64,000 bases of DNA from a virus (taxonomy: Duplodnaviria > Caudoviricetes). The DNA is taken from the IMG/VR virus record IMGVR_UViG_3300037067_007020, positions 37,226 to 101,225 of that record, one strand, 5' to 3'. Under the pieces are notes generated by a model. That model had not been told where the DNA came from. It searched no databases and was given only the letters and a program-made list of their open reading frames with translations. Positions 1-64,000 of this stretch are shown here, piece by piece. Each line of letters starts with the position of its first letter. Positions within the stretch are counted from its first letter, which is position 1. Position numbers and translations under genes: made by a program.

Positions 1-2
1 TG

Positions 3-338
3 AAGAAGGATGAAGACGGTTCTCTTGTTCCAACAGGTAAAATTTATATAAAAGTATCTTCCAAGGCAGAGATAATGAAGAACGGTGTTGTTACTCCTTT
101 TAACATTAATTTCTTTGATGTGAACAATAACAAGTTGATTGATGTTGAAGAAATAGGAGACGGTTCTAAGTTAGCTGTTAGTGCTATTGTTAACATTTAT
201 TGTGGAGATAAGAGCGAGAAGACAATAGGAATTTCTCTTTGGTTAGGTGCGGTACAAATCATTAGTTTAAAGACATATGGTGACAATGGTGCTTCTTTTG
301 GGTTTAATGTTGAATCAGAAGAAATCAGTTCCGAATAA
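3..338 (+). CDS. T7 gp2.5/DUF2815-like single-stranded DNA-binding protein, 5'-truncated by the window edge
   Basis: Frame is open from base 3 (KKDEDGSLVPTGKIYIKVSSK...). IGDGSKLAV...GISLWLGAVQII plus an acidic C-terminal tail match the gp2.5-type OB fold. Confidence 0.7.
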   Translation, partial: KKDEDGSLVPTGKIYIKVSSKAEIMKNGVVTPFNINFFDVNNNKLIDVEEIGDGSKLAVSAIVNIYCGDKSEKTIGISLWLGAVQIISLKTYGDNGASFGFNVESEEISSE

Positions 339-355
339 TTAAAGGAGAAATAAGT

Positions 356-502
356 ATGAAAAAACTAGGACATTATATTTATCAATTTATCAGATTTAAT
401 AATCTTTTTATTCTCGGAACTTTATTATTAATTCTCTGTGTTATAATTATTATTCTTAGTTCAATTGCAATAGGAATACAACATTTAATTAGTTGGATTT
501 AA
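356..502 (+). CDS. small membrane protein (48 aa, not in ORF track)
   Basis: AGGAG RBS, ATG at 356, one long hydrophobic segment (LFILGTLLLILCVIIIILSSIAIGI), TAA at 500-502. Confidence 0.6.
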   Translation: MKKLGHYIYQFIRFNNLFILGTLLLILCVIIIILSSIAIGIQHLISWI

Positions 503-957
503 AGATTGTGTTAAACGAAGAAGAAATGAATAGACTTTTAGTAAACCAAGATGCTCTATTACCAAAAAATATGAAAAAGTTAAAAAGACTTGTTTATTCA
601 GAACCAATAAAAGGAGAAAATATCGTGACTAAAGGCAAGAAGGATGAATGTTCAAAGAATAACGATTGTAGTTGCATGAATCACGTAGATAGTCTTTTTG
701 TTTCTCCGCAAGTAGGAGAAATACAGATTTTACAAGGCAATTCTAATATAGGAAAATTAGAGTTCAATCGAAATGTACCTGAGGCCGAAACTGCATTTAA
801 AAGAGCAATAAGAGCAGATGAGGTATTTTCTATTCTCTGGGACATTGATCAAGAATGTAGAGGATGTTTAAAATATAATGTAGAAAACGCTAGTGATGTA
901 TTAGAAAAGATCAGAGATATGATTAATGAAACTGATTTAATGGACTTATATGTATAA
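493..957 (+). CDS. hypothetical protein
   Basis: 154-aa ORF tiled between neighbours; start uncertain. Confidence 0.6.
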   Translation: MDLKIVLNEEEMNRLLVNQDALLPKNMKKLKRLVYSEPIKGENIVTKGKKDECSKNNDCSCMNHVDSLFVSPQVGEIQILQGNSNIGKLEFNRNVPEAETAFKRAIRADEVFSILWDIDQECRGCLKYNVENASDVLEKIRDMINETDLMDLYV

Positions 958-1369
958 GAAGAATAAAACAAAGAAAGTTGTATTTGTTGTTTCTTTCGGA
1001 ACTTATAATAATAATTTATTAGTTTCTGTTGGTCAAACTTATAAAGAATTACAAAATTCTGCCAAAAAACTTCTCTTCAAAGGAACTATATTAGACAATG
1101 AAGATGTAAACTATTATATAACAGATCAATGTGTTTCTGGTCTTTTTCATAAAACAAATACAGGTGATTATGTGATTTGGTTGAAAGAATTTTCAAATAA
1201 ATGGTATTCTTATGAAGTTCTACTGCACGAGTTGCATCATGTTGTACACAATTTTTCATATTTTACTGCCATGACAAGAGAAATGGAAGCACAAGCGTAT
1301 TTGTTCGAACATCTGTTCAGGGAATCTAGAAAAAGGTTGGTAAACTATCATGAAAAAAATATTCAATGA
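950..1369 (+). CDS. zincin-like (HEXXH) metallopeptidase-domain protein
   Basis: VLLHELHHVVH followed by E-x-x-A-Y (EMEAQAYL). Confidence 0.65.
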   Translation: MYKKNKTKKVVFVVSFGTYNNNLLVSVGQTYKELQNSAKKLLFKGTILDNEDVNYYITDQCVSGLFHKTNTGDYVIWLKEFSNKWYSYEVLLHELHHVVHNFSYFTAMTREMEAQAYLFEHLFRESRKRLVNYHEKNIQ

Positions 1370-1583
1370 ACAAGATATTGAACATTTTTTAGAAATGCTT
1401 TGTTGGATAAGATATAAATCTAAACAAAAAAAAGATTATGTACTTGCAGACAAAATAAGAGAATTGATTATAGAGGGATTTGGCTACTCCATCGAAGATA
1501 ACAAAGACGGTTCTACCAAACTACTTGTTTCTAACAATAACCTCATAAGACTTCTAGAAAATAACAATAACAAAAACCCCTAA
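1350..1583 (+). CDS. stand-alone protein resembling the C-terminal anticodon-binding domain of cysteinyl-tRNA synthetase
   Basis: R..SKQKKDYVLADKIRELI...GYSIEDNKDGST matches the CysRS C-terminal pattern R..AR..KD(Y/F)..AD.IR..L...G..(I/L)ED...GT. Confidence 0.7.
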   Translation: MKKIFNEQDIEHFLEMLCWIRYKSKQKKDYVLADKIRELIIEGFGYSIEDNKDGSTKLLVSNNNLIRLLENNNNKNP

Positions 1584-1691
1584 TGTTGTGGGAGCAATTA
1601 TGTCGTTATCAAATCCTGTGTGTTTGTGAGTATTTCCGCACCCAGTAACAAACATAATGCCAATTAATAATAGTGATATTAAATATTTCAT
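1554..1691 (-). CDS. small lipoprotein (45 aa)
   Basis: AGGAG RBS before ATG 1691; MKYLISLLLIGIMFVTG-C lipobox; hydrophobic C-terminus. Confidence 0.55.
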   Translation of the reverse strand: MKYLISLLLIGIMFVTGCGNTHKHTGFDNDIIAPTTLGVFVIVIF

Positions 1692-2039
1692 TATAATGTT
1701 CTCCTTTTTTAATTTTTTGTTTCTTTTTTCTCTGCTTACCAAACATTTGCCCAGTTTTTATTCAATTTATTAGACATTTTGAGTTAATTATACTAAATCA
1801 ATAGTATTTTATTATACCTCTTTTCAGTAATCCTCTTGGTAGTTTAAGTATCAGAGTTATCGGAAAAAGAAACAATTGTACAGGAGTACAATGTAAGTTC
1901 TAGTTAGTAGTAATACAGCTTCAATTTAACAACCTTAAAAAATTATTTTTTGTTCAACATACTAATTTTGTAATACCTTTTGTTCTTCTTTTTGACTGAT
2001 TTCATCCAAGCCTCATTGGATTTATAAACGATATTTCAA

Positions 2040-2120
2040 TTACAACAACGAATAAATAAACGCAAGCACAATTATCAACATCAGTACAGTAGATAATACA
2101 AGGACAGTTGTTTCTGTCAT
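2040..2120 (-). CDS. putative 26-aa single-TM peptide
   Basis: AAAGGAG RBS then MTETTVLVLSTVLMLIIVLAFIYSLL*. Confidence 0.35.
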   Translation of the reverse strand: MTETTVLVLSTVLMLIIVLAFIYSLL

Positions 2121-2136
2121 TCTTATCTCTCCTTTG

Positions 2137-2850
2137 CTAAAAAATTTCTAATCCAATGCCTATAAAAGCCCTTTCTTTCCATCCGCTTTCATAAGTAAAT
2201 GCTATACCACACATTGTGGTAATGTTACCATATATTGTAGTAGATAGGCTCAAAGTACATGCTTTTGTGCCTAAACCTAACCCTAGATCAACTATGTCAA
2301 AAAAATGTATAGGATACCATCCGAGTTGTATGTCATTGACAATCTTCTTTTCTTCCCATATGTTAGTATATCCAATTCTTATGTCTGGATGGGTTTGTTT
2401 TATTATTTTAGTTTTTAAATCAACAGTAAGATAATGTCTCATGTAACCATAATCTAATATTCCATCAACTTTCTTACTTACAGAGATACCTTTTGTAGTC
2501 TGAATTACATTGATTGGGTCAATTTCTAACTTGGGAATGGCGTTCTCCAGCGTATATAGGTCTTTGTGTACATCCCCTATCTTTTGTGACCCTGTAGAAG
2601 GATTTTTAACCTCTTTGTAGACTATTTTTTCTTTAAACTCTACCTTTGGTTTTATAGAAAGTATTCTTTCGATTGTTCCCCTTGGTATTGTTATTGAATC
2701 TCCTAGGTTTCCAATTTCTTGAGGTTTAAAATAATTATTATAAATGCACAATCCATTAAAAAACAGAGAAATTGAAAAAATAACATAAAACAGTGTTTTT
2801 TTATTTGCCCAAAGGCTGTTCCATATCTTCTGAATTACTTTGATTTTCAT
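2137..2850 (-). CDS. membrane-anchored protein, spanin-like candidate
   Basis: N-terminal TM; C-terminal amphipathic beta strands ending FIGIGLEIF; follows holin-like genes. Confidence 0.45.
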   Translation of the reverse strand: MKIKVIQKIWNSLWANKKTLFYVIFSISLFFNGLCIYNNYFKPQEIGNLGDSITIPRGTIERILSIKPKVEFKEKIVYKEVKNPSTGSQKIGDVHKDLYTLENAIPKLEIDPINVIQTTKGISVSKKVDGILDYGYMRHYLTVDLKTKIIKQTHPDIRIGYTNIWEEKKIVNDIQLGWYPIHFFDIVDLGLGLGTKACTLSLSTTIYGNITTMCGIAFTYESGWKERAFIGIGLEIF

Positions 2851-3121
2851 AGTTTTTATTTCCTCTCCAAGAATCTATTCCTGCTATCAAAAGACTCTTA
2901 CTACCATATGTTGTAATTGATGCTATATAAATTGCAGAATCTAATATTAAATCCCCGTGTCTTAAAACAGCAACTAAAAAATCTAAAGGAAGAATAATTA
3001 AAGTAACCATGATCATTTGTAATGTTATAAAACTAGCTACTTTCCATATTATTCTTTTTAAAGAAGCATTAGCAACATCTTTCAATTTTTCCTTAATTAT
3101 CATTTTTCTCTCCGTTTTCAT
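2801..3121 (-). CDS. holin-like membrane protein
   Basis: 106 aa, hydrophobic segments, charged termini, located at the end of the tail module. Confidence 0.45.
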   Translation of the reverse strand: MKTERKMIIKEKLKDVANASLKRIIWKVASFITLQMIMVTLIILPLDFLVAVLRHGDLILDSAIYIASITTYGSKSLLIAGIDSWRGNKNYENQSNSEDMEQPLGK

Positions 3122-3396
3122 TAGAAAAATATACTAATTGCTGACATAACAATAAATCCTATTAACGAAATACCTCCTGCTACACTTGCAGCTATGACTG
3201 AAACTTTTGATGTGAGGTTTTTTCGAAAATCCGAGTTTTTTTCATTTTCAACGGCTAATGATTTAAAGTTTTCGTCTTTATCTACTTTTTGTTCTAACTT
3301 GTTTTTAATTTCGTGGACAGTTTCATTTATATCTTCTACCTTTGCTGTTAAATATCCTATTTTTTGTATTATTTCTGATCTTTCGTTGTCTGTCAT
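3121..3396 (-). CDS. coiled-coil protein with C-terminal TM (holin/XhlA-like)
   Basis: AGGAGG RBS before ATG 3396 (MTDNERS...); heptad region, then VSVIAASVAGGISLIGFIVMSAISIFF. Confidence 0.55.
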   Translation of the reverse strand: MTDNERSEIIQKIGYLTAKVEDINETVHEIKNKLEQKVDKDENFKSLAVENEKNSDFRKNLTSKVSVIAASVAGGISLIGFIVMSAISIFF

Positions 3397-3413
3397 ATAC
3401 ACAATCCTCCTTT

Positions 3414-4076
3414 TTAGTTCATAAAAAATATTTTTACACAAACTCCACTGTTTTCAACCATTCGTGTGCAATTTATCCCATCGGTTTTTGGTTCTCCTGT
3501 TGATATATTTACACAGTCAGAAGTATTGGCAATTCCTGGGTCAGCAAAAACAGAGAATTTGGATGTGTCTACATATTCTAAATATATACCTATTCTTCTT
3601 CCTGTACTAGTGTGATCTAATTGCCAAGAATCAGAATGTTCTATATTAACCTTAATTGTTTTGCCCGAAATCATTCCGTCTATACTGTCAGCATAAACAG
3701 ATGAGGATTTGGCATCGTTATAATCATTTCTTGTTATCTGATTTGTAGAAACCAGATTAATAATGTTTGGTTTAGTATTCATTCCATGATTAAAAATATG
3801 TGAACCGGGAGTATCAATATAAATCCAATCAGATTCCCAAGTATTAAAAATTTCGTTAGTCGATTTAAACTCAGATAAAATCGAAAGATCGTCTATTGTC
3901 AAAGGTCCTATGTTAACACCAGAAACTAAATCTGAACTATCGGTTCCGTTGTGTGAATGATTGTAAAGAGTTTCCTGTTCCAAATAATAATGATTGTAAT
4001 TTTGAAAACTCTGTGAATCAAAAACTTTGCCTTCGCTTAGTCCAGAAATATGTGTTTGTTCTATATAAGTACTCAT
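3414..4076 (-). CDS. short tail fibre/receptor-binding protein, paralog 3
   Basis: N-NH-YL...HSHNG N-terminus and W.SDW...H.M...P motif shared with the two upstream ORFs. Confidence 0.55.
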   Translation of the reverse strand: MSTYIEQTHISGLSEGKVFDSQSFQNYNHYYLEQETLYNHSHNGTDSSDLVSGVNIGPLTIDDLSILSEFKSTNEIFNTWESDWIYIDTPGSHIFNHGMNTKPNIINLVSTNQITRNDYNDAKSSSVYADSIDGMISGKTIKVNIEHSDSWQLDHTSTGRRIGIYLEYVDTSKFSVFADPGIANTSDCVNISTGEPKTDGINCTRMVENSGVCVKIFFMN

Positions 4077-4100
4077 TTTTATTTTCCTCTTTAGAATGTT

Positions 4101-4664
4101 TTAAAACAAACAAACTATTCTGCAATAACAATTCTCAGTCATTCCTGTATAAAACAAAGATGTTCCTGCTGAATCTTTTCCTTCGTTAAACTGAACCGTA
4201 ACTGAATCAAAATTTATATCATAACAATAAAATCCTCTAGTTTGAAAACTTCCTCCGTTAGAATTTTTCATATCTAATTGAGCAATCTGATAACGTACGG
4301 GAGGATTTATTGTTCCGTCTGCTATTTGACACTGAACTAATTTTGGGAATTTTTGTGCATTGTGAGCAAATACAGTAGCGTTTGTTTTGTCAACAGAAGT
4401 CCAATCTGATATATATAAATACCCTCCGTCTTCAATTAATCCCAATAATTTCGATAAGGTAAGATTAGTACTTTTTATAGTGTCTGTAACAAAAGGTCCG
4501 TGGTTTACTGTATTCTTCAATTCTCCACCATTTCCATAATTGTTATGATCATGTTCTTCGACTATTATAGTATTGAGGTATTCATGATTTTTATTTTCAT
4601 AAAAACCATTGATTACGTCGCCTTTTTTATAAATATATGGTATGTTTGTTCCTGTAGCTACCAT
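4101..4664 (-). CDS. short tail fibre/receptor-binding protein, paralog 2
   Basis: ENKNHEYL...HDHN; YISDW...FAHNAQKFPKLV. Confidence 0.55.
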   Translation of the reverse strand: MVATGTNIPYIYKKGDVINGFYENKNHEYLNTIIVEEHDHNNYGNGGELKNTVNHGPFVTDTIKSTNLTLSKLLGLIEDGGYLYISDWTSVDKTNATVFAHNAQKFPKLVQCQIADGTINPPVRYQIAQLDMKNSNGGSFQTRGFYCYDINFDSVTVQFNEGKDSAGTSLFYTGMTENCYCRIVCLF

Positions 4665-4681
4665 TGTTTTTCCTTTTTTTT

Positions 4682-5236
4682 CTAAACTAAAAGTAATATT
4701 CTGTACATATATAAAGGACTTGCAGTATAAAATCCTATTTTTAGTGTTAATTCTGTCGCAGATATATCTCCTATCTGCGCTCCGTATTCGTAAACAACAT
4801 CATAATGTTCGCTACGATAGTTGTTGCTCCACGAATTTTTAACTCCAACGTCTCCTTCGCTTTCAGCAACTTCTTCTTGCAAAAAAGAAAATGTCGGTAT
4901 TATACCTAAAGTATGTTTGATAGTTTTCCAATAATAACATACGTTTTTGTTTGGACGATCTGGATATACTTTAGTAAAACCATCTTCTGAGTCAAACTGT
5001 TTCCATCCACTATCCCAATGTTTAATCGTGTCTTCAATATTAACTTTGTTTTTTATAATCAAACTATCTGTAGTAAATACTCCTGATACACTAGCTTCTT
5101 CTAAAGGAGAACCAAAACTACCGTCATGTGTATGATACCATAAGTTTCTTTCAAGAAATTTGTGATTAACATTTTCATTTTTGTAGTCAACAAATTTATC
5201 GTCTTCGTATATGTGAGGTATTTTGTCGTATGTCAT
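4682..5236 (-). CDS. short tail fibre/receptor-binding protein, paralog 1
   Basis: ENVNHKFL...HTHDG; WDSGW...HTLGIIP. Confidence 0.55.
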   Translation of the reverse strand: MTYDKIPHIYEDDKFVDYKNENVNHKFLERNLWYHTHDGSFGSPLEEASVSGVFTTDSLIIKNKVNIEDTIKHWDSGWKQFDSEDGFTKVYPDRPNKNVCYYWKTIKHTLGIIPTFSFLQEEVAESEGDVGVKNSWSNNYRSEHYDVVYEYGAQIGDISATELTLKIGFYTASPLYMYRILLLV

Positions 5237-5246
5237 GTATGTTTCC

Positions 5247-5774
5247 TTAAAAAACTATGTTATATTCTCCAATAACTACTTCGTTATTGTTTTTAAAAAA
5301 ATCAAATCCAGTTGTTCTACAAAATAGTAAAGGAGACTCTCCACTAAGTCCAGTCATTACTAATCCTAGTTCTCTCCAATTTCCTACGTGTTGACCAGAA
5401 GGAGATGCAAAGGTAAGTTTCATGATTCTTTTCGTTTGAGCATAATTTGTTTCCCATGTATTATTGTCAATGTCAGATATAAAATTATTTACAGTATCTT
5501 CTGTGTCATTTATTTGTCTTATTGTTGTTCGGTTTGCTGTATCGTACATTGAACTAAAAACGGTTTTAGGATTTTCTTGTTCGTCAGAATATCCTACTAT
5601 AAATTTATTAATTTTTCTTGTGTCCAAATATCCACTAACAAAATTTTGTTTAAACATTTTAGACTCTATCAGTTCAACAAACTGATCAACAATAACATTT
5701 GAAGAATTAATTTCCTCAACTAAATTGTTATTTTCATCATATTTTTTAAACGAAAAAAATCCGCCTATATTCAT
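5247..5774 (-). CDS. tail/baseplate fibre-attachment protein (tail-collar-fibre-like), paralog of 5786-6541
   Basis: G.F...N.I.....W.ELGL...LFCRT...K pattern; position after the tail hub. Confidence 0.5.
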   Translation of the reverse strand: MNIGGFFSFKKYDENNNLVEEINSSNVIVDQFVELIESKMFKQNFVSGYLDTRKINKFIVGYSDEQENPKTVFSSMYDTANRTTIRQINDTEDTVNNFISDIDNNTWETNYAQTKRIMKLTFASPSGQHVGNWRELGLVMTGLSGESPLLFCRTTGFDFFKNNNEVVIGEYNIVF

Positions 5775-5785
5775 TTTAATTCCTT

Positions 5786-6541
5786 TTAAAAAAACAAACT
5801 ATATTTTACACACTGTCTTACACCTTTGGCTTTAAACATTGGAGGTAAAACAGTACGAGAAAATAAATATCTTTGTCCATTAAAATAAGCCACTAAAGAC
5901 ACGTTATTCCATTTTTTGTTATTATCAACATCATTTAACCATCCATCTATTTCTACTGTCTGTATTTTTATATCTTCATAAGAAGATTTGTTTCTAAACA
6001 TTGAAGATATTAAATTTTTGCTATATCCTTCAGTAGACAAAAGATTTTCCGCTTTAACATATGATTTGTTCGAAACTAGGTTCATTGAAGTTCCTATGAG
6101 ATTTTTTCCTGTAATTGCTGTATATAAATTGTTTTTTAGCTTATGTCCTACCATGACCGTATTTTCTCTTGGTGCTTCCTCTGCATTATAAGAAACCGTC
6201 TCAACAAAACCTTCGTTAGATAAAACAATGCCATTTAATATAATCATATTGTTATCAATTTTAAAAAATTCGCTTCCTATATCTATTTCAATTATTTCTT
6301 CATCTGTTTGTGTATTTAGTCCTAAATAACTATCCGTTGTTAATGTAAAATTTCTTCCAGTACCTATTCTAAATTTCCAATCCATAACAGGAACATAGTT
6401 ATTTAAAAGACACATAGCAATTAACGATGTTCCTTCATTTGTAATTGTATTAGGAACATTAAATTCTTCATATGATACATTGTTTGTATCTATGTTGTTG
6501 ATTGTAAAAACTCCTTGTATTTTATTATTTTCTTTAAACAT
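5786..6541 (-). CDS. tail/baseplate fibre-attachment protein
   Basis: GVFTI...NTITNEG...RIGTG...WNNVSLV...LFSRTVLPPMFK. Confidence 0.5.
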   Translation of the reverse strand: MFKENNKIQGVFTINNIDTNNVSYEEFNVPNTITNEGTSLIAMCLLNNYVPVMDWKFRIGTGRNFTLTTDSYLGLNTQTDEEIIEIDIGSEFFKIDNNMIILNGIVLSNEGFVETVSYNAEEAPRENTVMVGHKLKNNLYTAITGKNLIGTSMNLVSNKSYVKAENLLSTEGYSKNLISSMFRNKSSYEDIKIQTVEIDGWLNDVDNNKKWNNVSLVAYFNGQRYLFSRTVLPPMFKAKGVRQCVKYSLFF

Positions 6542-6545
6542 TTTT

Positions 6546-9500
6546 TTAAATCTCGATTTGTTGAATTTTAGATACCTGAGAAGCGTTTTTAATTATATCA
6601 TATCTGCTTTTTATTTGGTCTTCTGTTAATATTCCGCTATGCATTGCAATCGTATCTATATAAACAGCAGTCGAACCATTGTACAGATTAACGGTGTGTG
6701 TATCAGTAGCAAATCTTCCTATTTCTAAAGGTAAAGTCAGATCATCCCCAGCTTCTACAAAAGTACTATTGGCAGGAAGAGAAACTGTTTCTCCTACATA
6801 TGTTCCGTCTATATAAACTTTTCCAGAAACATCGTTTCTTATAAAAGCATAATAATGCCATTTTCCGTCATCTATCGGACCACCTATTATGTCTTGAACT
6901 GCCAGTGATGTGTTATAATTGGTTCCACTACATGTAAATGTAAAACTATAGTTTCCAAATAGTTGATGTATGCCTATTTGATCAATAGTTTGGCCTGTTC
7001 TGCCTATGTTATAAAACATATCGTATGTTTGAAATCCAGCTAATGCTCCTGTATCATATTTCATGACAGTTTCTAGTGTATAAAAAGGATAGTTCATAAA
7101 ATTTTGTCTTGGAGTTGTAAATGTTTCGGCCCAATCTGTTCCACAACCAGAAAAATAAATCGCATTTCCGTTTATAAAACCAGTTGAGATTGTGCCACTA
7201 ACAAGACTTCCTGCATACTGACCTATTACTTCATTTGTTACATACCCTGAAGTAAATGTTGTTGATAATGTATGTTTCAACTTTGTGTTATCTAAAATAG
7301 GAAGTGTTTCTTGTGTTGTTATGTTATATCTTTCAAGCTTTAAACCATAATCCAAACCTTTGTTATAGTGTCGAGTAGAATTATAATCTTTTGGTCTTTC
7401 GATTTTTTCAGAAACATCGTTCCAAAATTCTAAGGGATTATATTCCGTACTAGTTTTTCTCATAATATCAAACAAATCTTTTAGCGTTTCGTCATATCTA
7501 GGTTCTTCGTTATTAAGATTAACATGGGTCTGAACAAGACCATTTTTGTAAGTATGACTAATGCTTACTGATGTATTTTTTATTTCTGCATCCTCTGGAA
7601 CTTTAGAGTTCCATTTAGTATTTGTGTTTCCAATTATGTTTTTATTATAAAAAGATTTGTCTTTCATTTGGTCATGATAAAATCCTCTTATGTTGATAAG
7701 TTCGTTTCTTTTTAACGAAATGTCTCCAAATGGCAAATCAAATTCTATTGATTTAGAAGGAAATGCCGATTTATCAAGTTCTGAAAGAATAACTAAATCT
7801 GCTGCCGAATAACTTGTTATGTTGTTATCGTTAATAGTTTTCTTTCTTGAACCATATATTTCAACAGATTCTTGTACCTTTCCCGTTCGTTTAACAAGAG
7901 TTTCTCTTTCGTCAGACCATTTAGAATCATAGTTTGCAACAAAAATAGCATTTTCAAATATAGGTTTGTTGGCAGAGTCTTTTTTTATGTTTGGCAATAT
8001 GTCATTAAATATTATGTTATTGTTTGTTATTGTAACATCAGAATCGGAAAAATAATTAAATCCCATGTTATTAATGCCGATTCCTGAAACAGTTGTTTCT
8101 ACATTAGTTATGTTGTCAGGATAAATCCAAAATTGATCTTGATCTTCTCCTGTAGTATTAAAATTTGTAAATCCATCTGGAGGGTTAAAATCTAGTCCAA
8201 CAAACAAGTCTTTTCCGTTTGTCATTGTGTTTGTATACAATAAATCATAATTGCTGTTTGTGCTAGTTATTATTCTGCCTTTTAATCCGGCATTTGTTCC
8301 TTTAACTATCAAAAAATTCCAATCAGAATATGTTCCGCTTCCAATCATTGTTTCTTTTACGGGAAAATAAGAACTCCAAAATCCTGATAGATATGTATCA
8401 TGATAATATTCAGACTCTTCTCCTGATGTTGCAACAAAATTCATTACATTAACACCTTCTACCATTCCTTGTGGAAGTGCATACAATTTCCAAGTTCCTG
8501 AAGAAGATGTTGTATCTATCGGATATTCTGTTGTAAGTTGTTTTGTATCATCAGAAAATATGTTTATGTTGTTAAAAGAAGACTTTCCTTCAATTCTTTC
8601 AACAACATTTCCTCCGATTAACTTAATTTCATTAATTATTTGAGAAGAATCTTGTGTTTTTTTAAAATTTTGTATGTCATGTTTTCGATAATATACTTTA
8701 TCTGGGTATGTGTTAGGTACTCTGAAGTAAAGTATTTCTTCGATGTCTCCATTTTCATTAATTCTAGGTTCTATCCAAAAATTAGCTCCAACTTGCTTGG
8801 CAATTCGGTCAATAGCATTAGGAATATTTTCTTCATTAAATATTATATACTCTATGTTCGATATATTAACTGGTTCGTCGGTTACATAGTTTCCATTTTC
8901 ATCATAAGTTCCGCCAATAGATTCGTCCGTATACGAAACCCTAGTTCCTTTATAAAATTCATCTATTATATGTTTTACAATATCTTTTGCAGTTCTATTA
9001 ATATAAACATAGTTGACTGTGTTATAATTAAGTTCGTGTAATGCATCTATAGCCTGAACCTGTAATATAGACGAATCATCATCCGATTGTCCTACTTGTG
9101 TTACATTTCCAACAAATATTATGTCAGAAGAAAAATCAATAGAATTATTTTCGCTGTTACCAAAAACTGCTATCATACAATCTGTATCTATTTCTCCAAT
9201 TTCCTCGTATCTTCTTTTGTGTTGTAAATCTAGAGTAGATGCCGTTTTGTTTATTCCTAATTTTAAATTAATGTCATCGATATCCATTGCAAGGTCTTTG
9301 TTTTGCATCCATTCTCTATTTGACCCAAAATAACGAATCGCAAGTTTGGATTGACCTTTGTTTAATTTTTTATTATGCCCTTGAACAAATCTTTCGGGAC
9401 AATATTTTCTGTTTCCGTTAATATAAACAGGAATGTTTGCTATTCTATAACCTTCCCCATTAGATTTATTCACATAACCCATAATACGAATTAAACCCAT

Positions 9501-11444
9501 TTGAGGACTATCTGAAAGAAGACTTGAAAAAGGAATTTTTGTCCGTATATAAAATTTTGTACTTCCATGAGGAGCTATTGTTCCTATAGAAAGTCTTTTT
9601 GCATAAAATTTAGAAATAATGTATTTTTCCATATCTGGGTCTATTGTCAATAGATTATCTAGGGCATCGTCTAGATTTCCTAGATACTTTCCATTAAGAG
9701 TTTGACCTTCTAGTAGATATTGCATCATACTAACCCAATTGGAACGATCTTTGCTTATTTCTAAATATTTATACAATTCTGAACTTGCTTTAACAAAATC
9801 CTGATATGTTTCTGTTGTTTGAAATCTCTGCATATAAGGAGGATTTACAACACTGACCGAGACATCTGTCATATATTCCTCACTCGTATTAATAATTTCT
9901 ACCTCTTCGTCATATCCTTGTCTTCCATAAGGACTGTCTTTCATTTCTATAGTCTGTTCTGGATTTATTTTTATACAGTCGTTAAAAGACTCATAATGTA
10001 ATTCTAACAACTGATTAAAATACAACCCAATTTCATTATAAGACTCATAACCAGTTTCTCTTATACTTGTGCCAAAATAAGGAAGACTAAAAAAATAATC
10101 TCTGTTTGTATCATTAAACGTATAAGAATTGTTCGTTAATGATTCGGACATATTAACTACTAGATTTTGTTGATATGATGTATATGTATTCCCTATGTGC
10201 GGAACAAGTGTTATATACGACTGACCTTTTGTTCCTGCAAATATTCTAAACGGAGAAAAAATGTGAACTAAAGGAATCATTCCTTGTCCAAATCCACCGT
10301 CAGGTCTTCCTTCTATTCCTTGCATTTTGTCTGTGAGATAATTCCATTTTCCGTTACATAACATTCCTCCGGGATACTGAGTTCCGTTGTTAACCAATGA
10401 CGATTCAGCAGTCATTGATATGTCTGTGTCATATACTTGAAAATTTCCTCCACACCTTAATGCTATTGCTTTCATTACTTTCCGTTCGGTATTGTTTGCA
10501 TCATAATCAACGATTTTGCCTTCAACAACAATTCTTCCAAAAAAAGTATCTGCGTAATAGTCCATTTGACCACTAGGCAAAGAACCGTGTATTATTCCGG
10601 TTTTATTCCTAATTGAATCATATCCTACTTCTGCCCACTCAGCACCATTGTTTCTTACATACATTGTTTTTGTTTCGCCAGATGCTATTGTTCCTACTGA
10701 TAATTTATATGTTCCACTAAACCAATTAATTTTATCTGCTGAAAATTCAAATTTATCTGACAAAACAGGAGTTTTTCCACTAGGACTGTTTAAAAATACC
10801 TCTGTTTCTGTTAATGAATTGTTAAATTTGTTTGTTATGTAAAAAGGAGTCCAAGGAGACTTAATGTCTGAGACATAGGTAATTCCCGGAAGCATTATTT
10901 GTGATATGGACTCATAATCAACTCCATATTCTTCCCAGTACCCAGCTTTTTGGATTGTTCCGAACAAATTATTTTGCCCTATTGCAATATAGTCTCCTGT
11001 TGAATGACCACTTGTTCCAATCAAAAGTTCGACTAACTGTAACAGAGGTTGGTTATCCTGATTTCCAGAAACAGCGACTTTTAATTGATATATTCCAGAC
11101 AATCCATTACTTCCCCCATCATAAGTGCTTTCTAATAAATTGTTGCCCGATGTTTGAGACACTGTTGTATTGGACAAAGAAGTCCATGTTGTTCCATCAG
11201 AAGATATGTATGTCAGAATTTGATCATAATTTCCGTTAGAAGGAATGTTGTAATGACAATGAACCTTTGCATTTCCTCTTCCGTACCAAGCATCTCCTAG
11301 ATTCCAAGTGTATGTTTCTCTTTCTGAAAGCGAAGTATCTAGGTTTCCGTCGGTAAGTTGTTGAACAGGATTTGCACTACTGTTGTATCCTATAACATTA
11401 AATATAGCATCGGTATTCTGAGATTCTGTATAATATCTTGTCAT
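6546..11444 (-). CDS. tail tip/hub (Tal-like) protein with N-terminal discoidin/Ig-like domains and C-terminal LamG (concanavalin A-like) domain
   Basis: 1632 aa after Dit. LTDGNLDT/YISSDGTTWT at the N-terminus; hub-like IFVGNVT..VQAID..IAKQVGANFWI..IINEIKLIGG; LamG DDGKWHYYAFIR..VYIDG..ILTEDQI. Confidence 0.75.
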   Translation of the reverse strand: MTRYYTESQNTDAIFNVIGYNSSANPVQQLTDGNLDTSLSERETYTWNLGDAWYGRGNAKVHCHYNIPSNGNYDQILTYISSDGTTWTSLSNTTVSQTSGNNLLESTYDGGSNGLSGIYQLKVAVSGNQDNQPLLQLVELLIGTSGHSTGDYIAIGQNNLFGTIQKAGYWEEYGVDYESISQIMLPGITYVSDIKSPWTPFYITNKFNNSLTETEVFLNSPSGKTPVLSDKFEFSADKINWFSGTYKLSVGTIASGETKTMYVRNNGAEWAEVGYDSIRNKTGIIHGSLPSGQMDYYADTFFGRIVVEGKIVDYDANNTERKVMKAIALRCGGNFQVYDTDISMTAESSLVNNGTQYPGGMLCNGKWNYLTDKMQGIEGRPDGGFGQGMIPLVHIFSPFRIFAGTKGQSYITLVPHIGNTYTSYQQNLVVNMSESLTNNSYTFNDTNRDYFFSLPYFGTSIRETGYESYNEIGLYFNQLLELHYESFNDCIKINPEQTIEMKDSPYGRQGYDEEVEIINTSEEYMTDVSVSVVNPPYMQRFQTTETYQDFVKASSELYKYLEISKDRSNWVSMMQYLLEGQTLNGKYLGNLDDALDNLLTIDPDMEKYIISKFYAKRLSIGTIAPHGSTKFYIRTKIPFSSLLSDSPQMGLIRIMGYVNKSNGEGYRIANIPVYINGNRKYCPERFVQGHNKKLNKGQSKLAIRYFGSNREWMQNKDLAMDIDDINLKLGINKTASTLDLQHKRRYEEIGEIDTDCMIAVFGNSENNSIDFSSDIIFVGNVTQVGQSDDDSSILQVQAIDALHELNYNTVNYVYINRTAKDIVKHIIDEFYKGTRVSYTDESIGGTYDENGNYVTDEPVNISNIEYIIFNEENIPNAIDRIAKQVGANFWIEPRINENGDIEEILYFRVPNTYPDKVYYRKHDIQNFKKTQDSSQIINEIKLIGGNVVERIEGKSSFNNINIFSDDTKQLTTEYPIDTTSSSGTWKLYALPQGMVEGVNVMNFVATSGEESEYYHDTYLSGFWSSYFPVKETMIGSGTYSDWNFLIVKGTNAGLKGRIITSTNSNYDLLYTNTMTNGKDLFVGLDFNPPDGFTNFNTTGEDQDQFWIYPDNITNVETTVSGIGINNMGFNYFSDSDVTITNNNIIFNDILPNIKKDSANKPIFENAIFVANYDSKWSDERETLVKRTGKVQESVEIYGSRKKTINDNNITSYSAADLVILSELDKSAFPSKSIEFDLPFGDISLKRNELINIRGFYHDQMKDKSFYNKNIIGNTNTKWNSKVPEDAEIKNTSVSISHTYKNGLVQTHVNLNNEEPRYDETLKDLFDIMRKTSTEYNPLEFWNDVSEKIERPKDYNSTRHYNKGLDYGLKLERYNITTQETLPILDNTKLKHTLSTTFTSGYVTNEVIGQYAGSLVSGTISTGFINGNAIYFSGCGTDWAETFTTPRQNFMNYPFYTLETVMKYDTGALAGFQTYDMFYNIGRTGQTIDQIGIHQLFGNYSFTFTCSGTNYNTSLAVQDIIGGPIDDGKWHYYAFIRNDVSGKVYIDGTYVGETVSLPANSTFVEAGDDLTLPLEIGRFATDTHTVNLYNGSTAVYIDTIAMHSGILTEDQIKSRYDIIKNASQVSKIQQIEI

Positions 11445-11456
11445 TATATTTCCTTG

Positions 11457-13163
11457 TTATATGTATCTATCTGTCCATTTAACTAGAAAATCTATATCTA
11501 CTAAATTTTCGGAATCTGTGTTGATTGTCCATTTTGTATAATCATCGTTTTCTAAATAAACAAAATCTGTAATTGTTGTTGTTTTGTTTATTCTGTTTAT
11601 ATATATGTTGTTAGCATAATTGTCTTTTATTCCTGTAGAAATATCATATTCTTTAACAGTTTTTTCTAATGTGTCTATTTCTAAAAGATGATCTGATTCT
11701 AGTGTTCCAAAATATGATATTCTTCCTTCTTCTAAAGAACCAGACGAATAGTGTATAATGTCAAATCCATCTAAATCGATTAGGCCTCTATTAATGACCT
11801 GAATACGAGGATAAATTTTATAATTTCCAGCTATTGGTATATTTCCTCCTGCTTTTGTATATTCTAAAAAATCATTTGCATATAAAGAGCAACCACTTTG
11901 GTGTACTAACTGATCTGTTTTGTCTGTTAATGCTCTAGTAGCATATTGTGTATAATTAGAAACAAAACCCGATATTTTATAAGTAAAATCTCCTCCGTCA
12001 TTTAGACCTTTTATATACCCACTTATATCTCCTAAAGTTACAAATTGAGAAGCCGTAAAAACTTTGTCTTGTAACAGAACATTTCGATAAATTCCTGAGT
12101 AAATAGGTTCATATGCTATTCCGTACAATCCACTAGGATGCCATGTATTTCGTGTATAAGCTGAATTAAAAGAGTTACCGTGGAGATAGTCTGCATTTAA
12201 TAAATTAATGTCACCTGACACAGAATATTCGTTTATACCGCTCACAAGATTTTCTATTGTAGAATAGTCTTGATATAAAAACTGTATTTCTGACAATCCT
12301 GATGTAAACATTATTTTATCAGAATCTATTGTCATTGTTCCGTTAAAATATGAACAAACTTTAAAATAATCGGTATATGTTTTTATATAATCATCCGTTA
12401 TTATTGCATATGCATTTGTTCCTCCTTGACCTGAATATGTAAAATTTCCTATCAATGAACGAGATATTTTGGGCTGATTGTATAAAGTATAAGATATGTT
12501 AGACTGATTGCCAGATACGCTAATTTCTGAACTAAAAATACATCCGCTTGTTTGAGTATCTACTATTTCGTAATATCCTTCGTTTAGTCCTGATTGTATA
12601 TAAAGTATTTTTCCTATGTCATTAGAATTAAATCCACTATAATTTTCTACATAATCTTGAGAAAAGAAATAATTTCCGCCATCTACTGTTCCATCTATAC
12701 CAGTTTTATCTACACCAGCAACTAACATTTTAGGAACCTGTGAATACCAAAAAGGGTCAATAATGTCAAATTCTATTGTTCCTCGAATATAAGTTCCCGC
12801 ATATCCTAATTGTTCCGTAAGAGAATCCTTTTTATATGATACTTTAACATATCTCTTAGGAGGGTCAAAATACAATTCAAGGGATTGATATGAAAGAAGA
12901 AGATGAATTTCTTGCATTATAGCATATATGTCTTCGTGTGTCGAAACAATAATTTCAACAGACATAGTTAATGTTTTTGGCATAAGACCACCATAAACTT
13001 CAAATCCACCGTCTCTTCCAAAAACAGTATATATTGACTTGTTTCGTTCTGGCATATCATACAATCCTTCTATACCAGTTATATATACATCGTCTTTAAA
13101 AAGATAATAATTGAGTCTGTCTGGTGTTCTTAGTGTTATGTTGCTATATCTAGTTGCTCCCAT
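11457..13163 (-). CDS. distal tail protein (evolved Dit with a large insertion)
   Basis: Immediately after the tape measure. GRDG...IEFDIIDPFWYS N-domain and GNYKIYPRIQV...LEIDT C-domain flank a ~300-aa insert. Confidence 0.75.
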   Translation of the reverse strand: MGATRYSNITLRTPDRLNYYLFKDDVYITGIEGLYDMPERNKSIYTVFGRDGGFEVYGGLMPKTLTMSVEIIVSTHEDIYAIMQEIHLLLSYQSLELYFDPPKRYVKVSYKKDSLTEQLGYAGTYIRGTIEFDIIDPFWYSQVPKMLVAGVDKTGIDGTVDGGNYFFSQDYVENYSGFNSNDIGKILYIQSGLNEGYYEIVDTQTSGCIFSSEISVSGNQSNISYTLYNQPKISRSLIGNFTYSGQGGTNAYAIITDDYIKTYTDYFKVCSYFNGTMTIDSDKIMFTSGLSEIQFLYQDYSTIENLVSGINEYSVSGDINLLNADYLHGNSFNSAYTRNTWHPSGLYGIAYEPIYSGIYRNVLLQDKVFTASQFVTLGDISGYIKGLNDGGDFTYKISGFVSNYTQYATRALTDKTDQLVHQSGCSLYANDFLEYTKAGGNIPIAGNYKIYPRIQVINRGLIDLDGFDIIHYSSGSLEEGRISYFGTLESDHLLEIDTLEKTVKEYDISTGIKDNYANNIYINRINKTTTITDFVYLENDDYTKWTINTDSENLVDIDFLVKWTDRYI

Positions 13164-13201
13164 TGTTTAATCCTTGTTGGTTTAGTTGTACTGATACAGA
13201 A

Positions 13202-16200
13202 TTATTGAAAAATAAAGCTTTGCCCACGTAAACTTTCGCTCAAAGAAATTTTTCTTGTAACGTCACGTACCAATCTATCTAAGTCTGCATCTGATCGAAC
13301 AGTAGCTGTTATTTGGACATCTTGTTGTAATTTAAACACAGTTTCATCTAACCATCTTCGTGTTTGCATTGTAAGTTGATTAGAATATCTTTTTTGTAAG
13401 TCGATCAATCCTTGTAAATATTTTTTATTTCCAACATTTTCGTCTCTGGTCATTGCTACATTATGCTGAAGTGTTTCTAGTCTGTCTTTAAACGATTGTT
13501 CAGGAGAAGAGAGTCTTGCAAGTTCTTGACTGTATTGTGAAGTATCTCCACCAGCTTTGCCTACTTTTTTTATTATTTTAGTCAGAGCGTCCATCTTTTC
13601 TCTTGTTTCGTCCATTGAAGGCGACATTCTGTTAAGAGCATCATTATAATCATTTACGGCTTTCTTGGCTTCTTTTTGTCTTTGTTTTTGTTTTCTGTCT
13701 TCTTCTCCGCCAAACAAGCCACCTGCAAGAGAACCTAATATAGAACCAACTATGGTTCCTGTTGGTCCAAATATACTTCCTATGGCTCCACCAATCCCAC
13801 CACCACTAGTTGCTCCTTTGGTTCCTTCTTTTCCTGCTCCCAACAATTGTGCGCCAATAGAACCAGTTATTCCGCCTTGACCAAATCCAGCACCCATGGT
13901 ACTGAACATGCTTTGCATTTCAGTAGGAAGTGCAATTGATGGCATTTGAATCCCTAATTCTTTGAGATTCATTGCTCCTGAAAAATTACTACTAATGTTT
14001 GATGGAAGTGCAGAACCTGATACTGATGTTTTTGTTCCTGCTGTACTTGGTTTTGTTCCTGATTTACCTAATATTGCTGTAGTTAAACTTTCTGTCGCAT
14101 TTATAAGCTTCAATTGTGTTTCAATTTCTGCCGAAGTAGCTTCTATCAGAGCAGCTTGTTCAGGATTTTTAATAATGGCGGCAATTTGATTTTCTCCAAA
14201 AAGTCCATTAAGTGCCTGTGTAGCATTTTTAAATTCTTCAAGTCGCTTGTCTTTTTCGCTAGGACCTGTAAATGCTTTTGTTATCGAGTTTGCAAGTCTG
14301 TCTAATTCTGCTTCGGTTTCTGTTGTATATATTCCTCCAATAATACCTTCTGATATGTTTGTTGCAAATTTTTCTTTGATATCTTCAGTTACTTTAGTAA
14401 AAGAGTCTGATATTTTGGTAACATCAAATCCTTTTTGTAAATTAAATGAAAGAAATGTTTCTTTTAATGCAGTTTTCAATGAACCTGAAATCACTTTTCC
14501 GGTTCCATCAGCAATATCAGCCAAGTTTGCATAAGATGCTGCAAGACTAGATATTTCTTCAATTGTCGATTTTACTGCCGTTTTCTGATCTTTTATTTGT
14601 CGTTCAAATTCTTCGTTTCTTTGTAAAATATTATCCAGAGCAATAATTTGTTCTCGATTTGCTATCTTACTTGCATCATCTATGCTAAGTTTTTCTATTC
14701 TAGCTTCTATGAGATTTTTTTCTTTTTCGTTGAGAGTTGTTATGCCATTAGCATAAGAAATCATGTTTTTTGTACTTATATTATAAGAATCTGCTACTTT
14801 TTTACTTACATTAAGAAAATTCAAATAAGATTCGTTTGATTTGTCTAAATCGTTTTTGAGTTTAACATATTTTTCTGATAACAACGTTGATCTTGTTATA
14901 AGAATTTGTTTTTTTACAGCCGATTCATCATATACTCTTCCTTCTTTAGCAAGAGCTATTGTCACAATGTTTTCTAGTGATGCCAATTTTTCTAACTTTT
15001 CGTTATACAGTTCAGTATCATTTATAGCCGCTTTTTGAGTTTCTAACAAATATTTTAGAGCTTTTCCTCTTTGTTCTAACAAAGATTCCATATCTATGCC
15101 CGGTTTAATAACTTCTGGAACTAACGGAGTTTTTACAAGTTCTTGTTCAAGTTTTTTGTTTTCTAAAATCTTTTTCGCTCGTTCTGCTCGAATATTGTTA
15201 TATTCTGTGTCCAAGGAAGAGGTATCAACTTTTCCGCCCAATCGTTGTTGTCTAGTTTGTCTATTTTTGCGTTTGTCAAATAATTCTTGTTCTTTTTTAG
15301 CAAGAGCATCTATTTCTATCTGTTGCTCTTTTAATTTGTTAATAATTACGTCATTTTTAACCTGATTTAATACTTCATAAAATGTTTTTGTTGCTGTAGT
15401 TAAGTCTTTCATAGATAACGCTTGTTTAACAAGGTCTTTTTGTGTCTGTGTTAACGATATTCCTTCTTTATCAAGAGCCTTGTTTAGTTGGTCTAAAACA
15501 TTTTTTCCGTCTTTACCGCTTTTTATTTGACCTTGGTATGTTGCCTGAAAAACAGCAAAACTTTTTCCAAGATCAGAATAATTTTTATACAGATTTCTTG
15601 CTTCTTCTGATTGTCTTTGAAAAGAAGCGTTTAGGTTTTCCATTTCGTTTTTACTTTTCCCTGCTTTTTCTGCCATATAAACAAGACCTAATCCTATGGC
15701 AGTAAGCCCTAAAGTAATTGCGTTTGATTTTGTAAATAACGTTCCTGCAATTCGTGCCTGATTAAAAGCAAATGCAACTTTAGTTGCTGCAAGTGCTATA
15801 GCTAATAATGCAGCATTTGTAGCTACTCCTGATTCTGTTAACGTAGATAATCCATATATCATTGATGTTGTATATTTTGTCATATCAATAAGAGCAGGAA
15901 TCATTGCTTTTCTGCTAGTATCTGCTAATTCTTGTATAGATGCTCCTGCTAATTCTAATTGTTTTTGCCAAGAACGCATAAATCTATCGTTTTCTGTCAT
16001 AGATGAACCAGCAGAATCTAAACTCAGTGTAAGATTTTTTATTACTTGGTCCCAACTATTCATTATTGCAGCAGCTTGTGAAAAATGTCTAGCTCCTGCC
16101 ATAGATTTTAATATAGTAGCCTTTTGAATATCGTCTAGTTTTCCCCAAACACCAGACAATTCTGCCAATGTTTCTGTAAAAGATTTATATGACTTATCTG

Positions 16201-17470
16201 CGTTTATGATTGTAATTCCTGCTGTTTTCCACAAAACATTTCCAGCAGATTGTCTCATATTAACATCAGCATATCTAGATGCCATCATTTTTAATGTTGT
16301 ACCAACAGTGTCACCAGATTCTCCTGTAACTTTAATCATAGCAGAAGATATTGCATTTAATTCGTGCATACTTGCACCTACAAGTTTAAATGCAGAACCT
16401 GTTTTTTCTGTTGCTGCTGCTAAATCTTGTGCCGTAGCACCTGATTTATTTTCTAATGAGTTCCATGCGTCTAATATTCTCATCGAATCTGATGCAGACA
16501 TATTAAACTGATGTATTGTAGATGTTAAAGACTTAATTGCATCGTCTTGACTGAAAGCAGCAATATTTACTGCTGCCATTGCTGTTCTTGTTAGCAATTG
16601 TGCTTCTTCTACGGTTCTTCCCATACGAACAAAATCTCTCATGGCTTTTAATCCGATAGTAAAAGAAACACCAAACTCTCTTCCATATACCTTTGCTATA
16701 GATATAGAAGATTCCATGTACTTATTTAATTGTTCATCAGAATCTGCAAAATCTGCTACAACCTTTTCAAGTTCGATTAGTGTATAGTCAATGTCTTTAA
16801 GAGCAGTAAATAGTCCTTTTATAGCTCCTATGGTTCCAAACACTGCTCCTGTCATTAATGTCCAAAAAAGAACCTTTGCTCCAATAATTCCCATTGTTAC
16901 AGCCATGCCTTGCATTTCGCCATTTACTGTAAACAAGGCTCTTTTCATTTTCATTCCAAAACCTTCTGCCAATCTTGCTGCTTCTATTTGTTTAGTATTG
17001 AAGGCAGACAAAGCTTTTTCTTGTGCTTTCATGTCTCCTACAATAGATTGTACGGGACTTTTAGCTGACTTTAGTGCTTTCGATTCTGCTTTGTCTTGTG
17101 CAATTACTTGTTGAGCATATGTCTTTTCCATAGTTCTTGCTGATTTTGCTGCTTCTTTTTGCTTCAGTTCATATGCTTTTGTATTGTCTCGCAATTCTTT
17201 ATCTAATGCTTTTGCGTTTTCTTTGGCAATTTTTTCTGAATATTTTAAATTGTCCTTATATGCTTTTTCTTGTAATTTGTCATAATCTTTTTGTGCTTTT
17301 TCTTGTATCTTTACCTTGTCTGAAATTGATTTTGCTGCTTCTTTTTCACTACCAGAAGATTTGTTTGTAGTTGATTTGGACTGAAGCGAAGTCATGTAAG
17401 ACTCAAATTTCTTTGCGTCTGCCATTGCTTTTGAAATATCTAACGAAAGGGTTGCTTGAAAATCGGTCAT
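13202..17470 (-). CDS. tail tape measure protein (TP901-family core)
   Basis: 1422 aa, Ala/Lys-rich helical; AMRDFVRMGRTVEEAQLLT..AM..VN core; Gly-rich hydrophobic C-terminal segment; follows the chaperone pair. Confidence 0.92.
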   Translation of the reverse strand: MTDFQATLSLDISKAMADAKKFESYMTSLQSKSTTNKSSGSEKEAAKSISDKVKIQEKAQKDYDKLQEKAYKDNLKYSEKIAKENAKALDKELRDNTKAYELKQKEAAKSARTMEKTYAQQVIAQDKAESKALKSAKSPVQSIVGDMKAQEKALSAFNTKQIEAARLAEGFGMKMKRALFTVNGEMQGMAVTMGIIGAKVLFWTLMTGAVFGTIGAIKGLFTALKDIDYTLIELEKVVADFADSDEQLNKYMESSISIAKVYGREFGVSFTIGLKAMRDFVRMGRTVEEAQLLTRTAMAAVNIAAFSQDDAIKSLTSTIHQFNMSASDSMRILDAWNSLENKSGATAQDLAAATEKTGSAFKLVGASMHELNAISSAMIKVTGESGDTVGTTLKMMASRYADVNMRQSAGNVLWKTAGITIINADKSYKSFTETLAELSGVWGKLDDIQKATILKSMAGARHFSQAAAIMNSWDQVIKNLTLSLDSAGSSMTENDRFMRSWQKQLELAGASIQELADTSRKAMIPALIDMTKYTTSMIYGLSTLTESGVATNAALLAIALAATKVAFAFNQARIAGTLFTKSNAITLGLTAIGLGLVYMAEKAGKSKNEMENLNASFQRQSEEARNLYKNYSDLGKSFAVFQATYQGQIKSGKDGKNVLDQLNKALDKEGISLTQTQKDLVKQALSMKDLTTATKTFYEVLNQVKNDVIINKLKEQQIEIDALAKKEQELFDKRKNRQTRQQRLGGKVDTSSLDTEYNNIRAERAKKILENKKLEQELVKTPLVPEVIKPGIDMESLLEQRGKALKYLLETQKAAINDTELYNEKLEKLASLENIVTIALAKEGRVYDESAVKKQILITRSTLLSEKYVKLKNDLDKSNESYLNFLNVSKKVADSYNISTKNMISYANGITTLNEKEKNLIEARIEKLSIDDASKIANREQIIALDNILQRNEEFERQIKDQKTAVKSTIEEISSLAASYANLADIADGTGKVISGSLKTALKETFLSFNLQKGFDVTKISDSFTKVTEDIKEKFATNISEGIIGGIYTTETEAELDRLANSITKAFTGPSEKDKRLEEFKNATQALNGLFGENQIAAIIKNPEQAALIEATSAEIETQLKLINATESLTTAILGKSGTKPSTAGTKTSVSGSALPSNISSNFSGAMNLKELGIQMPSIALPTEMQSMFSTMGAGFGQGGITGSIGAQLLGAGKEGTKGATSGGGIGGAIGSIFGPTGTIVGSILGSLAGGLFGGEEDRKQKQRQKEAKKAVNDYNDALNRMSPSMDETREKMDALTKIIKKVGKAGGDTSQYSQELARLSSPEQSFKDRLETLQHNVAMTRDENVGNKKYLQGLIDLQKRYSNQLTMQTRRWLDETVFKLQQDVQITATVRSDADLDRLVRDVTRKISLSESLRGQSFIFQ

Positions 17471-17489
17471 GTATATTTATCCTCTTTAG

Positions 17490-17783
17490 TTACTTTTTAT
17501 TTCCATGTTCCGCTTCGTTTCTCTTCACTTCTACCATTTTATCAAACCAATCGTGAAATTTATTGGGGTCGTCTAATATTATGTCTGATGGTATTTCTAA
17601 ACCCCAAGAACCAATTTTTTCGTATGCTTTTTCGTAATACCTTAACCAATATGCTATGTAAACAAAAAAACTATCGACCTCTCCATACATCCAATCTGGA
17701 CCACAAAAAAAACTCTGTAAATCCATGTTATATCTCTTACAATACATATCTGCCGACTGTACTGTATGAGAGGTCTTTGCTAG
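17490..17783 (-). CDS. tail assembly chaperone GT extension (-1 frame)
   Basis: -1 frame is open from the slippery site (KLAKTSHTVQSAD-MYCKRY...) to the stop at 17490. Confidence 0.75.
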   Translation of the reverse strand, partial: LAKTSHTVQSADMYCKRYNMDLQSFFCGPDWMYGEVDSFFVYIAYWLRYYEKAYEKIGSWGLEIPSDIILDDPNKFHDWFDKMVEVKRNEAEHGNKK

Positions 17784-18397
17784 TTTTTTCCTTCTGTTTC
17801 CGTTCTCTTTGCATTAACTCTTATATGTTCTTTTACTAAAAGTTCTTTTGTCTTTTGATCTAAGCTTTCTGAAACATCGTTTTCTGAATTAAATATTTGT
17901 TTTCTTCTATCGTCTGCATTTCTTACACAATAAAATAATACGGTATTCCATACTTTATTCATTGTTTCAATATTTTCGTTTGCATTTAACCTAAGAGACG
18001 CTACTTCTTTACACAAGTCATCGATGTTTTTTTCGTTGAGTTTTTTTGTTTCGGAATTTTTTATTTTTTGTACTTTATCTTCGACAAGTTGTTTTCTATT
18101 TTCTCTGTCCTTGTCTATTAACATTTCTGCTTCTGAAACAATATCACTGTCTCGGAACAATAATATTTCTTCTATCAATTTTTCTTTGGGTTGTGCCATG
18201 CTTTTTAGAATAGACAATAAAGATTCGTCCATTTTTTCTGTAATTCTTTTGGCCTTTATTTCAGTAGAAACCGAAATAAACTGATTTCTAACAGCTTCTT
18301 CTGCTCTAATAGAATTTGGTATTACAACCACTTTTAGTGTTTCTCCATATACATTTGTTATATCGATTTCTTTTATTTCTGGCTTGTATATATCCAT
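17780..18397 (-). CDS. tail assembly chaperone (gpG-like)
   Basis: Between tail tube and tape measure; ends GGA AAA AAC TAG. Confidence 0.75.
   Translation of the reverse strand: MDIYKPEIKEIDITNVYGETLKVVVIPNSIRAEEAVRNQFISVSTEIKAKRITEKMDESLLSILKSMAQPKEKLIEEILLFRDSDIVSEAEMLIDKDRENRKQLVEDKVQKIKNSETKKLNEKNIDDLCKEVASLRLNANENIETMNKVWNTVLFYCVRNADDRRKQIFNSENDVSESLDQKTKELLVKEHIRVNAKRTETEGKN
17783..17789 (-). other. programmed -1 ribosomal frameshift site A-AAA-AAC
   Basis: X-XXY-YYZ heptamer in frame directly before the TAG; the -1 frame joins the 17490-17747 ORF. Confidence 0.8.
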
Positions 18398-18398
18398 G

Positions 18399-18857
18399 TT
18401 ATTTATTCTCCTTGTTCTTTTCTATTCTGTTTAGTGTATCTTGATAATCTTTATAATATTCTGCAATCAGTCCTATTTCCCATTTAGTACAACCTTCAAG
18501 ATAATTTTTTATTTCTTCTACGTCCCTGATAATCTGAACATCTGCTTTAGTATTTTTCTGTATATTCTGCATTTCTATTTGTATTCTTAAACAGAGTTGT
18601 CTTATGTTTTCTAAATGAACTCCGCCGAAAAACTTGACAAAATCATCATATTTATTTTCTTCTACTTCTGCATGTGATCTCTTTTTTTGTTTGTGAGTAA
18701 CTTTTTTAAGTTGGTCTATAAATATAATTCTTTCGTTTAAATTTTCTACTGTAAATAACTCTGGAATATAATGTCTGAGAGATTCTAATAACAGTTCTGT
18801 GATATTAAAAAGGCTGTTGTAAAGAGTTTCTTTGAACTCTTCTTTGGTCATCTTCAT
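18399..18857 (-). CDS. hypothetical protein (tail region)
   Basis: 152-aa ORF with AGGAG RBS. Confidence 0.7.
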   Translation of the reverse strand: MKMTKEEFKETLYNSLFNITELLLESLRHYIPELFTVENLNERIIFIDQLKKVTHKQKKRSHAEVEENKYDDFVKFFGGVHLENIRQLCLRIQIEMQNIQKNTKADVQIIRDVEEIKNYLEGCTKWEIGLIAEYYKDYQDTLNRIEKNKENK

Positions 18858-18892
18858 ATTTCTCTCCTGTTCTTTTCTTTGTGTCTTTTCTT

Positions 18893-18929
18893 AAACACCC
18901 CCTCCTTCAACTAAGAAGGAGAGGATGTT
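18893..18929 (-). terminator. intrinsic terminator/stem-loop after the tail tube gene
   Basis: ACATCCTCTCCTTC-ttagtt-GAAGGAGGGGGTGT stem followed by a short T run. Confidence 0.6.
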
Positions 18930-18943
18930 GTGAATACATAGTT

Positions 18944-20506
18944 CTAGTCTCTGTGTATGGTCACTGAACCATTTTTTGCAGTCCATGAAAAACTACGTGC
19001 TGTGTCAGAACCTACTGCTATTGGGATACTAGAATTTGAAATCTGTATCTTTGATACGGTAAATCTAACTATTTCAGAAGTGTTGTCTGCCGGATTTATA
19101 ATTTTGATCTGCAATGCAATGTCATTAGTATTTGTGTATGTACCATGTTCATTATAATCAAACTGTAAATCTGTGGTGGCAGTACTTCCTTTGGTTAATA
19201 GTTTTACAAGACTTAAATCTCCGTCCATAGAAGCTACGTCGCCTGTCACAACCGGAACTTTAGCAGGGGTAAAATAATCATTTACAAAACCTTGTCTCTG
19301 TTTTCTTTCACGATTAAGAGACGTTTTAATACTGGCAGAAGAAACTGTTTGTAGTTTACTATCTCCATAATAAACTGGTACATATCTTCCGTCAACATTA
19401 TCTGGAGTTCCTGTATGTGTAAAATCAACTGAGTAATCGGTTGGTTTTGCAACAGAAGACCAGAATGTAAATTCGTATCTATCTCCTAAAGCCATAGACG
19501 TTGCAAATGGCATAAATGTATGAGAAGCGTCAGTATAAACAAAATCTAAATCTACTGCGCTAGTTGCTTTTTCTGCCATTTCTCCTTGCGTACCATCTAC
19601 TTTGGTTCTTGTCACTTTGAAGAAAAATTTACCAGATAACCCGGTAGAATTTCCGTTCATATGAGGTACTTCAGAACCTACTAAAACTCTAGAATCTAAT
19701 ACAATGTTTCCTGCTGCAACATCGGCAGCATTGGCATATGTTGCATTTCTATACACATAACCTTCTTGTGAATAGTACGAATTTCCTTCTGTATCAAAGG
19801 ATTCTTGTGCATTTCCATTTGCATTGGTATCAATATTGAAAGAATTAGCTATCATTCCTTCTGCATAATCAGTTTTGAAAACCGTGTCGCTAGAAGAATT
19901 GTCTCTTCCAACAACCAAGAAATCAAGTTTTGCTGATTTGAAATCTGCTGATTCCCAATCTTGTTCTTTTGTTATGTCAAAGGTAGCTTTATCTCCTGTA
20001 ACTAATAAACCAGAATGTAAAGCAACAACTTCAACACCCGGAATGTCTTTGATAATCGTATTTGCGTCATATGATATATTGTAATGACCAGAAATACAAA
20101 TCTTGTCTTCAGCCTTTGCTTCAATGGTATAAGTAATCTTGGAAGTTCCTGAAGGAAAATTAACTGGAGAAACAATCTTAACTATTGTATTTGTTCCGCC
20201 AGAAATTGTCGTTCCAACAGAATCTGCTGGATTAGTCTTGTCTCCCATTTTCGAAGTGTATAGCTGAATCAGATCAGTATCTACTAACAAAGAAGCTAGT
20301 GTGCCTTTAAATTGAGTTGCACGAATACTTACTCCTCTTTGTTCTTCGTTACCTATTTCATATACTGCTTCATTCGGAATATCAAAAGAAAATTCCTGAC
20401 TCTGTAACCCTTTACCTAACACAAAAGGACCATATGGACTTGCAACATGAATCTGATACCTATCAGCGTTCAATGCAAACATATCTCCAACTGGGGTAAT
20501 TGTCAT
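18944..20506 (-). CDS. major tail (tube) protein with accessory domains
   Basis: 520 aa, beta-rich, strong AGGAGG RBS, downstream hairpin, synteny. Confidence 0.7.
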   Translation of the reverse strand: MTITPVGDMFALNADRYQIHVASPYGPFVLGKGLQSQEFSFDIPNEAVYEIGNEEQRGVSIRATQFKGTLASLLVDTDLIQLYTSKMGDKTNPADSVGTTISGGTNTIVKIVSPVNFPSGTSKITYTIEAKAEDKICISGHYNISYDANTIIKDIPGVEVVALHSGLLVTGDKATFDITKEQDWESADFKSAKLDFLVVGRDNSSSDTVFKTDYAEGMIANSFNIDTNANGNAQESFDTEGNSYYSQEGYVYRNATYANAADVAAGNIVLDSRVLVGSEVPHMNGNSTGLSGKFFFKVTRTKVDGTQGEMAEKATSAVDLDFVYTDASHTFMPFATSMALGDRYEFTFWSSVAKPTDYSVDFTHTGTPDNVDGRYVPVYYGDSKLQTVSSASIKTSLNRERKQRQGFVNDYFTPAKVPVVTGDVASMDGDLSLVKLLTKGSTATTDLQFDYNEHGTYTNTNDIALQIKIINPADNTSEIVRFTVSKIQISNSSIPIAVGSDTARSFSWTAKNGSVTIHRD

Positions 20507-20538
20507 TAGTATTCCTCCTTTCTTTTAAATTTTTGTTT

Positions 20539-21012
20539 CTAATAAATCAAACTAACTTTCAGTTCTCCGATACATTTATGTGCATCTAATTCAGAATAAA
20601 TTGATGGTGTACTTGACCTTATCGAGATATCGGTGCTGAAATAATAATCAGATTGTATTCCACCTTGGTCAAATAATAAAAATGGAATACTATATTTTCT
20701 CGAAAAAGCGGTGTACATCAAACCTTTGAGAGTTTCTTTCATTCTTTCATTTACTAGTTCATTATCACATCCTCCTGCATATATCCAAACATTATAATAA
20801 ACTGTAAGTCTATGTCTTCCTCCTATTTCTATTGTTTCCTTTCCATTGTCTATTACGTCTTCTAGTGCTATAATAGGTGGTTTTGTATTGCTTGTTGTTG
20901 GCATATTGTAAATATATGCGATTGTTTTGTTTAGTATAGTTGTACCTACAACAGATTTCATCTGTGTTATGACATTTTCTTTTAAATTAGCAAATACATA
21001 TGTATCTTCCAT
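20539..21012 (-). CDS. tail terminator/completion protein
   Basis: PIIAL...IEIGG...YNVWIYA; position just upstream of the tail tube. Confidence 0.55.
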   Translation of the reverse strand: MEDTYVFANLKENVITQMKSVVGTTILNKTIAYIYNMPTTSNTKPPIIALEDVIDNGKETIEIGGRHRLTVYYNVWIYAGGCDNELVNERMKETLKGLMYTAFSRKYSIPFLLFDQGGIQSDYYFSTDISIRSSTPSIYSELDAHKCIGELKVSLIY

Positions 21013-21023
21013 GGTATTTTTCT

Positions 21024-21578
21024 TTATAAATCAAAAAAGGTTGTTGTTAGTGCAACATTAATTATTTTTCGTATTGTAAGATTAAAATTCTTTTCTAAAT
21101 GTATGTTTCCTAATCCTATATAATTTCTTCCTATGATTCTTACATCACCCCAATCAAATCCATCGTTATAAACTTTCCAAAATCCTGATTCGGGATAAGG
21201 ATTTGTTCTCCACTTGTTAGGGGTTTGTATTGGTCTTTTTCCTCCAACTCCTCCCCAAAGAGTTAGTGTATTAAGTTTTGCTATGTTTATTGTATCTTGT
21301 TTAAAAATATTGCTATTTTGATTTCTTAAAACAGTTCCTTTGTCCATTGATTCTTCTAACGCTCTTCTTAGTTGTCCTTTTTCTGGTTCTATACCATATG
21401 ACATTAGTGTTTGTTGTAAAATATCTCCTGTTTTAGCCGGATAATCTTCTATTCTACTGTTCATTGCTAATCTTGTGTTTTTTATTAGTTCAAAAAATTC
21501 TAATTCTGTTCTTTCTGAAACAGTCTTCTGAAATTCTATTAGTTTATTTTTCCAACCCACAGATATTATTTTTAACAT
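21024..21578 (-). CDS. neck protein (HK97 gp10-like position)
   Basis: GQLRRAL...WKVYNDG...GRNYI; synteny. Confidence 0.45.
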   Translation of the reverse strand: MLKIISVGWKNKLIEFQKTVSERTELEFFELIKNTRLAMNSRIEDYPAKTGDILQQTLMSYGIEPEKGQLRRALEESMDKGTVLRNQNSNIFKQDTINIAKLNTLTLWGGVGGKRPIQTPNKWRTNPYPESGFWKVYNDGFDWGDVRIIGRNYIGLGNIHLEKNFNLTIRKIINVALTTTFFDL

Positions 21579-21586
21579 ACATGTTA

Positions 21587-22069
21587 TTAGTTAGATTCCT
21601 TAGAAGTATTGAACCAAAAAATTCTTTCTAATCCTAACAGATCGTCATTGAACGAAACAAGTTCGCATTTGTTAGCTCCTGAAGGAAAATTTTGTGTAGT
21701 GTTCTTAATTTCTCCTCCAGAAATCGTTACGTCGAGCCATATTTCGTTGTTGTTTTCGATTGCCGCTTGAATAAGTGTTCCGCTATATAAATCAGTACTA
21801 AATTTTATATCAATGTCAGGAGAAACAACAAGTCCGTTGTATCTTTTCTCGATGCCTTTAGGAACGTATTCTTTAATTCCGTAAACAATGTTGTCAGAAT
21901 AGCTTCCACTAATATATCCCCAATCAAATACTCCTTTATTAATCCCTGAGGTATAATTGTTTGATACGGAACGAATTAACAAAGGATTATGACCATAAAT
22001 ACTGTCATTCCTTAAAAAATCTTTTCTTTCTTTTGTAATTCCTTTAATATATTCAAAATCAATAAACAT
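21587..22069 (-). CDS. head closure/stopper-like protein
   Basis: Synteny after the adaptor; beta-rich; 5 SG motifs. Confidence 0.45.
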   Translation of the reverse strand: MFIDFEYIKGITKERKDFLRNDSIYGHNPLLIRSVSNNYTSGINKGVFDWGYISGSYSDNIVYGIKEYVPKGIEKRYNGLVVSPDIDIKFSTDLYSGTLIQAAIENNNEIWLDVTISGGEIKNTTQNFPSGANKCELVSFNDDLLGLERIFWFNTSKESN

Positions 22070-22084
22070 ATCAAACCTTTTTTG

Positions 22085-22585
22085 TTATTGATTAAATTTT
22101 GTTTTAAATGTTACATCATTTATCGTATCGCTAGGGGTATACTCTTGAAAAACCATTGTCTGAGGACCAAAACCTCCTCTAGATTTATTTTTATTGTGAT
22201 TTCTTATGGATATACTAAGAATATTTTCTAGTCTTAAAATAGCATCCGCTAACTGTTGTGTCATTGCTGTAACATCAATTGTTCCTCTGATGTCTTTAAC
22301 AACAATACTTTCTCTCGAAGATTTATTTACTTCCGAATATTTTAACATTATTTCTGCTTGAGTAAGAATTACATCATCTTCGTCCAATGTAGGAGAAATT
22401 GTATTGTCACTATTTCTTACTATTTCAGTTCCGACAACAGTAAATTTTCGATACCATGCAGTATTTTGAAGAGCATAAACAGATTGTTCTATTATTGATG
22501 TTAGTGTAGCATCAGAATAGAGTGTTGAAGAAATATCGTTTATTCTGACTCTTAGTCTATTTACATATGAACTAATTGCTGTCAT
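22085..22585 (-). CDS. head-tail adaptor protein
   Basis: VNRLRVRIND....YSDATLTSII N-terminus typical of helical adaptors. Confidence 0.6.
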   Translation of the reverse strand: MTAISSYVNRLRVRINDISSTLYSDATLTSIIEQSVYALQNTAWYRKFTVVGTEIVRNSDNTISPTLDEDDVILTQAEIMLKYSEVNKSSRESIVVKDIRGTIDVTAMTQQLADAILRLENILSISIRNHNKNKSRGGFGPQTMVFQEYTPSDTINDVTFKTKFNQ

Positions 22586-22982
22586 TTTTAAGGTGTCCTT
22601 TGATTAATTCAACTTCCTCTACGGTAAGCCATGAACAAGGTCTAATTCTTCTTTCTAACAATCCTTCTGCAACATTCATTACTTCTTTGTTTTCTTTCTT
22701 TAATTCCTTGGCTAAAGCTATAATTTTAATCTTGGAACTGTTGATTTTTGTTTTATTAGCAATTTTTTCTTTGTTTTCAGTTGTTGCTTCTTCTATTAAT
22801 TCGTATTTCAAAAGTTTTTTAATTGTTTCTGTATCATAACCTTCTGGTACTTTTTCTCCTTCTTTAATAAAAACTTTCATTGTACCATCGGTGTATTTCT
22901 TGCCTGCATAATTCGCTAACCATTTTCCTTGTTTTACTATATATTCTTTGTCTCTTGTTTTTGTTTCTTGTTCCTTTTTCAT
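22572..22982 (-). CDS. capsid-adjacent protein with a C-terminal IF2_N-like domain
   Basis: KIKIIALAKELKKENKEVM...CSWLTVEEVELIK resembles the translation initiation factor 2 N-terminal motif. Confidence 0.6.
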   Translation of the reverse strand: MKKEQETKTRDKEYIVKQGKWLANYAGKKYTDGTMKVFIKEGEKVPEGYDTETIKKLLKYELIEEATTENKEKIANKTKINSSKIKIIALAKELKKENKEVMNVAEGLLERRIRPCSWLTVEEVELIKGHLKNDSN

Positions 22983-23014
22983 GGTCCATTCTCTCCTGTT
23001 CTTTTCTTTGTGAT

Positions 23015-23055
23015 TTAAAAAGGAAAGGGGCGACGTTTATTTCGCCCCATATCCT
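23015..23055 (-). terminator. intrinsic terminator after the major capsid gene
   Basis: GGGGCGA-aataaacg-TCGCCCC followed by TTTCCTTTTT. Confidence 0.75.
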
Positions 23056-23062
23056 TACAATC

Positions 23063-23962
23063 TTATGCTTTTAAGTTAGACAAAATACCAATCATCTTCG
23101 GAACCCTTAATATGGTCTTGAATGACCGTTTTGCATAGATTCTGAGTGTCTGTAGGTCTTCGTCCCATTTCCGTCCAGCAGTTATTGGTACGGATTCACG
23201 AATCTGTGCAGGTAAATTAGAAACCATAACAATTGCTCTACCTGACAAAATAGGGGTCAAAGTACCAGCAACATTGTAAACAACGTCACTCTTGAGTATT
23301 CTTAATCCACAGATTTTCTCAATAGTAATATCACCAACAACATCCCTAGTATATTGATTTGCATCCCTGATTTGTTCTGACAGAAGCAAATTCTTATAGT
23401 CCTCTGCACCAAGAATTATTGTGTCTGCATCCATTTGCATATCTGCACGAATGAGATATTTTAATTCTTCGATATCATTTATAGGTACTGAACTTGCAGT
23501 CGTAGTCCATACAGTAGTAGCATTTCCTGTGTTGATAGTAGGATACTTGGTAGTATTTGTCAATTCTACCACCGCATCATTTTCAACAGCAAGAGCTAAT
23601 CTCTGTGCAATAGTAACAGCAGCCCTAGATACCGGGTCAATAAAATTATAAATATTACCATTGCGAAGTTCTTTTTCAGAAAACTCCATCTTTTCTCTAT
23701 AGTCTTTCACATTTCCTGTCATCTTGGTATATTCGATGGCATTGTCTTCTGCTTCGGCCTTTTCGCCAATCTCCGCAGGAAGATTATATTCAGTAGTATC
23801 TGATTCCACATGCCATATAAAAGTATCCAAAGATTCTACGACAGGTATAACTTGCTGCATTACCAAAATCCCTTGAGTTAACTTAACGATCAGTTTAGTT
23901 AAATTCTCAGAACTTAATGCGGTTGCATTAGCAACAAGTGTTCCCAAATCTGCATTAGTCAT
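23063..23962 (-). CDS. major capsid protein (HK97 fold)
   Basis: 299 aa after protease/scaffold/cement; EIGEKAE, ALAVENDAV, PINDI..., ADTIILG..DY..LL, ICGLRI; strong RBS and terminator. Confidence 0.85.
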   Translation of the reverse strand: MTNADLGTLVANATALSSENLTKLIVKLTQGILVMQQVIPVVESLDTFIWHVESDTTEYNLPAEIGEKAEAEDNAIEYTKMTGNVKDYREKMEFSEKELRNGNIYNFIDPVSRAAVTIAQRLALAVENDAVVELTNTTKYPTINTGNATTVWTTTASSVPINDIEELKYLIRADMQMDADTIILGAEDYKNLLLSEQIRDANQYTRDVVGDITIEKICGLRILKSDVVYNVAGTLTPILSGRAIVMVSNLPAQIRESVPITAGRKWDEDLQTLRIYAKRSFKTILRVPKMIGILSNLKA

Positions 23963-24009
23963 TTGTTTTTCCTCCTTTTAAGGTTTATTTTATTTTTTTA
24001 ATCTATTTT

Positions 24010-24381
24010 TTATATTGTTAACCAAACTTTACCAGTTCCACCAGAAACGGCTGTTGCGAGACAAACACCAAGAGATTCTCCTGAAGTATATCCGTTACAA
24101 CCTCTAGCCATTCCTCTGTTTCCAGTAACTATTTTCTGACTAACAGTACCAGCAGCATCAAAGGGCATATTAACAACAGATTGCGTACGGTTAACAGTAA
24201 CATTTTCTGCACCAGAAACATAATCGTTGGCAATAAACCCATCGGGTTCCTCGCCAGCAACAGTGTTTCTTACTCTCATTTCTGCGTTGACCTTAATAAA
24301 TCCAGCATATATGTTCTCAGCAGTATGAAAAGTAATAGCTTTACCATCCCTAAATGCGTAGAAATTCAATTGTCCTACCAT
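24010..24381 (-). CDS. capsid cement/decoration protein (DUF2190-like)
   Basis: 123 aa Gly/Ala/Val-rich beta protein (GVCLATAVSGG) directly upstream of the capsid gene. Confidence 0.65.
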   Translation of the reverse strand: MVGQLNFYAFRDGKAITFHTAENIYAGFIKVNAEMRVRNTVAGEEPDGFIANDYVSGAENVTVNRTQSVVNMPFDAAGTVSQKIVTGNRGMARGCNGYTSGESLGVCLATAVSGGTGKVWLTI

Positions 24382-24410
24382 TCTTTTTCCTCCTTTTTTG
24401 AAATAGTTTT

Positions 24411-25073
24411 TTACTTATTGAAACTTTGTTCAATTGCATTAGCTTTATGTATCAGTCTTGACAATACCGAAAAGCCTTTTTCAGCACCGTATATCTCATC
24501 CAAAGGTTTTGGTTCATCTTCTTTATCCTTGTCTTTCTGTTCTTGATCTAAGACTTCCTGACCAGTTTTGGAAATCTTAGAAGGATTAAGAAGCTCATCA
24601 TTTTTCTTTTTCTGAGCTTCCTTATCTTTCTGTTCTTGTGTTTTCTTGTCACCTTCCTCTTCTTTAGATTTTTTGTCTTCTTTTCCTGCAATAAATACTT
24701 TCCAATCAATATCTTGCGCCGTTATGATAACATTATCTACATATTTTTTTGTTTCTTCGTCCTGTTTAGTATACCAAGTAGAAATAGGCTGTATTCTCTC
24801 TTTCTTCTTGTATTCATTTAATATAATATCTTTCTCAGAAGTGGATTTTTTTATTTTCTCGATTTCGACATCCTTCGCTTTAGCTACTTCTTCTGTCTTT
24901 TTTACAGTTTCGGCAGTTTCTTTGGCAAGTTTTTCAATATCCTCTTTGGATTTTGTTATTGTTTCTATTTCTCTTTCTTTTGATTTAAGTTGTTTTTTCA
25001 TTGCATCTAACTGTTCTTTTATAACCTCAAGGTCTTCTGTTGTCTTATCTTCTTTTTTCTGATTATCTGTCAT
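24411..25073 (-). CDS. head scaffolding protein
   Basis: Highly charged K/E coiled coil between protease and cement/capsid. Confidence 0.7.
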   Translation of the reverse strand: MTDNQKKEDKTTEDLEVIKEQLDAMKKQLKSKEREIETITKSKEDIEKLAKETAETVKKTEEVAKAKDVEIEKIKKSTSEKDIILNEYKKKERIQPISTWYTKQDEETKKYVDNVIITAQDIDWKVFIAGKEDKKSKEEEGDKKTQEQKDKEAQKKKNDELLNPSKISKTGQEVLDQEQKDKDKEDEPKPLDEIYGAEKGFSVLSRLIHKANAIEQSFNK

Positions 25074-25129
25074 GTCTTTTCTCCTCTTTTTTATTTTTAT
25101 TCTAATAAACTTTGGTCACACGATTCAGG

Positions 25130-25861
25130 TTAGTTTTCTATATCGTCTTTGTTTTTCCAAAAATTTAATAAATCTTTGTATATTGCAGAAATTTGTATTT
25201 CGGCATGAAGTTTTTCATATAAACCAGAAATTTCATTGTTCATAAATTCTTTTTGTTTTTTTAATTCGTCATTTTCTAAAAGAATTTCTTTGTATTTATC
25301 TTCCCAGTTTATTTCTTCTATAGACACATCACTCTCCTTTTGTTTTGAATTTTCGTTTTTAGATGCATACACTATTCTTGTTCCGTCAAATGCAGTATAG
25401 TCTTTGTTCAGTATTGCATTTCCAATAAAATCGCTAATTTCCTTTATTCTTGTTACTCCGTTGTTTTCGTATCCTATTGAAGGTATAAGTTCCCAAGAAT
25501 TTCCTAACAGGTCTTTGTTTTTGATTATTTCGTCAACATATTCTTTTTGAGATTCTTCATGTAAAACAACATCAGCCTCTAAATATTCTATTCCGTCTTC
25601 TGTAACAATTTCTCCTGCATCTAAGATATGTCCAACTTCGATATATTTGCCATTTTTCTTATGTTCGTCAGAACCATAGTGAATAGGCATATGGGAAAGT
25701 TTGTTATCTAGAATTAGTTTGTTAGCTGCTTCTCTTGTCAGTATTAGCGAACCATCTTCGTGATTAGAAGGACGATTGATAGGAGCAACTTTTATTCGAA
25801 TCAATTTCGCATTTTTTCTATCCTTGAGAAATGGATATTTGTCATAAATGTTTTCAGACAT
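25130..25861 (-). CDS. prohead maturation protease
   Basis: MPIHYG..H...VGHI...LGNSWEL...GNAIL pattern (His/Ser assemblin-like), C-terminal coiled coil, synteny. Confidence 0.65.
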   Translation of the reverse strand: MSENIYDKYPFLKDRKNAKLIRIKVAPINRPSNHEDGSLILTREAANKLILDNKLSHMPIHYGSDEHKKNGKYIEVGHILDAGEIVTEDGIEYLEADVVLHEESQKEYVDEIIKNKDLLGNSWELIPSIGYENNGVTRIKEISDFIGNAILNKDYTAFDGTRIVYASKNENSKQKESDVSIEEINWEDKYKEILLENDELKKQKEFMNNEISGLYEKLHAEIQISAIYKDLLNFWKNKDDIEN

Positions 25862-25862
25862 C

Positions 25863-25988
25863 TTATTTGCTCCTTTTTTGTTTCTTCGTAGAAACTATTT
25901 TTGTTCCATATTTTGTTTTCCATTCTTCGTATACTTCTGGAACGTTTAACATCATATATAATCTTTGTTTTATACTTCTGAATGGCAT
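25863..25988 (-). CDS. small basic phage protein (41 aa, MPF-x-S-xx-QR type; not in ORF track)
   Basis: MPFRSIKQRLYMMLNVPEVYEEWKTKYGTKIVSTKKQKRSK, AAGGA RBS. Confidence 0.65.
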   Translation of the reverse strand: MPFRSIKQRLYMMLNVPEVYEEWKTKYGTKIVSTKKQKRSK

Positions 25989-26000
25989 GGCAGTATTCCT

Positions 26001-28241
26001 TTATATAGAAACTGTTAATTTAACGTCTCTTGAACCGCTTGTTAAGTTTACAAATTCTGTTTCCGTGTCATTAATACATAATATTTTAAAATCTTCGTCT
26101 TTTCTGTTTAGTTGCCATCTTTCGACTGACGAATTTTGTAAATCATATGTAATATCGACACCCTGTAGTGTCGTTGCAAACCCACTAATGTTTTTTATAT
26201 AAAATGCCATATCCAATGCTCCAGACACGCCTGTAAAAATTTGACCTAATGTAGAATCTGGTAAAGAGTTTAAATATGGAACAGTCATTCCGCTAATTCC
26301 TATGAAATTTGTATCAGTAACCGGAGAAAATGTTACGTCTCCCCAGCCAGTTGCTATGTCGGTGTATTCTGATGTTTCAGGAACAAATCCTGATACGTGT
26401 TTTGCTACACCATTAATGTATCTAAATTCGTCTATATAACCAGAAAACGAATTAGTTGATCCATGATAACCAACACTCAACCCATTAGATGCAAAATTGA
26501 CTACGGATGCCGTAGAAGAACGTACTATACCAGAGGGAGTTAAGTTTCCATTGACAAAAAATCTAAAATCATTGCCATATCTAGTAATCATAAGATGTTG
26601 CCAAGTTTCTAATTCCCATGTATATGGAAACGTTACGCTTATTCCGAGAACATTGTTGGTTAATGTATCAAATTTAATAATACCGTTGTTTTTGTCATAA
26701 TACCATGCCCACCAATTCTGACCTGTACTGAAACATCCGCATAAACAAGGATATGTTCCAGCGGCCATTGAGGTGGGATAAAACCATCCTTCGATTGTAA
26801 AATCGTTTAGTCCTAAATTCCATTTTTGATCATATGTTCCTGATGCGGTCCTAATTCCATCTGTGTTTTCGGTAAGTTTCAATGAAGATGTTCCAAATTT
26901 TTTCTGTGTAGTAGACTGAGTTGCTCCTGCTAATGCAGTTATTGGATTGTTAAATGTTGACGAATCTGTTATATCTGTTCCAGTTCCATTCAAATGCAAT
27001 AACAGTTTTGTATCTGTGCATCCTCTTGTTCCATATGATTTCCATGTTTGTCTGTCATTAAAAGACAATGCAGTATATACGTTGGTCGAAGAATTTAAAC
27101 CAGAAACAAATATTTTGTTCAATTTTTGCCAAGGTGAAGACCCTGAAATCTCCGTTTGTCCGTTTGTTGTTATCCATCCTGACACGTTTGCCGTATTAAT
27201 CAAAAAAGCGGTTCCGTTACTGAAAGTAACATTGCTTGTAATATACTGAAAAGGGGAGTCAAAATTTATGCTTTGGTCAATTTGGTTTGTGTTATCCACA
27301 CTAACTGTATACATGTCTTTAACTTCGACCATTCTGTTATACTCCGAGTCAGTTGCGTGTGTAAAAACATATGACAACCCGGATAGAATTGTTTGTCGTG
27401 TTGTTGTTGCGCTTACAGATGTACCTATCCTTCCGCTAATTTCGTCTTGCCAAAATTTGATAACTATACCAGACACTTCTGTATCGTTGGTGTACAAAGA
27501 ATTGTGGTTATGAATGTTAAAATCGACTAAAGGAGTATATGTTCCTGAAACATCTGCATCTATCCAAGATGATATTGTTCCTGATATAGAATTGTTGTGA
27601 TTATGGACATCAAAATCAACATTTTTGGTATATGTCCCACTTACTTCTTTTTTTAACCATTCTGATATTGAACCAGACATCGTTAATATTGTCGGTTTGT
27701 CTGTCCATAAATTTATAGTTCCTGATATAGAATCATTGTGGTTATGAATGTTAAAATCGACTAAAGGAGTATATGTTCCTGAAACATCTGCATCAAACCA
27801 CATAGAAACTATTCCAGATGTTCTTGTATCATGATTGTGAATATTGAAATCAATTAATGGAGTAAAGTTACCTGACACATAAGATTTTGTATATCCAGAT
27901 ATTCTGGCATCCATACAACCAAGCATAACATATTGTGCGTCATTCAAATGCCATTTTCTATCGGTATCTGCTCCATAAAAATCTATTTGACCTAATGAAT
28001 TGTGAAAATGACTATGAATTTCAAAATCATCGAGAGGAGTATATATACCAGAAACAAAAGGCATGTCGATACCGGAAAAAGAGCTGCAGTATACGTTTTC
28101 TATTTCTTCATTTATGTCTTCAATAACATTATCGAGACGATCTGAAGAGCTTATAGACAGATAACCAGAAAGTTCTCTTCCTGACTTTATGTCTTTAAAT
28201 TTATGGTTCAGTATTAAATGATCATTGATTATGTTGTTCAT
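26001..28241 (-). CDS. virion fibre/decoration protein with HxH repeats and a LamG domain; very rich in Ser-Gly
   Basis: Repeats VSG-x-(Y/F)T-P-L-x-DF-x-(I/V)HNH; TKLLLHLNG...KFGTSSL...DFTIEGWFY...WQHLMITR...FSGYIDEFR LamG signature. Confidence 0.75.
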   Translation of the reverse strand: MNNIINDHLILNHKFKDIKSGRELSGYLSISSSDRLDNVIEDINEEIENVYCSSFSGIDMPFVSGIYTPLDDFEIHSHFHNSLGQIDFYGADTDRKWHLNDAQYVMLGCMDARISGYTKSYVSGNFTPLIDFNIHNHDTRTSGIVSMWFDADVSGTYTPLVDFNIHNHNDSISGTINLWTDKPTILTMSGSISEWLKKEVSGTYTKNVDFDVHNHNNSISGTISSWIDADVSGTYTPLVDFNIHNHNSLYTNDTEVSGIVIKFWQDEISGRIGTSVSATTTRQTILSGLSYVFTHATDSEYNRMVEVKDMYTVSVDNTNQIDQSINFDSPFQYITSNVTFSNGTAFLINTANVSGWITTNGQTEISGSSPWQKLNKIFVSGLNSSTNVYTALSFNDRQTWKSYGTRGCTDTKLLLHLNGTGTDITDSSTFNNPITALAGATQSTTQKKFGTSSLKLTENTDGIRTASGTYDQKWNLGLNDFTIEGWFYPTSMAAGTYPCLCGCFSTGQNWWAWYYDKNNGIIKFDTLTNNVLGISVTFPYTWELETWQHLMITRYGNDFRFFVNGNLTPSGIVRSSTASVVNFASNGLSVGYHGSTNSFSGYIDEFRYINGVAKHVSGFVPETSEYTDIATGWGDVTFSPVTDTNFIGISGMTVPYLNSLPDSTLGQIFTGVSGALDMAFYIKNISGFATTLQGVDITYDLQNSSVERWQLNRKDEDFKILCINDTETEFVNLTSGSRDVKLTVSI
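27501..27794. repeat. identical 60-bp direct repeat (27501-27560 and 27735-27794) inside the fibre gene
   Basis: attgtggttatgaatgttaaaatcgactaaaggagtatatgttcctgaaacatctgcatc occurs twice. Confidence 0.9.
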
Positions 28242-28244
28242 TTT

Positions 28245-28562
28245 TTAAATGCTTTCTATTTTAGATTCTGATTTTATAACACTGTCATTTATATTGTACC
28301 AATATGTCGTATAACAAGCGTTTCCTGTAGACATTCCAGAAGGATATGTTTTTATTTGTGACACGTTTCCAGATACGTTATAAGAATACTCCGTTGTCAT
28401 TAAGGTGGAGGCTAAAGGGTTTGCTTCTTCTACAGTATGTATGTTTCCAAAATCATCTACCTTGATAAAATTTTCTGCGTCTATGTTTGGATTAGAAGGC
28501 CTTTGATTGTAGTTTGTATTATATGGGTCATTGATTCCTTTAATTATTGAATCTCCAGCCAT
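28245..28562 (-). CDS. hypothetical virion protein
   Basis: 105 aa between portal and fibre; TEYSYNVSGNVSQI beta-hairpin motif. Confidence 0.55.
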   Translation of the reverse strand: MAGDSIIKGINDPYNTNYNQRPSNPNIDAENFIKVDDFGNIHTVEEANPLASTLMTTEYSYNVSGNVSQIKTYPSGMSTGNACYTTYWYNINDSVIKSESKIESI

Positions 28563-28563
28563 T

Positions 28564-30141
28564 TTAAATCTCCTCTTTGTCTATTTTTATAGAGTTTTGT
28601 TTTTTAGTCATTTTTTGTACTTTGTTTGGTCTTCCACCTTGGTTAATTTTTTCAGAAGTAGTTTCTGCTAAACCATCTTGTGCGGCCTGTTTAAATGTAG
28701 TTCTCACTTGAAACACATCTTGTTCTTTTTCAACTCTTTTTTGTTTCTTTAGTCTTTCAATAATTGTTTCAGGGTCAAAACCAAATTTTTCCAAAATAGA
28801 ATATGCATCGAGTAAACCAAAATTATACATTTGAATAAATTGATTTTTTACATTAGGGTCATCTAAATCAGGTATGTCAAAGGTAATTTTAGGAGAACCT
28901 AGAAGTTTTTTATTTCTTCGTTGAACTTCTCTACATAATTTAGTAAACCAACTAGCAACTTGAAGTTGCATTTCTTTTACGTATTCTTTGAACATTGCCA
29001 GATTTAAAGATTCGTCATTTGTTGAATTGCTTGAACTGTCTGGGTCCGTAATTATGCCAAAAGCGTTTAGAATATTCATTGTTGTCTGAATATATTTGTC
29101 TTGTTTTAAAAGAACCGTTGAGTCTGGTTGTATTATGTTTATTTTATAATAGTAAGGAGTTACAACTGTTTGAGTAATGTTATCAGCAGTAAACATATTT
29201 GCTGCCATTGTTAAGTCACCATTACCATTTTCGTCGTCTGTAAACAATTCTACGTTTTCGTCTCCTACTTGTACATGTATTATTCTTTCTATAATTCCGT
29301 TCAATAAAGACATGTCTGCTTCTATGTATTTATGTCGAAGTGCTATAGAAGGAAATGCTCTCTTCATTATTGGGGTAGGGTAAAGTGTTGTGTTGTTTGC
29401 TGTCCAGTTAAATTTAATTGCTTCTGCATTGTCTCTTTTTATTGCTGGCAATCTTTTAGACAAAAGTTTGGCTTTTTGATCGCCAAAATATCTTATGTCG
29501 TATTTTATATCATCGTCTGATGTTGACAGATTACATTTTTCTGTTTCTTCGTCTATACCTAGCCAAATATCTTCTTGACCAAATGTTTTGCCGGGTATTA
29601 GTCTTATTCCCAAAGAAGGAAGTATTAATATTTTATCAGGAACATCGTACAATTTTCCATCGATTCTTTTTTTAATCCATTGAACTTCTGGAACAGCCAT
29701 TCCTGTAACTAAAAGAGATTGAAATATGTTTCTAAAAACATCTTTCATTCCCATGGGAGTGTTTTGTGCTGTTTCGTTTATAGAATCTGCCCATTCTTTC
29801 CAAAATGATTCTTCGTCATTATATTCGTCTTTAAGATTGAAATTGTAGTTTTGATTAGAAGCACACCTTGTCCGATCAATAAGACCAGCAATAAGTTCAT
29901 CAGAATCGTATATAGTAAGGGATTTTATAACGTCTCCCCAATATCCTTTTTCTGTAAATGGACTAACATCAGCAAAAAGAGTTTCATCATCTTCGGTAAA
30001 CAGATTACCTATTTTGCTCTTATACGCTTCGGATATTTTTTTATCTTTATTGAGGCTTTTGACCATCACGGGAGCCAAAATATGTTTCTTTTGGTCTTTG
30101 TTATGGTTTTCGGATTCAGGAGATTTCTTTGTTTTTTTCAT
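28564..30141 (-). CDS. portal protein
   Basis: 525 aa downstream of terminase; IFQSLLVTGMAV, YPTPIM, C-terminal GGRP. Confidence 0.8.
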   Translation of the reverse strand: MKKTKKSPESENHNKDQKKHILAPVMVKSLNKDKKISEAYKSKIGNLFTEDDETLFADVSPFTEKGYWGDVIKSLTIYDSDELIAGLIDRTRCASNQNYNFNLKDEYNDEESFWKEWADSINETAQNTPMGMKDVFRNIFQSLLVTGMAVPEVQWIKKRIDGKLYDVPDKILILPSLGIRLIPGKTFGQEDIWLGIDEETEKCNLSTSDDDIKYDIRYFGDQKAKLLSKRLPAIKRDNAEAIKFNWTANNTTLYPTPIMKRAFPSIALRHKYIEADMSLLNGIIERIIHVQVGDENVELFTDDENGNGDLTMAANMFTADNITQTVVTPYYYKINIIQPDSTVLLKQDKYIQTTMNILNAFGIITDPDSSSNSTNDESLNLAMFKEYVKEMQLQVASWFTKLCREVQRRNKKLLGSPKITFDIPDLDDPNVKNQFIQMYNFGLLDAYSILEKFGFDPETIIERLKKQKRVEKEQDVFQVRTTFKQAAQDGLAETTSEKINQGGRPNKVQKMTKKQNSIKIDKEEI

Positions 30142-30242
30142 ATTGACAAATTACTCCTTATTATAAACAATGTCTATCTATTATATAGTCTGTGCAAGCG
30201 AAAAAAGAATAAAGTGGTATTATGACACAGTTTTTTAACTTG

Positions 30243-30668
30243 CTAAATGTCTTTTAATTTATCTTTGATGTTGTTTATTCTAAGACTTACTGCTTGACGA
30301 GATATTTTTTCTTTTTGACCTTTTCTTTTGTCATTTTTAGAAAGTATTGTGAAATCCATAATATCTGATATTTCTTCTTCGGTTTTACCTTGTATATAAT
30401 ACAGTTCGGCCAGTTTTTGTTCTTCTTGTGTTAGTTGTTTTAATTTAAACCAAACATATATATTTAAGAGTTTTTTCTCTTCACTATCTACAATTCGGCC
30501 TTTTTCTAGTTGTATTTCGTCAAGAGTTTTGTATTTTAAATCGTCTATTGTTATTTTGTGTAATATTCCATCTTGAGTACACACAAAACCAAGATCAGAT
30601 TCCAATATTGCAGAATTTTCAAAATTTTCTTGTTCAGTTGTTGTCATATTATTGTCCTCTTTATCCAA
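30243..30668 (-). CDS. sigma70 region 4-like helix-turn-helix protein
   Basis: LKQLTQEEQKLAELYYIQGKTEEEIS...ISRQAVSLRINNIKDKLK. Confidence 0.75.
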   Translation of the reverse strand: MDKEDNNMTTTEQENFENSAILESDLGFVCTQDGILHKITIDDLKYKTLDEIQLEKGRIVDSEEKKLLNIYVWFKLKQLTQEEQKLAELYYIQGKTEEEISDIMDFTILSKNDKRKGQKEKISRQAVSLRINNIKDKLKDI

Positions 30669-32268
30669 AATTAGGTCTTTTTTTATTGAAAATTGGAAAT
30701 CTTAGTGCTTGTTTTTTAACTTCTTGTACTAAATTTGCTTTTGCCATATCATATTTTGCCATATAATAGAATCTTATAGAATCGACAGTATCTTCATCTA
30801 CTTTGTTTTCGTACACAAACCCATCTATACGGTTCTTCCTAGGACGCTGAATTTCTGCCTGTAGGCAAGATAATATTCCTTCCATAGGAAATTGTCCTTG
30901 TTCTTTCATTCTCCCTCTGTCTTGGTCAGAAAAATGAATAGTTCCTTCATTAAGTTTTTTGTTAATTTCGTTAGTTGCAAGATTTTTCCAATTTGTTTTA
31001 ATCTGTTCAACTCCTCTGTGAGTAGTAAATTCTCCTACAACAACAGGATTATTTGAAATAAACCCTCTTAAAACAGATTTGTTAAATATTGCTGTTTCTG
31101 GATAATATTGCTGATCAACAATATGATTTAAACTTTCTCCCTTGTTTTGAGCATCATAACCTACTATTATGGGTTTAAAATATGCAAGGACTATATTTAT
31201 AATTCTTTCTATGTTCACTGAATTTCCATATAGTTTAGCACGATAAATACAATGGTCATGTATTTTTTCATCTTTTTCTAGTTTATTACCAAAAACGGTA
31301 ATTGCAGTAGGATGTTCCATTGTATAACCAACATCTATTCCTATTCCAAAAGAAATATATTCGGAAAAATTTCTAGAAGGAAGATTTAAGGATTTTTCTG
31401 CTTTTGCCAAATTGTCAGTACAAATAAATGTACATGTAAATTCTGGAATTGGTATAAACGAATTTAATATCTGGGTAACTCTAAATGCCGTTGTTGTTGG
31501 GTCGCCCCATTTTCCAAGTACGAGATTTATGTATGATGGTGCTGTTTTGCTTCCATGTAATTCTAGGGTTGCTTTTTCTTTTTTTTCGTCCCAATCTATA
31601 GATTCTTCTGAGGAATAGTTATAATATGTTATGTCTGGTTTGTTTACGGCATACCATAGAGCTGACGTTCTATCATCGTTTGGTACTCCTGCATAAACAA
31701 GTTGGCCTCCTGCTTTTTGAGTAGGAGCAAGTTCTTTCAAGGATATTGTTGGAATTAATTGAGCTTCATCTACTATAATTTTAGGACAATGAAGAGAAAT
31801 AAACTGTCTTCCTCCTGATTTGTCTTGACCTAAAATTCTAACTTCTATTAGGTGTTCATTAAAAAATTTAAAAGTTCTATTGTCTTTGTCAAAAGTCTTA
31901 TAAAACATTGATAATATAGGATAGTCTGGATTTTTGAATATATTTTCTATGTTGTTTTGCAATTCTGTTACATGTTTTGTACTTAAAACAACATATCCTG
32001 TCTTTTTTTCGGGTTTTGTTATAACATCAGTCACCAATTCATGTTCTATATATGATGTTTTTCCACAACTTCTTCCGCAACAAATAACTTTTTCGTTTCC
32101 TAAAAATTTTCCTAACGAGTAATCTATTTGCATATTCATGGCTTTATATTGTCTACCATATTCATCATAGTTGTTTTGATGAAAATAATTAAAACTATAC
32201 TTGAAACTTGATAGAAAACTATAGGCGAATCTTGTCATTCGGTTGACATGTATTTTTTTTCTAGCCAT
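30661..32268 (-). CDS. terminase large subunit
   Basis: Walker A CGRSCGKT, Walker B IIVDE, coupling motif YAGVP, RNase H-like GIDVG...DTVDSIR. Confidence 0.9.
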   Translation of the reverse strand: MARKKIHVNRMTRFAYSFLSSFKYSFNYFHQNNYDEYGRQYKAMNMQIDYSLGKFLGNEKVICCGRSCGKTSYIEHELVTDVITKPEKKTGYVVLSTKHVTELQNNIENIFKNPDYPILSMFYKTFDKDNRTFKFFNEHLIEVRILGQDKSGGRQFISLHCPKIIVDEAQLIPTISLKELAPTQKAGGQLVYAGVPNDDRTSALWYAVNKPDITYYNYSSEESIDWDEKKEKATLELHGSKTAPSYINLVLGKWGDPTTTAFRVTQILNSFIPIPEFTCTFICTDNLAKAEKSLNLPSRNFSEYISFGIGIDVGYTMEHPTAITVFGNKLEKDEKIHDHCIYRAKLYGNSVNIERIINIVLAYFKPIIVGYDAQNKGESLNHIVDQQYYPETAIFNKSVLRGFISNNPVVVGEFTTHRGVEQIKTNWKNLATNEINKKLNEGTIHFSDQDRGRMKEQGQFPMEGILSCLQAEIQRPRKNRIDGFVYENKVDEDTVDSIRFYYMAKYDMAKANLVQEVKKQALRFPIFNKKRPNFG

Positions 32269-32270
32269 TT

Positions 32271-33098
32271 TTACTCCAACGATTTATTTATATCTCTTGA
32301 ATGATATGTTATATACGCTTCCGGTATTTTTCGTATTCTGAGCAAATAATAAAATCTTGTAAGTAAATCTCTACAATCTGGATTTAAAATATTTCCATGT
32401 TCTTGTTTCATTTTTTCTTTTATTTCTTCATATGCCTTTTGTTCTTCAGGAAGATCAATAATCATAGGTTTTCCTTGTTTAATGTCTTCTATGAACTCGT
32501 CTATATATCCAAGAAGTTCTTCCTCAAGAGTTTCAAAGTCACCTTGAAAAATTATTCTTTTTTTACAGTCTTGACAAATTCCTACGCCTTCTCTTTTTCC
32601 TTTGTCCTTTAAATAGTACAATGTTGCTTCTTTCATCCATTCTTTAACTACTTCAACAGCAGATCGTTCTCTTTTTTCCAATTTCTCTCTTGTAATACCA
32701 AGTTCTGTTTGTATGCTTCTTATCTGAATGGCTATGTTTTTTAGGGATTCGTTATATTCTCTTCGACTTCTAGAATCTAATTTTTTAGACATTTCGTCTG
32801 TAATTCTTTTTGTTTCGAGCCTCATTGACAACAGAATTGTTAATAGCGAATTGGGGTCAGGTATTTCAAAATCTATGACTCTGTAGTCATTGTATATTTG
32901 ATCTAGAAATTTCTTTTCGTCTTCTCCTCGTATTTTAATGATAATTCCGCTAGTAACAGAATATTCTTCTGTTTTTATGCTGTCTGTGTCGTTTTCTTCT
33001 TTTTTTGTCAATCCGTCACAAATGTCACAGTTTCCTGTTCCTCTTGCAAAAGATTCTTTTGACATCATTTTTCCACATAGTTGGCATTGATAACCCAT
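32271..33098 (-). CDS. terminase small subunit candidate with Zn-ribbon motifs
   Basis: Directly upstream of TerL; CQLC/CDIC/CQDC; helical ...IQTELGITR segment. Confidence 0.45.
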   Translation of the reverse strand: MGYQCQLCGKMMSKESFARGTGNCDICDGLTKKEENDTDSIKTEEYSVTSGIIIKIRGEDEKKFLDQIYNDYRVIDFEIPDPNSLLTILLSMRLETKRITDEMSKKLDSRSRREYNESLKNIAIQIRSIQTELGITREKLEKRERSAVEVVKEWMKEATLYYLKDKGKREGVGICQDCKKRIIFQGDFETLEEELLGYIDEFIEDIKQGKPMIIDLPEEQKAYEEIKEKMKQEHGNILNPDCRDLLTRFYYLLRIRKIPEAYITYHSRDINKSLE

Positions 33099-33100
33099 AT

Positions 33101-34162
33101 TTAACTCCTTAGTAGAGTTGTGTATAATTTGGCATATTTTTCTGCCATTGTTTTTCCGTTACAGTTTTCTTCTACAAACTTTCTTCCGTTTTTTCCAAAA
33201 AGAGTTCTTTTTTCTTTATCTAATGCAAGTTCGATGGTTTTGTTTGCAAGTTCTTCTATATTTCTTCCTTCTACACAGTATCCGTTAAAATCATTAATAA
33301 CCGTTTCTTTGTTTCCGTGATAATTATACGTAACTACTGGTAATTCTGCACACATGGCTTCAGAAAATACACATCCAAAACTTTCGTTAATCGATGGATT
33401 CATAAGTATGTGCATCATAGAAAGGTATAATCCTCTGTCTCTCTGAACCCCTGTAAATATTATTTTGTCTTTAAGTCCTAATTGACTTACCAATTCTTTA
33501 ATGTCTTTTAGGTAGCCGGGATGAAGATTTTCCTTACTTTCCCCTACTATCATAAACTTAATATTGTCATATTTGTTTGATATTTTTTGTGCGGCAATTA
33601 TAAAATCTGATGTAAGTTTATCTGGGGCTATTCGTGACAATCTTCCTATAACAAGTTCTCTACCTGTTAATCCGTATTTTTTATAAACTTCATCAGGTAC
33701 TTGTATTTTTTTAATTTCATCTATGTCTATTCCGTTTTTTATTAGCAATCTTTTTGGACTAGTTTGCATATCATATACTATCTCTGAAACACAAATAACA
33801 ACATCAATAGAATCTGGAACTATAGTTAATGTTTGAGGAGAATGTATTAATAAACATATTTTTGCTTTTGGACATTTTTCTTTCAAAGGATTAAGTTCTG
33901 CTGGTATATATCCTGCCGTATGAAGCATAATAACATCTGGTTGTAGTTGTTCACAGAAATCTATGTTTGTTTTCAGTGGTTGAATAATTACATTTGTTCC
34001 TACTTTTCTAAGTTCGTCTCCCATTGCATCTTCTGACATAGCAAAACAATATGAAATATGTTCCAATGGAAGATATTTTTCTGAGACTCGAATAATTTCT
34101 TCACAACCACCAACTGTTAATTGATTTACAAAATGTACTATTACCGGAACATTTTTAGTCAT
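33101..34162 (-). CDS. glycosyltransferase family 4 (GT-B)
   Basis: GGCE, IKNGID, LSRIAPDK, PSINESFGCVFSEAM. Confidence 0.92.
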   Translation of the reverse strand: MTKNVPVIVHFVNQLTVGGCEEIIRVSEKYLPLEHISYCFAMSEDAMGDELRKVGTNVIIQPLKTNIDFCEQLQPDVIMLHTAGYIPAELNPLKEKCPKAKICLLIHSPQTLTIVPDSIDVVICVSEIVYDMQTSPKRLLIKNGIDIDEIKKIQVPDEVYKKYGLTGRELVIGRLSRIAPDKLTSDFIIAAQKISNKYDNIKFMIVGESKENLHPGYLKDIKELVSQLGLKDKIIFTGVQRDRGLYLSMMHILMNPSINESFGCVFSEAMCAELPVVTYNYHGNKETVINDFNGYCVEGRNIEELANKTIELALDKEKRTLFGKNGRKFVEENCNGKTMAEKYAKLYTTLLRS

Positions 34163-35558
34163 TGTTTAATCTCCTTTTAAAAATATCTTTTTCTGTTCTT
34201 TCTTTCATTGTTTGATGTAGTTTTACATACATAGGATGTTCTGTATTGAATACTTTGTTTTTATACACTTCTCTGTTCATGTCTGTTTGAACAATTTTTT
34301 TGTCATTGGCTAACGTCTGAGAACCTAAGTGTTTATAATCGAATTGTTGATGGACTACTTGATATCCTGCTAATTTGGTTTGATAGCAATACAATACATC
34401 TTCAAATATTCCAAGACCAAAATCCATGTCATATTCGCCTAATATATTGTCTTTAAATTCTCTAGTAAAAAACAACAAACTGTCTTCTAAAAATGTCATT
34501 CCTAGTGTTTCTAACCTAGATGGGCCAATAAGACCTATTTTAGGATTGTTGTTTACTGTAGATGCGTATTCGTACATAAAAGGAGAATATACCATTGCAT
34601 CATTGTTTAGTAAACATATATATTTTCCTTCTGTTTCAGAATATCCTTTGTTTGTTCCTCCGAGAAATCCTAAATTTTCTTCTGAATTGTATAATATAAT
34701 ATCTAAGAGCCAAGGATTTTCTGCTTTTTTGGTATTTGTCCATGAATTAATATCATGGCCTTTGAACAAAGTATCTTGTAAGGGGGAGTTGTTTACTAAA
34801 TAAATTTTAAAAGGATAATTGGCGTTTTTGATGAATAGTTCTAAACATTCCAGTGTCATTTTATCTTTTCTATAGTTTACACAAACAACATCAACATAAT
34901 CTTTGTTTTGTCTATATATTTCTGCCCATTTCTTTCTGAAAATAAGACGGTTTGTTTCTGTTTGTTTTGTTTTCAATTCTTTGCCAAAGGTTTTTGCCTG
35001 TTCGTGTATAAAATTTAAAGAAACTTGTTGTAATTTCAAAGAAGCGAATAATTGTACTCTTTTGGCCAGATCAACATCTTCCATTACTCCTATTCCAAAT
35101 CTTTCATCTAAATTTCCTAGTTCGTTCAGCAAAGATTTCTTTATCATTAAACAACTTCCTTCAATAAAATCAGTACCTTCTGCAAATAATTTAATAGGAC
35201 CAGTGATTCCTGTGTTTGGAAAAGAATGAAATGTGTTAACAAGCTTGGTTAAAAATGGTTCTTGAACATAAAAATCATTGTTCAATAAAAGTATATATTC
35301 TTCAATACTTGTGTTTATCCCTTGATTAACTGCTTTTACAAAACCAAGGTTTTCTTTGTTGTTTATTGTTTTAACTCTTGTCAGATAAGGAGTAATCCTA
35401 GAATATTCTACAAGTTTTCTGTTTTCGTCGTTTATCTCAGAAGATTCGTTATTAATTAATATAATCTCAAAATTTGCGTCTGCATGCTTGCAGAGACTTT
35501 GTATACATTTTTCAGTTTCTTCTGGTTTTTTCCAATTCACTATAATAACAGAAATCAT
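34155..35558 (-). CDS. tandem two-domain glycosyltransferase family 2 (rhamnosyltransferase-like)
   Basis: Two repeats of SVIIVN...NLGF..N.G....LLNND...ED. Confidence 0.9.
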   Translation of the reverse strand: MISVIIVNWKKPEETEKCIQSLCKHADANFEIILINNESSEINDENRKLVEYSRITPYLTRVKTINNKENLGFVKAVNQGINTSIEEYILLLNNDFYVQEPFLTKLVNTFHSFPNTGITGPIKLFAEGTDFIEGSCLMIKKSLLNELGNLDERFGIGVMEDVDLAKRVQLFASLKLQQVSLNFIHEQAKTFGKELKTKQTETNRLIFRKKWAEIYRQNKDYVDVVCVNYRKDKMTLECLELFIKNANYPFKIYLVNNSPLQDTLFKGHDINSWTNTKKAENPWLLDIILYNSEENLGFLGGTNKGYSETEGKYICLLNNDAMVYSPFMYEYASTVNNNPKIGLIGPSRLETLGMTFLEDSLLFFTREFKDNILGEYDMDFGLGIFEDVLYCYQTKLAGYQVVHQQFDYKHLGSQTLANDKKIVQTDMNREVYKNKVFNTEHPMYVKLHQTMKERTEKDIFKRRLNND

Positions 35559-35567
35559 AATTTCTCC

Positions 35568-36026
35568 TTATTTGCAATATAAATTAAAATTGGTTTCGTT
35601 CAATTCTACATAGGTCCATTCTTTTGGGTTTCCGTATGCTATCCATCTTGATTGGATGTCAAAAGGATTATAGTCTCTAACGTCAACATGAATAAATGGA
35701 TTGCCTTGATTATAATATAGACCAAGACCACTTATAGAAAATCTTTCTGCTAACATATACATGTCTGTCAAAGACATTCCTTCGATTCTAACATCAGCCG
35801 CTTTTCCTAAATAGTGTTGTGATGTTTTACTATGACCATCTTTAGAATATGCTGGACATGTTAGAAATATTCTTCTTTTGCTATATATTCTCATATTTTC
35901 TAATGTTTGTGCTAACATGTATGATATTTTTGTTATGTCTCCCCAGTTATCAGAAGGAGTCATGTACTTCATTCTTTTCCAAATATCATCTGTCATCAGT
36001 GTGTTGTTGTTTAATGTTATTATCAT
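35568..36026 (-). CDS. peptidase M15-family endolysin candidate
   Basis: SQHYLGKAAD and GLGLY...FIHVDVR Zn-ligand motifs. Confidence 0.8.
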   Translation of the reverse strand: MIITLNNNTLMTDDIWKRMKYMTPSDNWGDITKISYMLAQTLENMRIYSKRRIFLTCPAYSKDGHSKTSQHYLGKAADVRIEGMSLTDMYMLAERFSISGLGLYYNQGNPFIHVDVRDYNPFDIQSRWIAYGNPKEWTYVELNETNFNLYCK

Positions 36027-36035
36027 GTTTTTCCT

Positions 36036-36686
36036 TTACTTTATACAAAGATATGCTTCAAAATTAAACATTTTGTAAAAACAATAAATATTGTTAAATC
36101 CTGCTTTTTTTATCATTTCTAAATTTTCTTTTGTTGTAAATGGTTTTAGTTGATGCCTAATGTCATATTCTTTGTCTAAAATTTCTTTCGATTCAAAAGA
36201 TTTTCTTTTAAAATCAAAATAAGAAAGATTTAATATGTATTGTGACATACCATCTATGCCATAAACTTTTTCTGCAACGATAAAAGCACCACCAATATCT
36301 AATGAATTGTATATGTCGTTTATCAATTCTTGTCTTATGTTTTTATTAAGAAATTGTAAGGTAAAAATTGAATATATTATACATGGACTTTTATAATCAT
36401 TGAATCCTTGGTTTAGGTCTTTTTTAACAATTATTGTATTGGCATCATATGTTTTTGGAAGTAAATTGTCTGATATATCTATTCCTATTTTTTTGCCAGT
36501 TGAATGATTTATTTTAGACAACAAATATCCATCTGAACAACCAAGATCATATATGTTATGTTCAACAGTTTTAAAATATTCGGTAATTGATATAATAGCA
36601 TTGCACAAAATATCATATGAAGGAATAGATAATGATATATGATTGCGAAAATTTTCTATTGTATCGAATGAAAATGTTTTGTTCAT
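36036..36686 (-). CDS. CmoA-like SAM-dependent methyltransferase-fold protein
   Basis: F..HI..SIP.Y, YDLGCS.G, FTLQFL, GGAFIVAEK, KKAGF..I..FYK.FNF; start taken at MNKTF. Confidence 0.75.
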   Translation of the reverse strand: MNKTFSFDTIENFRNHISLSIPSYDILCNAIISITEYFKTVEHNIYDLGCSDGYLLSKINHSTGKKIGIDISDNLLPKTYDANTIIVKKDLNQGFNDYKSPCIIYSIFTLQFLNKNIRQELINDIYNSLDIGGAFIVAEKVYGIDGMSQYILNLSYFDFKRKSFESKEILDKEYDIRHQLKPFTTKENLEMIKKAGFNNIYCFYKMFNFEAYLCIK

Positions 36687-36688
36687 AA

Positions 36689-37243
36689 CTAAAACCAATC
36701 CTTTGTTTCGGACACACTCGGCAATTTTAAATCTTTTTCTGATAATGTAAAATCAGAATTGTTAATAAAACCTTCCCAATCAATTGCTAAATCACAATCA
36801 TTGTATATTATACCAGCATTGTTTTCTAGTGAAAAAACATTATCGACTTTATAATTGACAATTGTATTGTCTTCTAATGTTATAAAGCCATGTGCCATAT
36901 AATTAGGAATAAATAATTGTTTGTTGTTTTCTTTTGATAAAAAAATACCCAGATGTTTTAAAAATGTTGGTGAATTTTTTCTAAGATCAACAACTATGTC
37001 CATAATAGAACCAGACAAAACTCTAACTAACTTGGTTTGTTGATATGGTTTTTTCTGATAATGCAATCCTCGTATTGTTCCTTTTTTTAAACTCAACGAT
37101 TGATTTTCTTCGTCTCCTATATCAAAAGAATTGTCATTAAAATCAATTTTCTTGAAAACTGACATAAAATAACCACGAGAATCATAATATATATCTGGTT
37201 CTATTGTTTTAACACCTTCTATTAATAAGTGTGTTGATTTCAT
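36689..37243 (-). CDS. rmlC: dTDP-4-dehydrorhamnose 3,5-epimerase
   Basis: DSRGYF, GTIRGLHYQ, KLVRVLSG.I.DIVVDLRK.SPTF, FIP..AHGF.TL. Confidence 0.95.
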   Translation of the reverse strand: MKSTHLLIEGVKTIEPDIYYDSRGYFMSVFKKIDFNDNSFDIGDEENQSLSLKKGTIRGLHYQKKPYQQTKLVRVLSGSIMDIVVDLRKNSPTFLKHLGIFLSKENNKQLFIPNYMAHGFITLEDNTIVNYKVDNVFSLENNAGIIYNDCDLAIDWEGFINNSDFTLSEKDLKLPSVSETKDWF

Positions 37244-37250
37244 ATCTCTA

Positions 37251-38091
37251 TTATTGTCCTTTCAAAAAATCTTTAAATGCTTCCTGCCAAGTTTTTAAAG
37301 GTATGTATTTCGATTGGGCATTACAATTAAAGGATACTTTTAGATTTGGCTGAAAAATTTTGTTTTCTGTCGGAATAATATTAGAATTGCTGTTTAAAAG
37401 TTTTTTTAATTCTAATGCAGAATCGTATCTAGTAACAATTCCTTTGTTTGTAACATGAAAAATATGTTCGGATTTGATCTTATTTTCTTTAACAAGTTCT
37501 AAAACAATATTTGCTAAATCTTTTGTATATGTATAAGAACCTGAAACATCATAAGAAACTTTAATATCTTGATTCAATATAAGTTTTTTGATTATTTTTC
37601 CGACAAATTTGTGGTCTTGTAAGCTACCGAACATCCAGTTGGGTCTTAGTATGGTATAGTTGTCACAAGAAACTTTTAAATTGTTTTCCATTTGCAATTT
37701 GCTCAAATAATACACTCCGGTTGTATGATAATTTATACACATTTCATCAAAACTTGTATAAATTGTTAAAGAATATACCGCATGTGCTAATTGCAACGTA
37801 ATGGATTTTGTATTTGTTACACAATTCTGCTATTTTAGTTGCTGCATAAGTGTTAATTAAATAACATTCGGATATTTCTTGTTCTGCTTTTTCGACGTTT
37901 GTGTATGCTGCTAAGTTTAATATATAATCTGGACAAACTTGTTTGATAACTTCTTCAACTTTATTAATGTCTAGAATATCTAAGTCTTTATGGGAATATC
38001 TTATAATATCTATTCCTTCGTAGTACATTGGAAAAGAAGAGCCTACCATTCCTCCTGAACCAAAAATAAGTAATTTTTTGTTGTTATCCAT
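37251..38091 (-). pseudogene. rmlD: RmlD-like sugar-nucleotide reductase split by a +1 frameshift (pseudogene, programmed frameshift or sequence error)
   Basis: 5' part from ATG 38091: GSGGMVG, NLAAYTNVEKAE, IST. 3' part in +1 frame: YYLSK, LRPNWMFG, TYTKDLA. Junction AAG TTT TGA. Confidence 0.75.
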
Positions 38092-39196
38092 TTTTCCCCC
38101 AATTGTCATGTATCCAAGAATAATCCCAATTACCAAACCTACCAATAGTTTCTATATTATACTCATTTCTTAAAAATTCTTTAATGTTATAAACAACAGA
38201 TTCTCGTTCTTTGTCAAACAAATTATAACCATATTCTATAATTTGATCATTTAAAACATTTACAGAACCTTTTATCAAATTCATTTTTTTAAGGTCTAAT
38301 AAAAGATGTTCTGTATGTGTAACTTCTCCGTGTTTTTCACATATCTCAACCGACATAGAAGTATGACCATTTGGAGCCATTGTGTTGTTAAAATTATCGT
38401 AAAATGCTATTCTATATGGTAGCACAGATAAATCGTGTGAATATATCCAGTGACAATCAGTAACTTTTTCTGTCATAGAAATATTATAAATATGAATTTT
38501 TGTAGATTTTAATTTTTTTACCATATCTAAAACATATCTGTTTTCTATATTCAATAAATCAACTAATTCTGGTAAAGGTATTGACGAATATTTCACGTTT
38601 TTGTTGTTCAATAATGTCTGTTGGATAAAAAGCTTATGTGCATTTAATACTATAGTCTTGTCTTTGGCTAGTTTTTTGACTATCTCACCAATTCCTCCTG
38701 TTTTTGGATACAAGAAGGTATCTGAATATATTTGTTCGTTTAAACGAGGAAAAAACGATGTCCAAGAGGCATCCATGTCCCATCTATTGTCAATTGTTCT
38801 CCAAAACTTCTCATAATAAGGATAAAAGAACTCATTAAAACCATTTAGGCCATAATTTACTCTAAGATTATTGACAATATTATCGTATTTTGATGTAATA
38901 ATACCAAATTCGTGTGGATATTCTTTTATTTTTGATTTAGTTTCATAAGGATAGTCGTATAATTTTCCTTGATACCATATTTGAGATTTTCTTTTTATTC
39001 TTTGAAGATTAAATTTCTCTATCAAAGGTTGATTCTTTTCAATATCGTGTAAAATATGTATACCAAGATCAAATTTATAGTCACCTTGTTCAATAGTTCT
39101 GCACAAACCGCCTACAAAAGACGATTTTTCGAATATCATGTCTTTTTCCGTTGCTCTTGTCAAGGAAGATATTCCTGCTCCTAAATAAATATCTAT
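38084..39196 (-). CDS. FAD-dependent oxidoreductase (UDP-galactopyranose mutase/protoporphyrinogen oxidase-like), probable ATA start
   Basis: YLGAGISSL dinucleotide motif lies upstream of the track's TTG start; FEK...GGLCRT...FDLGIH, YPKTGG, GRFGNWDY. Confidence 0.8.
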   Translation of the reverse strand: MDIYLGAGISSLTRATEKDMIFEKSSFVGGLCRTIEQGDYKFDLGIHILHDIEKNQPLIEKFNLQRIKRKSQIWYQGKLYDYPYETKSKIKEYPHEFGIITSKYDNIVNNLRVNYGLNGFNEFFYPYYEKFWRTIDNRWDMDASWTSFFPRLNEQIYSDTFLYPKTGGIGEIVKKLAKDKTIVLNAHKLFIQQTLLNNKNVKYSSIPLPELVDLLNIENRYVLDMVKKLKSTKIHIYNISMTEKVTDCHWIYSHDLSVLPYRIAFYDNFNNTMAPNGHTSMSVEICEKHGEVTHTEHLLLDLKKMNLIKGSVNVLNDQIIEYGYNLFDKERESVVYNIKEFLRNEYNIETIGRFGNWDYSWIHDNWGKNG

Positions 39197-39825
39197 TTTA
39201 GTGCCTCCACTATCAAAGATTCAGCATCAAAAACAAAACCCATGTTTTTATCTTCTTCTGGATTATAACCTGTATACAAATGTCTACATCTTCGTTCTAT
39301 GGCATATTCTGTATTTATGCTTTCTCCGGGTTTACATATAAATACTTTTGAAAATCCAACGCTTTTTAACGTTTCAGTCATAAGCTCGGTTTCCCAGATG
39401 AAACTGTGTCTAGGGGTGTTATAAAATATAGAATTTAGCATAAATGCACGAGCAAATTTTTCAATTCCTTCTAGATTTAATTCGTTTAGTTTTTTATCTT
39501 CGTCTTTATAAAACATATTCGTAACAAAAGAAACATATTTTTTCATGTTTTCGTCATTATAATCATTAGATATAAATTTGTCTAAACACGGAACAATAAT
39601 TCTAAAAATTCCATTTGATGTCAATATTCTTAACGATTCTTTGAAAAACTCAACCGCTTCTAAAAATTCAAGATTTTCTACAACGTGTTCGGTAAATATA
39701 CATTCTATCGAATTGTCTTCAAAATTTAATTTTTGTTTTATGTCTTGGTCTTTTTCGTCAAAAATTTTCCATCCTTGTTTCAGGATTTCTTTATTCCAAT
39801 GTCCTCCTAAAACTATTTTTGTCAT
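39193..39825 (-). CDS. SAM-dependent methyltransferase (glycan-cluster type)
   Basis: LNFEDNSIECIFTEHVVE..RILTSNGIFRIIVP. Confidence 0.75.
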   Translation of the reverse strand: MTKIVLGGHWNKEILKQGWKIFDEKDQDIKQKLNFEDNSIECIFTEHVVENLEFLEAVEFFKESLRILTSNGIFRIIVPCLDKFISNDYNDENMKKYVSFVTNMFYKDEDKKLNELNLEGIEKFARAFMLNSIFYNTPRHSFIWETELMTETLKSVGFSKVFICKPGESINTEYAIERRCRHLYTGYNPEEDKNMGFVFDAESLIVEALK

Positions 39826-40547
39826 TATTTTTTGCTCTTTTCTGTATTTTGATTCAAAATTCTTTTTCTTGCCGCTTCAATTATCTTTTTATCTCGAAGA
39901 TATTTCTCTTTGCTTACAATTTCTTTTTGATAATCAATTTCGTTGTATTGGTCATAAAGATCATATTTTTTTAACAACGTTAATTTATCTTGAATAAGAT
40001 GAAAAATAATTAACTGGTTCTTGACAAGTGGGTTTCTAATTCCTTGTACTTGTGCATTTAATTCAATAGGACAAAAACTTCCTTGTTTTTTCCAAAATCT
40101 TGGAGCGATATTAAATTCGTTCTGTGGCTTTAAACCGGGAACCATAGTAACTCTTTGTATTCTAAGTTCGTCATGGTCAGACTGAAAAATAAATTCGTTC
40201 TTGATATATTGTAATGCCACATCTGACCAATATTCGTCTCCATCTAAAAGCAATATCCATCGATATTTTGCTTTGTCTATAAGATATTGTCTGTGACTTT
40301 CTCCAAGACCAGTTTTTTCTTTTATTTCGTAATAGACGTTTTTGCCTTCTTTTTTCAGTTTTTCTAACAGTTCTTTACAGATTATGTCAGTTTGATCTGT
40401 ACTAGATTGATTTACAATTAATATTTCGTCACATATTTTTGCTGCTTGCGAAAGACACATTTCATATGTTTCTTCTACGTTTCTTACAACAGAAACAAGA
40501 CTAATGCCATTTTCTAAGTTGTCTAGTTTATTTATTATGAATGTCAT
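39825..40547 (-). CDS. glycosyltransferase family 2
   Basis: SVVRNVE, QSSTDQT, WILLLDGDE; paralog of 40528-41217; start taken at MTFII. Confidence 0.85.
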   Translation of the reverse strand: MTFIINKLDNLENGISLVSVVRNVEETYEMCLSQAAKICDEILIVNQSSTDQTDIICKELLEKLKKEGKNVYYEIKEKTGLGESHRQYLIDKAKYRWILLLDGDEYWSDVALQYIKNEFIFQSDHDELRIQRVTMVPGLKPQNEFNIAPRFWKKQGSFCPIELNAQVQGIRNPLVKNQLIIFHLIQDKLTLLKKYDLYDQYNEIDYQKEIVSKEKYLRDKKIIEAARKRILNQNTEKSKK

Positions 40548-41217
40548 TATTATGTATTTCCTTTCCTGCTGCATTAAAAATATATTGAATCTGTTCCCTG
40601 TGAAATTGAGCAAGACCCAAAAATCCTTTGTACTGTGATTCGTTTATTTTTCCTTCTTTTAGAAGATTGTTACATACTATATCATAAGTGTTCATTTTTT
40701 CTAGAGTTTTTTTGACTGAACCCTGTTGATGTATAATAAACAAATCATTTCTTTCTAGGGGATTTTTAAATCCGATAGGTTGAGAATGAATTATTGGTTC
40801 ATATTTTATTCCTTCTTTTTTCCAAAACCTTGGAGACATGTTTATTTCATTCTGAACAAGCATATCTTCTACAAAAGTAAGTCTTCGCATTTTTAAACAA
40901 TCGTGTGTGGTGTCGTAAATAAAATGTAATTTGATATATTCTAACAATTCTTTGGTCCAAAATTCGTCACCGTCTAGCCATAAAACATATTTGTTTTTTG
41001 TTTTATTTATAACATATTCTCTATGATATTCACAATACCCTTTGTTTTCTGTTTTTTCGTAATGTGTAGCATATTGTTGCAATATTTGCGACGTATTATC
41101 ATTGCTTCCTTGATCAATTGCAACAAATTCGTCTGCTATAGGCAATACTTGCTTAATACATTTTTCTAATGTTTCTTGACAATTATAAAATACACCAACA
41201 ACACTAATCGATGTCAT
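40528..41217 (-). CDS. glycosyltransferase family 2
   Basis: DQGSNDNT, YVLWLDGDE, PRFWK, IH. Confidence 0.9.
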   Translation of the reverse strand: MTSISVVGVFYNCQETLEKCIKQVLPIADEFVAIDQGSNDNTSQILQQYATHYEKTENKGYCEYHREYVINKTKNKYVLWLDGDEFWTKELLEYIKLHFIYDTTHDCLKMRRLTFVEDMLVQNEINMSPRFWKKEGIKYEPIIHSQPIGFKNPLERNDLFIIHQQGSVKKTLEKMNTYDIVCNNLLKEGKINESQYKGFLGLAQFHREQIQYIFNAAGKEIHNNDIHNK

Positions 41218-41221
41218 AAAA

Positions 41222-41443
41222 TTATAAATTCCTCATCTTTTTTATAGAACTATCTGCTTCTTCTTTTGTTTTATAAACTTCTTCAACATTATAAACATTG
41301 TAGTCTACAACAATGTTTTTTTCGTTAATAATTCTAGTGACATATCCTAGTTCAGAAACAAGTTCGTAATAATTTTCTTCTTCATCAAAAGGAACATATT
41401 TTACTATATACACAGGTTCGTCTGTTACAAATTTTTTAATCAT
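41222..41443 (-). CDS. hypothetical protein
   Basis: 73-aa ORF with AAGGAG RBS. Confidence 0.6.
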   Translation of the reverse strand: MIKKFVTDEPVYIVKYVPFDEEENYYELVSELGYVTRIINEKNIVVDYNVYNVEEVYKTKEEADSSIKKMRNL

Positions 41444-41457
41444 TGGTTTTCTCCTTA

Positions 41458-42213
41458 TTATGGATAGGTTATATATCTATGATTATCTACTAAATCTCTC
41501 GGTACTCTTTTTTCTTTGTCATTTTCATGGTCTTTGAAACAGAATCTTCTTGGATTATTAATACCTATATCAAAACCACAATTTCTAGATTTCTCTGCAA
41601 ACTGTTCCCATCTAATACCTTTTTCTATTAACGATTTTTCGTCTTTAAGCAATGCCCAGTGTATTATTGTTACATTTTTAGAATATCTACAATATTGTGT
41701 TGTTGCTAATATTTTGTCTTGTATATAAGGAAGTTCGTGTATTTCGTTTTTATATCTCAATTCCTTTTTATTTCTAAAAAATCTTACTTGTGCATCTGGA
41801 TATGATTTATAAAGAAAATGTTCTGTGTCTGGATATAAATGTATTCTTGCCCATGCCCAACCAAGAACTTCTGGTTCGTCCATCATCCATTGCAAATTCC
41901 ATTTTATTGATTCGGAAAATGTTTCATCTGCATCTGCTACTAAAATCCAATCTCCTTCACAGTTATCTATTCCTATGTTTCTTTGATCTGAAAAGTTACC
42001 GTTGAGTTTTCTTTGTACAACTTTCCATTTTATTTCAGGATAATTTTTAGCTTCTTGTTCTATTATTTCAAGAGTTTTGTCTTCGCTATAATCATCAACA
42101 ATAACTATATCATTTGGCGACAAAGAAGTTATACAATCTAAAGTTCTTTTTATATTTTCTTGTTCGTTATATGTTAAAATTAAAATTGATAATTTGTGGT
42201 TTGTATATTCCAT
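41458..42213 (-). CDS. glycosyltransferase family 2 (WaaE/SunS/GmaR-like motif set)
   Basis: LTYNEQENI, VDDYSEDKT, FSDQRN, WILVADADE, RFFRN, IHE, IIH. Confidence 0.92.
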   Translation of the reverse strand: MEYTNHKLSILILTYNEQENIKRTLDCITSLSPNDIVIVDDYSEDKTLEIIEQEAKNYPEIKWKVVQRKLNGNFSDQRNIGIDNCEGDWILVADADETFSESIKWNLQWMMDEPEVLGWAWARIHLYPDTEHFLYKSYPDAQVRFFRNKKELRYKNEIHELPYIQDKILATTQYCRYSKNVTIIHWALLKDEKSLIEKGIRWEQFAEKSRNCGFDIGINNPRRFCFKDHENDKEKRVPRDLVDNHRYITYP

Positions 42214-42503
42214 TACACCAATACTCCATTTTTTGTTTTTAGTTCTTTTAACTTTTTATTTATTTTGTTTTTTAATTCTTCTGATTCAAGGAATCCCTGT
42301 TCCACAGGAATGTTTTTTAGTGTTTTGTTTTCTTCTTCAAGTATTTGTATATAGTCAATCAATAATTTTTCTTTGTTATAACCTTTCATATATTCAATTA
42401 CTTTTTCTCCCGGATTACATTCTAATATATAAAACTTAATTTTTTCCCGTTTTCCTGTAGAAATATTTTCTGCATAATGTCCATCATATTCATGTATTTC
42501 CAT
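42213..42503 (-). CDS. hypothetical protein
   Basis: 96-aa ORF with AAGGAG RBS. Confidence 0.6.
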   Translation of the reverse strand: MEIHEYDGHYAENISTGKREKIKFYILECNPGEKVIEYMKGYNKEKLLIDYIQILEEENKTLKNIPVEQGFLESEELKNKINKKLKELKTKNGVLV

Positions 42504-42520
42504 GATATTTGTTCTCCTTG

Positions 42521-42943
42521 TTAAGCATATTCCTTTATTTTTGCAATAAGACTTGATTCTTTATTAACAGCACGATCTATTTCTTCACCATTATTGTCTA
42601 ATATTATTAACGTAGGTATAGAAGCATATTTATATTTCTTTATAGTTTCTTCAGTAGAATCTTCGTAGTCAAACTTAATACAGTTTTTATACAAAAATTC
42701 TTTGACTGTCTGACATTTTTTACAATTATCTTCTCCTAATAACAAAATATTTATTTTCATATTTTCTCCACATTCTTTAACTTGGTCCCAAAGTAAACCT
42801 AAACATTCTTGATCTGTGTCACATAATTCTAAAAAACTACAATATCCTATATCTTGTTGATAATCTTTAAACCAATAAGGACATTTATAAGAACCATAAT
42901 AACAATATACGCCAAAAGGAATTAATTTTTTATCTTTTTTCAT
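42521..42943 (-). CDS. Cys-rich domain fused to a glutaredoxin/NrdH-like domain
   Basis: C-terminal CKKC...SIPTLII thioredoxin fold; N-terminal CYY..CPYW...GYC..LLWDQVKEC. Confidence 0.7.
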   Translation of the reverse strand: MKKDKKLIPFGVYCYYGSYKCPYWFKDYQQDIGYCSFLELCDTDQECLGLLWDQVKECGENMKINILLLGEDNCKKCQTVKEFLYKNCIKFDYEDSTEETIKKYKYASIPTLIILDNNGEEIDRAVNKESSLIAKIKEYA

Positions 42944-45900
42944 TTAATTCTTCTATCTGATATTTAGTAAATTTCTTTCTGTCGTTGTATTCTCTTCTTT
43001 TTCCTATGTTATAATTTTGTACAGGTCTATAATATCCTACTACTCTTGAAAATACTTGACATTCTGAGCCACATTTAGGACATTTGAAAAATTCGCTTCC
43101 AATAAATCCATGGTTAGGACAAATTGAATATGTTGGAGTTAATGAAATATAAGGAAGTTCGTAATTTGTACATATTTTTTTAACAAGCGACTTAACCATT
43201 TCGGAATTATCTATACTTTCTCCTAGATAAAGATGAAATACGCTATTATGAACTAATAAATAACCGTTGTTTCCTGCATAATAATTATTATTGTCTTCAA
43301 CTTCTATATCATAAAACAAATTTTCGGTTTGTATTTCTTGTATTTTTTTAACGAATACAACGTGTTTACGATTTATTTCTTTTTTATATTTTACTATAGA
43401 ACTTTTTGTTTGATTTTTGTTATGAAGAAAATTCATATTTTTTTGTATTTTGTACATTTCGTATGTAGGAATAGTAAACTTATATATAGTTTTTTCATTT
43501 AATCTTTTTGTATAACGAATATACTTTCGTATTGTTATTCCTGCCATTGAACACAAATCTATGAGTTCGTCTATCAATGTTTCTGAAACTGAATAGTAAT
43601 CAAAATCTCCGTCTCTTTTATTTATATGACCATCACTGTCTGCAAGTCCAGATAAAAGATAAAAAATGTTTTCTTTATTAATTTTTTCTTTGATTTTTGC
43701 AGGAATTTTTATATCATAACATTTTTTCCCAACACAAAATCCATTATTAATAAAAAAATCTGTTGCGTTCTTTTTGCTACAAGAAACAATATAACATCCT
43801 TTTTTCTTTGGTTGAACTGAAATATTGGTATCAAAATATTTATTAATGATGGTTCGAGTTTTATTTATTACTTGTTTATCGGACGTAAAAAATCTTATTG
43901 TGTGTTTAATTAAATTATTATGCCCTCTATTGTCTATATATTTACTAATACAACCGTCTCCTATAAAAAATCCTATTAACCACATCAATTCACTGTCATA
44001 ATCGTTTTCTTTGATGTCTCTAATGACATTTGTTGATGGCTGAATAATATGATCTTTTAATTTTAATTCGTCTGTTCTTTTTTCTTTTATAACAAATTCG
44101 TTGTTTTTTACATAATTTTCTTTACAATTTTTATTAAATCTTATGTGACTAGAAAACGCTTTTATATTTTTCACGGACTTTTGACATATAGGACAAACAT
44201 TATTGAATTTTTCTTTTTCAATAACAAAATATTTGTGTTTATCTGTTGTTTCTATATTAATATTTCCTTCTGTAGTAATTCTGTATTTTTTGTTTTTAGA
44301 AACATCATTAACAAAACCTTTTTTTACTTTTTTCCATTCCTCTTTTTTGTCTGTATTGTTAAAAGAAAGAACTTCAACAATTTCTCCTTTGTTTGTCTTA
44401 TTAACAATATCTTCTATGTTCATTCTTCCTTGTCTTGTTAATACTTTCGTTCCTTTTCTTAAACATCCTCCATCAAACATTTTCTGAATATCATTCTGAT
44501 GTTCTAGCGAAAAAAATATATCGTCCAATTTATATGAAGGTAATAATGTACTAGAAGTATAGTATATATTTTCATTGTCTCCAGAAACTATTATTTCTGG
44601 ATATTTCTTTTTGTCTATTTGTGCAAGTCGGGTACTTAATCCTTCTCCCGGAACTTGTTCGTGATTGTATAAATTTCCACTTCTTGTTTTAAATTCATTT
44701 ACTTTAAAATTAACAAAATCCATTATTTCTGTGGCAAAATCTTTTCCTTTTTCAGTTTCAATACCTTCTTTAATTAAATTAAGACATGCTTCGTGCATAC
44801 CATTAATTCCTATTGTAGAAAAATGATTGTTGAGATTTTCTAAATACCATTTAGAATAAGGATATAAATTATTTTGTAAATTGGAATTTAGTATTTTTCT
44901 TTTTATTTCTAATGAATCATATGCAACTTCTAATTTTTCGTCTAGTGTCTTCTTAAATTCTTTTTTGTTTTTGGAAAGATATGCTATTCTAGGAAGATTG
45001 ATTGTACAAACTCCTATGCTTCCTGTATTCAAAAATCCAGTTCCTCCCAATAGTCCAGAACTTCTTGCAAGTATTTCTTTTGTATTTATTTTAAGACGAC
45101 AACACAGACTTCTGGCATCTGAAGAATTAAGATTGCTATTTATATAATTGGCAAAATAAAAATATCCATATTTTCCTGTAGCCTTCCACATTGTTTCTAA
45201 ATATGCTTCGTCCCAATTAAAATCTTTGTCTATATTTATTGTAGGAATTGGAAAACTAAATGGCCTTCCATCTGCGTCACCTTCTAACATTACTTCAAAA
45301 AAAGCTTTGTTAATAAGTTTCATTTCTTCCAAACAGTCACCATATGTAAAATCTTGTTCCTTTCCTCCAAGTATGGCTTTTTTATTTTTTATTTCCAGAG
45401 GAACTGATAGGTCTAATGTTATATTAGAGAAAGGACTATTGTGAGCAATTATTCCATTCCATGTTACGAAATTTTGATTATTTTCTACAGAAATATCATA
45501 CACATGTTTTTCGTAATCTGTTTTTTTGATATAATGTACTTTAATCGGTTCAACATTTTCAAGAATTATTAAAATATTGTTTAGTTTCAATAAAAGAGTT
45601 TTTTTAATTTCTATCTCTTTCTTTATCATCGTTAAATGTTTATTAAATATTTCTGGGAGGTTTGTTGTTAAAAATGTGGTTGTGTTAAAAGAATTTTTTT
45701 TAAATCTAGGTATGTATAAAAAATCCAATAAGGAAACTAATTGTTGTTTATTGTTGAAATCTGTTGTTAGTATTTTGTTTAAAGATAACTTAACATGTTC
45801 TCTTAATTTATCAATGTCTTTATTTGATATTTTATGATATCCGATAAACGAATATTTTGAAATATGACTACTACAAAACAATTGACTTAATGTTTTGTTT

Positions 45901-47726
45901 AAAAAACTATAATCGTGTCTAAAATCTTTTATAGGATAGTTTAAATTTTGTATGTCTTTGAATTTTTTCGGATGTTTACATAACAACAAATTTCTTTTGT
46001 TCGATAATATATAAATGTTGTAATGTTTTCTGTTTGGTTTGAATGAATTTTTTCCTCTTATGATTTCTTTAACAGAAGTTTCTATTCCTACTTTAGTACA
46101 TAAATATACAATCCCTGTAACTAAATCTTTCGAAACGGTATCTATTATCGGACAATTGTGTTTTATATCTATATATCCATCTCCGTCTATTAGGCCGCTT
46201 AAAAATGCTAGTTGTACACTTTTTTTGCTTTTTAAAATAATTTCTGGAATTTTTTTAAAATGTGCATTATGTCCACACATTTCTCTGATAGTATAACTTA
46301 CATTTCTTCCAACTCCGAGAGAAATGTCCCCACATTCTTTTTCTTTTTGTTTTTCATGTGCCTTGTCTTTAATTTTAGTAAATGTTTCTGTTATTTCTTT
46401 TATACTATTAAAAAGATTTTTGTTATAAGAAGCAATACTTATAGAAGACCCTGATATGCTTCCATCGGCTACATATAAACCTAACAACCAACCAATTTTT
46501 TCGTCTACTTCTAGTTTCAATCCTTTGTTTTTCGTTCCTAGATTTGACGGAAAAGTTATATTTAATAATTTATCAGATTCGTTATTGTCAATATATTTTT
46601 TAGAAACTAAAATATGTTTTAGAGATTCTGAAGGTATATTTTCTACTATATCCAGATTTTCGTTTATAGAAAACAAAGAATGATTTTCTGTTACATTTAT
46701 TTCGTTTCCTCCAAATAATTTTATTTTATATATTTCATTTTCTGTATTATGTTTTATTGTTCCTGTTACTTTGTTTTTTGTTATTTCTCCTGTTTTTGTA
46801 TTCATTGATAATACTTTATATTCTTTATAGTTGTTATAATTTTCTACAAAATCTCCTATTTGTATGTTTTTCATAACGTCATTTTTATCAAACATTATAA
46901 TATTTTGATCATATGTCAAACTTTGACAGCTGAAGCGAGAAGGTATATTGACACTGAAAACAAAGTTTTGTATATTCTGTAGTATTTCGTCATAACATAA
47001 GTTATCTTTTTTAATAAAAGGAGCAAGCATTGTTGAAAAATTGTTTATTGCTATTGCACCAGCAAATTCATTGCTCATTACGCCAATAAAGTTAATTAAT
47101 TGATTAATTATTGATCTAAGATGTTTCGCTGGTTTAGAAGATAGATTGTTTCCAACTCCTTTAAATCCTTCTTTAAGAAGTTTTGAAATTTCAAAACCTC
47201 CACAGTAGATTGTTATTCTTGATAAATCTCCTATATGAATATCTCCATTTATATGTGCCTCAGATATTCTTTTTGGATATACAACATCCAACCAATATCT
47301 TGCGTTTATGGCTCCTGATTGATAAAATTCCAATCCTCCTACAGAATAATTGAAATTTGAATTTTCTTTTAGTCTCCAATCTTTCATATATAAATAATTG
47401 TCAGTAAGATTTTTTATATTTACATTTATGTTTTTTGCAGTAAGTTTATTGTATCTATGAATTATATATTTTTCTGCTATATTATTAAGATTGTTCTTGT
47501 ACAGAATGTCAGTTATACAAAGAGCAACAAGTTCGGCTGTTATTTCTCCGTTTTTTGACTTATCTTGTATATCTTCTAGTATTTCTTTTGTTATTTTATT
47601 ATATAATTCTTCGTCATAAGATTCGTCGTATTCGTAAAAAGAAGATTCAAGAGCTTTATATATTTTGCTCTTTTGAAATCTTTTCTTTGTTCCGTCTCTT
47701 TTTATTATTTTAGCAACTTTAGTCAT
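42930..47726 (-). CDS. nrdD: anaerobic (class III) ribonucleoside-triphosphate reductase with ATP cone and two inteins
   Basis: IIKRDG ATP cone, SLCCRL finger loop, TGSIGVCTINLPR, TPTYSICPNHG, glycyl-radical SRVVGYYRP; ~696-aa extein after intein removal. Confidence 0.95.
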   Translation of the reverse strand: MTKVAKIIKRDGTKKRFQKSKIYKALESSFYEYDESYDEELYNKITKEILEDIQDKSKNGEITAELVALCITDILYKNNLNNIAEKYIIHRYNKLTAKNINVNIKNLTDNYLYMKDWRLKENSNFNYSVGGLEFYQSGAINARYWLDVVYPKRISEAHINGDIHIGDLSRITIYCGGFEISKLLKEGFKGVGNNLSSKPAKHLRSIINQLINFIGVMSNEFAGAIAINNFSTMLAPFIKKDNLCYDEILQNIQNFVFSVNIPSRFSCQSLTYDQNIIMFDKNDVMKNIQIGDFVENYNNYKEYKVLSMNTKTGEITKNKVTGTIKHNTENEIYKIKLFGGNEINVTENHSLFSINENLDIVENIPSESLKHILVSKKYIDNNESDKLLNITFPSNLGTKNKGLKLEVDEKIGWLLGLYVADGSISGSSISIASYNKNLFNSIKEITETFTKIKDKAHEKQKEKECGDISLGVGRNVSYTIREMCGHNAHFKKIPEIILKSKKSVQLAFLSGLIDGDGYIDIKHNCPIIDTVSKDLVTGIVYLCTKVGIETSVKEIIRGKNSFKPNRKHYNIYILSNKRNLLLCKHPKKFKDIQNLNYPIKDFRHDYSFLNKTLSQLFCSSHISKYSFIGYHKISNKDIDKLREHVKLSLNKILTTDFNNKQQLVSLLDFLYIPRFKKNSFNTTTFLTTNLPEIFNKHLTMIKKEIEIKKTLLLKLNNILIILENVEPIKVHYIKKTDYEKHVYDISVENNQNFVTWNGIIAHNSPFSNITLDLSVPLEIKNKKAILGGKEQDFTYGDCLEEMKLINKAFFEVMLEGDADGRPFSFPIPTINIDKDFNWDEAYLETMWKATGKYGYFYFANYINSNLNSSDARSLCCRLKINTKEILARSSGLLGGTGFLNTGSIGVCTINLPRIAYLSKNKKEFKKTLDEKLEVAYDSLEIKRKILNSNLQNNLYPYSKWYLENLNNHFSTIGINGMHEACLNLIKEGIETEKGKDFATEIMDFVNFKVNEFKTRSGNLYNHEQVPGEGLSTRLAQIDKKKYPEIIVSGDNENIYYTSSTLLPSYKLDDIFFSLEHQNDIQKMFDGGCLRKGTKVLTRQGRMNIEDIVNKTNKGEIVEVLSFNNTDKKEEWKKVKKGFVNDVSKNKKYRITTEGNINIETTDKHKYFVIEKEKFNNVCPICQKSVKNIKAFSSHIRFNKNCKENYVKNNEFVIKEKRTDELKLKDHIIQPSTNVIRDIKENDYDSELMWLIGFFIGDGCISKYIDNRGHNNLIKHTIRFFTSDKQVINKTRTIINKYFDTNISVQPKKKGCYIVSCSKKNATDFFINNGFCVGKKCYDIKIPAKIKEKINKENIFYLLSGLADSDGHINKRDGDFDYYSVSETLIDELIDLCSMAGITIRKYIRYTKRLNEKTIYKFTIPTYEMYKIQKNMNFLHNKNQTKSSIVKYKKEINRKHVVFVKKIQEIQTENLFYDIEVEDNNNYYAGNNGYLLVHNSVFHLYLGESIDNSEMVKSLVKKICTNYELPYISLTPTYSICPNHGFIGSEFFKCPKCGSECQVFSRVVGYYRPVQNYNIGKRREYNDRKKFTKYQIEELNEKR
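43245..44465 (-). mobile_element. intein 2 (407 aa) with LAGLIDADG homing endonuclease and Zn-finger insert
   Basis: FDGG|CLRKGTKV...TTDKHKY...LIGFFIGDGC...LLSGLADSDG...FYDIEVE...LVHN|SVFH. Confidence 0.92.
45438..46922 (-). mobile_element. intein 1 (495 aa) with LAGLIDADG homing endonuclease
   Basis: FSCQ|SLTYDQ...VTENHSL...LLGLYVADGS...FLSGLIDGDG...VYDISVE...IIAHN|SPFSN. Confidence 0.9.
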
Positions 47727-47739
47727 TTTTATCTTTCTT

Positions 47740-49614
47740 TTATAACGTATCTAGAGCTTCTATACATCTAGATGCACAATAATCCCATGTCATGTGTTTT
47801 ACTGTTTCATATGATTTTTTTCCTAGAATATTCATTTCTATAGGATTTTCGTATGCAAATCTCATTTTTTCTTGCAATTCTTCTAAGTTAGGAATAACCC
47901 ATGATGTATTTGCGTATTGTTTATAAAGAAAATCCTGTCTAGCAGGAATTTGTTTTCCTTGTTCTAATATTAAACTGTTTGTTTTGTTACAAAATTCTGT
48001 CAATCCACCCCATGATGGAGCAATACACGGTTTTCCACATGCCATTGCTTCCATATTTGTAAGGCCAAAACCTTCGTTTCCTATTCCTATAAAACAATCT
48101 GCTCTTCTATATAATTTGGCTAAAGTTGGAATATCTACCCAACTTTCAATAAGTTCTATCTTAGGATTTTTACCATCTGGTCTTTGAAATTGTGAAAAAT
48201 AATCTATGGTATTCCTTGGTTTTAACATATCATTAAAATTACATTTCAATAATAGAGACACATTGTCATCTGATGTAAATTCTCTTGTATATGCCGCAAT
48301 TATATGATCTATGTTTTTTCTTGGACCATATATATTATTTACATAAAACACAAATCCTTTCAAATACGATAACTTTGCAGGTTTTATTTTCGGATTAAAT
48401 TCATCAAAGTTAATTCCATGAGGAATAACAAATATTTCTTGTTTTACACCACTATTTTTAAAAACATGTTTAACAAATTCTGTTGTTGTCCATACTTGGT
48501 CCATTTGATTAAGTTGTTCTACCCAATCTCGTGGTATGGTTGTTACTGATTCATGTGTCGTGTATCCTATTTTTTTCTTTCCTGCTGACAAAAATAATGT
48601 GCTTCCTTCTCCATATCTGACACATATTCTATCTTTAATATTTTTCTTTTTATTCATCATTTTGGATAAATGCCAATCATGTTCTCCTTGATATCCATGA
48701 TAATTTGTATCGTATATAGCTACATCTACATTTTTTGTTTTATCAAGAGCTTTTGTAAGATTTCTTAAAACTGTTACATAGCTCCATCCACCTTGTACAC
48801 TTCCTATAAAAGATAGTTGATATTTCTTTTTTTTATCTGAATAATCAATATTTTCAATTTTTTTATACAATTTATCTCTGTTCAATAATTTTGCCTTGTT
48901 TAATTCATTTTTTTCGTATTCTGTAAGAGAATTGTTTTTACTTGTCATTCCTTCTAGGTGATAAACAATAGAATTTGGTGAAATAACAGAAATATAATCT
49001 TTTGATCTTGCTTCATAACCTAACCAGACATCTTCACTATAAGCGGGGAAAAAAGTTTCGTCAAATATTTTGTTTCCTAGTTTCTCTATGAGATCGTTTT
49101 TTATATACAAACATGCTCCCGGACAATATTCTACTTCTCTTATTTCATTAGGCATATCGTGTGTATGGTTTCCCCATCCTAGAGAAGTTAAAAATCCTCC
49201 ACTAGACTGAATTTGTTGATTATTGTATAACATTATTGGTCCTATTATACCATATTCTCTTTTACTATAGGCAGTATTTTGTAATTCTTTTAACCAACCT
49301 TTTGTCATTGTAGTATCATTGTTTAATACAATAACATCAGAACCTTCCATTCTTATTTGTGTTGCAACGTTTATAGCCTGACCATAGCCATGATTTGTTG
49401 TTAAATTGATTATCCGTGCTTTGTTTTTTAATATGTTAAATTTTTCAAATTCTTCTTTTCTGCTTCCATTGTCTACAACAATTATTTCTTTATATATATC
49501 AGAAGTTTCTGTTTCAAAAATACTCATTACACATTGTAATGTCAAATCAGAATTGTTTATTGTTGGTATAATTATTGTTACAGGTATATTTGTCTTTTTA
49601 GATTTTTTAGTCAT
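47740..49614 (-). CDS. bifunctional GT2-GT4 glycosyltransferase
   Basis: N-half VDNGS...NHGY...VLNNDT...YSEDV; C-half IPHGI...RKN...EGFGLTNMEAMACG. Confidence 0.92.
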   Translation of the reverse strand: MTKKSKKTNIPVTIIIPTINNSDLTLQCVMSIFETETSDIYKEIIVVDNGSRKEEFEKFNILKNKARIINLTTNHGYGQAINVATQIRMEGSDVIVLNNDTTMTKGWLKELQNTAYSKREYGIIGPIMLYNNQQIQSSGGFLTSLGWGNHTHDMPNEIREVEYCPGACLYIKNDLIEKLGNKIFDETFFPAYSEDVWLGYEARSKDYISVISPNSIVYHLEGMTSKNNSLTEYEKNELNKAKLLNRDKLYKKIENIDYSDKKKKYQLSFIGSVQGGWSYVTVLRNLTKALDKTKNVDVAIYDTNYHGYQGEHDWHLSKMMNKKKNIKDRICVRYGEGSTLFLSAGKKKIGYTTHESVTTIPRDWVEQLNQMDQVWTTTEFVKHVFKNSGVKQEIFVIPHGINFDEFNPKIKPAKLSYLKGFVFYVNNIYGPRKNIDHIIAAYTREFTSDDNVSLLLKCNFNDMLKPRNTIDYFSQFQRPDGKNPKIELIESWVDIPTLAKLYRRADCFIGIGNEGFGLTNMEAMACGKPCIAPSWGGLTEFCNKTNSLILEQGKQIPARQDFLYKQYANTSWVIPNLEELQEKMRFAYENPIEMNILGKKSYETVKHMTWDYCASRCIEALDTL

Positions 49615-49635
49615 TTTTATGTATTTTCCCCAAGT

Positions 49636-50853
49636 TTAACCGAATACTGATGCAGTAATGCACGTATCTTTTCCTTCTGTTAATATATTCTCAATATTTT
49701 CATCAATCTTTTTAGCTAATTTATTCCAATTATAATTAAACGAAAGTTGGATATTCATTTCTGATATTCCATTAAATTCTTTTTTGTTATTTTTAAACAT
49801 ATTGTATAAACATTCTAATGTTTCTATGGCTTTTTTCTCATCTATACAAGCGAAATTTCTTTCAGCTTCTAATGTTATATATCCTGTTATAGGAATTATT
49901 GCTCCTGCTTTAATAAGTTCTGGCATACAGTATGCGTTTGGAACTATCGGAATTGCTCCAGCAGACATTGCTTCCATTAAAGGCATCCCTTGTCCTTCTG
50001 CATAACTTGTAGATAAATATATGTCTAATGAATTGTAAATAAGATTCATTTTTTCGTCTGTTATCGCTTTTGACGGATTAGTTATTATTATATTTTGTTT
50101 TTCTTTGACTACATTTCTTCTGATAAGATTTAATAAATCTGCTCCACTATGACTTGTATCACGTATGTCGCTTACTAATGTCATTAAAACATCATTTTTG
50201 TCTTTAGAAAATTCTGAAAATATTTTAACAAAAGAAGGAATATTTTTTCTAGTTTGATTTCTGGCTACATAACCTATGTTAAAAAAATTTTCAGGTATTC
50301 CTAAAGTTTGTTTTATTTTTATTTTATTCAGAGCATAAAATATGTTATGATTAATTCCATGATATTCTATGTCTATTTTTCTGGTAGGAATAAGTTCTTT
50401 TATGTTATTTTTAGCAAACTGCGACGATACTATTACAAAATCAAAAAACTTAAATATTTCTGCTTGTTGGTGAGAAACTGGACCTGAGTCTATGTTTGTA
50501 TAACACCCTGTATATATATTAGGAAAATTTTTATAAATTTCACCCATGTATCCAAAATTCCATTGATCTCCAAAACACAAAATAACATCTGGATGAAAAT
50601 CTTGTATTGCCCTTATAACATCATCTTTTTCTTCATAACAGTCTTTTCTTATAGAATAAACTGTATATGGTCTATTTTGATCTTGATTAATCTTAATTCC
50701 TTGATAAAATTGATGTCTTTCACATCCCCATGCAGCAACAGCTATATCATATTTGCTTTTTAAAAGATTTATAGTTTCTTTTGTTACGATTCCCATCCCT
50801 GTTCGCATATATGGGTTATCAGAAATCCAAAGTAATCTTCGTTTAGTCATCAA
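49636..50853 (-). CDS. glycosyltransferase family 4
   Basis: WISDNP..TGMG, YHGI, VARNQTRKN, EGQGMPLMEAM. Confidence 0.9.
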   Translation of the reverse strand: MMTKRRLLWISDNPYMRTGMGIVTKETINLLKSKYDIAVAAWGCERHQFYQGIKINQDQNRPYTVYSIRKDCYEEKDDVIRAIQDFHPDVILCFGDQWNFGYMGEIYKNFPNIYTGCYTNIDSGPVSHQQAEIFKFFDFVIVSSQFAKNNIKELIPTRKIDIEYHGINHNIFYALNKIKIKQTLGIPENFFNIGYVARNQTRKNIPSFVKIFSEFSKDKNDVLMTLVSDIRDTSHSGADLLNLIRRNVVKEKQNIIITNPSKAITDEKMNLIYNSLDIYLSTSYAEGQGMPLMEAMSAGAIPIVPNAYCMPELIKAGAIIPITGYITLEAERNFACIDEKKAIETLECLYNMFKNNKKEFNGISEMNIQLSFNYNWNKLAKKIDENIENILTEGKDTCITASVFG

Positions 50854-51769
50854 TAGGACTCCAATTTTTACATTCTAAATTATAAGGACATGAATCACAA
50901 AAAGCACCGGAGTTTTCATGTGAAGGACAGAAAACATTAAATTTTTCTGCTTTTATTATTTCTTTTATTGTATTATAAAGTTGAACATAGTCTTGTGTTG
51001 TTCTTGTAGTAGGAAAATTTCTAAGTTCTGGATTTCCTTCTGGATTAGACTTCGATTTTTCTCGTTTTATAAGTACATCAAAAGCTATTCCTTGTTCAGA
51101 TACATTAAACATTTGTCTAAAGGCATATGAATAAACTGTAGGTTGAACCGAATATTTAACTTTTTGTTCTGTATACGAACGAGAGGAAGTTTTAAAATCT
51201 ATTATTTTTAAATCATCTGTAATCATATCGATAGACCCTTGAAGAAAAGTATTATAAAGAGGTTCATTTGTTACAGGATTTTTGACTTGTACATCAAAAG
51301 GAACTTCGACACATGTAACTCCATTGATAACAAGAGGGGTATATTTTCTTTTGTGATCATTATAATAATTGACATCTTTTTTTACTGTCAAAATAAATTC
51401 TTTCCATTCTTCATCGTTCATGTTGTCACACAAGGTTCTATCTAAGGTTTCTTCTACTATCAAATCTAAGGCTTCTTTTGTGACTTCTATGTTGTTTACT
51501 ATGCAATCATGTACATATTCCATGGCTTTATGAAAAGAAGTTCCTAGCGCAATAGAAGGAGATATTAATTTTTTGTTTATTTTATCAACATATTTGAATT
51601 TATATTTAAGAGGACAAGATTTATATGTTGTTATTTTTGTAGCAGAAAAATATTTCTTTTTATTTTCTGCTTCGTTTTTAACAACTTGTTCTAAAAGTTC
51701 TTTTTTCTTTCTTTCAGCTTCTTCACCAAGTACTGATTTAATTTTTCTAAACCCTGATAATTTTGTCAT
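50843..51769 (-). CDS. PD-(D/E)XK nuclease, RecB/AddB/Cas4-like with 4-Cys cluster
   Basis: SATKI..Y..CP, GTSFH, E...GSID..IIDFKT, Q..VY, C..CPY...C. Confidence 0.85.
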   Translation of the reverse strand: MTKLSGFRKIKSVLGEEAERKKKELLEQVVKNEAENKKKYFSATKITTYKSCPLKYKFKYVDKINKKLISPSIALGTSFHKAMEYVHDCIVNNIEVTKEALDLIVEETLDRTLCDNMNDEEWKEFILTVKKDVNYYNDHKRKYTPLVINGVTCVEVPFDVQVKNPVTNEPLYNTFLQGSIDMITDDLKIIDFKTSSRSYTEQKVKYSVQPTVYSYAFRQMFNVSEQGIAFDVLIKREKSKSNPEGNPELRNFPTTRTTQDYVQLYNTIKEIIKAEKFNVFCPSHENSGAFCDSCPYNLECKNWSPIDD

Positions 51770-51815
51770 TTTTGTTCTTTCTTAAAAAAAAAAATAATCC
51801 TAGTTGTCTATATGT

Positions 51816-51877
51816 ATTATATCATAAAAAAATTAAAATCGGTAAAATTGTTGAAAATTTTTTAATTATGATATAAT
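51816..51877. promoter_or_regulatory. back-to-back divergent extended -10 promoters (ATGATATAAT on each strand)
   Basis: Minus-strand ATGATATAAT at 51825-51816 and plus-strand ATGATATAAT at 51868-51877, at the strand-switch point. Confidence 0.6.
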
Positions 51878-51903
51878 ATAAGTAGATATTTGATAATTTT
51901 TAA

Positions 51904-51991
51904 AAGGTCAAGGACCTTAAAGGACCTTAAAAACAAAAAGACCTTAAAGGTCAAGGTCTTAAATAAAACTTCTAAGGTCAACTACAAGGTC
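51904..51991. repeat. cluster of eight AAGGTC/GACCTT hexamers
   Basis: AAGGTC at 51904, 51947, 51953, 51974, 51986; GACCTT at 51913, 51923, 51940. Confidence 0.85.
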
Positions 51992-52063
51992 ATTAGTTTA
52001 AAACTATTTATAATATATAATAATATAAAAAATGTTTTGAAAAAAAAGAAAGGATTTGAAAAA

Positions 52064-52660
52064 ATGTTAAAGAAAACGTCAAAGATTGAAAACAATTCGT
52101 ACATAGATCAAGAATTTAATGAAATAAACAAAACGTTACTCGACAACAGAATTATTTTCTTAAACACAGACATAACAGACGCAACGGCAGAAAAGGTAAT
52201 TACTTCTCTTTTATATCTAGATTCAAAAAATCATAAAGACATATCCATCTACATTAACTCAGCAGGGGGAGTAGTTACGTCAGGACTTGCGATCTATGAC
52301 ACAATGCAGTATTTGATATCAGAAATAAAGATCGTGTGTCTAGGACAAGCTTGTAGCATGGCAGCATTTTTACTTTCTTCAGGGACAAAAGGAAAAAGAT
52401 TTTCTCTTCCTAATTCAAGAATAATGATACATCAACCGTGGGGAGGAGTAGAAGGAAAAGCATCTGATATCAAGATTTCTAGTGACGAAATACAATTCTT
52501 GAAGAAACAATTGAACAAAATTCTGTCTGAAAACACAGGAATACCGTTACCAGAGCTTGAAGATATAATAAACAAAGGAGACAATTGGCTTTCTCCTAAA
52601 CAAGCCATTAAAATGGGATTAATAGATGGTATACTTACCAAGAAGGAAAAGATTTTATGA
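52064..52660 (+). CDS. clpP: ATP-dependent Clp protease proteolytic subunit
   Basis: YINSAGG...GLAIYDTMQ, ACSMAAFLL (Ser), RIMIHQP (His), DNWLSP..A..MGLID; start taken at ATG 52064. Confidence 0.95.
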   Translation: MLKKTSKIENNSYIDQEFNEINKTLLDNRIIFLNTDITDATAEKVITSLLYLDSKNHKDISIYINSAGGVVTSGLAIYDTMQYLISEIKIVCLGQACSMAAFLLSSGTKGKRFSLPNSRIMIHQPWGGVEGKASDIKISSDEIQFLKKQLNKILSENTGIPLPELEDIINKGDNWLSPKQAIKMGLIDGILTKKEKIL

Positions 52661-53109
52661 TTGAACTAAATATAATACCTGAGTTTGGAAACGTTGTTTT
52701 TTCTTCAGAAATTGTTAAAAAAGGAAGAACAATGATGTTATATAAGTTAAAATATCCTGAATATCTCAACAATTCTACAGAAGAACAAGAAATTTATGAT
52801 GAAAACTTTGAAGATTTTAAAGATAGGATGACAAAAGTCATACAAAAAAGATGTAAAAATCATGAACTTTTATTAGAAAATATAAAATTTGTAAAATTTC
52901 TTCATCCTCACCCTACATTTTTTAGTTCTATTAACAAATCATATAGAAAATTCAAAGAATTTTATAGAGAAAAAACCATAACAGAACTTATAGATGAATT
53001 TGGCGATAAATATGAAGAAAAAATAAATAAAAATTGTTATTACAAACCTATTAAATATCAGGGTATTTGTTTAAATATTGAATTAAGTATGAAGGATAAA
53101 AAAAGATGA
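52657..53109 (+). CDS. hypothetical protein
   Basis: ATGA overlap with clpP. Confidence 0.7.
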   Translation: MIELNIIPEFGNVVFSSEIVKKGRTMMLYKLKYPEYLNNSTEEQEIYDENFEDFKDRMTKVIQKRCKNHELLLENIKFVKFLHPHPTFFSSINKSYRKFKEFYREKTITELIDEFGDKYEEKINKNCYYKPIKYQGICLNIELSMKDKKR

Positions 53110-53276
53110 ACTATAAAATAACAAAAAACACGGAAAAAGAGGATGAATTTCTTTATAAATTACATGACGAAAATGAACCAAACGAATATAATGACATAAA
53201 ATTCACTAGTTCCTGTTTGTTTGTAGCAGTTTATCTGATTTATATAGAAGATAGTAATTTAATCAACCTAAATTAG
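53106..53276 (+). CDS. hypothetical protein (56 aa, not in ORF track)
   Basis: ATGA overlap; MNYKITKNTEKEDEF... Confidence 0.55.
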   Translation: MNYKITKNTEKEDEFLYKLHDENEPNEYNDIKFTSSCLFVAVYLIYIEDSNLINLN

Positions 53277-53294
53277 AAAAGAGGAGAACAATAC

Positions 53295-53675
53295 GTGGTA
53301 GATATTAAAGGATTACAGAACAATATAGATAGAACAAATGAAAAAGTAGACGAATATAGTTTTTATGATAAAGCAATCCCTAATTCATATCAATATAAGC
53401 TAACAAGAGCAGAGTATTATAATTTGAATATGGACGAAAAAAGGGATAAAGAAGAAACACAAGAACAATACAAACTTAGAAGAAATAAAATAAAACATTA
53501 TCGACAGTCATGTACATGTAGGATATTTTGGCCTTCTAATGCGCTAGGAACATATAACTTACACGATGAACAACGTATGAAGAAACAAATAGAAGCTATT
53601 AATAATCTAGTCAATAAACAAAAAACAAAGATTACAAAAAACACAACAAAGGAAGGAGCAAACAAAGATGTATGA
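53295..53675 (+). CDS. hypothetical protein
   Basis: GAGGAG RBS, GTG start. Confidence 0.7.
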   Translation: MVDIKGLQNNIDRTNEKVDEYSFYDKAIPNSYQYKLTRAEYYNLNMDEKRDKEETQEQYKLRRNKIKHYRQSCTCRIFWPSNALGTYNLHDEQRMKKQIEAINNLVNKQKTKITKNTTKEGANKDV

Positions 53676-54129
53676 TCTTAATTTTATTGTCAACCAAAAA
53701 CTAAACGACATCAAAGAAACAAAGATCGTAAACTTCTTATTAGAAAATGCAGACAAAAAAGAAACTTATTGTTCTGAGCAAGAATTGGTTGATAAAATTT
53801 TCAAATACTCAGAAGACTTTAAAGAAAAACACTCTGTGTTTAATTATTTAATCATAAACAAAGACAATAAATTAGTTTCTACAATATTAGAAAAAAATAT
53901 AGGGAACCTCCTTCTAATACTTTCTTCGTGTCAAAATTTGTCAACAGAAAATAATTCTATTATACTGTTCAACCCAGACAACATTATTGTCACTGAAGTT
54001 ATCCCCCCAGAAGTTAAGATATTTAACAATAATAATCTGGATATAAACTATTATATAGAAATCGAAAAACAAACATCCGAATATAAGATAGGAGAAATTA
54101 TAGTCTATGATAGAAAAAAAGAACAATAA
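53668..54129 (+). CDS. hypothetical protein
   Basis: AAGGAG RBS, overlaps the previous gene. Confidence 0.65.
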   Translation: MYDLNFIVNQKLNDIKETKIVNFLLENADKKETYCSEQELVDKIFKYSEDFKEKHSVFNYLIINKDNKLVSTILEKNIGNLLLILSSCQNLSTENNSIILFNPDNIIVTEVIPPEVKIFNNNNLDINYYIEIEKQTSEYKIGEIIVYDRKKEQ

Positions 54130-54550
54130 CAACACCACTAAAGACAGTGTTATATATCTAATAAAAAATGCAGAAGTACAAGAAGTAGAAAAAGACTCCT
54201 TAACAATATTCATTCGCCCTTATTTAGACAAATTAAAAGAAATGTCTTCAAAATCACTAATAGATCATTTAGAACTTCCTAACGAAGAGTATCAGATCAA
54301 AGAAGAAATAACAGAAGAATGTGTTTACTATACAAACCTTATTTATAGTCTATTGCCCAAGAAGAAAGAAATAATAAAAAACATCTATTTGTTTATCAAT
54401 CCCGATAATAATAATAATCATCTATACTTTATAATAGACATAGATTGTAACTGGGTTGATTATATAATGAAAAACATAGTCCGAGTAATAGATAAACAAT
54501 ATAGTCCTTTATATTTTTCCACACAGTGGGTTACTATACTTCAAAAATAG
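54107..54550 (+). CDS. hypothetical protein
   Basis: AGGAG RBS, overlaps the previous gene. Confidence 0.65.
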   Translation: MIEKKNNNNTTKDSVIYLIKNAEVQEVEKDSLTIFIRPYLDKLKEMSSKSLIDHLELPNEEYQIKEEITEECVYYTNLIYSLLPKKKEIIKNIYLFINPDNNNNHLYFIIDIDCNWVDYIMKNIVRVIDKQYSPLYFSTQWVTILQK

Positions 54551-55733
54551 GAGCAAAAATGTCTTTAAAAAATACAGTACTATACTTAATAATATTACAA
54601 GTATTAAAATTTTGTTTATTTGTTTCTATAACCTTTTTTACTTTTTTTAACAAAATATCTAAAAAGTAGCAAAACCATTGTGGTTTTTTTATGGTTTTCC
54701 TATGGTCCATGTTTAAAACCTCAAAAGTTTTTGTTTTTTTCGCTCCACTGGTTGACTTTTTACCATTCCCAGTGTGTATATCCCATATCTTGCCATAATT
54801 TTTACACAACAAAATTAATTAATATGAAAAGAGGGGGGTATGCCAGGGGAAAAAAAGATACTCTCTGATAATGTACTTATATGATCTATAACAGATGATC
54901 ATAGACAGTAAGTAGTTATATCCTTATCTTCCCTCGAAAAACTGTTTTTGGCTTAGTGATAACAAATTACATTGATAAACTATATCCGCATGAAAAACAG
55001 TCAAAAAACGGTTATATAAACCCGGGGTTTTTTGAATAGAATTGGCTCAACCATGCGAAATTTGTTTTTTAATGTTTTTTAAAGAAACAGAAATAATTAA
55101 TATGAGTTTTTGAGTATGGTTACACCGAAAAACGATAATTTTTAATGCCGGGTAGAAAAATTGACGATTATAAAATCTTGAAAGTATCCATAGAAAATTA
55201 TGAAGTTTTGACGGAAAATAAAAAATATCCTGATAAATACTTTCCAGTTTTACAGGTAGATAGTATATCTATAGTTTGCCCTGTTTTATGGCCTGTTTTG
55301 GGTGTTTTTGGCTTAATGAGGCTATTTATAAGCTTTTTATAGATACTTTATAGGCTTTTTGTTGTTTTTTGGCATGGTTAGTGGATTTTTTTCTGAACAT
55401 GGAGAGAGAAGAGAAACTAATGGGCATTATAAACAAACAAATAAACACAAGGGTATTATAAACAAACAATATGAATACTGTATATAAATAAACAATAAAG
55501 GTACTATACTACTACTTATTAAAGTATTTATCAGACAGGTTTTTTTATCTCTTCCTGGCCATTTTGAGGGATATTTAATATCATAGTGGCTTATTAAAGG
55601 TATTATCAGTTCTAAGGGCAATTACTTAAAGTATCCTAATAGTAAGTAATTATTATAATCAATCCCTATAGCAGTTATCTTTTATTTCCCGCATTATTTC
55701 ATAATAAGCTACTCTATATCAACAGACAATAAA

Positions 55734-55763
55734 ATACCCTGCTAGAGACTTAAACAGGGTATT
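55734..55763. terminator. stem-loop, probable terminator for leftward early genes
   Basis: ATACCCTG...CAGGGTAT inverted repeat with an A run on the left. Confidence 0.5.
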
Positions 55764-55896
55764 AGAAAGGATAATAACAATTACTCTATTTTAAATTTAG
55801 TATATCCTATGGCGATTAGTGTTATTAATATATCCTTTAAATCTTTATCAGGTAAATCTATTTGTATATTACTTTCAGGTATTGATTTAACAGATT

Positions 55897-56076
55897 TTAA
55901 TAAAACAATTTTTTAATGGCATTAACTTTGTCCGTATCTGTACAATCATTAACAGTATTAATTACTGTTCTAACAAATTTCATATCCGCTATCAATTCAG
56001 CTTTTGTTTTGTCTTCTATAAAACTATTTTCTATTATTGTTTTTTGTGATAAGTCTAAAATATCAAATTTGGTCAT
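55897..56076 (-). CDS. hypothetical early protein
   Basis: AAGGGG RBS before MTKFDILDL. Confidence 0.55.
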   Translation of the reverse strand: MTKFDILDLSQKTIIENSFIEDKTKAELIADMKFVRTVINTVNDCTDTDKVNAIKKLFY

Positions 56077-56122
56077 TTTGTTTTCCCCTTTTCCCTTGCT
56101 GATTTTTTGTTTATACTTTATT

Positions 56123-56168
56123 GTTCCCACAATTTTTTTATTCTAAACATGAATTTTTTGTGTTATGT
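56123..56168 (-). promoter_or_regulatory. conserved 46-bp element, copy A
   Basis: ACATAACAC-aaaaaattc-ATGTTTAGAA-N10-GTGGGAAC. Confidence 0.7.
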
Positions 56169-56364
56169 CCTGTTATATATAATTATATTTATAAATAAGG
56201 TCTTAATGACCTTTAGTTATTAAAGGTATAGTTTTATTAAATAATACTTTATAGTTTAACTACTATCAGAAGAGTTATTTTAATTTTTGTCCATTAAATC
56301 GATTATTATTAGTCTCTTGATAGTCTGATAGCTTAGTTGTAGAGATTGTCGATTTTAGGACTAG

Positions 56365-56408
56365 AAAAAACCCCTATCAAGGCAATATCTCAACAGGGGT
56401 TTATTTTA
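56365..56408. terminator. stem-loop, possibly a bidirectional terminator
   Basis: AAAAAACCCCT...AGGGGTTTATTTT. Confidence 0.5.
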
Positions 56409-56500
56409 TACAGGATTTTTATATTTTTTAGTTTTATTCTTTAACCGGGACTATTGTTTTTATTGATCATATTTGATCATCCTTCCCTTAAAGTATTTTT

Positions 56501-56605
56501 TTAATTCTGTTTAGGACAATCGCTTTTTCTATCATATTTACATTTATCGGGACAATTTGGACACTGAATACAGATAACTAAACTTTTATAACCTTTCCTA
56601 TTCAT
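56501..56605 (-). CDS. 34-aa Cys-rich peptide (paralog of 60369-60473)
   Basis: MNRKGYKSLVICIQCPNCPDKCKYDRKSDCPKQN; AAGGA RBS. Confidence 0.65.
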   Translation of the reverse strand: MNRKGYKSLVICIQCPNCPDKCKYDRKSDCPKQN

Positions 56606-56649
56606 AATCAATATTATCCTTTTCCCGGTCAATTAATAACCTATACAGG

Positions 56650-56871
56650 CTATTGTATTTCTATCTGCTTATCGTCAAATAAATTACACTCATTTATTTT
56701 ATTAATAATAGACTTTGTTTTTTCCTTGATATAATTTTTATCAAAATGATCATTATCAGGTTTATTTGTTTCTTTTAATACTGCCTTGCATAATTCATAA
56801 ACTTGTTGATAATTTAGCTTTATTTCTGTTTTTTGATTATTTAATGTTTGTGTTCCAGATTGATTATACAT
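56650..56871 (-). CDS. hypothetical early protein
   Basis: GGAGG RBS, 73 aa. Confidence 0.6.
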   Translation of the reverse strand: MYNQSGTQTLNNQKTEIKLNYQQVYELCKAVLKETNKPDNDHFDKNYIKEKTKSIINKINECNLFDDKQIEIQ

Positions 56872-56874
56872 ATT

Positions 56875-57057
56875 TTATGACCTCCTGTAATAATTCATAG
56901 TCAATTCGACATTAAAGTTATTTTTAACTAATCGGATAAAAGCAATATTATAAATTCCCTTTATGTTCATATTAAATATTTTTTTGACCTCTTCCACAGT
57001 CTTAACAATACCGTCTACCTTTATTTTACCTGTTTCAGGACAAAAAAGATAATCCAT
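56875..57057 (-). CDS. hypothetical early protein
   Basis: AAGGA RBS, 60 aa. Confidence 0.55.
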   Translation of the reverse strand: MDYLFCPETGKIKVDGIVKTVEEVKKIFNMNIKGIYNIAFIRLVKNNFNVELTMNYYRRS

Positions 57058-57293
57058 ATTATTTGTCCTTTTTGTCGGTATAAACTATTATTGGCTTATG
57101 AGTATAAATGTTACTATACTGGTAATTTTTTATTTCTCTTGTCATTTCAGTTAATTTTAACATTTATTTATCCTTCCTTATTTATTAATAGGTATTGGTA
57201 TATATACTATACCAATAAACTGAAGCTGCTATTACTATTATCGTGATTGCTATTACCATTTTATTTCCCTCCTGTTTTGTTTCTATTATTAGT

Positions 57294-57339
57294 ATTCCCA
57301 CAAAAAATTTTTTCTAAACATGAATTTTTTCTGTTATGT
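57294..57339 (-). promoter_or_regulatory. conserved 46-bp element, copy B
   Basis: ACATAACAG-aaaaaattc-ATGTTTAGAA-N10-GTGGGAAT. Confidence 0.7.
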
Positions 57340-57614
57340 TAAAACGTGTTTATTTTAATAAATAATTTATAATCTATAAAAATATCTAACTCTCTATTAT
57401 TATATAAATTATTATTAATCACGTAATATTTATTTACTGATTTTAAAATATTATTTATTTCTATTCCTATTAGTAAATTATTATTAATTGTATGATTTAT
57501 TTCTAGTCCATAAATAATATTGTTATTATCTTGCCCAAAATATATTTTATATTCTGCCAAAACTTGAGAAGCAAACAATATCAATATAATAATAATTAAG
57601 AATATTTTTTTCAT
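57339..57614 (-). CDS. secreted beta-rich small protein
   Basis: Signal peptide MKKIFLIIIILILFASQVLA; alternating beta strands; terminal Phe. Confidence 0.6.
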   Translation of the reverse strand: MKKIFLIIIILILFASQVLAEYKIYFGQDNNNIIYGLEINHTINNNLLIGIEINNILKSVNKYYVINNNLYNNRELDIFIDYKLFIKINTF

Positions 57615-57660
57615 TTTGTATTCCCTTCATTTTTCAGATTTTTTATTTCTTGTCTTATTT

Positions 57661-57706
57661 ATTCCCACTATTTTTTATTTTCAAACATTGATAAATTGTG
57701 TTATGT
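57661..57706 (-). promoter_or_regulatory. conserved 46-bp element, copy C
   Basis: ACATAACAC-aatttatca-ATGTTTGAAA-N10-GTGGGAAT. Confidence 0.7.
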
Positions 57707-57976
57707 TGCAATATGCAACACTGTGTTGTTTTTTGCGTCAAAGTTAAAATTTGATTATCAGAACAACAAAAATTTGTATGTTTTTATTTTTTCTCGTGGC
57801 AATTTGCAACATGTTAATAATCAGTACATTATAAAATTGATTGCAGTTAAGCCAAAAACATATTTTTTAACGATGGTATAAAAAATGCATCTTACCAAGG
57901 CACACGGAAACATAACAGAAAAAATACATACCAAATTTTATTGGTATGAAATTTTAGAAAACAGAAGGGAAAAAAC

Positions 57977-58303
57977 ATGAGCATTAAAAACATAACAAAA
58001 ATCATCAGAACTGAACAGGAACAAACATCAACGAATTTGTCAGAAATTGCTATGAAAGCTTTTGAAGGTCAAAATTTTGATGTATTAGGTATTAGCATTA
58101 ATAATTATAATCCTTTTAGAGTTAGAGGAACGAAAATATATCATGCTGGTACGGTTATTCCTTTAGGCTTTTTTAATGAGAAAGGAAAATTTATTATAGA
58201 TGTAAATATGGTATCAGGAACACCACTTGAACAGGCATTATTTACAGAATGTGATATTTTAACAGAAAAATTTGTAAACAAAACACAAAATATAAATGTT
58301 TAG
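57977..58303 (+). CDS. hypothetical early protein
   Basis: First rightward gene; AAGGG RBS. Confidence 0.65.
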   Translation: MSIKNITKIIRTEQEQTSTNLSEIAMKAFEGQNFDVLGISINNYNPFRVRGTKIYHAGTVIPLGFFNEKGKFIIDVNMVSGTPLEQALFTECDILTEKFVNKTQNINV

Positions 58304-58323
58304 AATTTTCAGGAAGTGGGAAT
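58278..58323 (+). promoter_or_regulatory. conserved 46-bp element, copy D
   Basis: ACAAAACAC-aaaatataa-ATGTTTAGAA-N10-GTGGGAAT. Confidence 0.65.
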
Positions 58324-58332
58324 AATAAGAAC

Positions 58333-58626
58333 ATGAACACCAAGAACACGATAGAAAAAATCTTAACAAAGAACAGGAGTAAAGAGAATATGACTGAACA
58401 AAATAAAATGAAAATCAAATATTATTTATTGTGTCTCGAAAATTGTTATTTAAGCATTAGAAATATTTTTTCTGCAATATTTTACTGGTACTTGATTAAT
58501 ATCAGAGGTTTGTTAAATTCGTTAAAATTCCAAATACGATTATATTTTTTGTATAAAAAGTATAATTTTAGAACAGACAATAAACTATTTTATTATAAAT
58601 ACATACCACTGAATAAACTATATTAA
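58333..58626 (+). CDS. hypothetical protein
   Basis: ORF; true start may be ATG 58389 (AGGAG upstream). Confidence 0.5.
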   Translation: MNTKNTIEKILTKNRSKENMTEQNKMKIKYYLLCLENCYLSIRNIFSAIFYWYLINIRGLLNSLKFQIRLYFLYKKYNFRTDNKLFYYKYIPLNKLY

Positions 58627-58652
58627 ATTTTTTAAATAAAAAAGGAAAAAAT

Positions 58653-59531
58653 ATGAAAACTTTTGAAACATGGTTACCAGTATTTCCGGGATTTTATGAA
58701 ACATCGTATAGTTTTTGGAACAATACTGATATTGAACAAAGTATTTGGAACAATTCAGAAAACATTAAACAAGAATATAAGGATTATATTTTAAACAATA
58801 TATGGGATTGTATGATTTATTCATCCATGGAAGAAAAAATAACTAAACAGTGTATTTATTTTCTAAACGATTATTTGCAAAAAGATTTAAACTTGACTGA
58901 CAGTAGTTTCGAGTTTCAGACAATTGATCATCCTAGAGAATATAATTTTAGGAACGACAGTGTGAATGTTATTTTTAAAACCTCACAAACAGACTTAGAA
59001 CTAATAGAAAAATATCTAATAGATAATGAAGAAAAATATACCCAATATGTTAAAGAAAATTTTACGTCTTGTTCAGGTTTTTGGAGTTTTCACAGTAATG
59101 ATATTAATGATTGGTATGAAGAAATAGAAAACATAGTAAACGGTCAAAAAGAAAGTAACCAATATATTTTAGGCAGTGTTTTGAATTTTATTTTGTTCAA
59201 TCACTATAACAACAATAATACAACAAGCTATGATGATATTGAAAGCAATATGCTAGAACATGTGTTAGATTGGTATGACAATAAGATAGATTATGATCAT
59301 GAAAAATTAGTAGAAAATTTTAACATGCATTTTGGAATTAATGAAAAATATAACAACGATACCGATTGTTATGATTTACCGTTTATAAAAATAACAGATT
59401 TATCAGAACTGGAAGACACAGATAAATATGATACACTGTACGAGCATATGAAATGCTTGGAAGAAAAAAAAGAATTGTCTTTTATTGTCCCTATGTTTAG
59501 CAAAGTAATGGAGGTAAAAAAATGTCTTTAA
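58653..59531 (+). CDS. acidic hypothetical early protein
   Basis: 292 aa; FPGFYE, PREYNF.ND, SCSGFWSF motifs recurrent in phage early proteins. Confidence 0.75.
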   Translation: MKTFETWLPVFPGFYETSYSFWNNTDIEQSIWNNSENIKQEYKDYILNNIWDCMIYSSMEEKITKQCIYFLNDYLQKDLNLTDSSFEFQTIDHPREYNFRNDSVNVIFKTSQTDLELIEKYLIDNEEKYTQYVKENFTSCSGFWSFHSNDINDWYEEIENIVNGQKESNQYILGSVLNFILFNHYNNNNTTSYDDIESNMLEHVLDWYDNKIDYDHEKLVENFNMHFGINEKYNNDTDCYDLPFIKITDLSELEDTDKYDTLYEHMKCLEEKKELSFIVPMFSKVMEVKKCL

Positions 59532-59704
59532 AAAATATAAAAATTTTCAGAATGAATATAAATGGACAAAAAATTGATACACATCTAGGATATAAAACAG
59601 ATTATATTTATAATGGAATAAAATACAAATATCCTATAACTAAGATAGGCAATAGTATTAATAAATTGGAACATATAATAATAGCAGGAAGCACACTAAA
59701 TTAA
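59522..59704 (+). CDS. hypothetical protein
   Basis: GGAGG RBS, 60 aa. Confidence 0.55.
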   Translation: MSLKNIKIFRMNINGQKIDTHLGYKTDYIYNGIKYKYPITKIGNSINKLEHIIIAGSTLN

Positions 59705-59725
59705 GTCAATGGGAGGGTTTAAAAA

Positions 59726-60379
59726 ATGTCACAAACAATAACGAAAAAATATGAGGTATTCACGTTTGACGAATTGTCTGAACAGGCAAAAGAAAAAGCC
59801 ATAAATGATTATATCTATCAAGATGATTATGGCTTTCAGCATGAAGACAATCAAGAACAGTTAAAAGAATTGTGTAACCTTCTGGACATAGATATAAAAA
59901 AAATTGAATACGAGTATGGTTATAGAACATATATAAACTGTAAATTTGATATAAATGATATAACCTCTTATATAGATTATAGTAAAAAAGTATCTAATCA
60001 AGGCTTTCATGTTCAAGAAAACAGAACAGGATTAAAATTATATAAATGGATACAAAATAATATAAATATCTATGATAAGAAAAAATTATACAATCACAAT
60101 TATAAAAAATTTCGAATAAGTAAAATATTACATGAAGAACAGATTGAAGATTATTTCATAAAGCCATTATTAAATTTTATATCTAATCCCGATAACAGTA
60201 CAACATGGGAAGACATAGTTAAAGACTGTCTCGAAACATGGATAACAACATGCAATAAAAATTATCTAAGTTATTATAGTTCAGAAAACATATCAGAAAT
60301 TATCAGAGAGAACGAATATGTTTTTTTATCGGACGGGAAAATCTTTACAGAAGGAAAGGAAAAACAATATGAAAATTAA
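59726..60379 (+). CDS. conserved phage early protein
   Basis: FTFDELSEQAKEKA ... ENEYVFLSDG family motifs. Confidence 0.75.
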   Translation: MSQTITKKYEVFTFDELSEQAKEKAINDYIYQDDYGFQHEDNQEQLKELCNLLDIDIKKIEYEYGYRTYINCKFDINDITSYIDYSKKVSNQGFHVQENRTGLKLYKWIQNNINIYDKKKLYNHNYKKFRISKILHEEQIEDYFIKPLLNFISNPDNSTTWEDIVKDCLETWITTCNKNYLSYYSSENISEIIRENEYVFLSDGKIFTEGKEKQYEN

Positions 60380-60473
60380 TAAAAAAGGTATTAGAAGTTT
60401 GTTAATTTGTTTGAATTGTAATAAATGTCCATGCGGGATTAATAAAATTTTAGATTGTCCTAAACAGAAATGA
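60369..60473 (+). CDS. 34-aa Cys-rich peptide (paralog of 56501-56605)
   Basis: MKINKKGIRSLLICLNCNKCPCGINKILDCPKQK. Confidence 0.65.
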   Translation: MKINKKGIRSLLICLNCNKCPCGINKILDCPKQK

Positions 60474-60529
60474 AAAATAAAATACAGAAGTATATCTGTA
60501 TATTTTGCCAGAAAAAAGGAAACAAACAC

Positions 60530-60826
60530 ATGTTAAAAAAATTAGGAAACATAATCAAGGTATCGAACATGACAGGAAAAAATTATAATAAAATACCCAA
60601 TCAGTTTGAAATTGAAACTGACAAGGGGAGAGTATTCCAAAGTTATGACAGTATTATTTGTGCAATATTAACGGCACAAGGAACACAAAAAACATATCTA
60701 GACAACAGATACTGGAACTATTCCAAAACAACAAGTAAATACAGGAATATGTTTTTGAATGAGAATACAAAAGAAACTGAAAAGAAAATAAAATCAGGTG
60801 AATATATTTTAACAGATTTAAACTAA
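60530..60826 (+). CDS. conserved phage early protein
   Basis: PNQF...FQSYDS...WNYSKTTSKYRNMFL; start taken at MLKKLG. Confidence 0.7.
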   Translation: MLKKLGNIIKVSNMTGKNYNKIPNQFEIETDKGRVFQSYDSIICAILTAQGTQKTYLDNRYWNYSKTTSKYRNMFLNENTKETEKKIKSGEYILTDLN

Positions 60827-60839
60827 GAAAGGATTTTGT

Positions 60840-60980
60840 ATGTTAAACAGAACAATTATTGTATGTCCTTGTTGTGGAAATCAAATACACAAACCAAATT
60901 ACAAATTATTATTATCTGTTAGCAATAACAAAAACACCATAGAATGTACAAGATGTTATAGAAAATTAATTTTAGACTAG
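60840..60980 (+). CDS. 46-aa Zn-ribbon protein (not in ORF track)
   Basis: AAGGA RBS; CPCC...CTRC. Confidence 0.55.
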   Translation: MLNRTIIVCPCCGNQIHKPNYKLLLSVSNNKNTIECTRCYRKLILD

Positions 60981-60998
60981 AACAGGAACAATAAAAAA

Positions 60999-61496
60999 AT
61001 GATAAGAAAAAAAATATTTATTCATGATAGTAACACTTATCCGTATGATTTTTATATTCATCCCTCATATATTAAAGTTGTAAGCGGATATAGAAAAAAT
61101 TGTGTATATGTGTGTTTAGGAACATATATTGAAGAGAAATATAACAAATGTCCGGCAGGATGTTTAATACAAAGCTACAAAGAAGAATTATTTAGAATAG
61201 TTGATAACAATGCCGGAAATTATTGTTATGTTCCTGTCAGAAATTCTGAAAAAATAACTTCTAATAAATATTGGAAAATTGTTTTGACTCAATTTTTACA
61301 AGAAAATTTCAAAGGACAATATAAAAAAACAGACATTTATAAAATTATTAACAAATTTAAAAAAATAATTGACTACAACAACAGAGAAAACAGTTTTTAT
61401 TCTGCCGGAATAAATTATAATAATGAAACATATACATCAACAAAAATAGAAGAAATTCTTGAAAGTTTGTATCCAGAAAGGATTGTTAAATCATAG
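60999..61496 (+). CDS. hypothetical protein
   Basis: 165-aa ORF. Confidence 0.65.
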   Translation: MIRKKIFIHDSNTYPYDFYIHPSYIKVVSGYRKNCVYVCLGTYIEEKYNKCPAGCLIQSYKEELFRIVDNNAGNYCYVPVRNSEKITSNKYWKIVLTQFLQENFKGQYKKTDIYKIINKFKKIIDYNNRENSFYSAGINYNNETYTSTKIEEILESLYPERIVKS

Positions 61497-61659
61497 GAAC
61501 ATTAATAATTATATCGATTATATTGTATTTATTTTATATATTGTTCTTCAAGATACCAGAACAGCAAGCTAAAAAGCATAACCATTTTAATAACAATTTT
61601 ACAACAAGAAGGTTAAGACATTATCAAAAAAGATTTTTTAACAACAGGAGGTAATAAAA

Positions 61660-61992
61660 ATGACAACAACGAATAAAATTATTTATAAAAACAAATACGG
61701 AAAATTAGAAATTGAACCTATTGCAGATTATCAACACGTTTCTGAAATTCATTCAAAAAATGTAAATCAAGATTGTTTTTTTGACATTAATACCGCTGAA
61801 AAAATAGCACTAATAACAGATAATCATAATATACAAATATCTTTTGCACACGGAAATTTTAAAGAATTTTATTTAGTACATCATATAAAATCTGATATAG
61901 CAAGAGTGTGTAAAATTAATTATGTTGTATTTGATAACAATATAAATGCCACAAAAGAAATTGAATTGTTAAAGGAAAATATAGTATTTTGA
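61660..61992 (+). CDS. hypothetical protein
   Basis: AGGAGG RBS. Confidence 0.65.
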   Translation: MTTTNKIIYKNKYGKLEIEPIADYQHVSEIHSKNVNQDCFFDINTAEKIALITDNHNIQISFAHGNFKEFYLVHHIKSDIARVCKINYVVFDNNINATKEIELLKENIVF

Positions 61993-62076
61993 CAAAACCA
62001 ACAAGGAATTATTAATTAAATTTTTACAAGATATTGTATCAATATCTTAATTATTTGATAAAGGAAGAAAAAAGAC

Positions 62077-62319
62077 ATGAAAAAATCTGAAAAGATGTTA
62101 TTACAAATAAGAAAACATTATACATATGAAAATTTATGTTATATCAATCATGCTGATTTAATAAGACATTTACAAAACAATGAAATTGATCATCTTACAC
62201 AAAGTAAATATATTTATAACGGTTATGATATATCTTTTGACAATAGCTTATGTATTTTTTATTATTCCGACAAATCAGTATTGATAGTAAATTGTGACGG
62301 TAGTTTATCGGCATATTGA
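62077..62319 (+). CDS. hypothetical protein
   Basis: 80-aa ORF with RBS. Confidence 0.6.
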   Translation: MKKSEKMLLQIRKHYTYENLCYINHADLIRHLQNNEIDHLTQSKYIYNGYDISFDNSLCIFYYSDKSVLIVNCDGSLSAY

Positions 62320-62346
62320 TAATAGAAACAAAAAAAGGAGAAAAAA

Positions 62347-62655
62347 ATGTCTACTTCAATTTTGATCAAAGGTATTTATAAAAACAATAAACAATTAAAC
62401 ATAGGTATTCATAATCCCTGTAATTATGGATTGTTTGATCAAAAAAAGACCATAGAACTGTTAGAAAAATTTTACAAGTATTTTGTCAACCCGCAAAAAG
62501 CAAACAAGTTTAAGAAGACGAGTTTTGTTGTACATACTACAGAATTGACAACGGGAATGATAATACCAGAACATAACATAACATCGAACAAAATAATTAA
62601 ACTTATTCAGGACATTAATAAAATTGAGGAAAAGAAGGGAAAACAAAATGACTAA
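62347..62655 (+). CDS. hypothetical protein
   Basis: AAGGAG RBS. Confidence 0.6.
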   Translation: MSTSILIKGIYKNNKQLNIGIHNPCNYGLFDQKKTIELLEKFYKYFVNPQKANKFKKTSFVVHTTELTTGMIIPEHNITSNKIIKLIQDINKIEEKKGKQND

Positions 62656-62890
62656 AAACAAAAAACCTTATCTAGTAGAACTGTATGATCAAAATGGACT
62701 ATTTTTGATAAGTGAAAGCGGAAAATATAATAAAACTTTGCCAGAATTTTGTAGTATACAAGAAATAATAAAAGATGTAAAAGAAAAATCAAAACAATTG
62801 ATAATTATTAATTGGGCAAAATATTTAAAGATTGTAGATAATAACGGACAAATTGTAAGAGACACTATCTTGATACATGATAGATTTTAA
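62648..62890 (+). CDS. hypothetical protein
   Basis: AAGGG RBS before ATG 62648 (MTKNKK). Confidence 0.6.
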   Translation: MTKNKKPYLVELYDQNGLFLISESGKYNKTLPEFCSIQEIIKDVKEKSKQLIIINWAKYLKIVDNNGQIVRDTILIHDRF

Positions 62891-62907
62891 ACGGAAAAGG
62901 ACAAAAA

Positions 62908-63471
62908 ATGAGAATATTTTTAAGAAATTTAAAAACCCATGGTTGGGAATCTTATTCAGGCACTAGAACAGAACTAAAAAAAGAATTTAAAAAGAGAGAC
63001 ATTTCTATTGGTTCTGATGTATATATTGGTTATGAAGTATCGATTGGCAATGATGTAAAAATTGGCGAAAATGTATCAATTGATTTTGGTGTAAAAATTG
63101 GCAATAATGTATCAATTGGTTCTTGTGCAGAAATTAGTTTTTGTGCAACAATTAATGATAATGTGACAATTGGCGAAAATGTGTCAATCGGCAATAGTGT
63201 GACAATTGGTTCTTATGCAGAAATTGGCAATGATGTATCAATTGGTTCTTGTGCAGAAATTGGCAATAGTGTATATATTGGCAATGATGTATCAATTGGT
63301 TCTGGTGCAAAAATTAGTTATGATGTATATATTGGTTCTTATGCAGAAATTGGTTTTTGTGCAACAATTAATAATAATGTATCAATTGATCAACATCTTT
63401 ATATCGAAGCGAGAAAAATTATACCTGCCGGAAAAAAACTTACCAATATAAATTTTATTCCGATAAAATAG
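62908..63471 (+). CDS. hexapeptide-repeat (left-handed beta-helix) protein
   Basis: Long run of I-G-x-x-(V/A)-x hexapeptides. Confidence 0.9.
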   Translation: MRIFLRNLKTHGWESYSGTRTELKKEFKKRDISIGSDVYIGYEVSIGNDVKIGENVSIDFGVKIGNNVSIGSCAEISFCATINDNVTIGENVSIGNSVTIGSYAEIGNDVSIGSCAEIGNSVYIGNDVSIGSGAKISYDVYIGSYAEIGFCATINNNVSIDQHLYIEARKIIPAGKKLTNINFIPIK

Positions 63472-63498
63472 AAAAAATTAAAAAAGGAGAGCAGAACA

Positions 63499-63744
63499 AT
63501 GACACTAACTTATAGACTTAAAGAACATGAAGTATTTTTTACTCAAGAACAATTACCCATGATGCAAAAAATACATGGGAAAAATAAAATAAAACTCTGT
63601 ATAAAACTTAAAAAACCAGTTACAATAAAATCAATAAAACACAAAAGAAAAATATTAACAATTAGATCACACTGTTATCCTAAACAAGCACCAACAGCAT
63701 TAAAACATTTAGTAAACACATATGACAATGTGTCAGAACAATAA
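63499..63744 (+). CDS. basic hypothetical protein
   Basis: AAGGAG RBS, 81 aa. Confidence 0.55.
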   Translation: MTLTYRLKEHEVFFTQEQLPMMQKIHGKNKIKLCIKLKKPVTIKSIKHKRKILTIRSHCYPKQAPTALKHLVNTYDNVSEQ

Positions 63745-63776
63745 TTAACAAAAAAAGATAAAAAAAAGGACAAAAA

Positions 63777-64000
63777 ATGAAAATATTTTTAAGAAATTTA
63801 AAAACCCAGAATTGGGAATCGTATTCAGGCACTAGAACAGAACTACAAAAAGAATTTAAAAAGAGAGACATTTCTATAGGCAATGGAGCAAGTATAGGCG
63901 ATTGTGCAATTATAGGCAATAGAGCAAGTATACTCAAAACTCCACAAACTTTTTCAGCCTTGAACATTCTTTTACTTTTAGGAATTGTGTTTGACAAGAA
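63777..64000 (+). CDS. paralog of the 62908 protein with a short hexapeptide tract; 3'-truncated by the window
   Basis: MKIFLRNLKTQNWESYSGTRTELQKEFKKRDISIGNGASIGDCAIIGNRASI...; RBS and the first ~100 nt are nearly identical to 62895-63008. Confidence 0.8.
   Translation, partial: MKIFLRNLKTQNWESYSGTRTELQKEFKKRDISIGNGASIGDCAIIGNRASILKTPQTFSALNILLLLGIVFDK

Follow-up and report, generated by a model that had tools for sequence, protein, structure and literature searches.

Chlorovirus PBCV-1 encodes multi-domain glycosyltransferases (GTs), including fused GT domains, together with methyltransferase activity, and its rhamnose-containing capsid glycans are made independently of host membrane pathways. 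Among phages, phage-encoded GTs glycosylate the capsid and tail tube of mycobacteriophages, and virion glycosylation is described for Che8, Corndog and Myrna (Freeman et al. 2023, as cited in PMC12619734 and PMC12363180). In the account given by these citing papers, the glycans are found at the C-termini of capsid and tail-tube subunits and few GTs are involved. TibC, a GT-B heptosyltransferase (Glyco_transf_9-like, with an iron finger), adds single heptoses to serine, not threonine, in beta-helix loops, and one of its sites in TibA, Ser313, lies in the sequence N-S-G-G (PMC4358343).

The window analysed here is a 64,000-nucleotide stretch of a 101-kb phage contig. We tentatively propose that this phage glycosylates its own outer virion proteins, with the serine of [V/I]-S-G as the acceptor. 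By description, the locus shares with PBCV-1 the virus's own multi-GT machinery, fused GT domains, methyltransferases and rhamnose chemistry, whereas PBCV-1 is a eukaryotic virus with N-linked glycans at atypical sequons of its major capsid protein. As in the mycobacteriophages (as portrayed in the citing papers), the phage's own GTs would decorate its own structural proteins in the cytoplasm to form a glycan shield. Unlike the mycobacteriophages, the window has a capsid protein with no excess of sites, approximately 100 internal candidate sites (Ser-specific [V/I]-S-G) on fibre, Dit-arm and hub domains, and seven GTs with deoxysugar and methyl-tailoring genes. The proposed system would resemble TibC/AAH acting on TibA and AIDA-I (PMC4358343) in the cytoplasmic, lipid-independent hyperglycosylation of many serines in the loops of beta-rich proteins, but its enzymes are GT2 and GT4 by Pfam and the pathway points to rhamnose and multi-sugar chains.

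Ser-Gly dipeptides in the structural module

The structural module contains 98 Ser-Gly (SG) dipeptides where 45.4 are expected from composition-shuffled proteins, ranking SG first of the 400 dipeptides (z 7.8; VS is next). The reverse dipeptide GS is not raised (35 vs. 45 expected), so local S/G-rich composition fails to account for the excess. The core motif in the structural proteins is [VI]SG (41 vs. 6.3 expected). Because [VI]TG is not raised (7 vs. 6.4 expected) and threonine does not substitute for serine, the motif is Ser-specific; N-G, D-G and T-G turns showed no enrichment in the dipeptide comparison. Serine codons at SG sites are a mixture of the TCN and AGY families, which indicates selection at the protein level; none of the SG-rich proteins is a paralogue of another. 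There is no excess in the non-structural genes of the window (19 vs. 21.5 expected) or in the remaining 37 kb of the contig (28 vs. 26.3 expected). The flanks of the sites follow the pattern [T/N]-x-[V/I]-S-G-x-hydrophobic, which is also compatible with a plain strand-turn-strand element.

A first-pass annotation had counted SG and GS by hand, and its counts were reproduced except for the GT2+GT4 fusion (two SG rather than one). The surplus that it suspected holds against the shuffled proteins, and the low counts in its contrast proteins were reproduced (none in "portal", one in "TerL" and seven in NrdD). The labels "TerL" and "portal" are based on gene position, and the proteins had no match in Pfam, PHROGs or PDB. 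An analogy drawn with proteoglycan O-xylosylation fails because the SG flanks are hydrophobic rather than acidic.

The fibre-like protein (746 aa; 26001-28241, minus strand) has 27 SG and 4 GS (6.5 SG expected, z 8.8). Its N-terminal part holds five copies of an HxH repeat (residues ~63-250), and a LamG/ConA-like domain is also present (residues ~408-629; PF13385, 3.9e-13). Fourteen of the 27 SG fall in residues 50-290, with five degenerate copies of the unit V-S-G-x-[YF]-T-x-x-x-D-F-x-[IV]-H-x-H. The earlier statement that the motif is not a simple repeat does not fit these 14 sites, but the module's excess persists when the repeat region is left out (84 vs. 43.1 expected, z 6.9); leaving out the fibre and Dit gives 57 vs. 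34.5 (z 4.1). The AF2 model of the fibre is confident for the LamG domain only. One of the four mappable SG sites (S600-G601) lies in a conserved LamG strand motif, which counts against a glycan coat.

The Dit-like protein (568 aa; 11457-13163, minus strand) has 14 SG and 1 GS (4.2 SG expected, z 5.3). All 14 SG are in residues 176-474, with none in the N-terminal ring domain (residues 1-175). Foldseek matches it best to the baseplate of lactococcal phage p2 and to SPP1 Dit, giving the name Dit some fold support, although this is weak. The hub/Tal-like protein, which has a C-terminal LamG domain (1632 aa; 6546-11444, minus strand), has 19 SG and 8 GS (10.5 SG expected, z 2.9). These SG form three clusters (residues 99-291, 982-1120 and 1399-1603), with none in residues 292-981. 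Two smaller minus-strand genes encode a 160-aa head-tail region protein (21587-22069; SG/GS 5/1, 1.3 SG expected, z 3.5) and a 123-aa possible decoration protein (24010-24381; SG/GS 3/0, 0.8 SG expected). Neither protein was matched in family searches; the second gene is directly upstream, in the sense of transcription, of the major capsid gene.

Four small proteins of the distal tail are encoded on the minus strand at 3414-5774, with SG counts of four (3414-4076), zero (4101-4664), two (4682-5236) and three (5247-5774). The first three share an N-terminal NHxYL...HxH motif. The count in 3414-4076 is not significant (SG/GS 4/1, 1.9 SG expected), nor is that in the 520-aa major tail protein (18944-20506; SG/GS 5/4, 3.75 SG expected). 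Internal contrasts are provided by two minus-strand genes without excess, those for the major capsid protein (23063-23962; PHROG major head protein, 2.5e-14; one SG) and the tape measure protein (13202-17470; Pfam PhageMin_Tail; 11 SG vs. 8.1 expected). The SG excess is real, at the protein level and Ser-specific, and it is restricted to peripheral virion proteins and domains.

The ratio of observed to expected SG is 1.6 in lambda, 1.1 in T4 and 1.2 in Che8 (highest single-protein z 2.2), and z ranges from 0.2 to 3.0 in 24 LamG control proteins. As lambda has a smaller excess without any GT, part of the signal is generic. Dit-like homologues (P0023-P0026) were also compared. P0023 (51% identity) has 14 SG, nine at the same positions and the others shifted by 3-4 residues. 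P0025 (36% identity) has four SG (z 0.95), none of which coincides in position with those of the window, and its adjoining genes likewise have no excess. Because P0025 has the same aligned domains and is essentially free of SG, the fold can do without the motif. Nine of the 14 Dit serines in SG are conserved, compared to 10 of 34 other serines. The hub's pattern of SG-rich and SG-free domains is kept at 25-29% identity, and in the relative L002 genes of 304 aa and 324 aa retain the SG-rich/SG-poor pattern. All of the relatives are on contigs of 1-5 kb. The excess is specific to the lineage, and the serines involved are more conserved than background.

Glycosyltransferase and sugar genes

Pfam supports the seven GT genes originally annotated, with eight clear GT domains; the ninth domain claimed falls just below the cut-off. 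The GT cluster is on the structural strand and runs in the same direction as the packaging and structural genes, which it adjoins; it is placed directly upstream of the packaging genes. It comprises, on the minus strand, a GT4 gene (33101-34162), a 467-aa GT2 gene (34155-35558) with two GT2 domains, the N-terminal one clear and the other weak, a sugar-tailoring block (35568-39825) and three tandem small GT2 genes (39825-40613, 40528-41217 and 41458-42213). The first two tandem GT2s are paralogues (40% identity), and the array is syntenic in a related contig, L016. Also on the minus strand, profile matches identify a GT2+GT4 fusion (47740-49614) and a GT4 gene (49636-50853), separated from the main cluster by an intein-bearing NrdD gene.

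The sugar-tailoring block encodes an M15 peptidase (35568-36026), a CmoA-like methyltransferase (36036-36698), RmlC (36689-37243), an RmlD-like protein (37251-37796 and 37747-38145), an FAD/NAD flavoprotein (38084-39163) and a methyltransferase-fold protein (39193-39825), all on the minus strand. Pfam agrees with the initial assignment of RmlC and supports that of RmlD, although the latter is split into two ORFs in this assembly; a 1-base deletion seen in run X3 makes its reading frame whole again. RmlA and RmlB were not found in a search of the contig. All seven GTs lack transmembrane segments, and a search of the ORFs examined found no flippase, polymerase or initiating transferase. A hexapeptide acyltransferase is encoded elsewhere in the window.

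The best PDB matches of the three tandem GT2s are GmaR (the Listeria flagellin O-GlcNAc transferase) and the glycocin GTs SunS and a ThuS-like chain (E-values 7e-8 to 2.7e-10 over the GT-A domain). The likeness to GmaR and SunS proposed from the sequence holds for the catalytic GT-A domain but is generic: unlike GmaR and SunS, the three tandem GT2s are only 229-262 aa and have no C-terminal substrate-binding (peptide-binding) domain, and the SunS-like GT2 scores 54.9 bits against an NCBIfam SunS cut-off of 350. No protein-binding module was recognised in any of the GTs.

Proposed model and alternatives

The model tentatively proposed is as follows. Virion proteins would be glycosylated stepwise in the host cytoplasm by soluble GT2 and GT4 enzymes using nucleotide sugars, independently of lipid carriers; judging from gene content, a soluble GT set without lipid-carrier export genes fits a cytoplasmic acceptor. 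One donor would be dTDP-L-rhamnose, with phage RmlC and RmlD finishing a host-made 4-keto-6-deoxy intermediate, and the glycan may receive methyl or acyl tailoring. The acceptor would be the serine of [V/I]-S-G, at an exposed beta-strand end directly before the Gly turn. Such sites would have accumulated in peripheral domains (fibre, Dit arm, hub and some small neck and decoration proteins), yielding a glycan coat. We infer sugar attachment, the Ser-Gly acceptor, a priming GT and the glycan identity, and likewise the tie between motif and GTs. Counting against a coat, the major capsid and 520-aa major tail proteins have no excess, yet these are targets in the mycobacteriophage precedent; the contig also has no RmlA or RmlB, and this assembly carries a frameshift in RmlD.

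It is possible, if somewhat doubtful, that [V/I]-S-G is instead a lineage-specific, unmodified structural idiom, a strand-end or tight turn in beta-rich peripheral domains, and that the GTs act elsewhere, most likely on host envelope glycans. By acting on LPS, capsule or wall polymers during infection, the GTs could hide receptors, block superinfection or stop progeny re-adsorbing to debris. The flanks do resemble beta-strand, turn, beta-strand, there is mild SG excess in lambda and the LamG controls with no GT link, and SG positions are partly kept even at 25% identity, as would be expected of structural turns. Among cellular proteins, the closest homologues of the SunS-like GT2 are in LPS-core and Wzy-type polysaccharide loci, as expected if it is a sugar-to-sugar transferase, and RmlC and RmlD without RmlA and RmlB imply reliance on a host surface-sugar pathway. 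However, an idiom of this kind sits poorly with the nearly SG-free homologous Dit, with the lack of enrichment of other turn dipeptides or of threonine, and with sites that slide locally while their number is maintained. The GT cluster also lacks membrane-associated or lipid-carrier enzymes and is placed with late rather than early genes.

The statistical and evolutionary signature shows selection of the motif, not its reader, and the serines might, independently of the GTs, be phosphorylated, acylated or ADP-ribosylated, or be recognised by a chaperone or assembly factor of host or phage origin. We consider this unlikely: the two methyltransferase-fold proteins, the flavoprotein and the hexapeptide acyltransferase could be cited in its favour, but the ORFs examined include no recognisable kinase, ART or other enzyme that modifies proteins, and the methyltransferases lie among sugar genes, a better fit with sugar tailoring. 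DNA modification is the classical role of phage GTs (according to review statements quoted in PMC12619734), and these GT genes flank NrdD, a nucleotide-metabolism gene, and a thioredoxin gene. Nevertheless, it is very improbable that the cluster hypermodifies phage DNA with glycans, as in T4-like and other phages, with an unrelated SG excess. A thymidylate-synthase-like hydroxymethylase was not found in the 101-kb contig (approximately 29% of the genome is missing, so its absence is not proven), what the phage does encode is a C5 cytosine methylase, and seven GTs with a rhamnose pathway and methyltransferases far exceed the needs of known DNA glycosylation systems. If the proposed glycosylation of virion proteins is correct, the SG sites would be the sugar-attachment points of a particle coat in an uncultured groundwater phage.

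Ser-Gly excess in the structural proteins

The Ser-Gly dipeptide (SG) is over-represented in the structural proteins of this phage. When each protein is compared with 2000 shuffles preserving its composition, the structural module (3414-28562) contains 98 SG against 45.4 expected (z 7.8). SG ranks first of all 400 dipeptides for over-representation in the module, with Val-Ser second (65 versus 36.3) and Gly-Thr third; the reverse dipeptide, GS, occurs 35 times against 45.4 expected. The first-pass annotation had proposed such an enrichment from hand counts of SG and GS, and these were all reproduced except that of the GT2+GT4 fusion protein, which has two SG rather than one. Individually, SG is in excess in the 746-aa fibre (26001-28241, minus strand; 27 versus 6.5 expected, z 8.8), the 568-aa Dit (11457-13163, minus strand; 14 versus 4.2, z 5.3), the 1632-aa hub (6546-11444, minus strand; 19 versus 10.5, z 2.9) and a 160-aa protein (21587-22069; 5 versus 1.3, z 3.5). 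No excess over shuffles was found in the 520-aa major tail protein (5 versus 3.75), the tape measure protein (TMP), the major capsid protein (MCP; 1 versus 0.65), the proteins labelled portal and TerL, NrdD or any of the glycosyltransferases (GTs). The non-structural genes lack an excess both in the window (19 versus 21.5) and in the remaining 37 kb of the contig (28 versus 26.3).

The pattern around the sites can be extended to [T/N]-x-[V/I/P]-S-G-x-hydrophobic. In the structural proteins, [VI]SG reaches 41 occurrences where 6.3 are expected and [VI]TG stays at expectation (7 versus 6.4), so Thr is no substitute for Ser. An alternative motif, [S/T]-G-x-T, was rejected because SGxT is found only 9 times (3.9 expected) and TG is not enriched. 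The first-pass annotation had also described the motif as not being a simple repeat. This does not hold for fibre residues 50-290, where the unit V-S-G-x-[YF]-T...D-F-x-[IV]-H-x-H recurs in five degenerate versions and 14 of the 27 fibre sites are located, making the fibre signal partly a repeat. The excess persists both without this region (84 versus 43.1, z 6.9) and without the whole fibre and Dit (57 versus 34.5, z 4.1). A similar unit is seen at 3414-5236 (minus strand), where three adjacent proteins (220, 187 and 184 aa) have in common the N-terminal stretch N-H-x-[YF]-L...H-x-H-[ND]-[GN], which resembles the HxH unit repeated in the fibre. These proteins may be trimeric metal-binding fibre stems, for which the tip of T4 gp37 is the comparison case.

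Several trivial sources of the signal were considered and rejected. A DNA-level motif is contradicted by the Ser codons at SG, which mix TCN and AGY at about background proportions, and by the lack of excess in non-structural genes on the same strand. Paralogy or domain duplication among the SG-rich proteins was dismissed when mutual BLAST gave no matches, and the asymmetry between SG and GS, the latter not being raised, rules out simple S/G-rich segments. The structural proteins of lambda (49 SG versus 30.4 expected), T4 (58 versus 50.7) and Che8 (53 versus 43) never exceed a per-protein z of 2.2, and 24 unrelated structural proteins bearing LamG domains have z values between 0.2 and 3.0 and similar numbers of SG and GS. 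These controls indicate a slight generic SG surplus in such proteins, far below that of the window phage.

The 101,225-bp source contig (~71% complete, ~30% G+C), of which the window forms the final 64 kb, is from an uncultured groundwater phage that landfill metagenomes also contain at low depth. This phage is an orphan. The majority of its structural proteins belong to no family in Pfam or PHROG. The anchors of the module are the MCP (23063-23962, minus strand; PHROG, 2.5e-14), the TMP (13202-17470, minus strand; PF10145), Pfam LamG domains in the fibre and at the C-terminus of the hub, and a Dit-like N-terminal domain in 11457-13163, for which the Foldseek matches are headed by the lactococcal p2 baseplate and SPP1 Dit (E ~1e-3, from a low-confidence model). 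The labels TerL and portal are based on position alone. The protein labelled TerL (30661-32268, minus strand) has no matches in 50,697 phage records, Pfam, the PHROG collection or the PDB; its sole relative, 45% identical and encoded on a 1.5-kb contig, bears a PT-HINT intein-like domain. At 17490-20506 (minus strand), the gene order (520 aa, 152 aa, 205 aa, 85 aa, then TMP) recalls that of sheath, tube, chaperones and TMP, and the 520-aa protein, previously taken for the tail tube, may therefore be a sheath. The Dit-like and Tal-like genes past the TMP, on the other hand, look siphovirus-like.

Outside the window, the contig carries genes for PolB, DnaB, RecA, a C5 DNA methylase, PhoH and an AAA ATPase. 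PolB (contig positions 23944-27531, plus strand; L009:3944-7531 in the out-of-window segment, L009) is a 1195-aa family-B DNA polymerase in which a region close to the C-terminus weakly resembles a primase small subunit. The C5 cytosine methylase gene lies at L009:12667-13530. Two window genes are on the opposite strand: a ClpP protease homologue (51890-52660, plus strand; 217 bits) and a hexapeptide-repeat (LbH) acyltransferase (62908-63471, plus strand) that could be a sugar acetyltransferase.

Position of the sites and variation among relatives

SG sites are absent or not in excess in the ring domain of Dit (residues 1-175), in hub residues 292-981 and in the MCP, TMP and putative portal, and they cluster in probable peripheral arms and domains. 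AlphaFold2 models have low mean confidence for Dit (pLDDT 43.5) and the fibre (46.1), with only the fibre LamG domain confident. In this domain three SG are placed in loops and a fourth (S600-G601) opens a conserved strand, its Gly being invariant among homologues. No usable match to the repeat region of the fibre emerged from an Atlas search for structural look-alikes.

Of the four homologues of Dit retrieved by exhaustive HMMER searching, two are informative. P0023, encoded on the related contig L002, is 51% identical to the window Dit and has 14 SG (z 6.5), nine of them at the same positions as in the window; several others have moved by 3-4 residues (e.g. alignment columns 315 versus 319 and 390 versus 393). 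Between these two proteins, Ser is conserved at 9 of 14 SG sites versus 10 of 34 other Ser positions (Fisher p 0.05). P0025, encoded on contig L003, is 36% identical in an end-to-end alignment and has four SG (z 0.95), none shared with the window Dit. The TMP and hub fragments of L003 also lack an SG excess, and no alternative dipeptide is prominent there. On L002, the gene next to P0023 matches hub residues 16-311 (25% identity) and encodes 7 SG against 2.1 expected; the second gene past P0023 matches hub residues 319-639 and encodes one. This pair of genes mirrors the SG-rich and SG-free domains of the window hub.

Taken together, these comparisons and the conservation of Ser show that the motif is dispensable for the fold, is kept by selection in one sub-lineage and has its number held regionally rather than positionally. 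Modification sites evolve in this way, but tight turns under conservation could produce some of the same picture. Searches of viral contigs for long related contigs with TerL, Dit, the Dit alignment and the TMP alignment returned nothing, and two metagenome scans with the same aim yielded one 5-kb TMP contig. Three other runs contributed only short contigs of this phage, identical in sequence and uninformative about variation at the SG sites. The value of the family is its internal contrast: homologous Dit, TMP and neighbouring hub genes occur with the motif (window, L002) and without it (L003). The locus is thus a natural test contrast, and its SG-rich domains are small enough for co-expression with the GT genes.

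The glycosyltransferase cluster and known systems

Pfam confirms the seven GT genes identified earlier, all on the minus strand: a GT4 (33101-34162), a 467-aa GT2 whose second GT2 domain falls slightly below the cut-off (34155-35558), three tandem small GT2s (39825-42213), the GT2+GT4 fusion (47740-49614) and a further GT4 (49636-50853). The cluster adjoins the packaging and structural genes and is co-directional with them, with no convincing minus-strand terminator between them in a simple scan. Two of the small GT2s form a paralogous pair (39825-41217, minus strand) that is 40% identical and overlaps by 86 nt when called from a TTG start; the real start of 39825-40613 is probably further downstream. 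The related contig L016 retains the order thioredoxin-GT2-GT2, with 57-60% identity for the two GT2s and 86% for a short C-terminal thioredoxin fragment. L016 and L002 come from samples with adjacent numbers. The cluster is split in two by the gene for NrdD (42930-47726, minus strand; 1598 aa), which combines an ATP-cone with the splicing domains of inteins, probably two, that carry LAGLIDADG homing endonucleases.

Interspersed in the cluster are genes for an M15 peptidase, a CmoA-like methyltransferase, RmlC, a split RmlD-like protein, a PRK07208-like flavoprotein and a methyltransferase-fold protein. RmlC (195.6 bits) has one viral match at 39% identity and cellular matches of at most 42% in mixed phyla, from which no host can be inferred. 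The RmlD-like gene (37251-38145, minus strand) is read as two overlapping ORFs with a frameshift near 37747-37796. In an independent run from groundwater, one contig is a base shorter at 37758, which joins the two ORFs into a 297-aa frame with YxxxK, so the split is an assembly error or a polymorphism. Neither RmlA (NTP_transferase) nor RmlB (4,6-dehydratase) was found across the 101-kb, ~71% complete contig, which carries only part of the four-enzyme dTDP-L-rhamnose pathway. The protein at 36036-36698 (minus strand) has a methyltransferase fold nearest to CmoA (carboxy-SAM synthase; E-value: 6.5e-26, below the cut-off), an unusual partner for GT genes; the decoration might be carboxymethyl rather than methyl.

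The likeness of the GT2s to the protein glycosyltransferases GmaR and SunS, cited in the first-pass annotation, proved accurate for the GT-A domain and did not extend to the substrate-binding regions. The best PDB matches of the three small GT2s are SunS, a ThuS-like chain, GmaR and GalT1. Similarity to GmaR (PDB 22ao) is confined to the GT-A domain (39825-40613, E-value: 6.9e-8; 41458-42213, 1.1e-7; 40528-41217, 7.3e-5), and GmaR has a C-terminal TPR/anti-repressor region whereas the window proteins (229-262 aa) consist of a GT2 domain only. SunS is a 422-aa protein with a C-terminal peptide-binding region; the match of a 251-aa window GT2 is limited to SunS residues 62-211, and the protein scores 54.9 bits with the NCBIfam model of the SunS family (TIGR04195), for which the cut-off is 350. 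For 41458-42213, the closest homologues from cells are encoded in an LPS-core locus (KdtA, heptosyltransferases, LpxK) and in Wzx/Wzy polysaccharide loci. For these reasons the likeness is non-discriminating, and it was downgraded as support for protein glycosylation.

To our knowledge, virion glycosylation by phage-encoded enzymes has been documented so far only for a few mycobacteriophages. No acceptor motif for this modification was found in the literature consulted, and no mycobacteriophages are among the matches listed in a tblastn search of the phage collection with two window GT2s. The Che8 type shares with the window its phage-encoded GTs. Its acceptors, as summarised in PMC12619734, are C-terminal in the subunits of the major capsid and the tail tube, whereas the candidate sites here are internal and on the fibre, Dit and hub. 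TibC/AAH heptosylates Ser, not Thr, in beta-helical autotransporters; the modified residues are in loops, and one site is N-S-G-G (PMC4358343). The candidate motif, Ser-specific at the sequence level, may correspond to such Ser-only, multi-site acceptors in the loops of a beta-rich substrate. The TibC/AAH enzymes themselves differ, being GT-B heptosyltransferases with an iron finger; all window GTs are PF00535 (GT2) or PF00534/PF13692 (GT4), with no Glyco_transf_9 matches. By analogy, TibC/AAH is nearest in mechanism and mycobacteriophage virion glycosylation nearest in biology, and the locus has the defining features of neither. The earlier comparison with the proteoglycan xylosylation sequon fails: instead of acidic flanks and Gly at +3, [T/N]-x-[V/I/P] precede the Ser and a hydrophobic residue or Thr follows the Gly, with no acidic enrichment seen.

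Possible roles of the motif

The best single explanation, which we adopt tentatively, is that peripheral virion proteins are O-glycosylated at the Ser of [V/I]-S-G by the GTs of the phage itself. Soluble GTs would glycosylate these proteins stepwise in the cytoplasm, and no membrane segments are predicted among the proteins from 28564 to 51769. Its main rival, a serious possibility to which we give somewhat less credence, takes the motif for a structural idiom peculiar to this lineage and has the GTs remodel host envelope glycans. The LPS and Wzx/Wzy context of the cellular GT2 homologues is consistent with this rival, and the dispensability of the motif for the Dit fold argues against a structural role. 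Among the ORFs searched in the cluster, Pfam gave none of the families of a lipid-carrier (Wzx/Wzy or ABC) route (initiating phosphoglycosyltransferase, flippase/transporter and polymerase/ligase), though host enzymes could supply these steps. Ser-Gly may instead serve another modification, which we consider unlikely. It is very improbable that the GTs glycosylate DNA: a C5 methylase is encoded, and no hydroxymethylase of the thymidylate-synthase type was found on the 101-kb, ~71% complete contig.

O-glycosylation of the virion by the phage can be formulated more fully, and more doubtfully, as a Ser-specific [V/I]-Ser-Gly code read by a cytoplasmic phage GT. Other GTs of the phage would lengthen the primer into a glycan, rhamnose-containing and methylated, that coats the fibre, Dit arms and hub, and the phage would exemplify a widespread, undescribed strategy pairing a sequon with a GT island. 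What the window adds is an explicit specificity for Ser over Thr and for a preceding Val or Ile. If such a short Ser-specific motif does mark the sites, glycan-coated phages could be recognised by their sequence, and the many orphan glycosyltransferase islands of large environmental phages would be accounted for in part. It would also bear on how phages adjust their adsorption and stability and escape being recognised by the host or the immune system, with relevance to phage therapy and engineering.

Follow-up and report, generated by a model that had tools for sequence, protein, structure and literature searches.

Tail genes of the locus

The window in this study is the whole stretch of DNA analysed, 64,000 nucleotides (positions 37,226 to 101,225 of IMG/VR record IMGVR_UViG_3300037067_007020), from an uncultured groundwater phage known solely from metagenomes. 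The contig surveyed is 101 kb long and lacks about 29 % of the genome. Contigs from four sequencing runs carried identical fragments, with zero variants at the locus, and no RNA data set was listed as containing the region. The structural genes and ORFs considered are listed in window coordinates, together with their numbers of the dipeptides Ser-Gly (SG) and Gly-Ser (GS) where these bear on the analysis.

6546..11444, minus strand: putative tail hub / Tal-like gene (P0002, 1632 aa), directly after Dit; C-terminal Laminin_G_3 match
11457..13163, minus strand: Dit (distal tail protein) gene (P0001, 568 aa), adjoining the tape-measure gene downstream; predicted ring-domain fold
13202-17470: tape-measure gene; PhageMin_Tail match 2.7e-23
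18944..20506, minus strand: 520-aa protein, called tail tube in the preliminary description; 5 SG, 4 GS; no family match
23063-23962: capsid protein; 1 SG
26001..28241, minus strand: 746-aa fibre-like protein (P0003) with HxH repeats and LamG; 27 SG, 4 GS
28564-30141: 525-aa ORF without the SG motif, grouped here with the core assembly domains
30661-32268: 535-aa ORF, two genes from a GT4/GT2 pair (see below), which is upstream

The Dit gene lies between the tape-measure and hub/Tal genes, as in siphophage-type baseplates. An AlphaFold model of Dit (5 sequences) had a mean pLDDT of 40 and was usable only at about residues 1-135/145. Residues 5-145 of the model matched the Dits of p2 (2wzp_P, Z 11.1), the 80alpha baseplate and SPP1 (2x8k, Z 9.7), and by this model the N-terminal region has the ring (belt) domain of known Dits. 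Residues 146-568, the part in which siphophage-type Dits have a C-terminal galectin-like domain and 'evolved' Dits also carbohydrate-binding insertions, were modelled at pLDDT <50 and had no match when the Dit sequence was compared with Pfam, PHROGs and PDB chain sequences. A structure search of the atlas with Dit gave TM scores of 0.41 or less.

We infer the name hub from gene order plus weak leads. In the protein atlas these were the Sipho_Gp37 and Prophage_tail families only (score 0.85), and a check of residues 301-980 for a gp27-like domain gave no Pfam, PHROG or PDB match. At the C-terminus, residues 1489-1611 match Laminin_G_3. The 520-aa protein had no family match in profile and sequence searches. 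Lying upstream of chaperone-like ORFs and the tape measure, as a major tail protein might, it is considered a putative tail tube. PDB sequence searches with Dit, hub, fibre and the 520-aa protein as queries returned nothing significant.

Distribution of Ser-Gly in Dit and the hub

The preliminary description had placed no SG in the first ~175 residues of Dit and all 14 at about 175-480, and had counted 8, none, 5 and 6 in successive segments of the hub. Both partitions were reproduced by exact recounts. In Dit, the 14 SG were found at residues 176, 191, 206, 217, 244, 288, 308, 316, 344, 356, 381, 398, 423 and 474, with zero at 1-175 and 476-568 and a single GS in the whole protein. In the hub (total 19 SG and 8 GS), eight SG are located at residues 99-291, none at 292-981, five at 982-1120 and six at 1399-1603. 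The segments are as follows, all on the minus strand, with expectations calculated from composition.

12729..13163, minus strand: predicted Dit ring domain, aa 1-145; zero SG; sole confidently modelled part (pLDDT about 70-80)
11739..12638, minus strand: Dit SG-bearing middle region, aa 176-475; 14 SG, 1 GS; 3.6 expected, p<5e-5
11460..11738, minus strand: Dit conserved C-terminal region, aa 476-568; zero SG
10545..11444, minus strand: hub N-terminal module, aa 1-300; 8 SG, 2 GS; 3.3 expected, p 0.008
8505..10544, minus strand: hub central region, aa 301-980; 0 SG, 2 GS; 3.5 expected
8025..8504, minus strand: hub SG-bearing segment, aa 981-1140; 5 SG; 1.5 expected, p 0.008
7251..8024, minus strand: hub segment, aa 1141-1398; 0 SG; 0.65 expected
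6549..7250, minus strand: hub C-terminal module with LamG, aa 1399-1632; 6 SG; 1.7 expected, p 0.003

When the residues of Dit 176-480 were shuffled, the observed 14 SG (3.6 expected) were reached in 0 of 20000 shuffles, and random placement of SG along Dit gave p values of 1e-4 to 1.5e-3 for the observed pattern. For the hub, an SG-free gap of 691 residues or more had a p value of 5e-4 under random placement. As just 0.65 SG would be expected in hub residues 1141-1398, the zero found there is uninformative alone. Overall, SG occurs at 3-4 times the chance level in the add-on domains of the two tail-tip proteins and at zero in their core assembly domains, with segment boundaries picked after the data had been inspected.

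The fibre-like, 520-aa and capsid proteins

The largest SG excess in the window was observed in the fibre-like protein P0003 (27 SG; 6.5 expected). Part of it is due to repetition, within the protein, of a VSGTYTPLVDFNIHNH-like unit, SG belonging to a repeated HxH structural unit. This share of the fibre excess was counted against the glycosylation proposal presented below. In a model of the P0003 LamG domain (pLDDT 63), four SG sites are found in loops or at strand starts.

In the case of the 520-aa protein, the preliminary description had assigned 4 of 5 SG to one segment of the tail tube. The count itself is exact (residues 102-165), but the clustering is weak (p 0.03 by random placement) and there is no overall excess, with 5 SG against 3.8 expected and 4 GS. 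As far as sequence features go, neither the capsid protein, with its single SG, nor the 520-aa protein has a Ser/Thr-rich C-terminus. That these two proteins are not enriched, unlike in mycobacteriophages, was likewise counted against glycosylation.

Specificity of the motif

In the pooled SG-rich segments, SG was the most enriched dipeptide (60 observed, 16.5 expected; z 10.7). The corresponding observed and expected numbers were 10 and 16.5 for GS, 10 and 16.8 for TG, 14 and 13.1 for NG, and 9 and 10.7 for DG. The non-structural proteins of the phage contain 60 SG (55 expected) and 53 GS (55 expected), and 21 LamG-containing homologues from other sources, used as a control, contain 281 SG and 278 GS. 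The preliminary description had named an equal abundance of GS as a result that would speak against its reading; SG outnumbers GS by 14:1 in Dit and by 19:8 in the hub. The Ser-Gly excess is Ser-specific and depends on the order of the two residues (S then G). The flanks are usually [V/I/T]-S-G-[I/T/L], with Y also seen after the motif.

Four other origins of the pattern were considered and rejected. The Ser and Gly codons at SG sites are diverse, so the feature belongs to the protein and a DNA motif is excluded. General richness in Ser and Gly was dismissed by the composition-preserving shuffles and by the GS, TG, NG and DG counts, and avoidance of deamidation-prone Asn-Gly is excluded because NG is not depleted in the SG-rich segments. 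Common ancestry of these segments was rejected as well, since an all-against-all BLASTP comparison of the proteins encoded in the window found no similarity among Dit, hub and fibre. Literature searches for a phage Ser-Gly sequon gave no match. The surface-modification reading first given to the pattern is partly supported: the motif is real, directional, Ser-specific and confined to add-on-like modules, and the phage encodes sugar enzymes that the preliminary description did not cite. Its tube part is weak.

Conservation and turnover in relatives

Relatives of 51-86 % identity retain SG sites, with a new site close to where one has been lost; the motif is kept with slight shifts of position in relatives down to 26-51 % identity. 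In the Dit of relative P0004, the serine is conserved at 9 of the 14 SG sites compared with 5 of 22 other serines, and in relative P0007 at 5 of 5 SG sites compared with 0 of 5 others. Within the clade, the SG serine is the best-conserved residue class. The Dits P0001 and P0004 contain 14 SG each, and for four of five lost sites a new SG lies no more than 5 alignment columns away (p 7e-4); sites shift by 3-4 residues while the total remains 14.

Another Dit, P0006, is 35 % identical, of equal length and alignable throughout. Of the 14 SG sites, it keeps the serine at one and the glycine at four, as against 13 of 23 other glycines, and its neighbouring genes are without SG excess. Since 13 of the 14 sites are absent from P0006 despite the same layout, the fold does not require the motif. 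Nevertheless, one lineage selects for Ser-Gly.

The partition recurs in relative L004, the Dit of which has 14 SG (3.2 expected). The counterpart there of the hub N-terminal 300 aa stands alone as a 304-aa gene with 7 SG (2.1 expected); when the two were aligned (28 % identity), three SG sites were identical and two were shifted by 1-2 columns. The homologue of the hub core in L004 contains 1 SG, against 1.9 expected. That SG-bearing modules behave as add-ons is supported by the SG-free Dit ring and by the separate gene for the hub N-terminus in this relative. The domain partition is useful because the SG-free cores and the SG-poor P0006 serve as built-in controls for the SG-rich modules.

The contigs encoding Dit homologues are 0.9-5 kb in length, too short to relate glycosyltransferases to the motif across genomes. 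No usable long-contig relative was found in IMG/VR (queries Dit, capsid protein, GT2 and fibre) or among metagenome contigs and GTDB genomes (query Dit), and GenBank phages queried with Dit-hub DNA, Dit, the 535-aa ORF, GT2 and GT4 gave only distant GT4 matches.

Sugar enzymes of the phage

Seven genes of the phage encode eight glycosyltransferase (GT) domains, each with a match to a GT2 or GT4 family. Further genes encode two methyltransferases, RmlC, RmlD and a UGM-like flavoprotein. All these sugar genes share a strand with the structural genes and are located on their upstream side.

33101..35558, minus strand: overlapping gene pair, GT4 (33101-34162; Glycos_transf_1 3e-31) and GT2 (34155-35558; Glycos_transf_2 2e-24)
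36036..42213, minus strand: sugar island of a methyltransferase, RmlC, split RmlD, UGM-like flavoprotein, methyltransferase and three GT2
47740..50853, minus strand: GT2-GT4 fusion (47740-49614) and GT4 (49636-50853)

All of these glycosyltransferases score below the cut-offs of known protein-glycosylating families, and the matches to SunS, SdgA and GtfA fall short by a wide margin. The best NCBIfam match of the GT2 at 41458-42213 (251 aa) is SunS (TIGR04195), of which it spans only profile positions 62-211 of 421; with 54.9 bits against a cut-off of 350, it is not a member of that family. A survey of the 101-kb contig for polytopic membrane proteins (flippase, polymerase or initiating transferase) returned none. 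That the enzymes could serve DNA or host-envelope modification instead was also counted against glycosylation of the virion.

Possible roles of Ser-Gly

Because the phage also encodes eight glycosyltransferase domains, the motif is a good candidate for a sugar-attachment site. On peripheral modules of the tail and fibres, Ser-Gly may serve as an acceptor of O-glycosylation by the phage's own soluble glycosyltransferases, a reading that we hold to be quite possible though short of probable. In its favour we count the Ser-specific and directional excess, a fold that does without SG, the conservation and turnover of sites within the clade, the same partition in L004, the LamG control, the sugar genes together with the negative searches for membrane proteins and a DNA-glycosylation pathway, and the precedents described in the next section. 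[V/I/T]-S-G-[I/T/L] would then be the Ser acceptor motif of these enzymes. Modification would take place in the cytoplasm, on peripheral modules of late structural proteins: the HxH/LamG fibre, three modules of the hub and the insertion of Dit. The glycan would probably contain rhamnose and methylated sugars. Glycans might block assembly of the core domains that are without the motif (Dit ring, hub centre and 525-aa ORF); alternatively, the enzyme might recognise only exposed turns. The proposal supposes that these proteins would be the substrates of the enzymes, with the SG serine as the site of attachment, and that the sites would be exposed. We suggest more tentatively a specific form of it, in which Ser-Gly is a Ser-specific O-glycosylation sequon and a cytoplasmic multi-enzyme pathway of the phage coats only the distal, host-facing add-on modules and not the capsid.

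As the flanks are typical of beta-strands (V, I, T before; I, T, L, Y after), a purely structural turn motif also fits. SG would in that case be an unmodified, lineage-specific tight hairpin or beta-bulge in beta-rich accessory domains, and helix-containing or interface-forming cores would have few such turns, hence the domain partition. We regard this main rival as possible but doubtful. The loop and strand-start positions of the four SG sites in the P0003 LamG model agree with it, as does the repeated HxH unit of the fibre. However, P0006 has the same layout and replaces 13 of the 14 sites, the glycines not being kept either; of the classic turn formers, neither NG nor DG is enriched, and TG falls below expectation; SG equals GS in unrelated beta-rich LamG proteins; and site moves of 3-4 residues at a constant total of 14 are unusual for a fixed structural position. 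A turn motif would also be compatible with glycosylation, because known Ser O-glycosyltransferases act on such turns.

It is unlikely, in our judgement, that SG is a site of another modification or interaction (phosphorylation, acylation by the hexapeptide acyltransferase or recognition by an assembly chaperone), with the GT island serving DNA or the host envelope. The conservation shows selection on the motif, whatever its chemistry would be, a hexapeptide acyltransferase gene is present, a weak dNMP-kinase match was observed in the phage ORFs, and phage glycosyltransferases that hypermodify DNA are known (Pyle 2024, as cited in PMC12619734). Nevertheless, the scanned ORFs (mainly about 150 aa or more) yielded no protein kinase and no enzyme that otherwise modifies proteins, neither a hydroxymethyl-pyrimidine pathway nor a hydroxymethylase for DNA glycosylation was found in the available ~71 % of the genome, and the sugar island is upstream of the late structural genes on the same strand.

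A by-product of composition, chance clustering or post hoc boundaries is very improbable and already largely refuted: although the SG-rich segments are richer in S and G (10-11 % each, compared with about 7 % in the hub centre), the boundaries were set after seeing the data and the 520-aa cluster reaches just p 0.03, in within-segment shuffles that preserve composition the Dit segment still had p<5e-5 and the hub segments 0.003-0.008 each, SG is the top dipeptide at z 10.7 while GS is not enriched, and L004 independently repeats the partition.

Comparison with known systems

The virions of mycobacteriophages (Che8, Rita and others) are glycosylated by phage enzymes (Freeman 2023, via PMC11256854 and PMC12619734). 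As described in these accounts, phage-encoded glycosyltransferases are shared with the present phage; there they have been shown to decorate the phage's own structural proteins, whereas here such decoration is proposed. The mycobacteriophage glycans so described are attached to C-termini of capsid and tail-tube subunits, whereas the candidate sites here are dispersed Ser-Gly in tail-tip and fibre modules, and the enzyme set here is much larger.

TibC, a cytoplasmic heptosyltransferase, modifies serines and not threonines of TibA, including Ser-313 in N-S-G-G (PMC4358343). The action of TibC/AAH on TibA and AIDA-I resembles our proposal in that a soluble enzyme modifies many serines on a beta-rich surface protein; however, the other mapped TibA site is S-A and not S-G, and the substrate is a beta-helix with regular repeats (PMC4358343). 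TibC/AAH are of the GT9/heptosyltransferase type with an iron-finger, whereas the phage enzymes are all GT2 or GT4, and GT9 was absent among the Pfam/NCBIfam matches of the GT genes in the ~71 % of the genome available. GT2 enzymes of the SunS type glycosylate the Cys of G-C-G-G/S loops, and SunS, ThuS and PalS transfer sugar directly to a Cys or Ser preceding Gly in a flexible loop (PMC6405829), much as the Ser of Ser-Gly would be modified here. The phage GT2 that has this family as its best NCBIfam match (41458-42213), however, is far below the cut-off.

Chlorovirus PBCV-1 carries out virus-encoded cytoplasmic glycosylation of its capsid, with multidomain A064R containing rhamnosyltransferase and methyltransferase domains. 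Fused GT domains and non-canonical acceptor motifs are features of its pathway, and the glycan of this eukaryotic virus is N-linked to Asn of the major capsid protein. The present phage resembles it in a multi-enzyme set that would act in the cytoplasm and in the rhamnose and methylated sugars that its glycan would probably contain; the candidate linkage here is O-linked to tail Ser. In animals, proteoglycan xylosyltransferase, a Golgi enzyme, uses a Ser-Gly attachment site and prefers acidic flanks. The minimal dipeptide and the Ser acceptor are the same, but the flanks in the phage are hydrophobic or beta-branched instead, and no xylosyltransferase homologue was found in the phage.

To our knowledge, virion glycosylation has been shown experimentally among phages only in mycobacteriophages, in which it alters antibody recognition. 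If the proposal of O-glycosylation is true, a short dispersed sequon that marks the coated modules would make phage glycoproteins predictable from sequence, and glyco-engineering would gain soluble O-glycosyltransferases that act on proteins at a simple acceptor motif. Such a coat would also point to a means by which phages hide or adjust their receptor-binding tips in the face of host defences, proteases or decoys.

Specificity and distribution of the Ser-Gly motif

When Ser-Gly (SG) pairs were counted in the Dit (P0001, 568 aa, 11457-13163, minus strand), the hub-like protein (P0002, 1632 aa, 6546-11444, minus strand) and the 520-aa tail protein (18944-20506, minus strand), the numbers in the preliminary description were reproduced exactly. 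All 14 SG pairs of Dit lie within residues 176-474, and one pair in the reverse order (GS) is present. The hub pairs are found at residues 99-291 (n = 8), 982-1120 (n = 5) and 1399-1603 (n = 6), with none at residues 292-981. Expected numbers were calculated from shuffles that kept the composition inside each segment. Dit residues 176-480 contain 14 SG against 3.6 expected, a value reached in 0 of 20000 shuffles, and the SG-bearing hub segments contain 8, 5 and 6 against 3.3, 1.5 and 1.7 (p 0.003-0.008 each). Hub residues 301-980 contain 0 against 3.5. When sites were placed at random, p was about 5e-4 for the hub gap and 1e-4 to 1.5e-3 for the Dit pattern. In the 520-aa protein, previously called the tail tube, four of the five SG pairs do cluster at residues 102-165, but p is only 0.03 and there is no overall SG excess. 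Thus, this part of the earlier claim is weak.

When the SG-rich segments were pooled, including the 746-aa fibre, SG was by far the most enriched dipeptide (60 observed, 16.5 expected; z 10.7). Contrary to the alternative named in the preliminary description, the segments are not equally rich in GS (10 observed, 16.5 expected), and TG (10/16.8), NG (14/13.1) and DG (9/10.7) were not enriched in this way. VS was also enriched (26 against 9.4), so that the motif approximates to [V/I/T]-S-G-[I/T/L]. SG was the most depleted dipeptide of the SG-poor segments (0 against 5.2), and the non-structural proteins of the phage showed 60 SG and 53 GS, each against 55 expected. Twenty-one LamG-containing fibre homologues from other sources served to control for folds rich in beta-strands, Ser and Gly; they were symmetric, with 281 SG and 278 GS against 198 expected. 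The SG motif is confirmed as real, specific and partitioned by domain.

A DNA-level motif as the source of the SG sites was ruled out, since five Ser codons and four Gly codons are used there; the signal is therefore at the protein level.

Source and gene order

The phage contig in IMG/VR (101 kb, about 71 % complete, about 30 % G+C), of which the window covers bases 37226-101225, carries a late operon with the following order.

Genes of the late operon, in operon order
Minus strand, sugar and glycosyltransferase island
Minus strand, 535-aa ORF and 525-aa ORF (28564-30141), without family match
26001-28241, minus strand, fibre-like protein, 746 aa
Minus strand, capsid protein (PHROG major head protein, 2.5e-14)
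Minus strand, head-tail genes
Minus strand, 520-aa tail protein
Minus strand, two chaperone-like ORFs
Minus strand, tape measure (PhageMin_Tail)
Minus strand, Dit, 568 aa
Minus strand, hub-like protein, 1632 aa
Minus strand, several small distal proteins

The fibre, Dit, the hub and a few small structural proteins carry the bulk of the SG excess in the window. SG was at background in the capsid protein, the 525-aa and 535-aa ORFs, the tape measure and the 520-aa protein.

The divergent junction between this operon and the plus-strand genes is flanked by a ClpP-family protease with an N-terminal extension (51890-52660, plus strand) and, on the opposite side, by a PD-(D/E)XK nuclease (50843-51769, minus strand). 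Intein splicing domains with LAGLIDADG homing endonucleases interrupt the anaerobic ribonucleotide reductase NrdD (42930-47726, minus strand, 1598 aa), in which Pfam marks three intein and four LAGLIDADG stretches. In another stretch of the genome, a family-B DNA polymerase of 1195 aa (L006:5944-9531; genome 23944-27531, plus strand) ends in a region weakly similar to the primase small subunit (residues 867-942).

The whole Dit-hub region was found in one run only, a groundwater metagenome that is possibly the sample of origin for the assembly. Short contigs identical to 6546-13163, without differences, were present in groundwater runs and in landfill metagenomes of two other studies. Thus, the phage or a near clone is widespread geographically or temporally.

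Domains with and without SG pairs

The AlphaFold model of Dit is confident at residues 1-135 only. Over these residues it matches the ring domain found in the Dits of p2, 80alpha, SPP1 and TP901-1 and in related baseplate proteins (Z 9-11). The SG-free N-terminus is thus the ring-forming domain, in agreement with the preliminary description. The hub was assigned from gene order, a C-terminal Laminin_G_3 match and weak atlas leads. Its SG-rich N-terminal 300 residues correspond to a separate 304-aa gene in L004, a short contig of a relative, which marks them as a detachable accessory module; the next gene in L004 is homologous to hub residues 319-640. The hub of the window may be a fusion, or the arrangement in L004 may be a split. 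A comparison of L004:2265-4143 with window positions 8505-11444 shows that the 304-aa gene overlaps the beginning of the gene for the hub core.

The strongest SG excess of the window is that of the fibre-like protein, whose gene lies between the 525-aa ORF and the capsid gene; it has 27 SG pairs, where 6.5 are expected, and 4 GS. Its N-terminal part carries five or six repeats of a VSGTYTPLVDFNIHNH-like unit with an HxH motif, followed by a LamG domain. HxH motifs also occur in metal-binding repeats of tail fibres. An HSH...VSG element resembling the fibre repeats is present in a 220-aa distal protein (3414-4076, minus strand; SG 4 against 1.9 expected), which is also weakly similar to its neighbour at 4101-4664.

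Conservation of the motif among relatives

Only a handful of Dit homologues were found among 1.8 billion representative proteins. No relatives were found in IMG/VR, GTDB genomes or GenBank phages, and those known are on contigs of 0.9-5 kb. In the clade of P0004, P0005 and P0007 (51-86 % identity), SG serine is the best-conserved residue class. In P0004, 9 of the 14 SG serines are conserved, compared with 5 of 22 serines elsewhere and 41 % of other residues, and P0007 keeps all five SG serines and none of five others. P0001 and P0004 each have exactly 14 SG pairs. Five sites of each are missing in the other, and for four of these a new SG lies no more than five alignment columns away (p 7e-4). 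The P0004 lineage is represented in JGI sample 3300048657 and the P0006 lineage in run SRR15526462. The L004 contig, which carries a 51 %-identical Dit, repeats the partition: SG was 14 against 3.2 expected in Dit, 7 against 2.1 in the homologue of the hub N-terminus (28 % identity, with 5 of 8 sites shifted by two columns at most) and 1 against 1.9 in the hub core homologue.

P0006, a 35 %-identical Dit of equal length that aligns end to end, keeps 1 of 14 SG serines and 4 of 14 SG glycines, yet 13 of 23 other glycines. No SG excess was found in the genes adjoining it. The Dit fold thus does not depend on Ser-Gly at these positions, yet in one lineage selection maintains the number of sites. 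SG behaves here as a short functional motif does, rather than as a fixed structural residue.

Glycosylation genes

Eight glycosyltransferase domains are encoded on the strand of the structural genes.

Glycosyltransferase genes
33101-34162, minus strand, GT4, overlapping the next gene
34155-35558, minus strand, GT2
39825-40613, minus strand, GT2
40528-41217, minus strand, GT2
41458-42213, minus strand, GT2
47740-49614, minus strand, GT2-GT4 fusion
49636-50853, minus strand, GT4

The minus strand further encodes RmlC, a split RmlD, a UDP-galactopyranose-mutase-type flavoprotein and two methyltransferases; a hexapeptide acyltransferase gene lies at the end of the contig, on the other strand. RmlD (dTDP-4-dehydrorhamnose reductase, 37251-38145, minus strand) is split in two overlapping ORFs, which could be due to a frameshift, a misassembly or decay into a pseudogene.

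Parts of RmlD
37747-38145, minus strand, profile positions 2-105
37251-37796, minus strand, profile positions 122-283

A hydropathy scan of the 101 kb found no polytopic membrane protein, and hence no flippase, polymerase or initiating phosphoglycosyl transferase there. No hydroxymethylase preparing DNA for glycosylation was found in the contig (about 71 % of the genome). None of the glycosyltransferases in this 71 % reached the cut-off of a known protein-glycosylating family. Genes for soluble enzymes that lie immediately upstream of the late structural genes, in the same orientation, would be expected if virion proteins were glycosylated directly in the cytoplasm.

Possible function of the SG motif

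We tentatively favour, as the most likely reading, O-glycosylation of the SG serines by one phage transferase. The candidate serines would be placed in short turns that link beta-strands in peripheral modules, and the remaining transferases would then lengthen the glycan. Core domains lack the motif, perhaps because glycans there would hinder assembly, or because the enzyme reaches exposed turns only.

The main rival, that SG is an unmodified, lineage-specific turn motif, is somewhat less likely: it fits the strand-like flanking residues, and the four SG sites of the modelled LamG domain do lie in loops or at strand edges, but it leaves unexplained the Ser specificity, the absence of NG or DG enrichment, the site turnover at constant count and the P0006 contrast. 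The two readings are compatible, not exclusive.

Each element of the proposed glycosylation has a precedent. TibC heptosylates serines, not threonines, of TibA, including Ser-313 in N-S-G-G (PMC4358343), SunS-type GT2 enzymes glycosylate a Cys preceding Gly in a loop (PMC6405829), and PMC11256854 and PMC12619734 cite the glycosylation of mycobacteriophage virions by enzymes that the phages encode. Literature searches did not turn up a Ser-Gly sequon described for phages. The surface-modification interpretation of the preliminary description is thus partly supported: the motif is real, specific, domain-partitioned and under lineage-specific selection, and candidate enzymes are encoded. On this reading the phage, like the mycobacteriophages, would glycosylate its own virion with its own enzymes.
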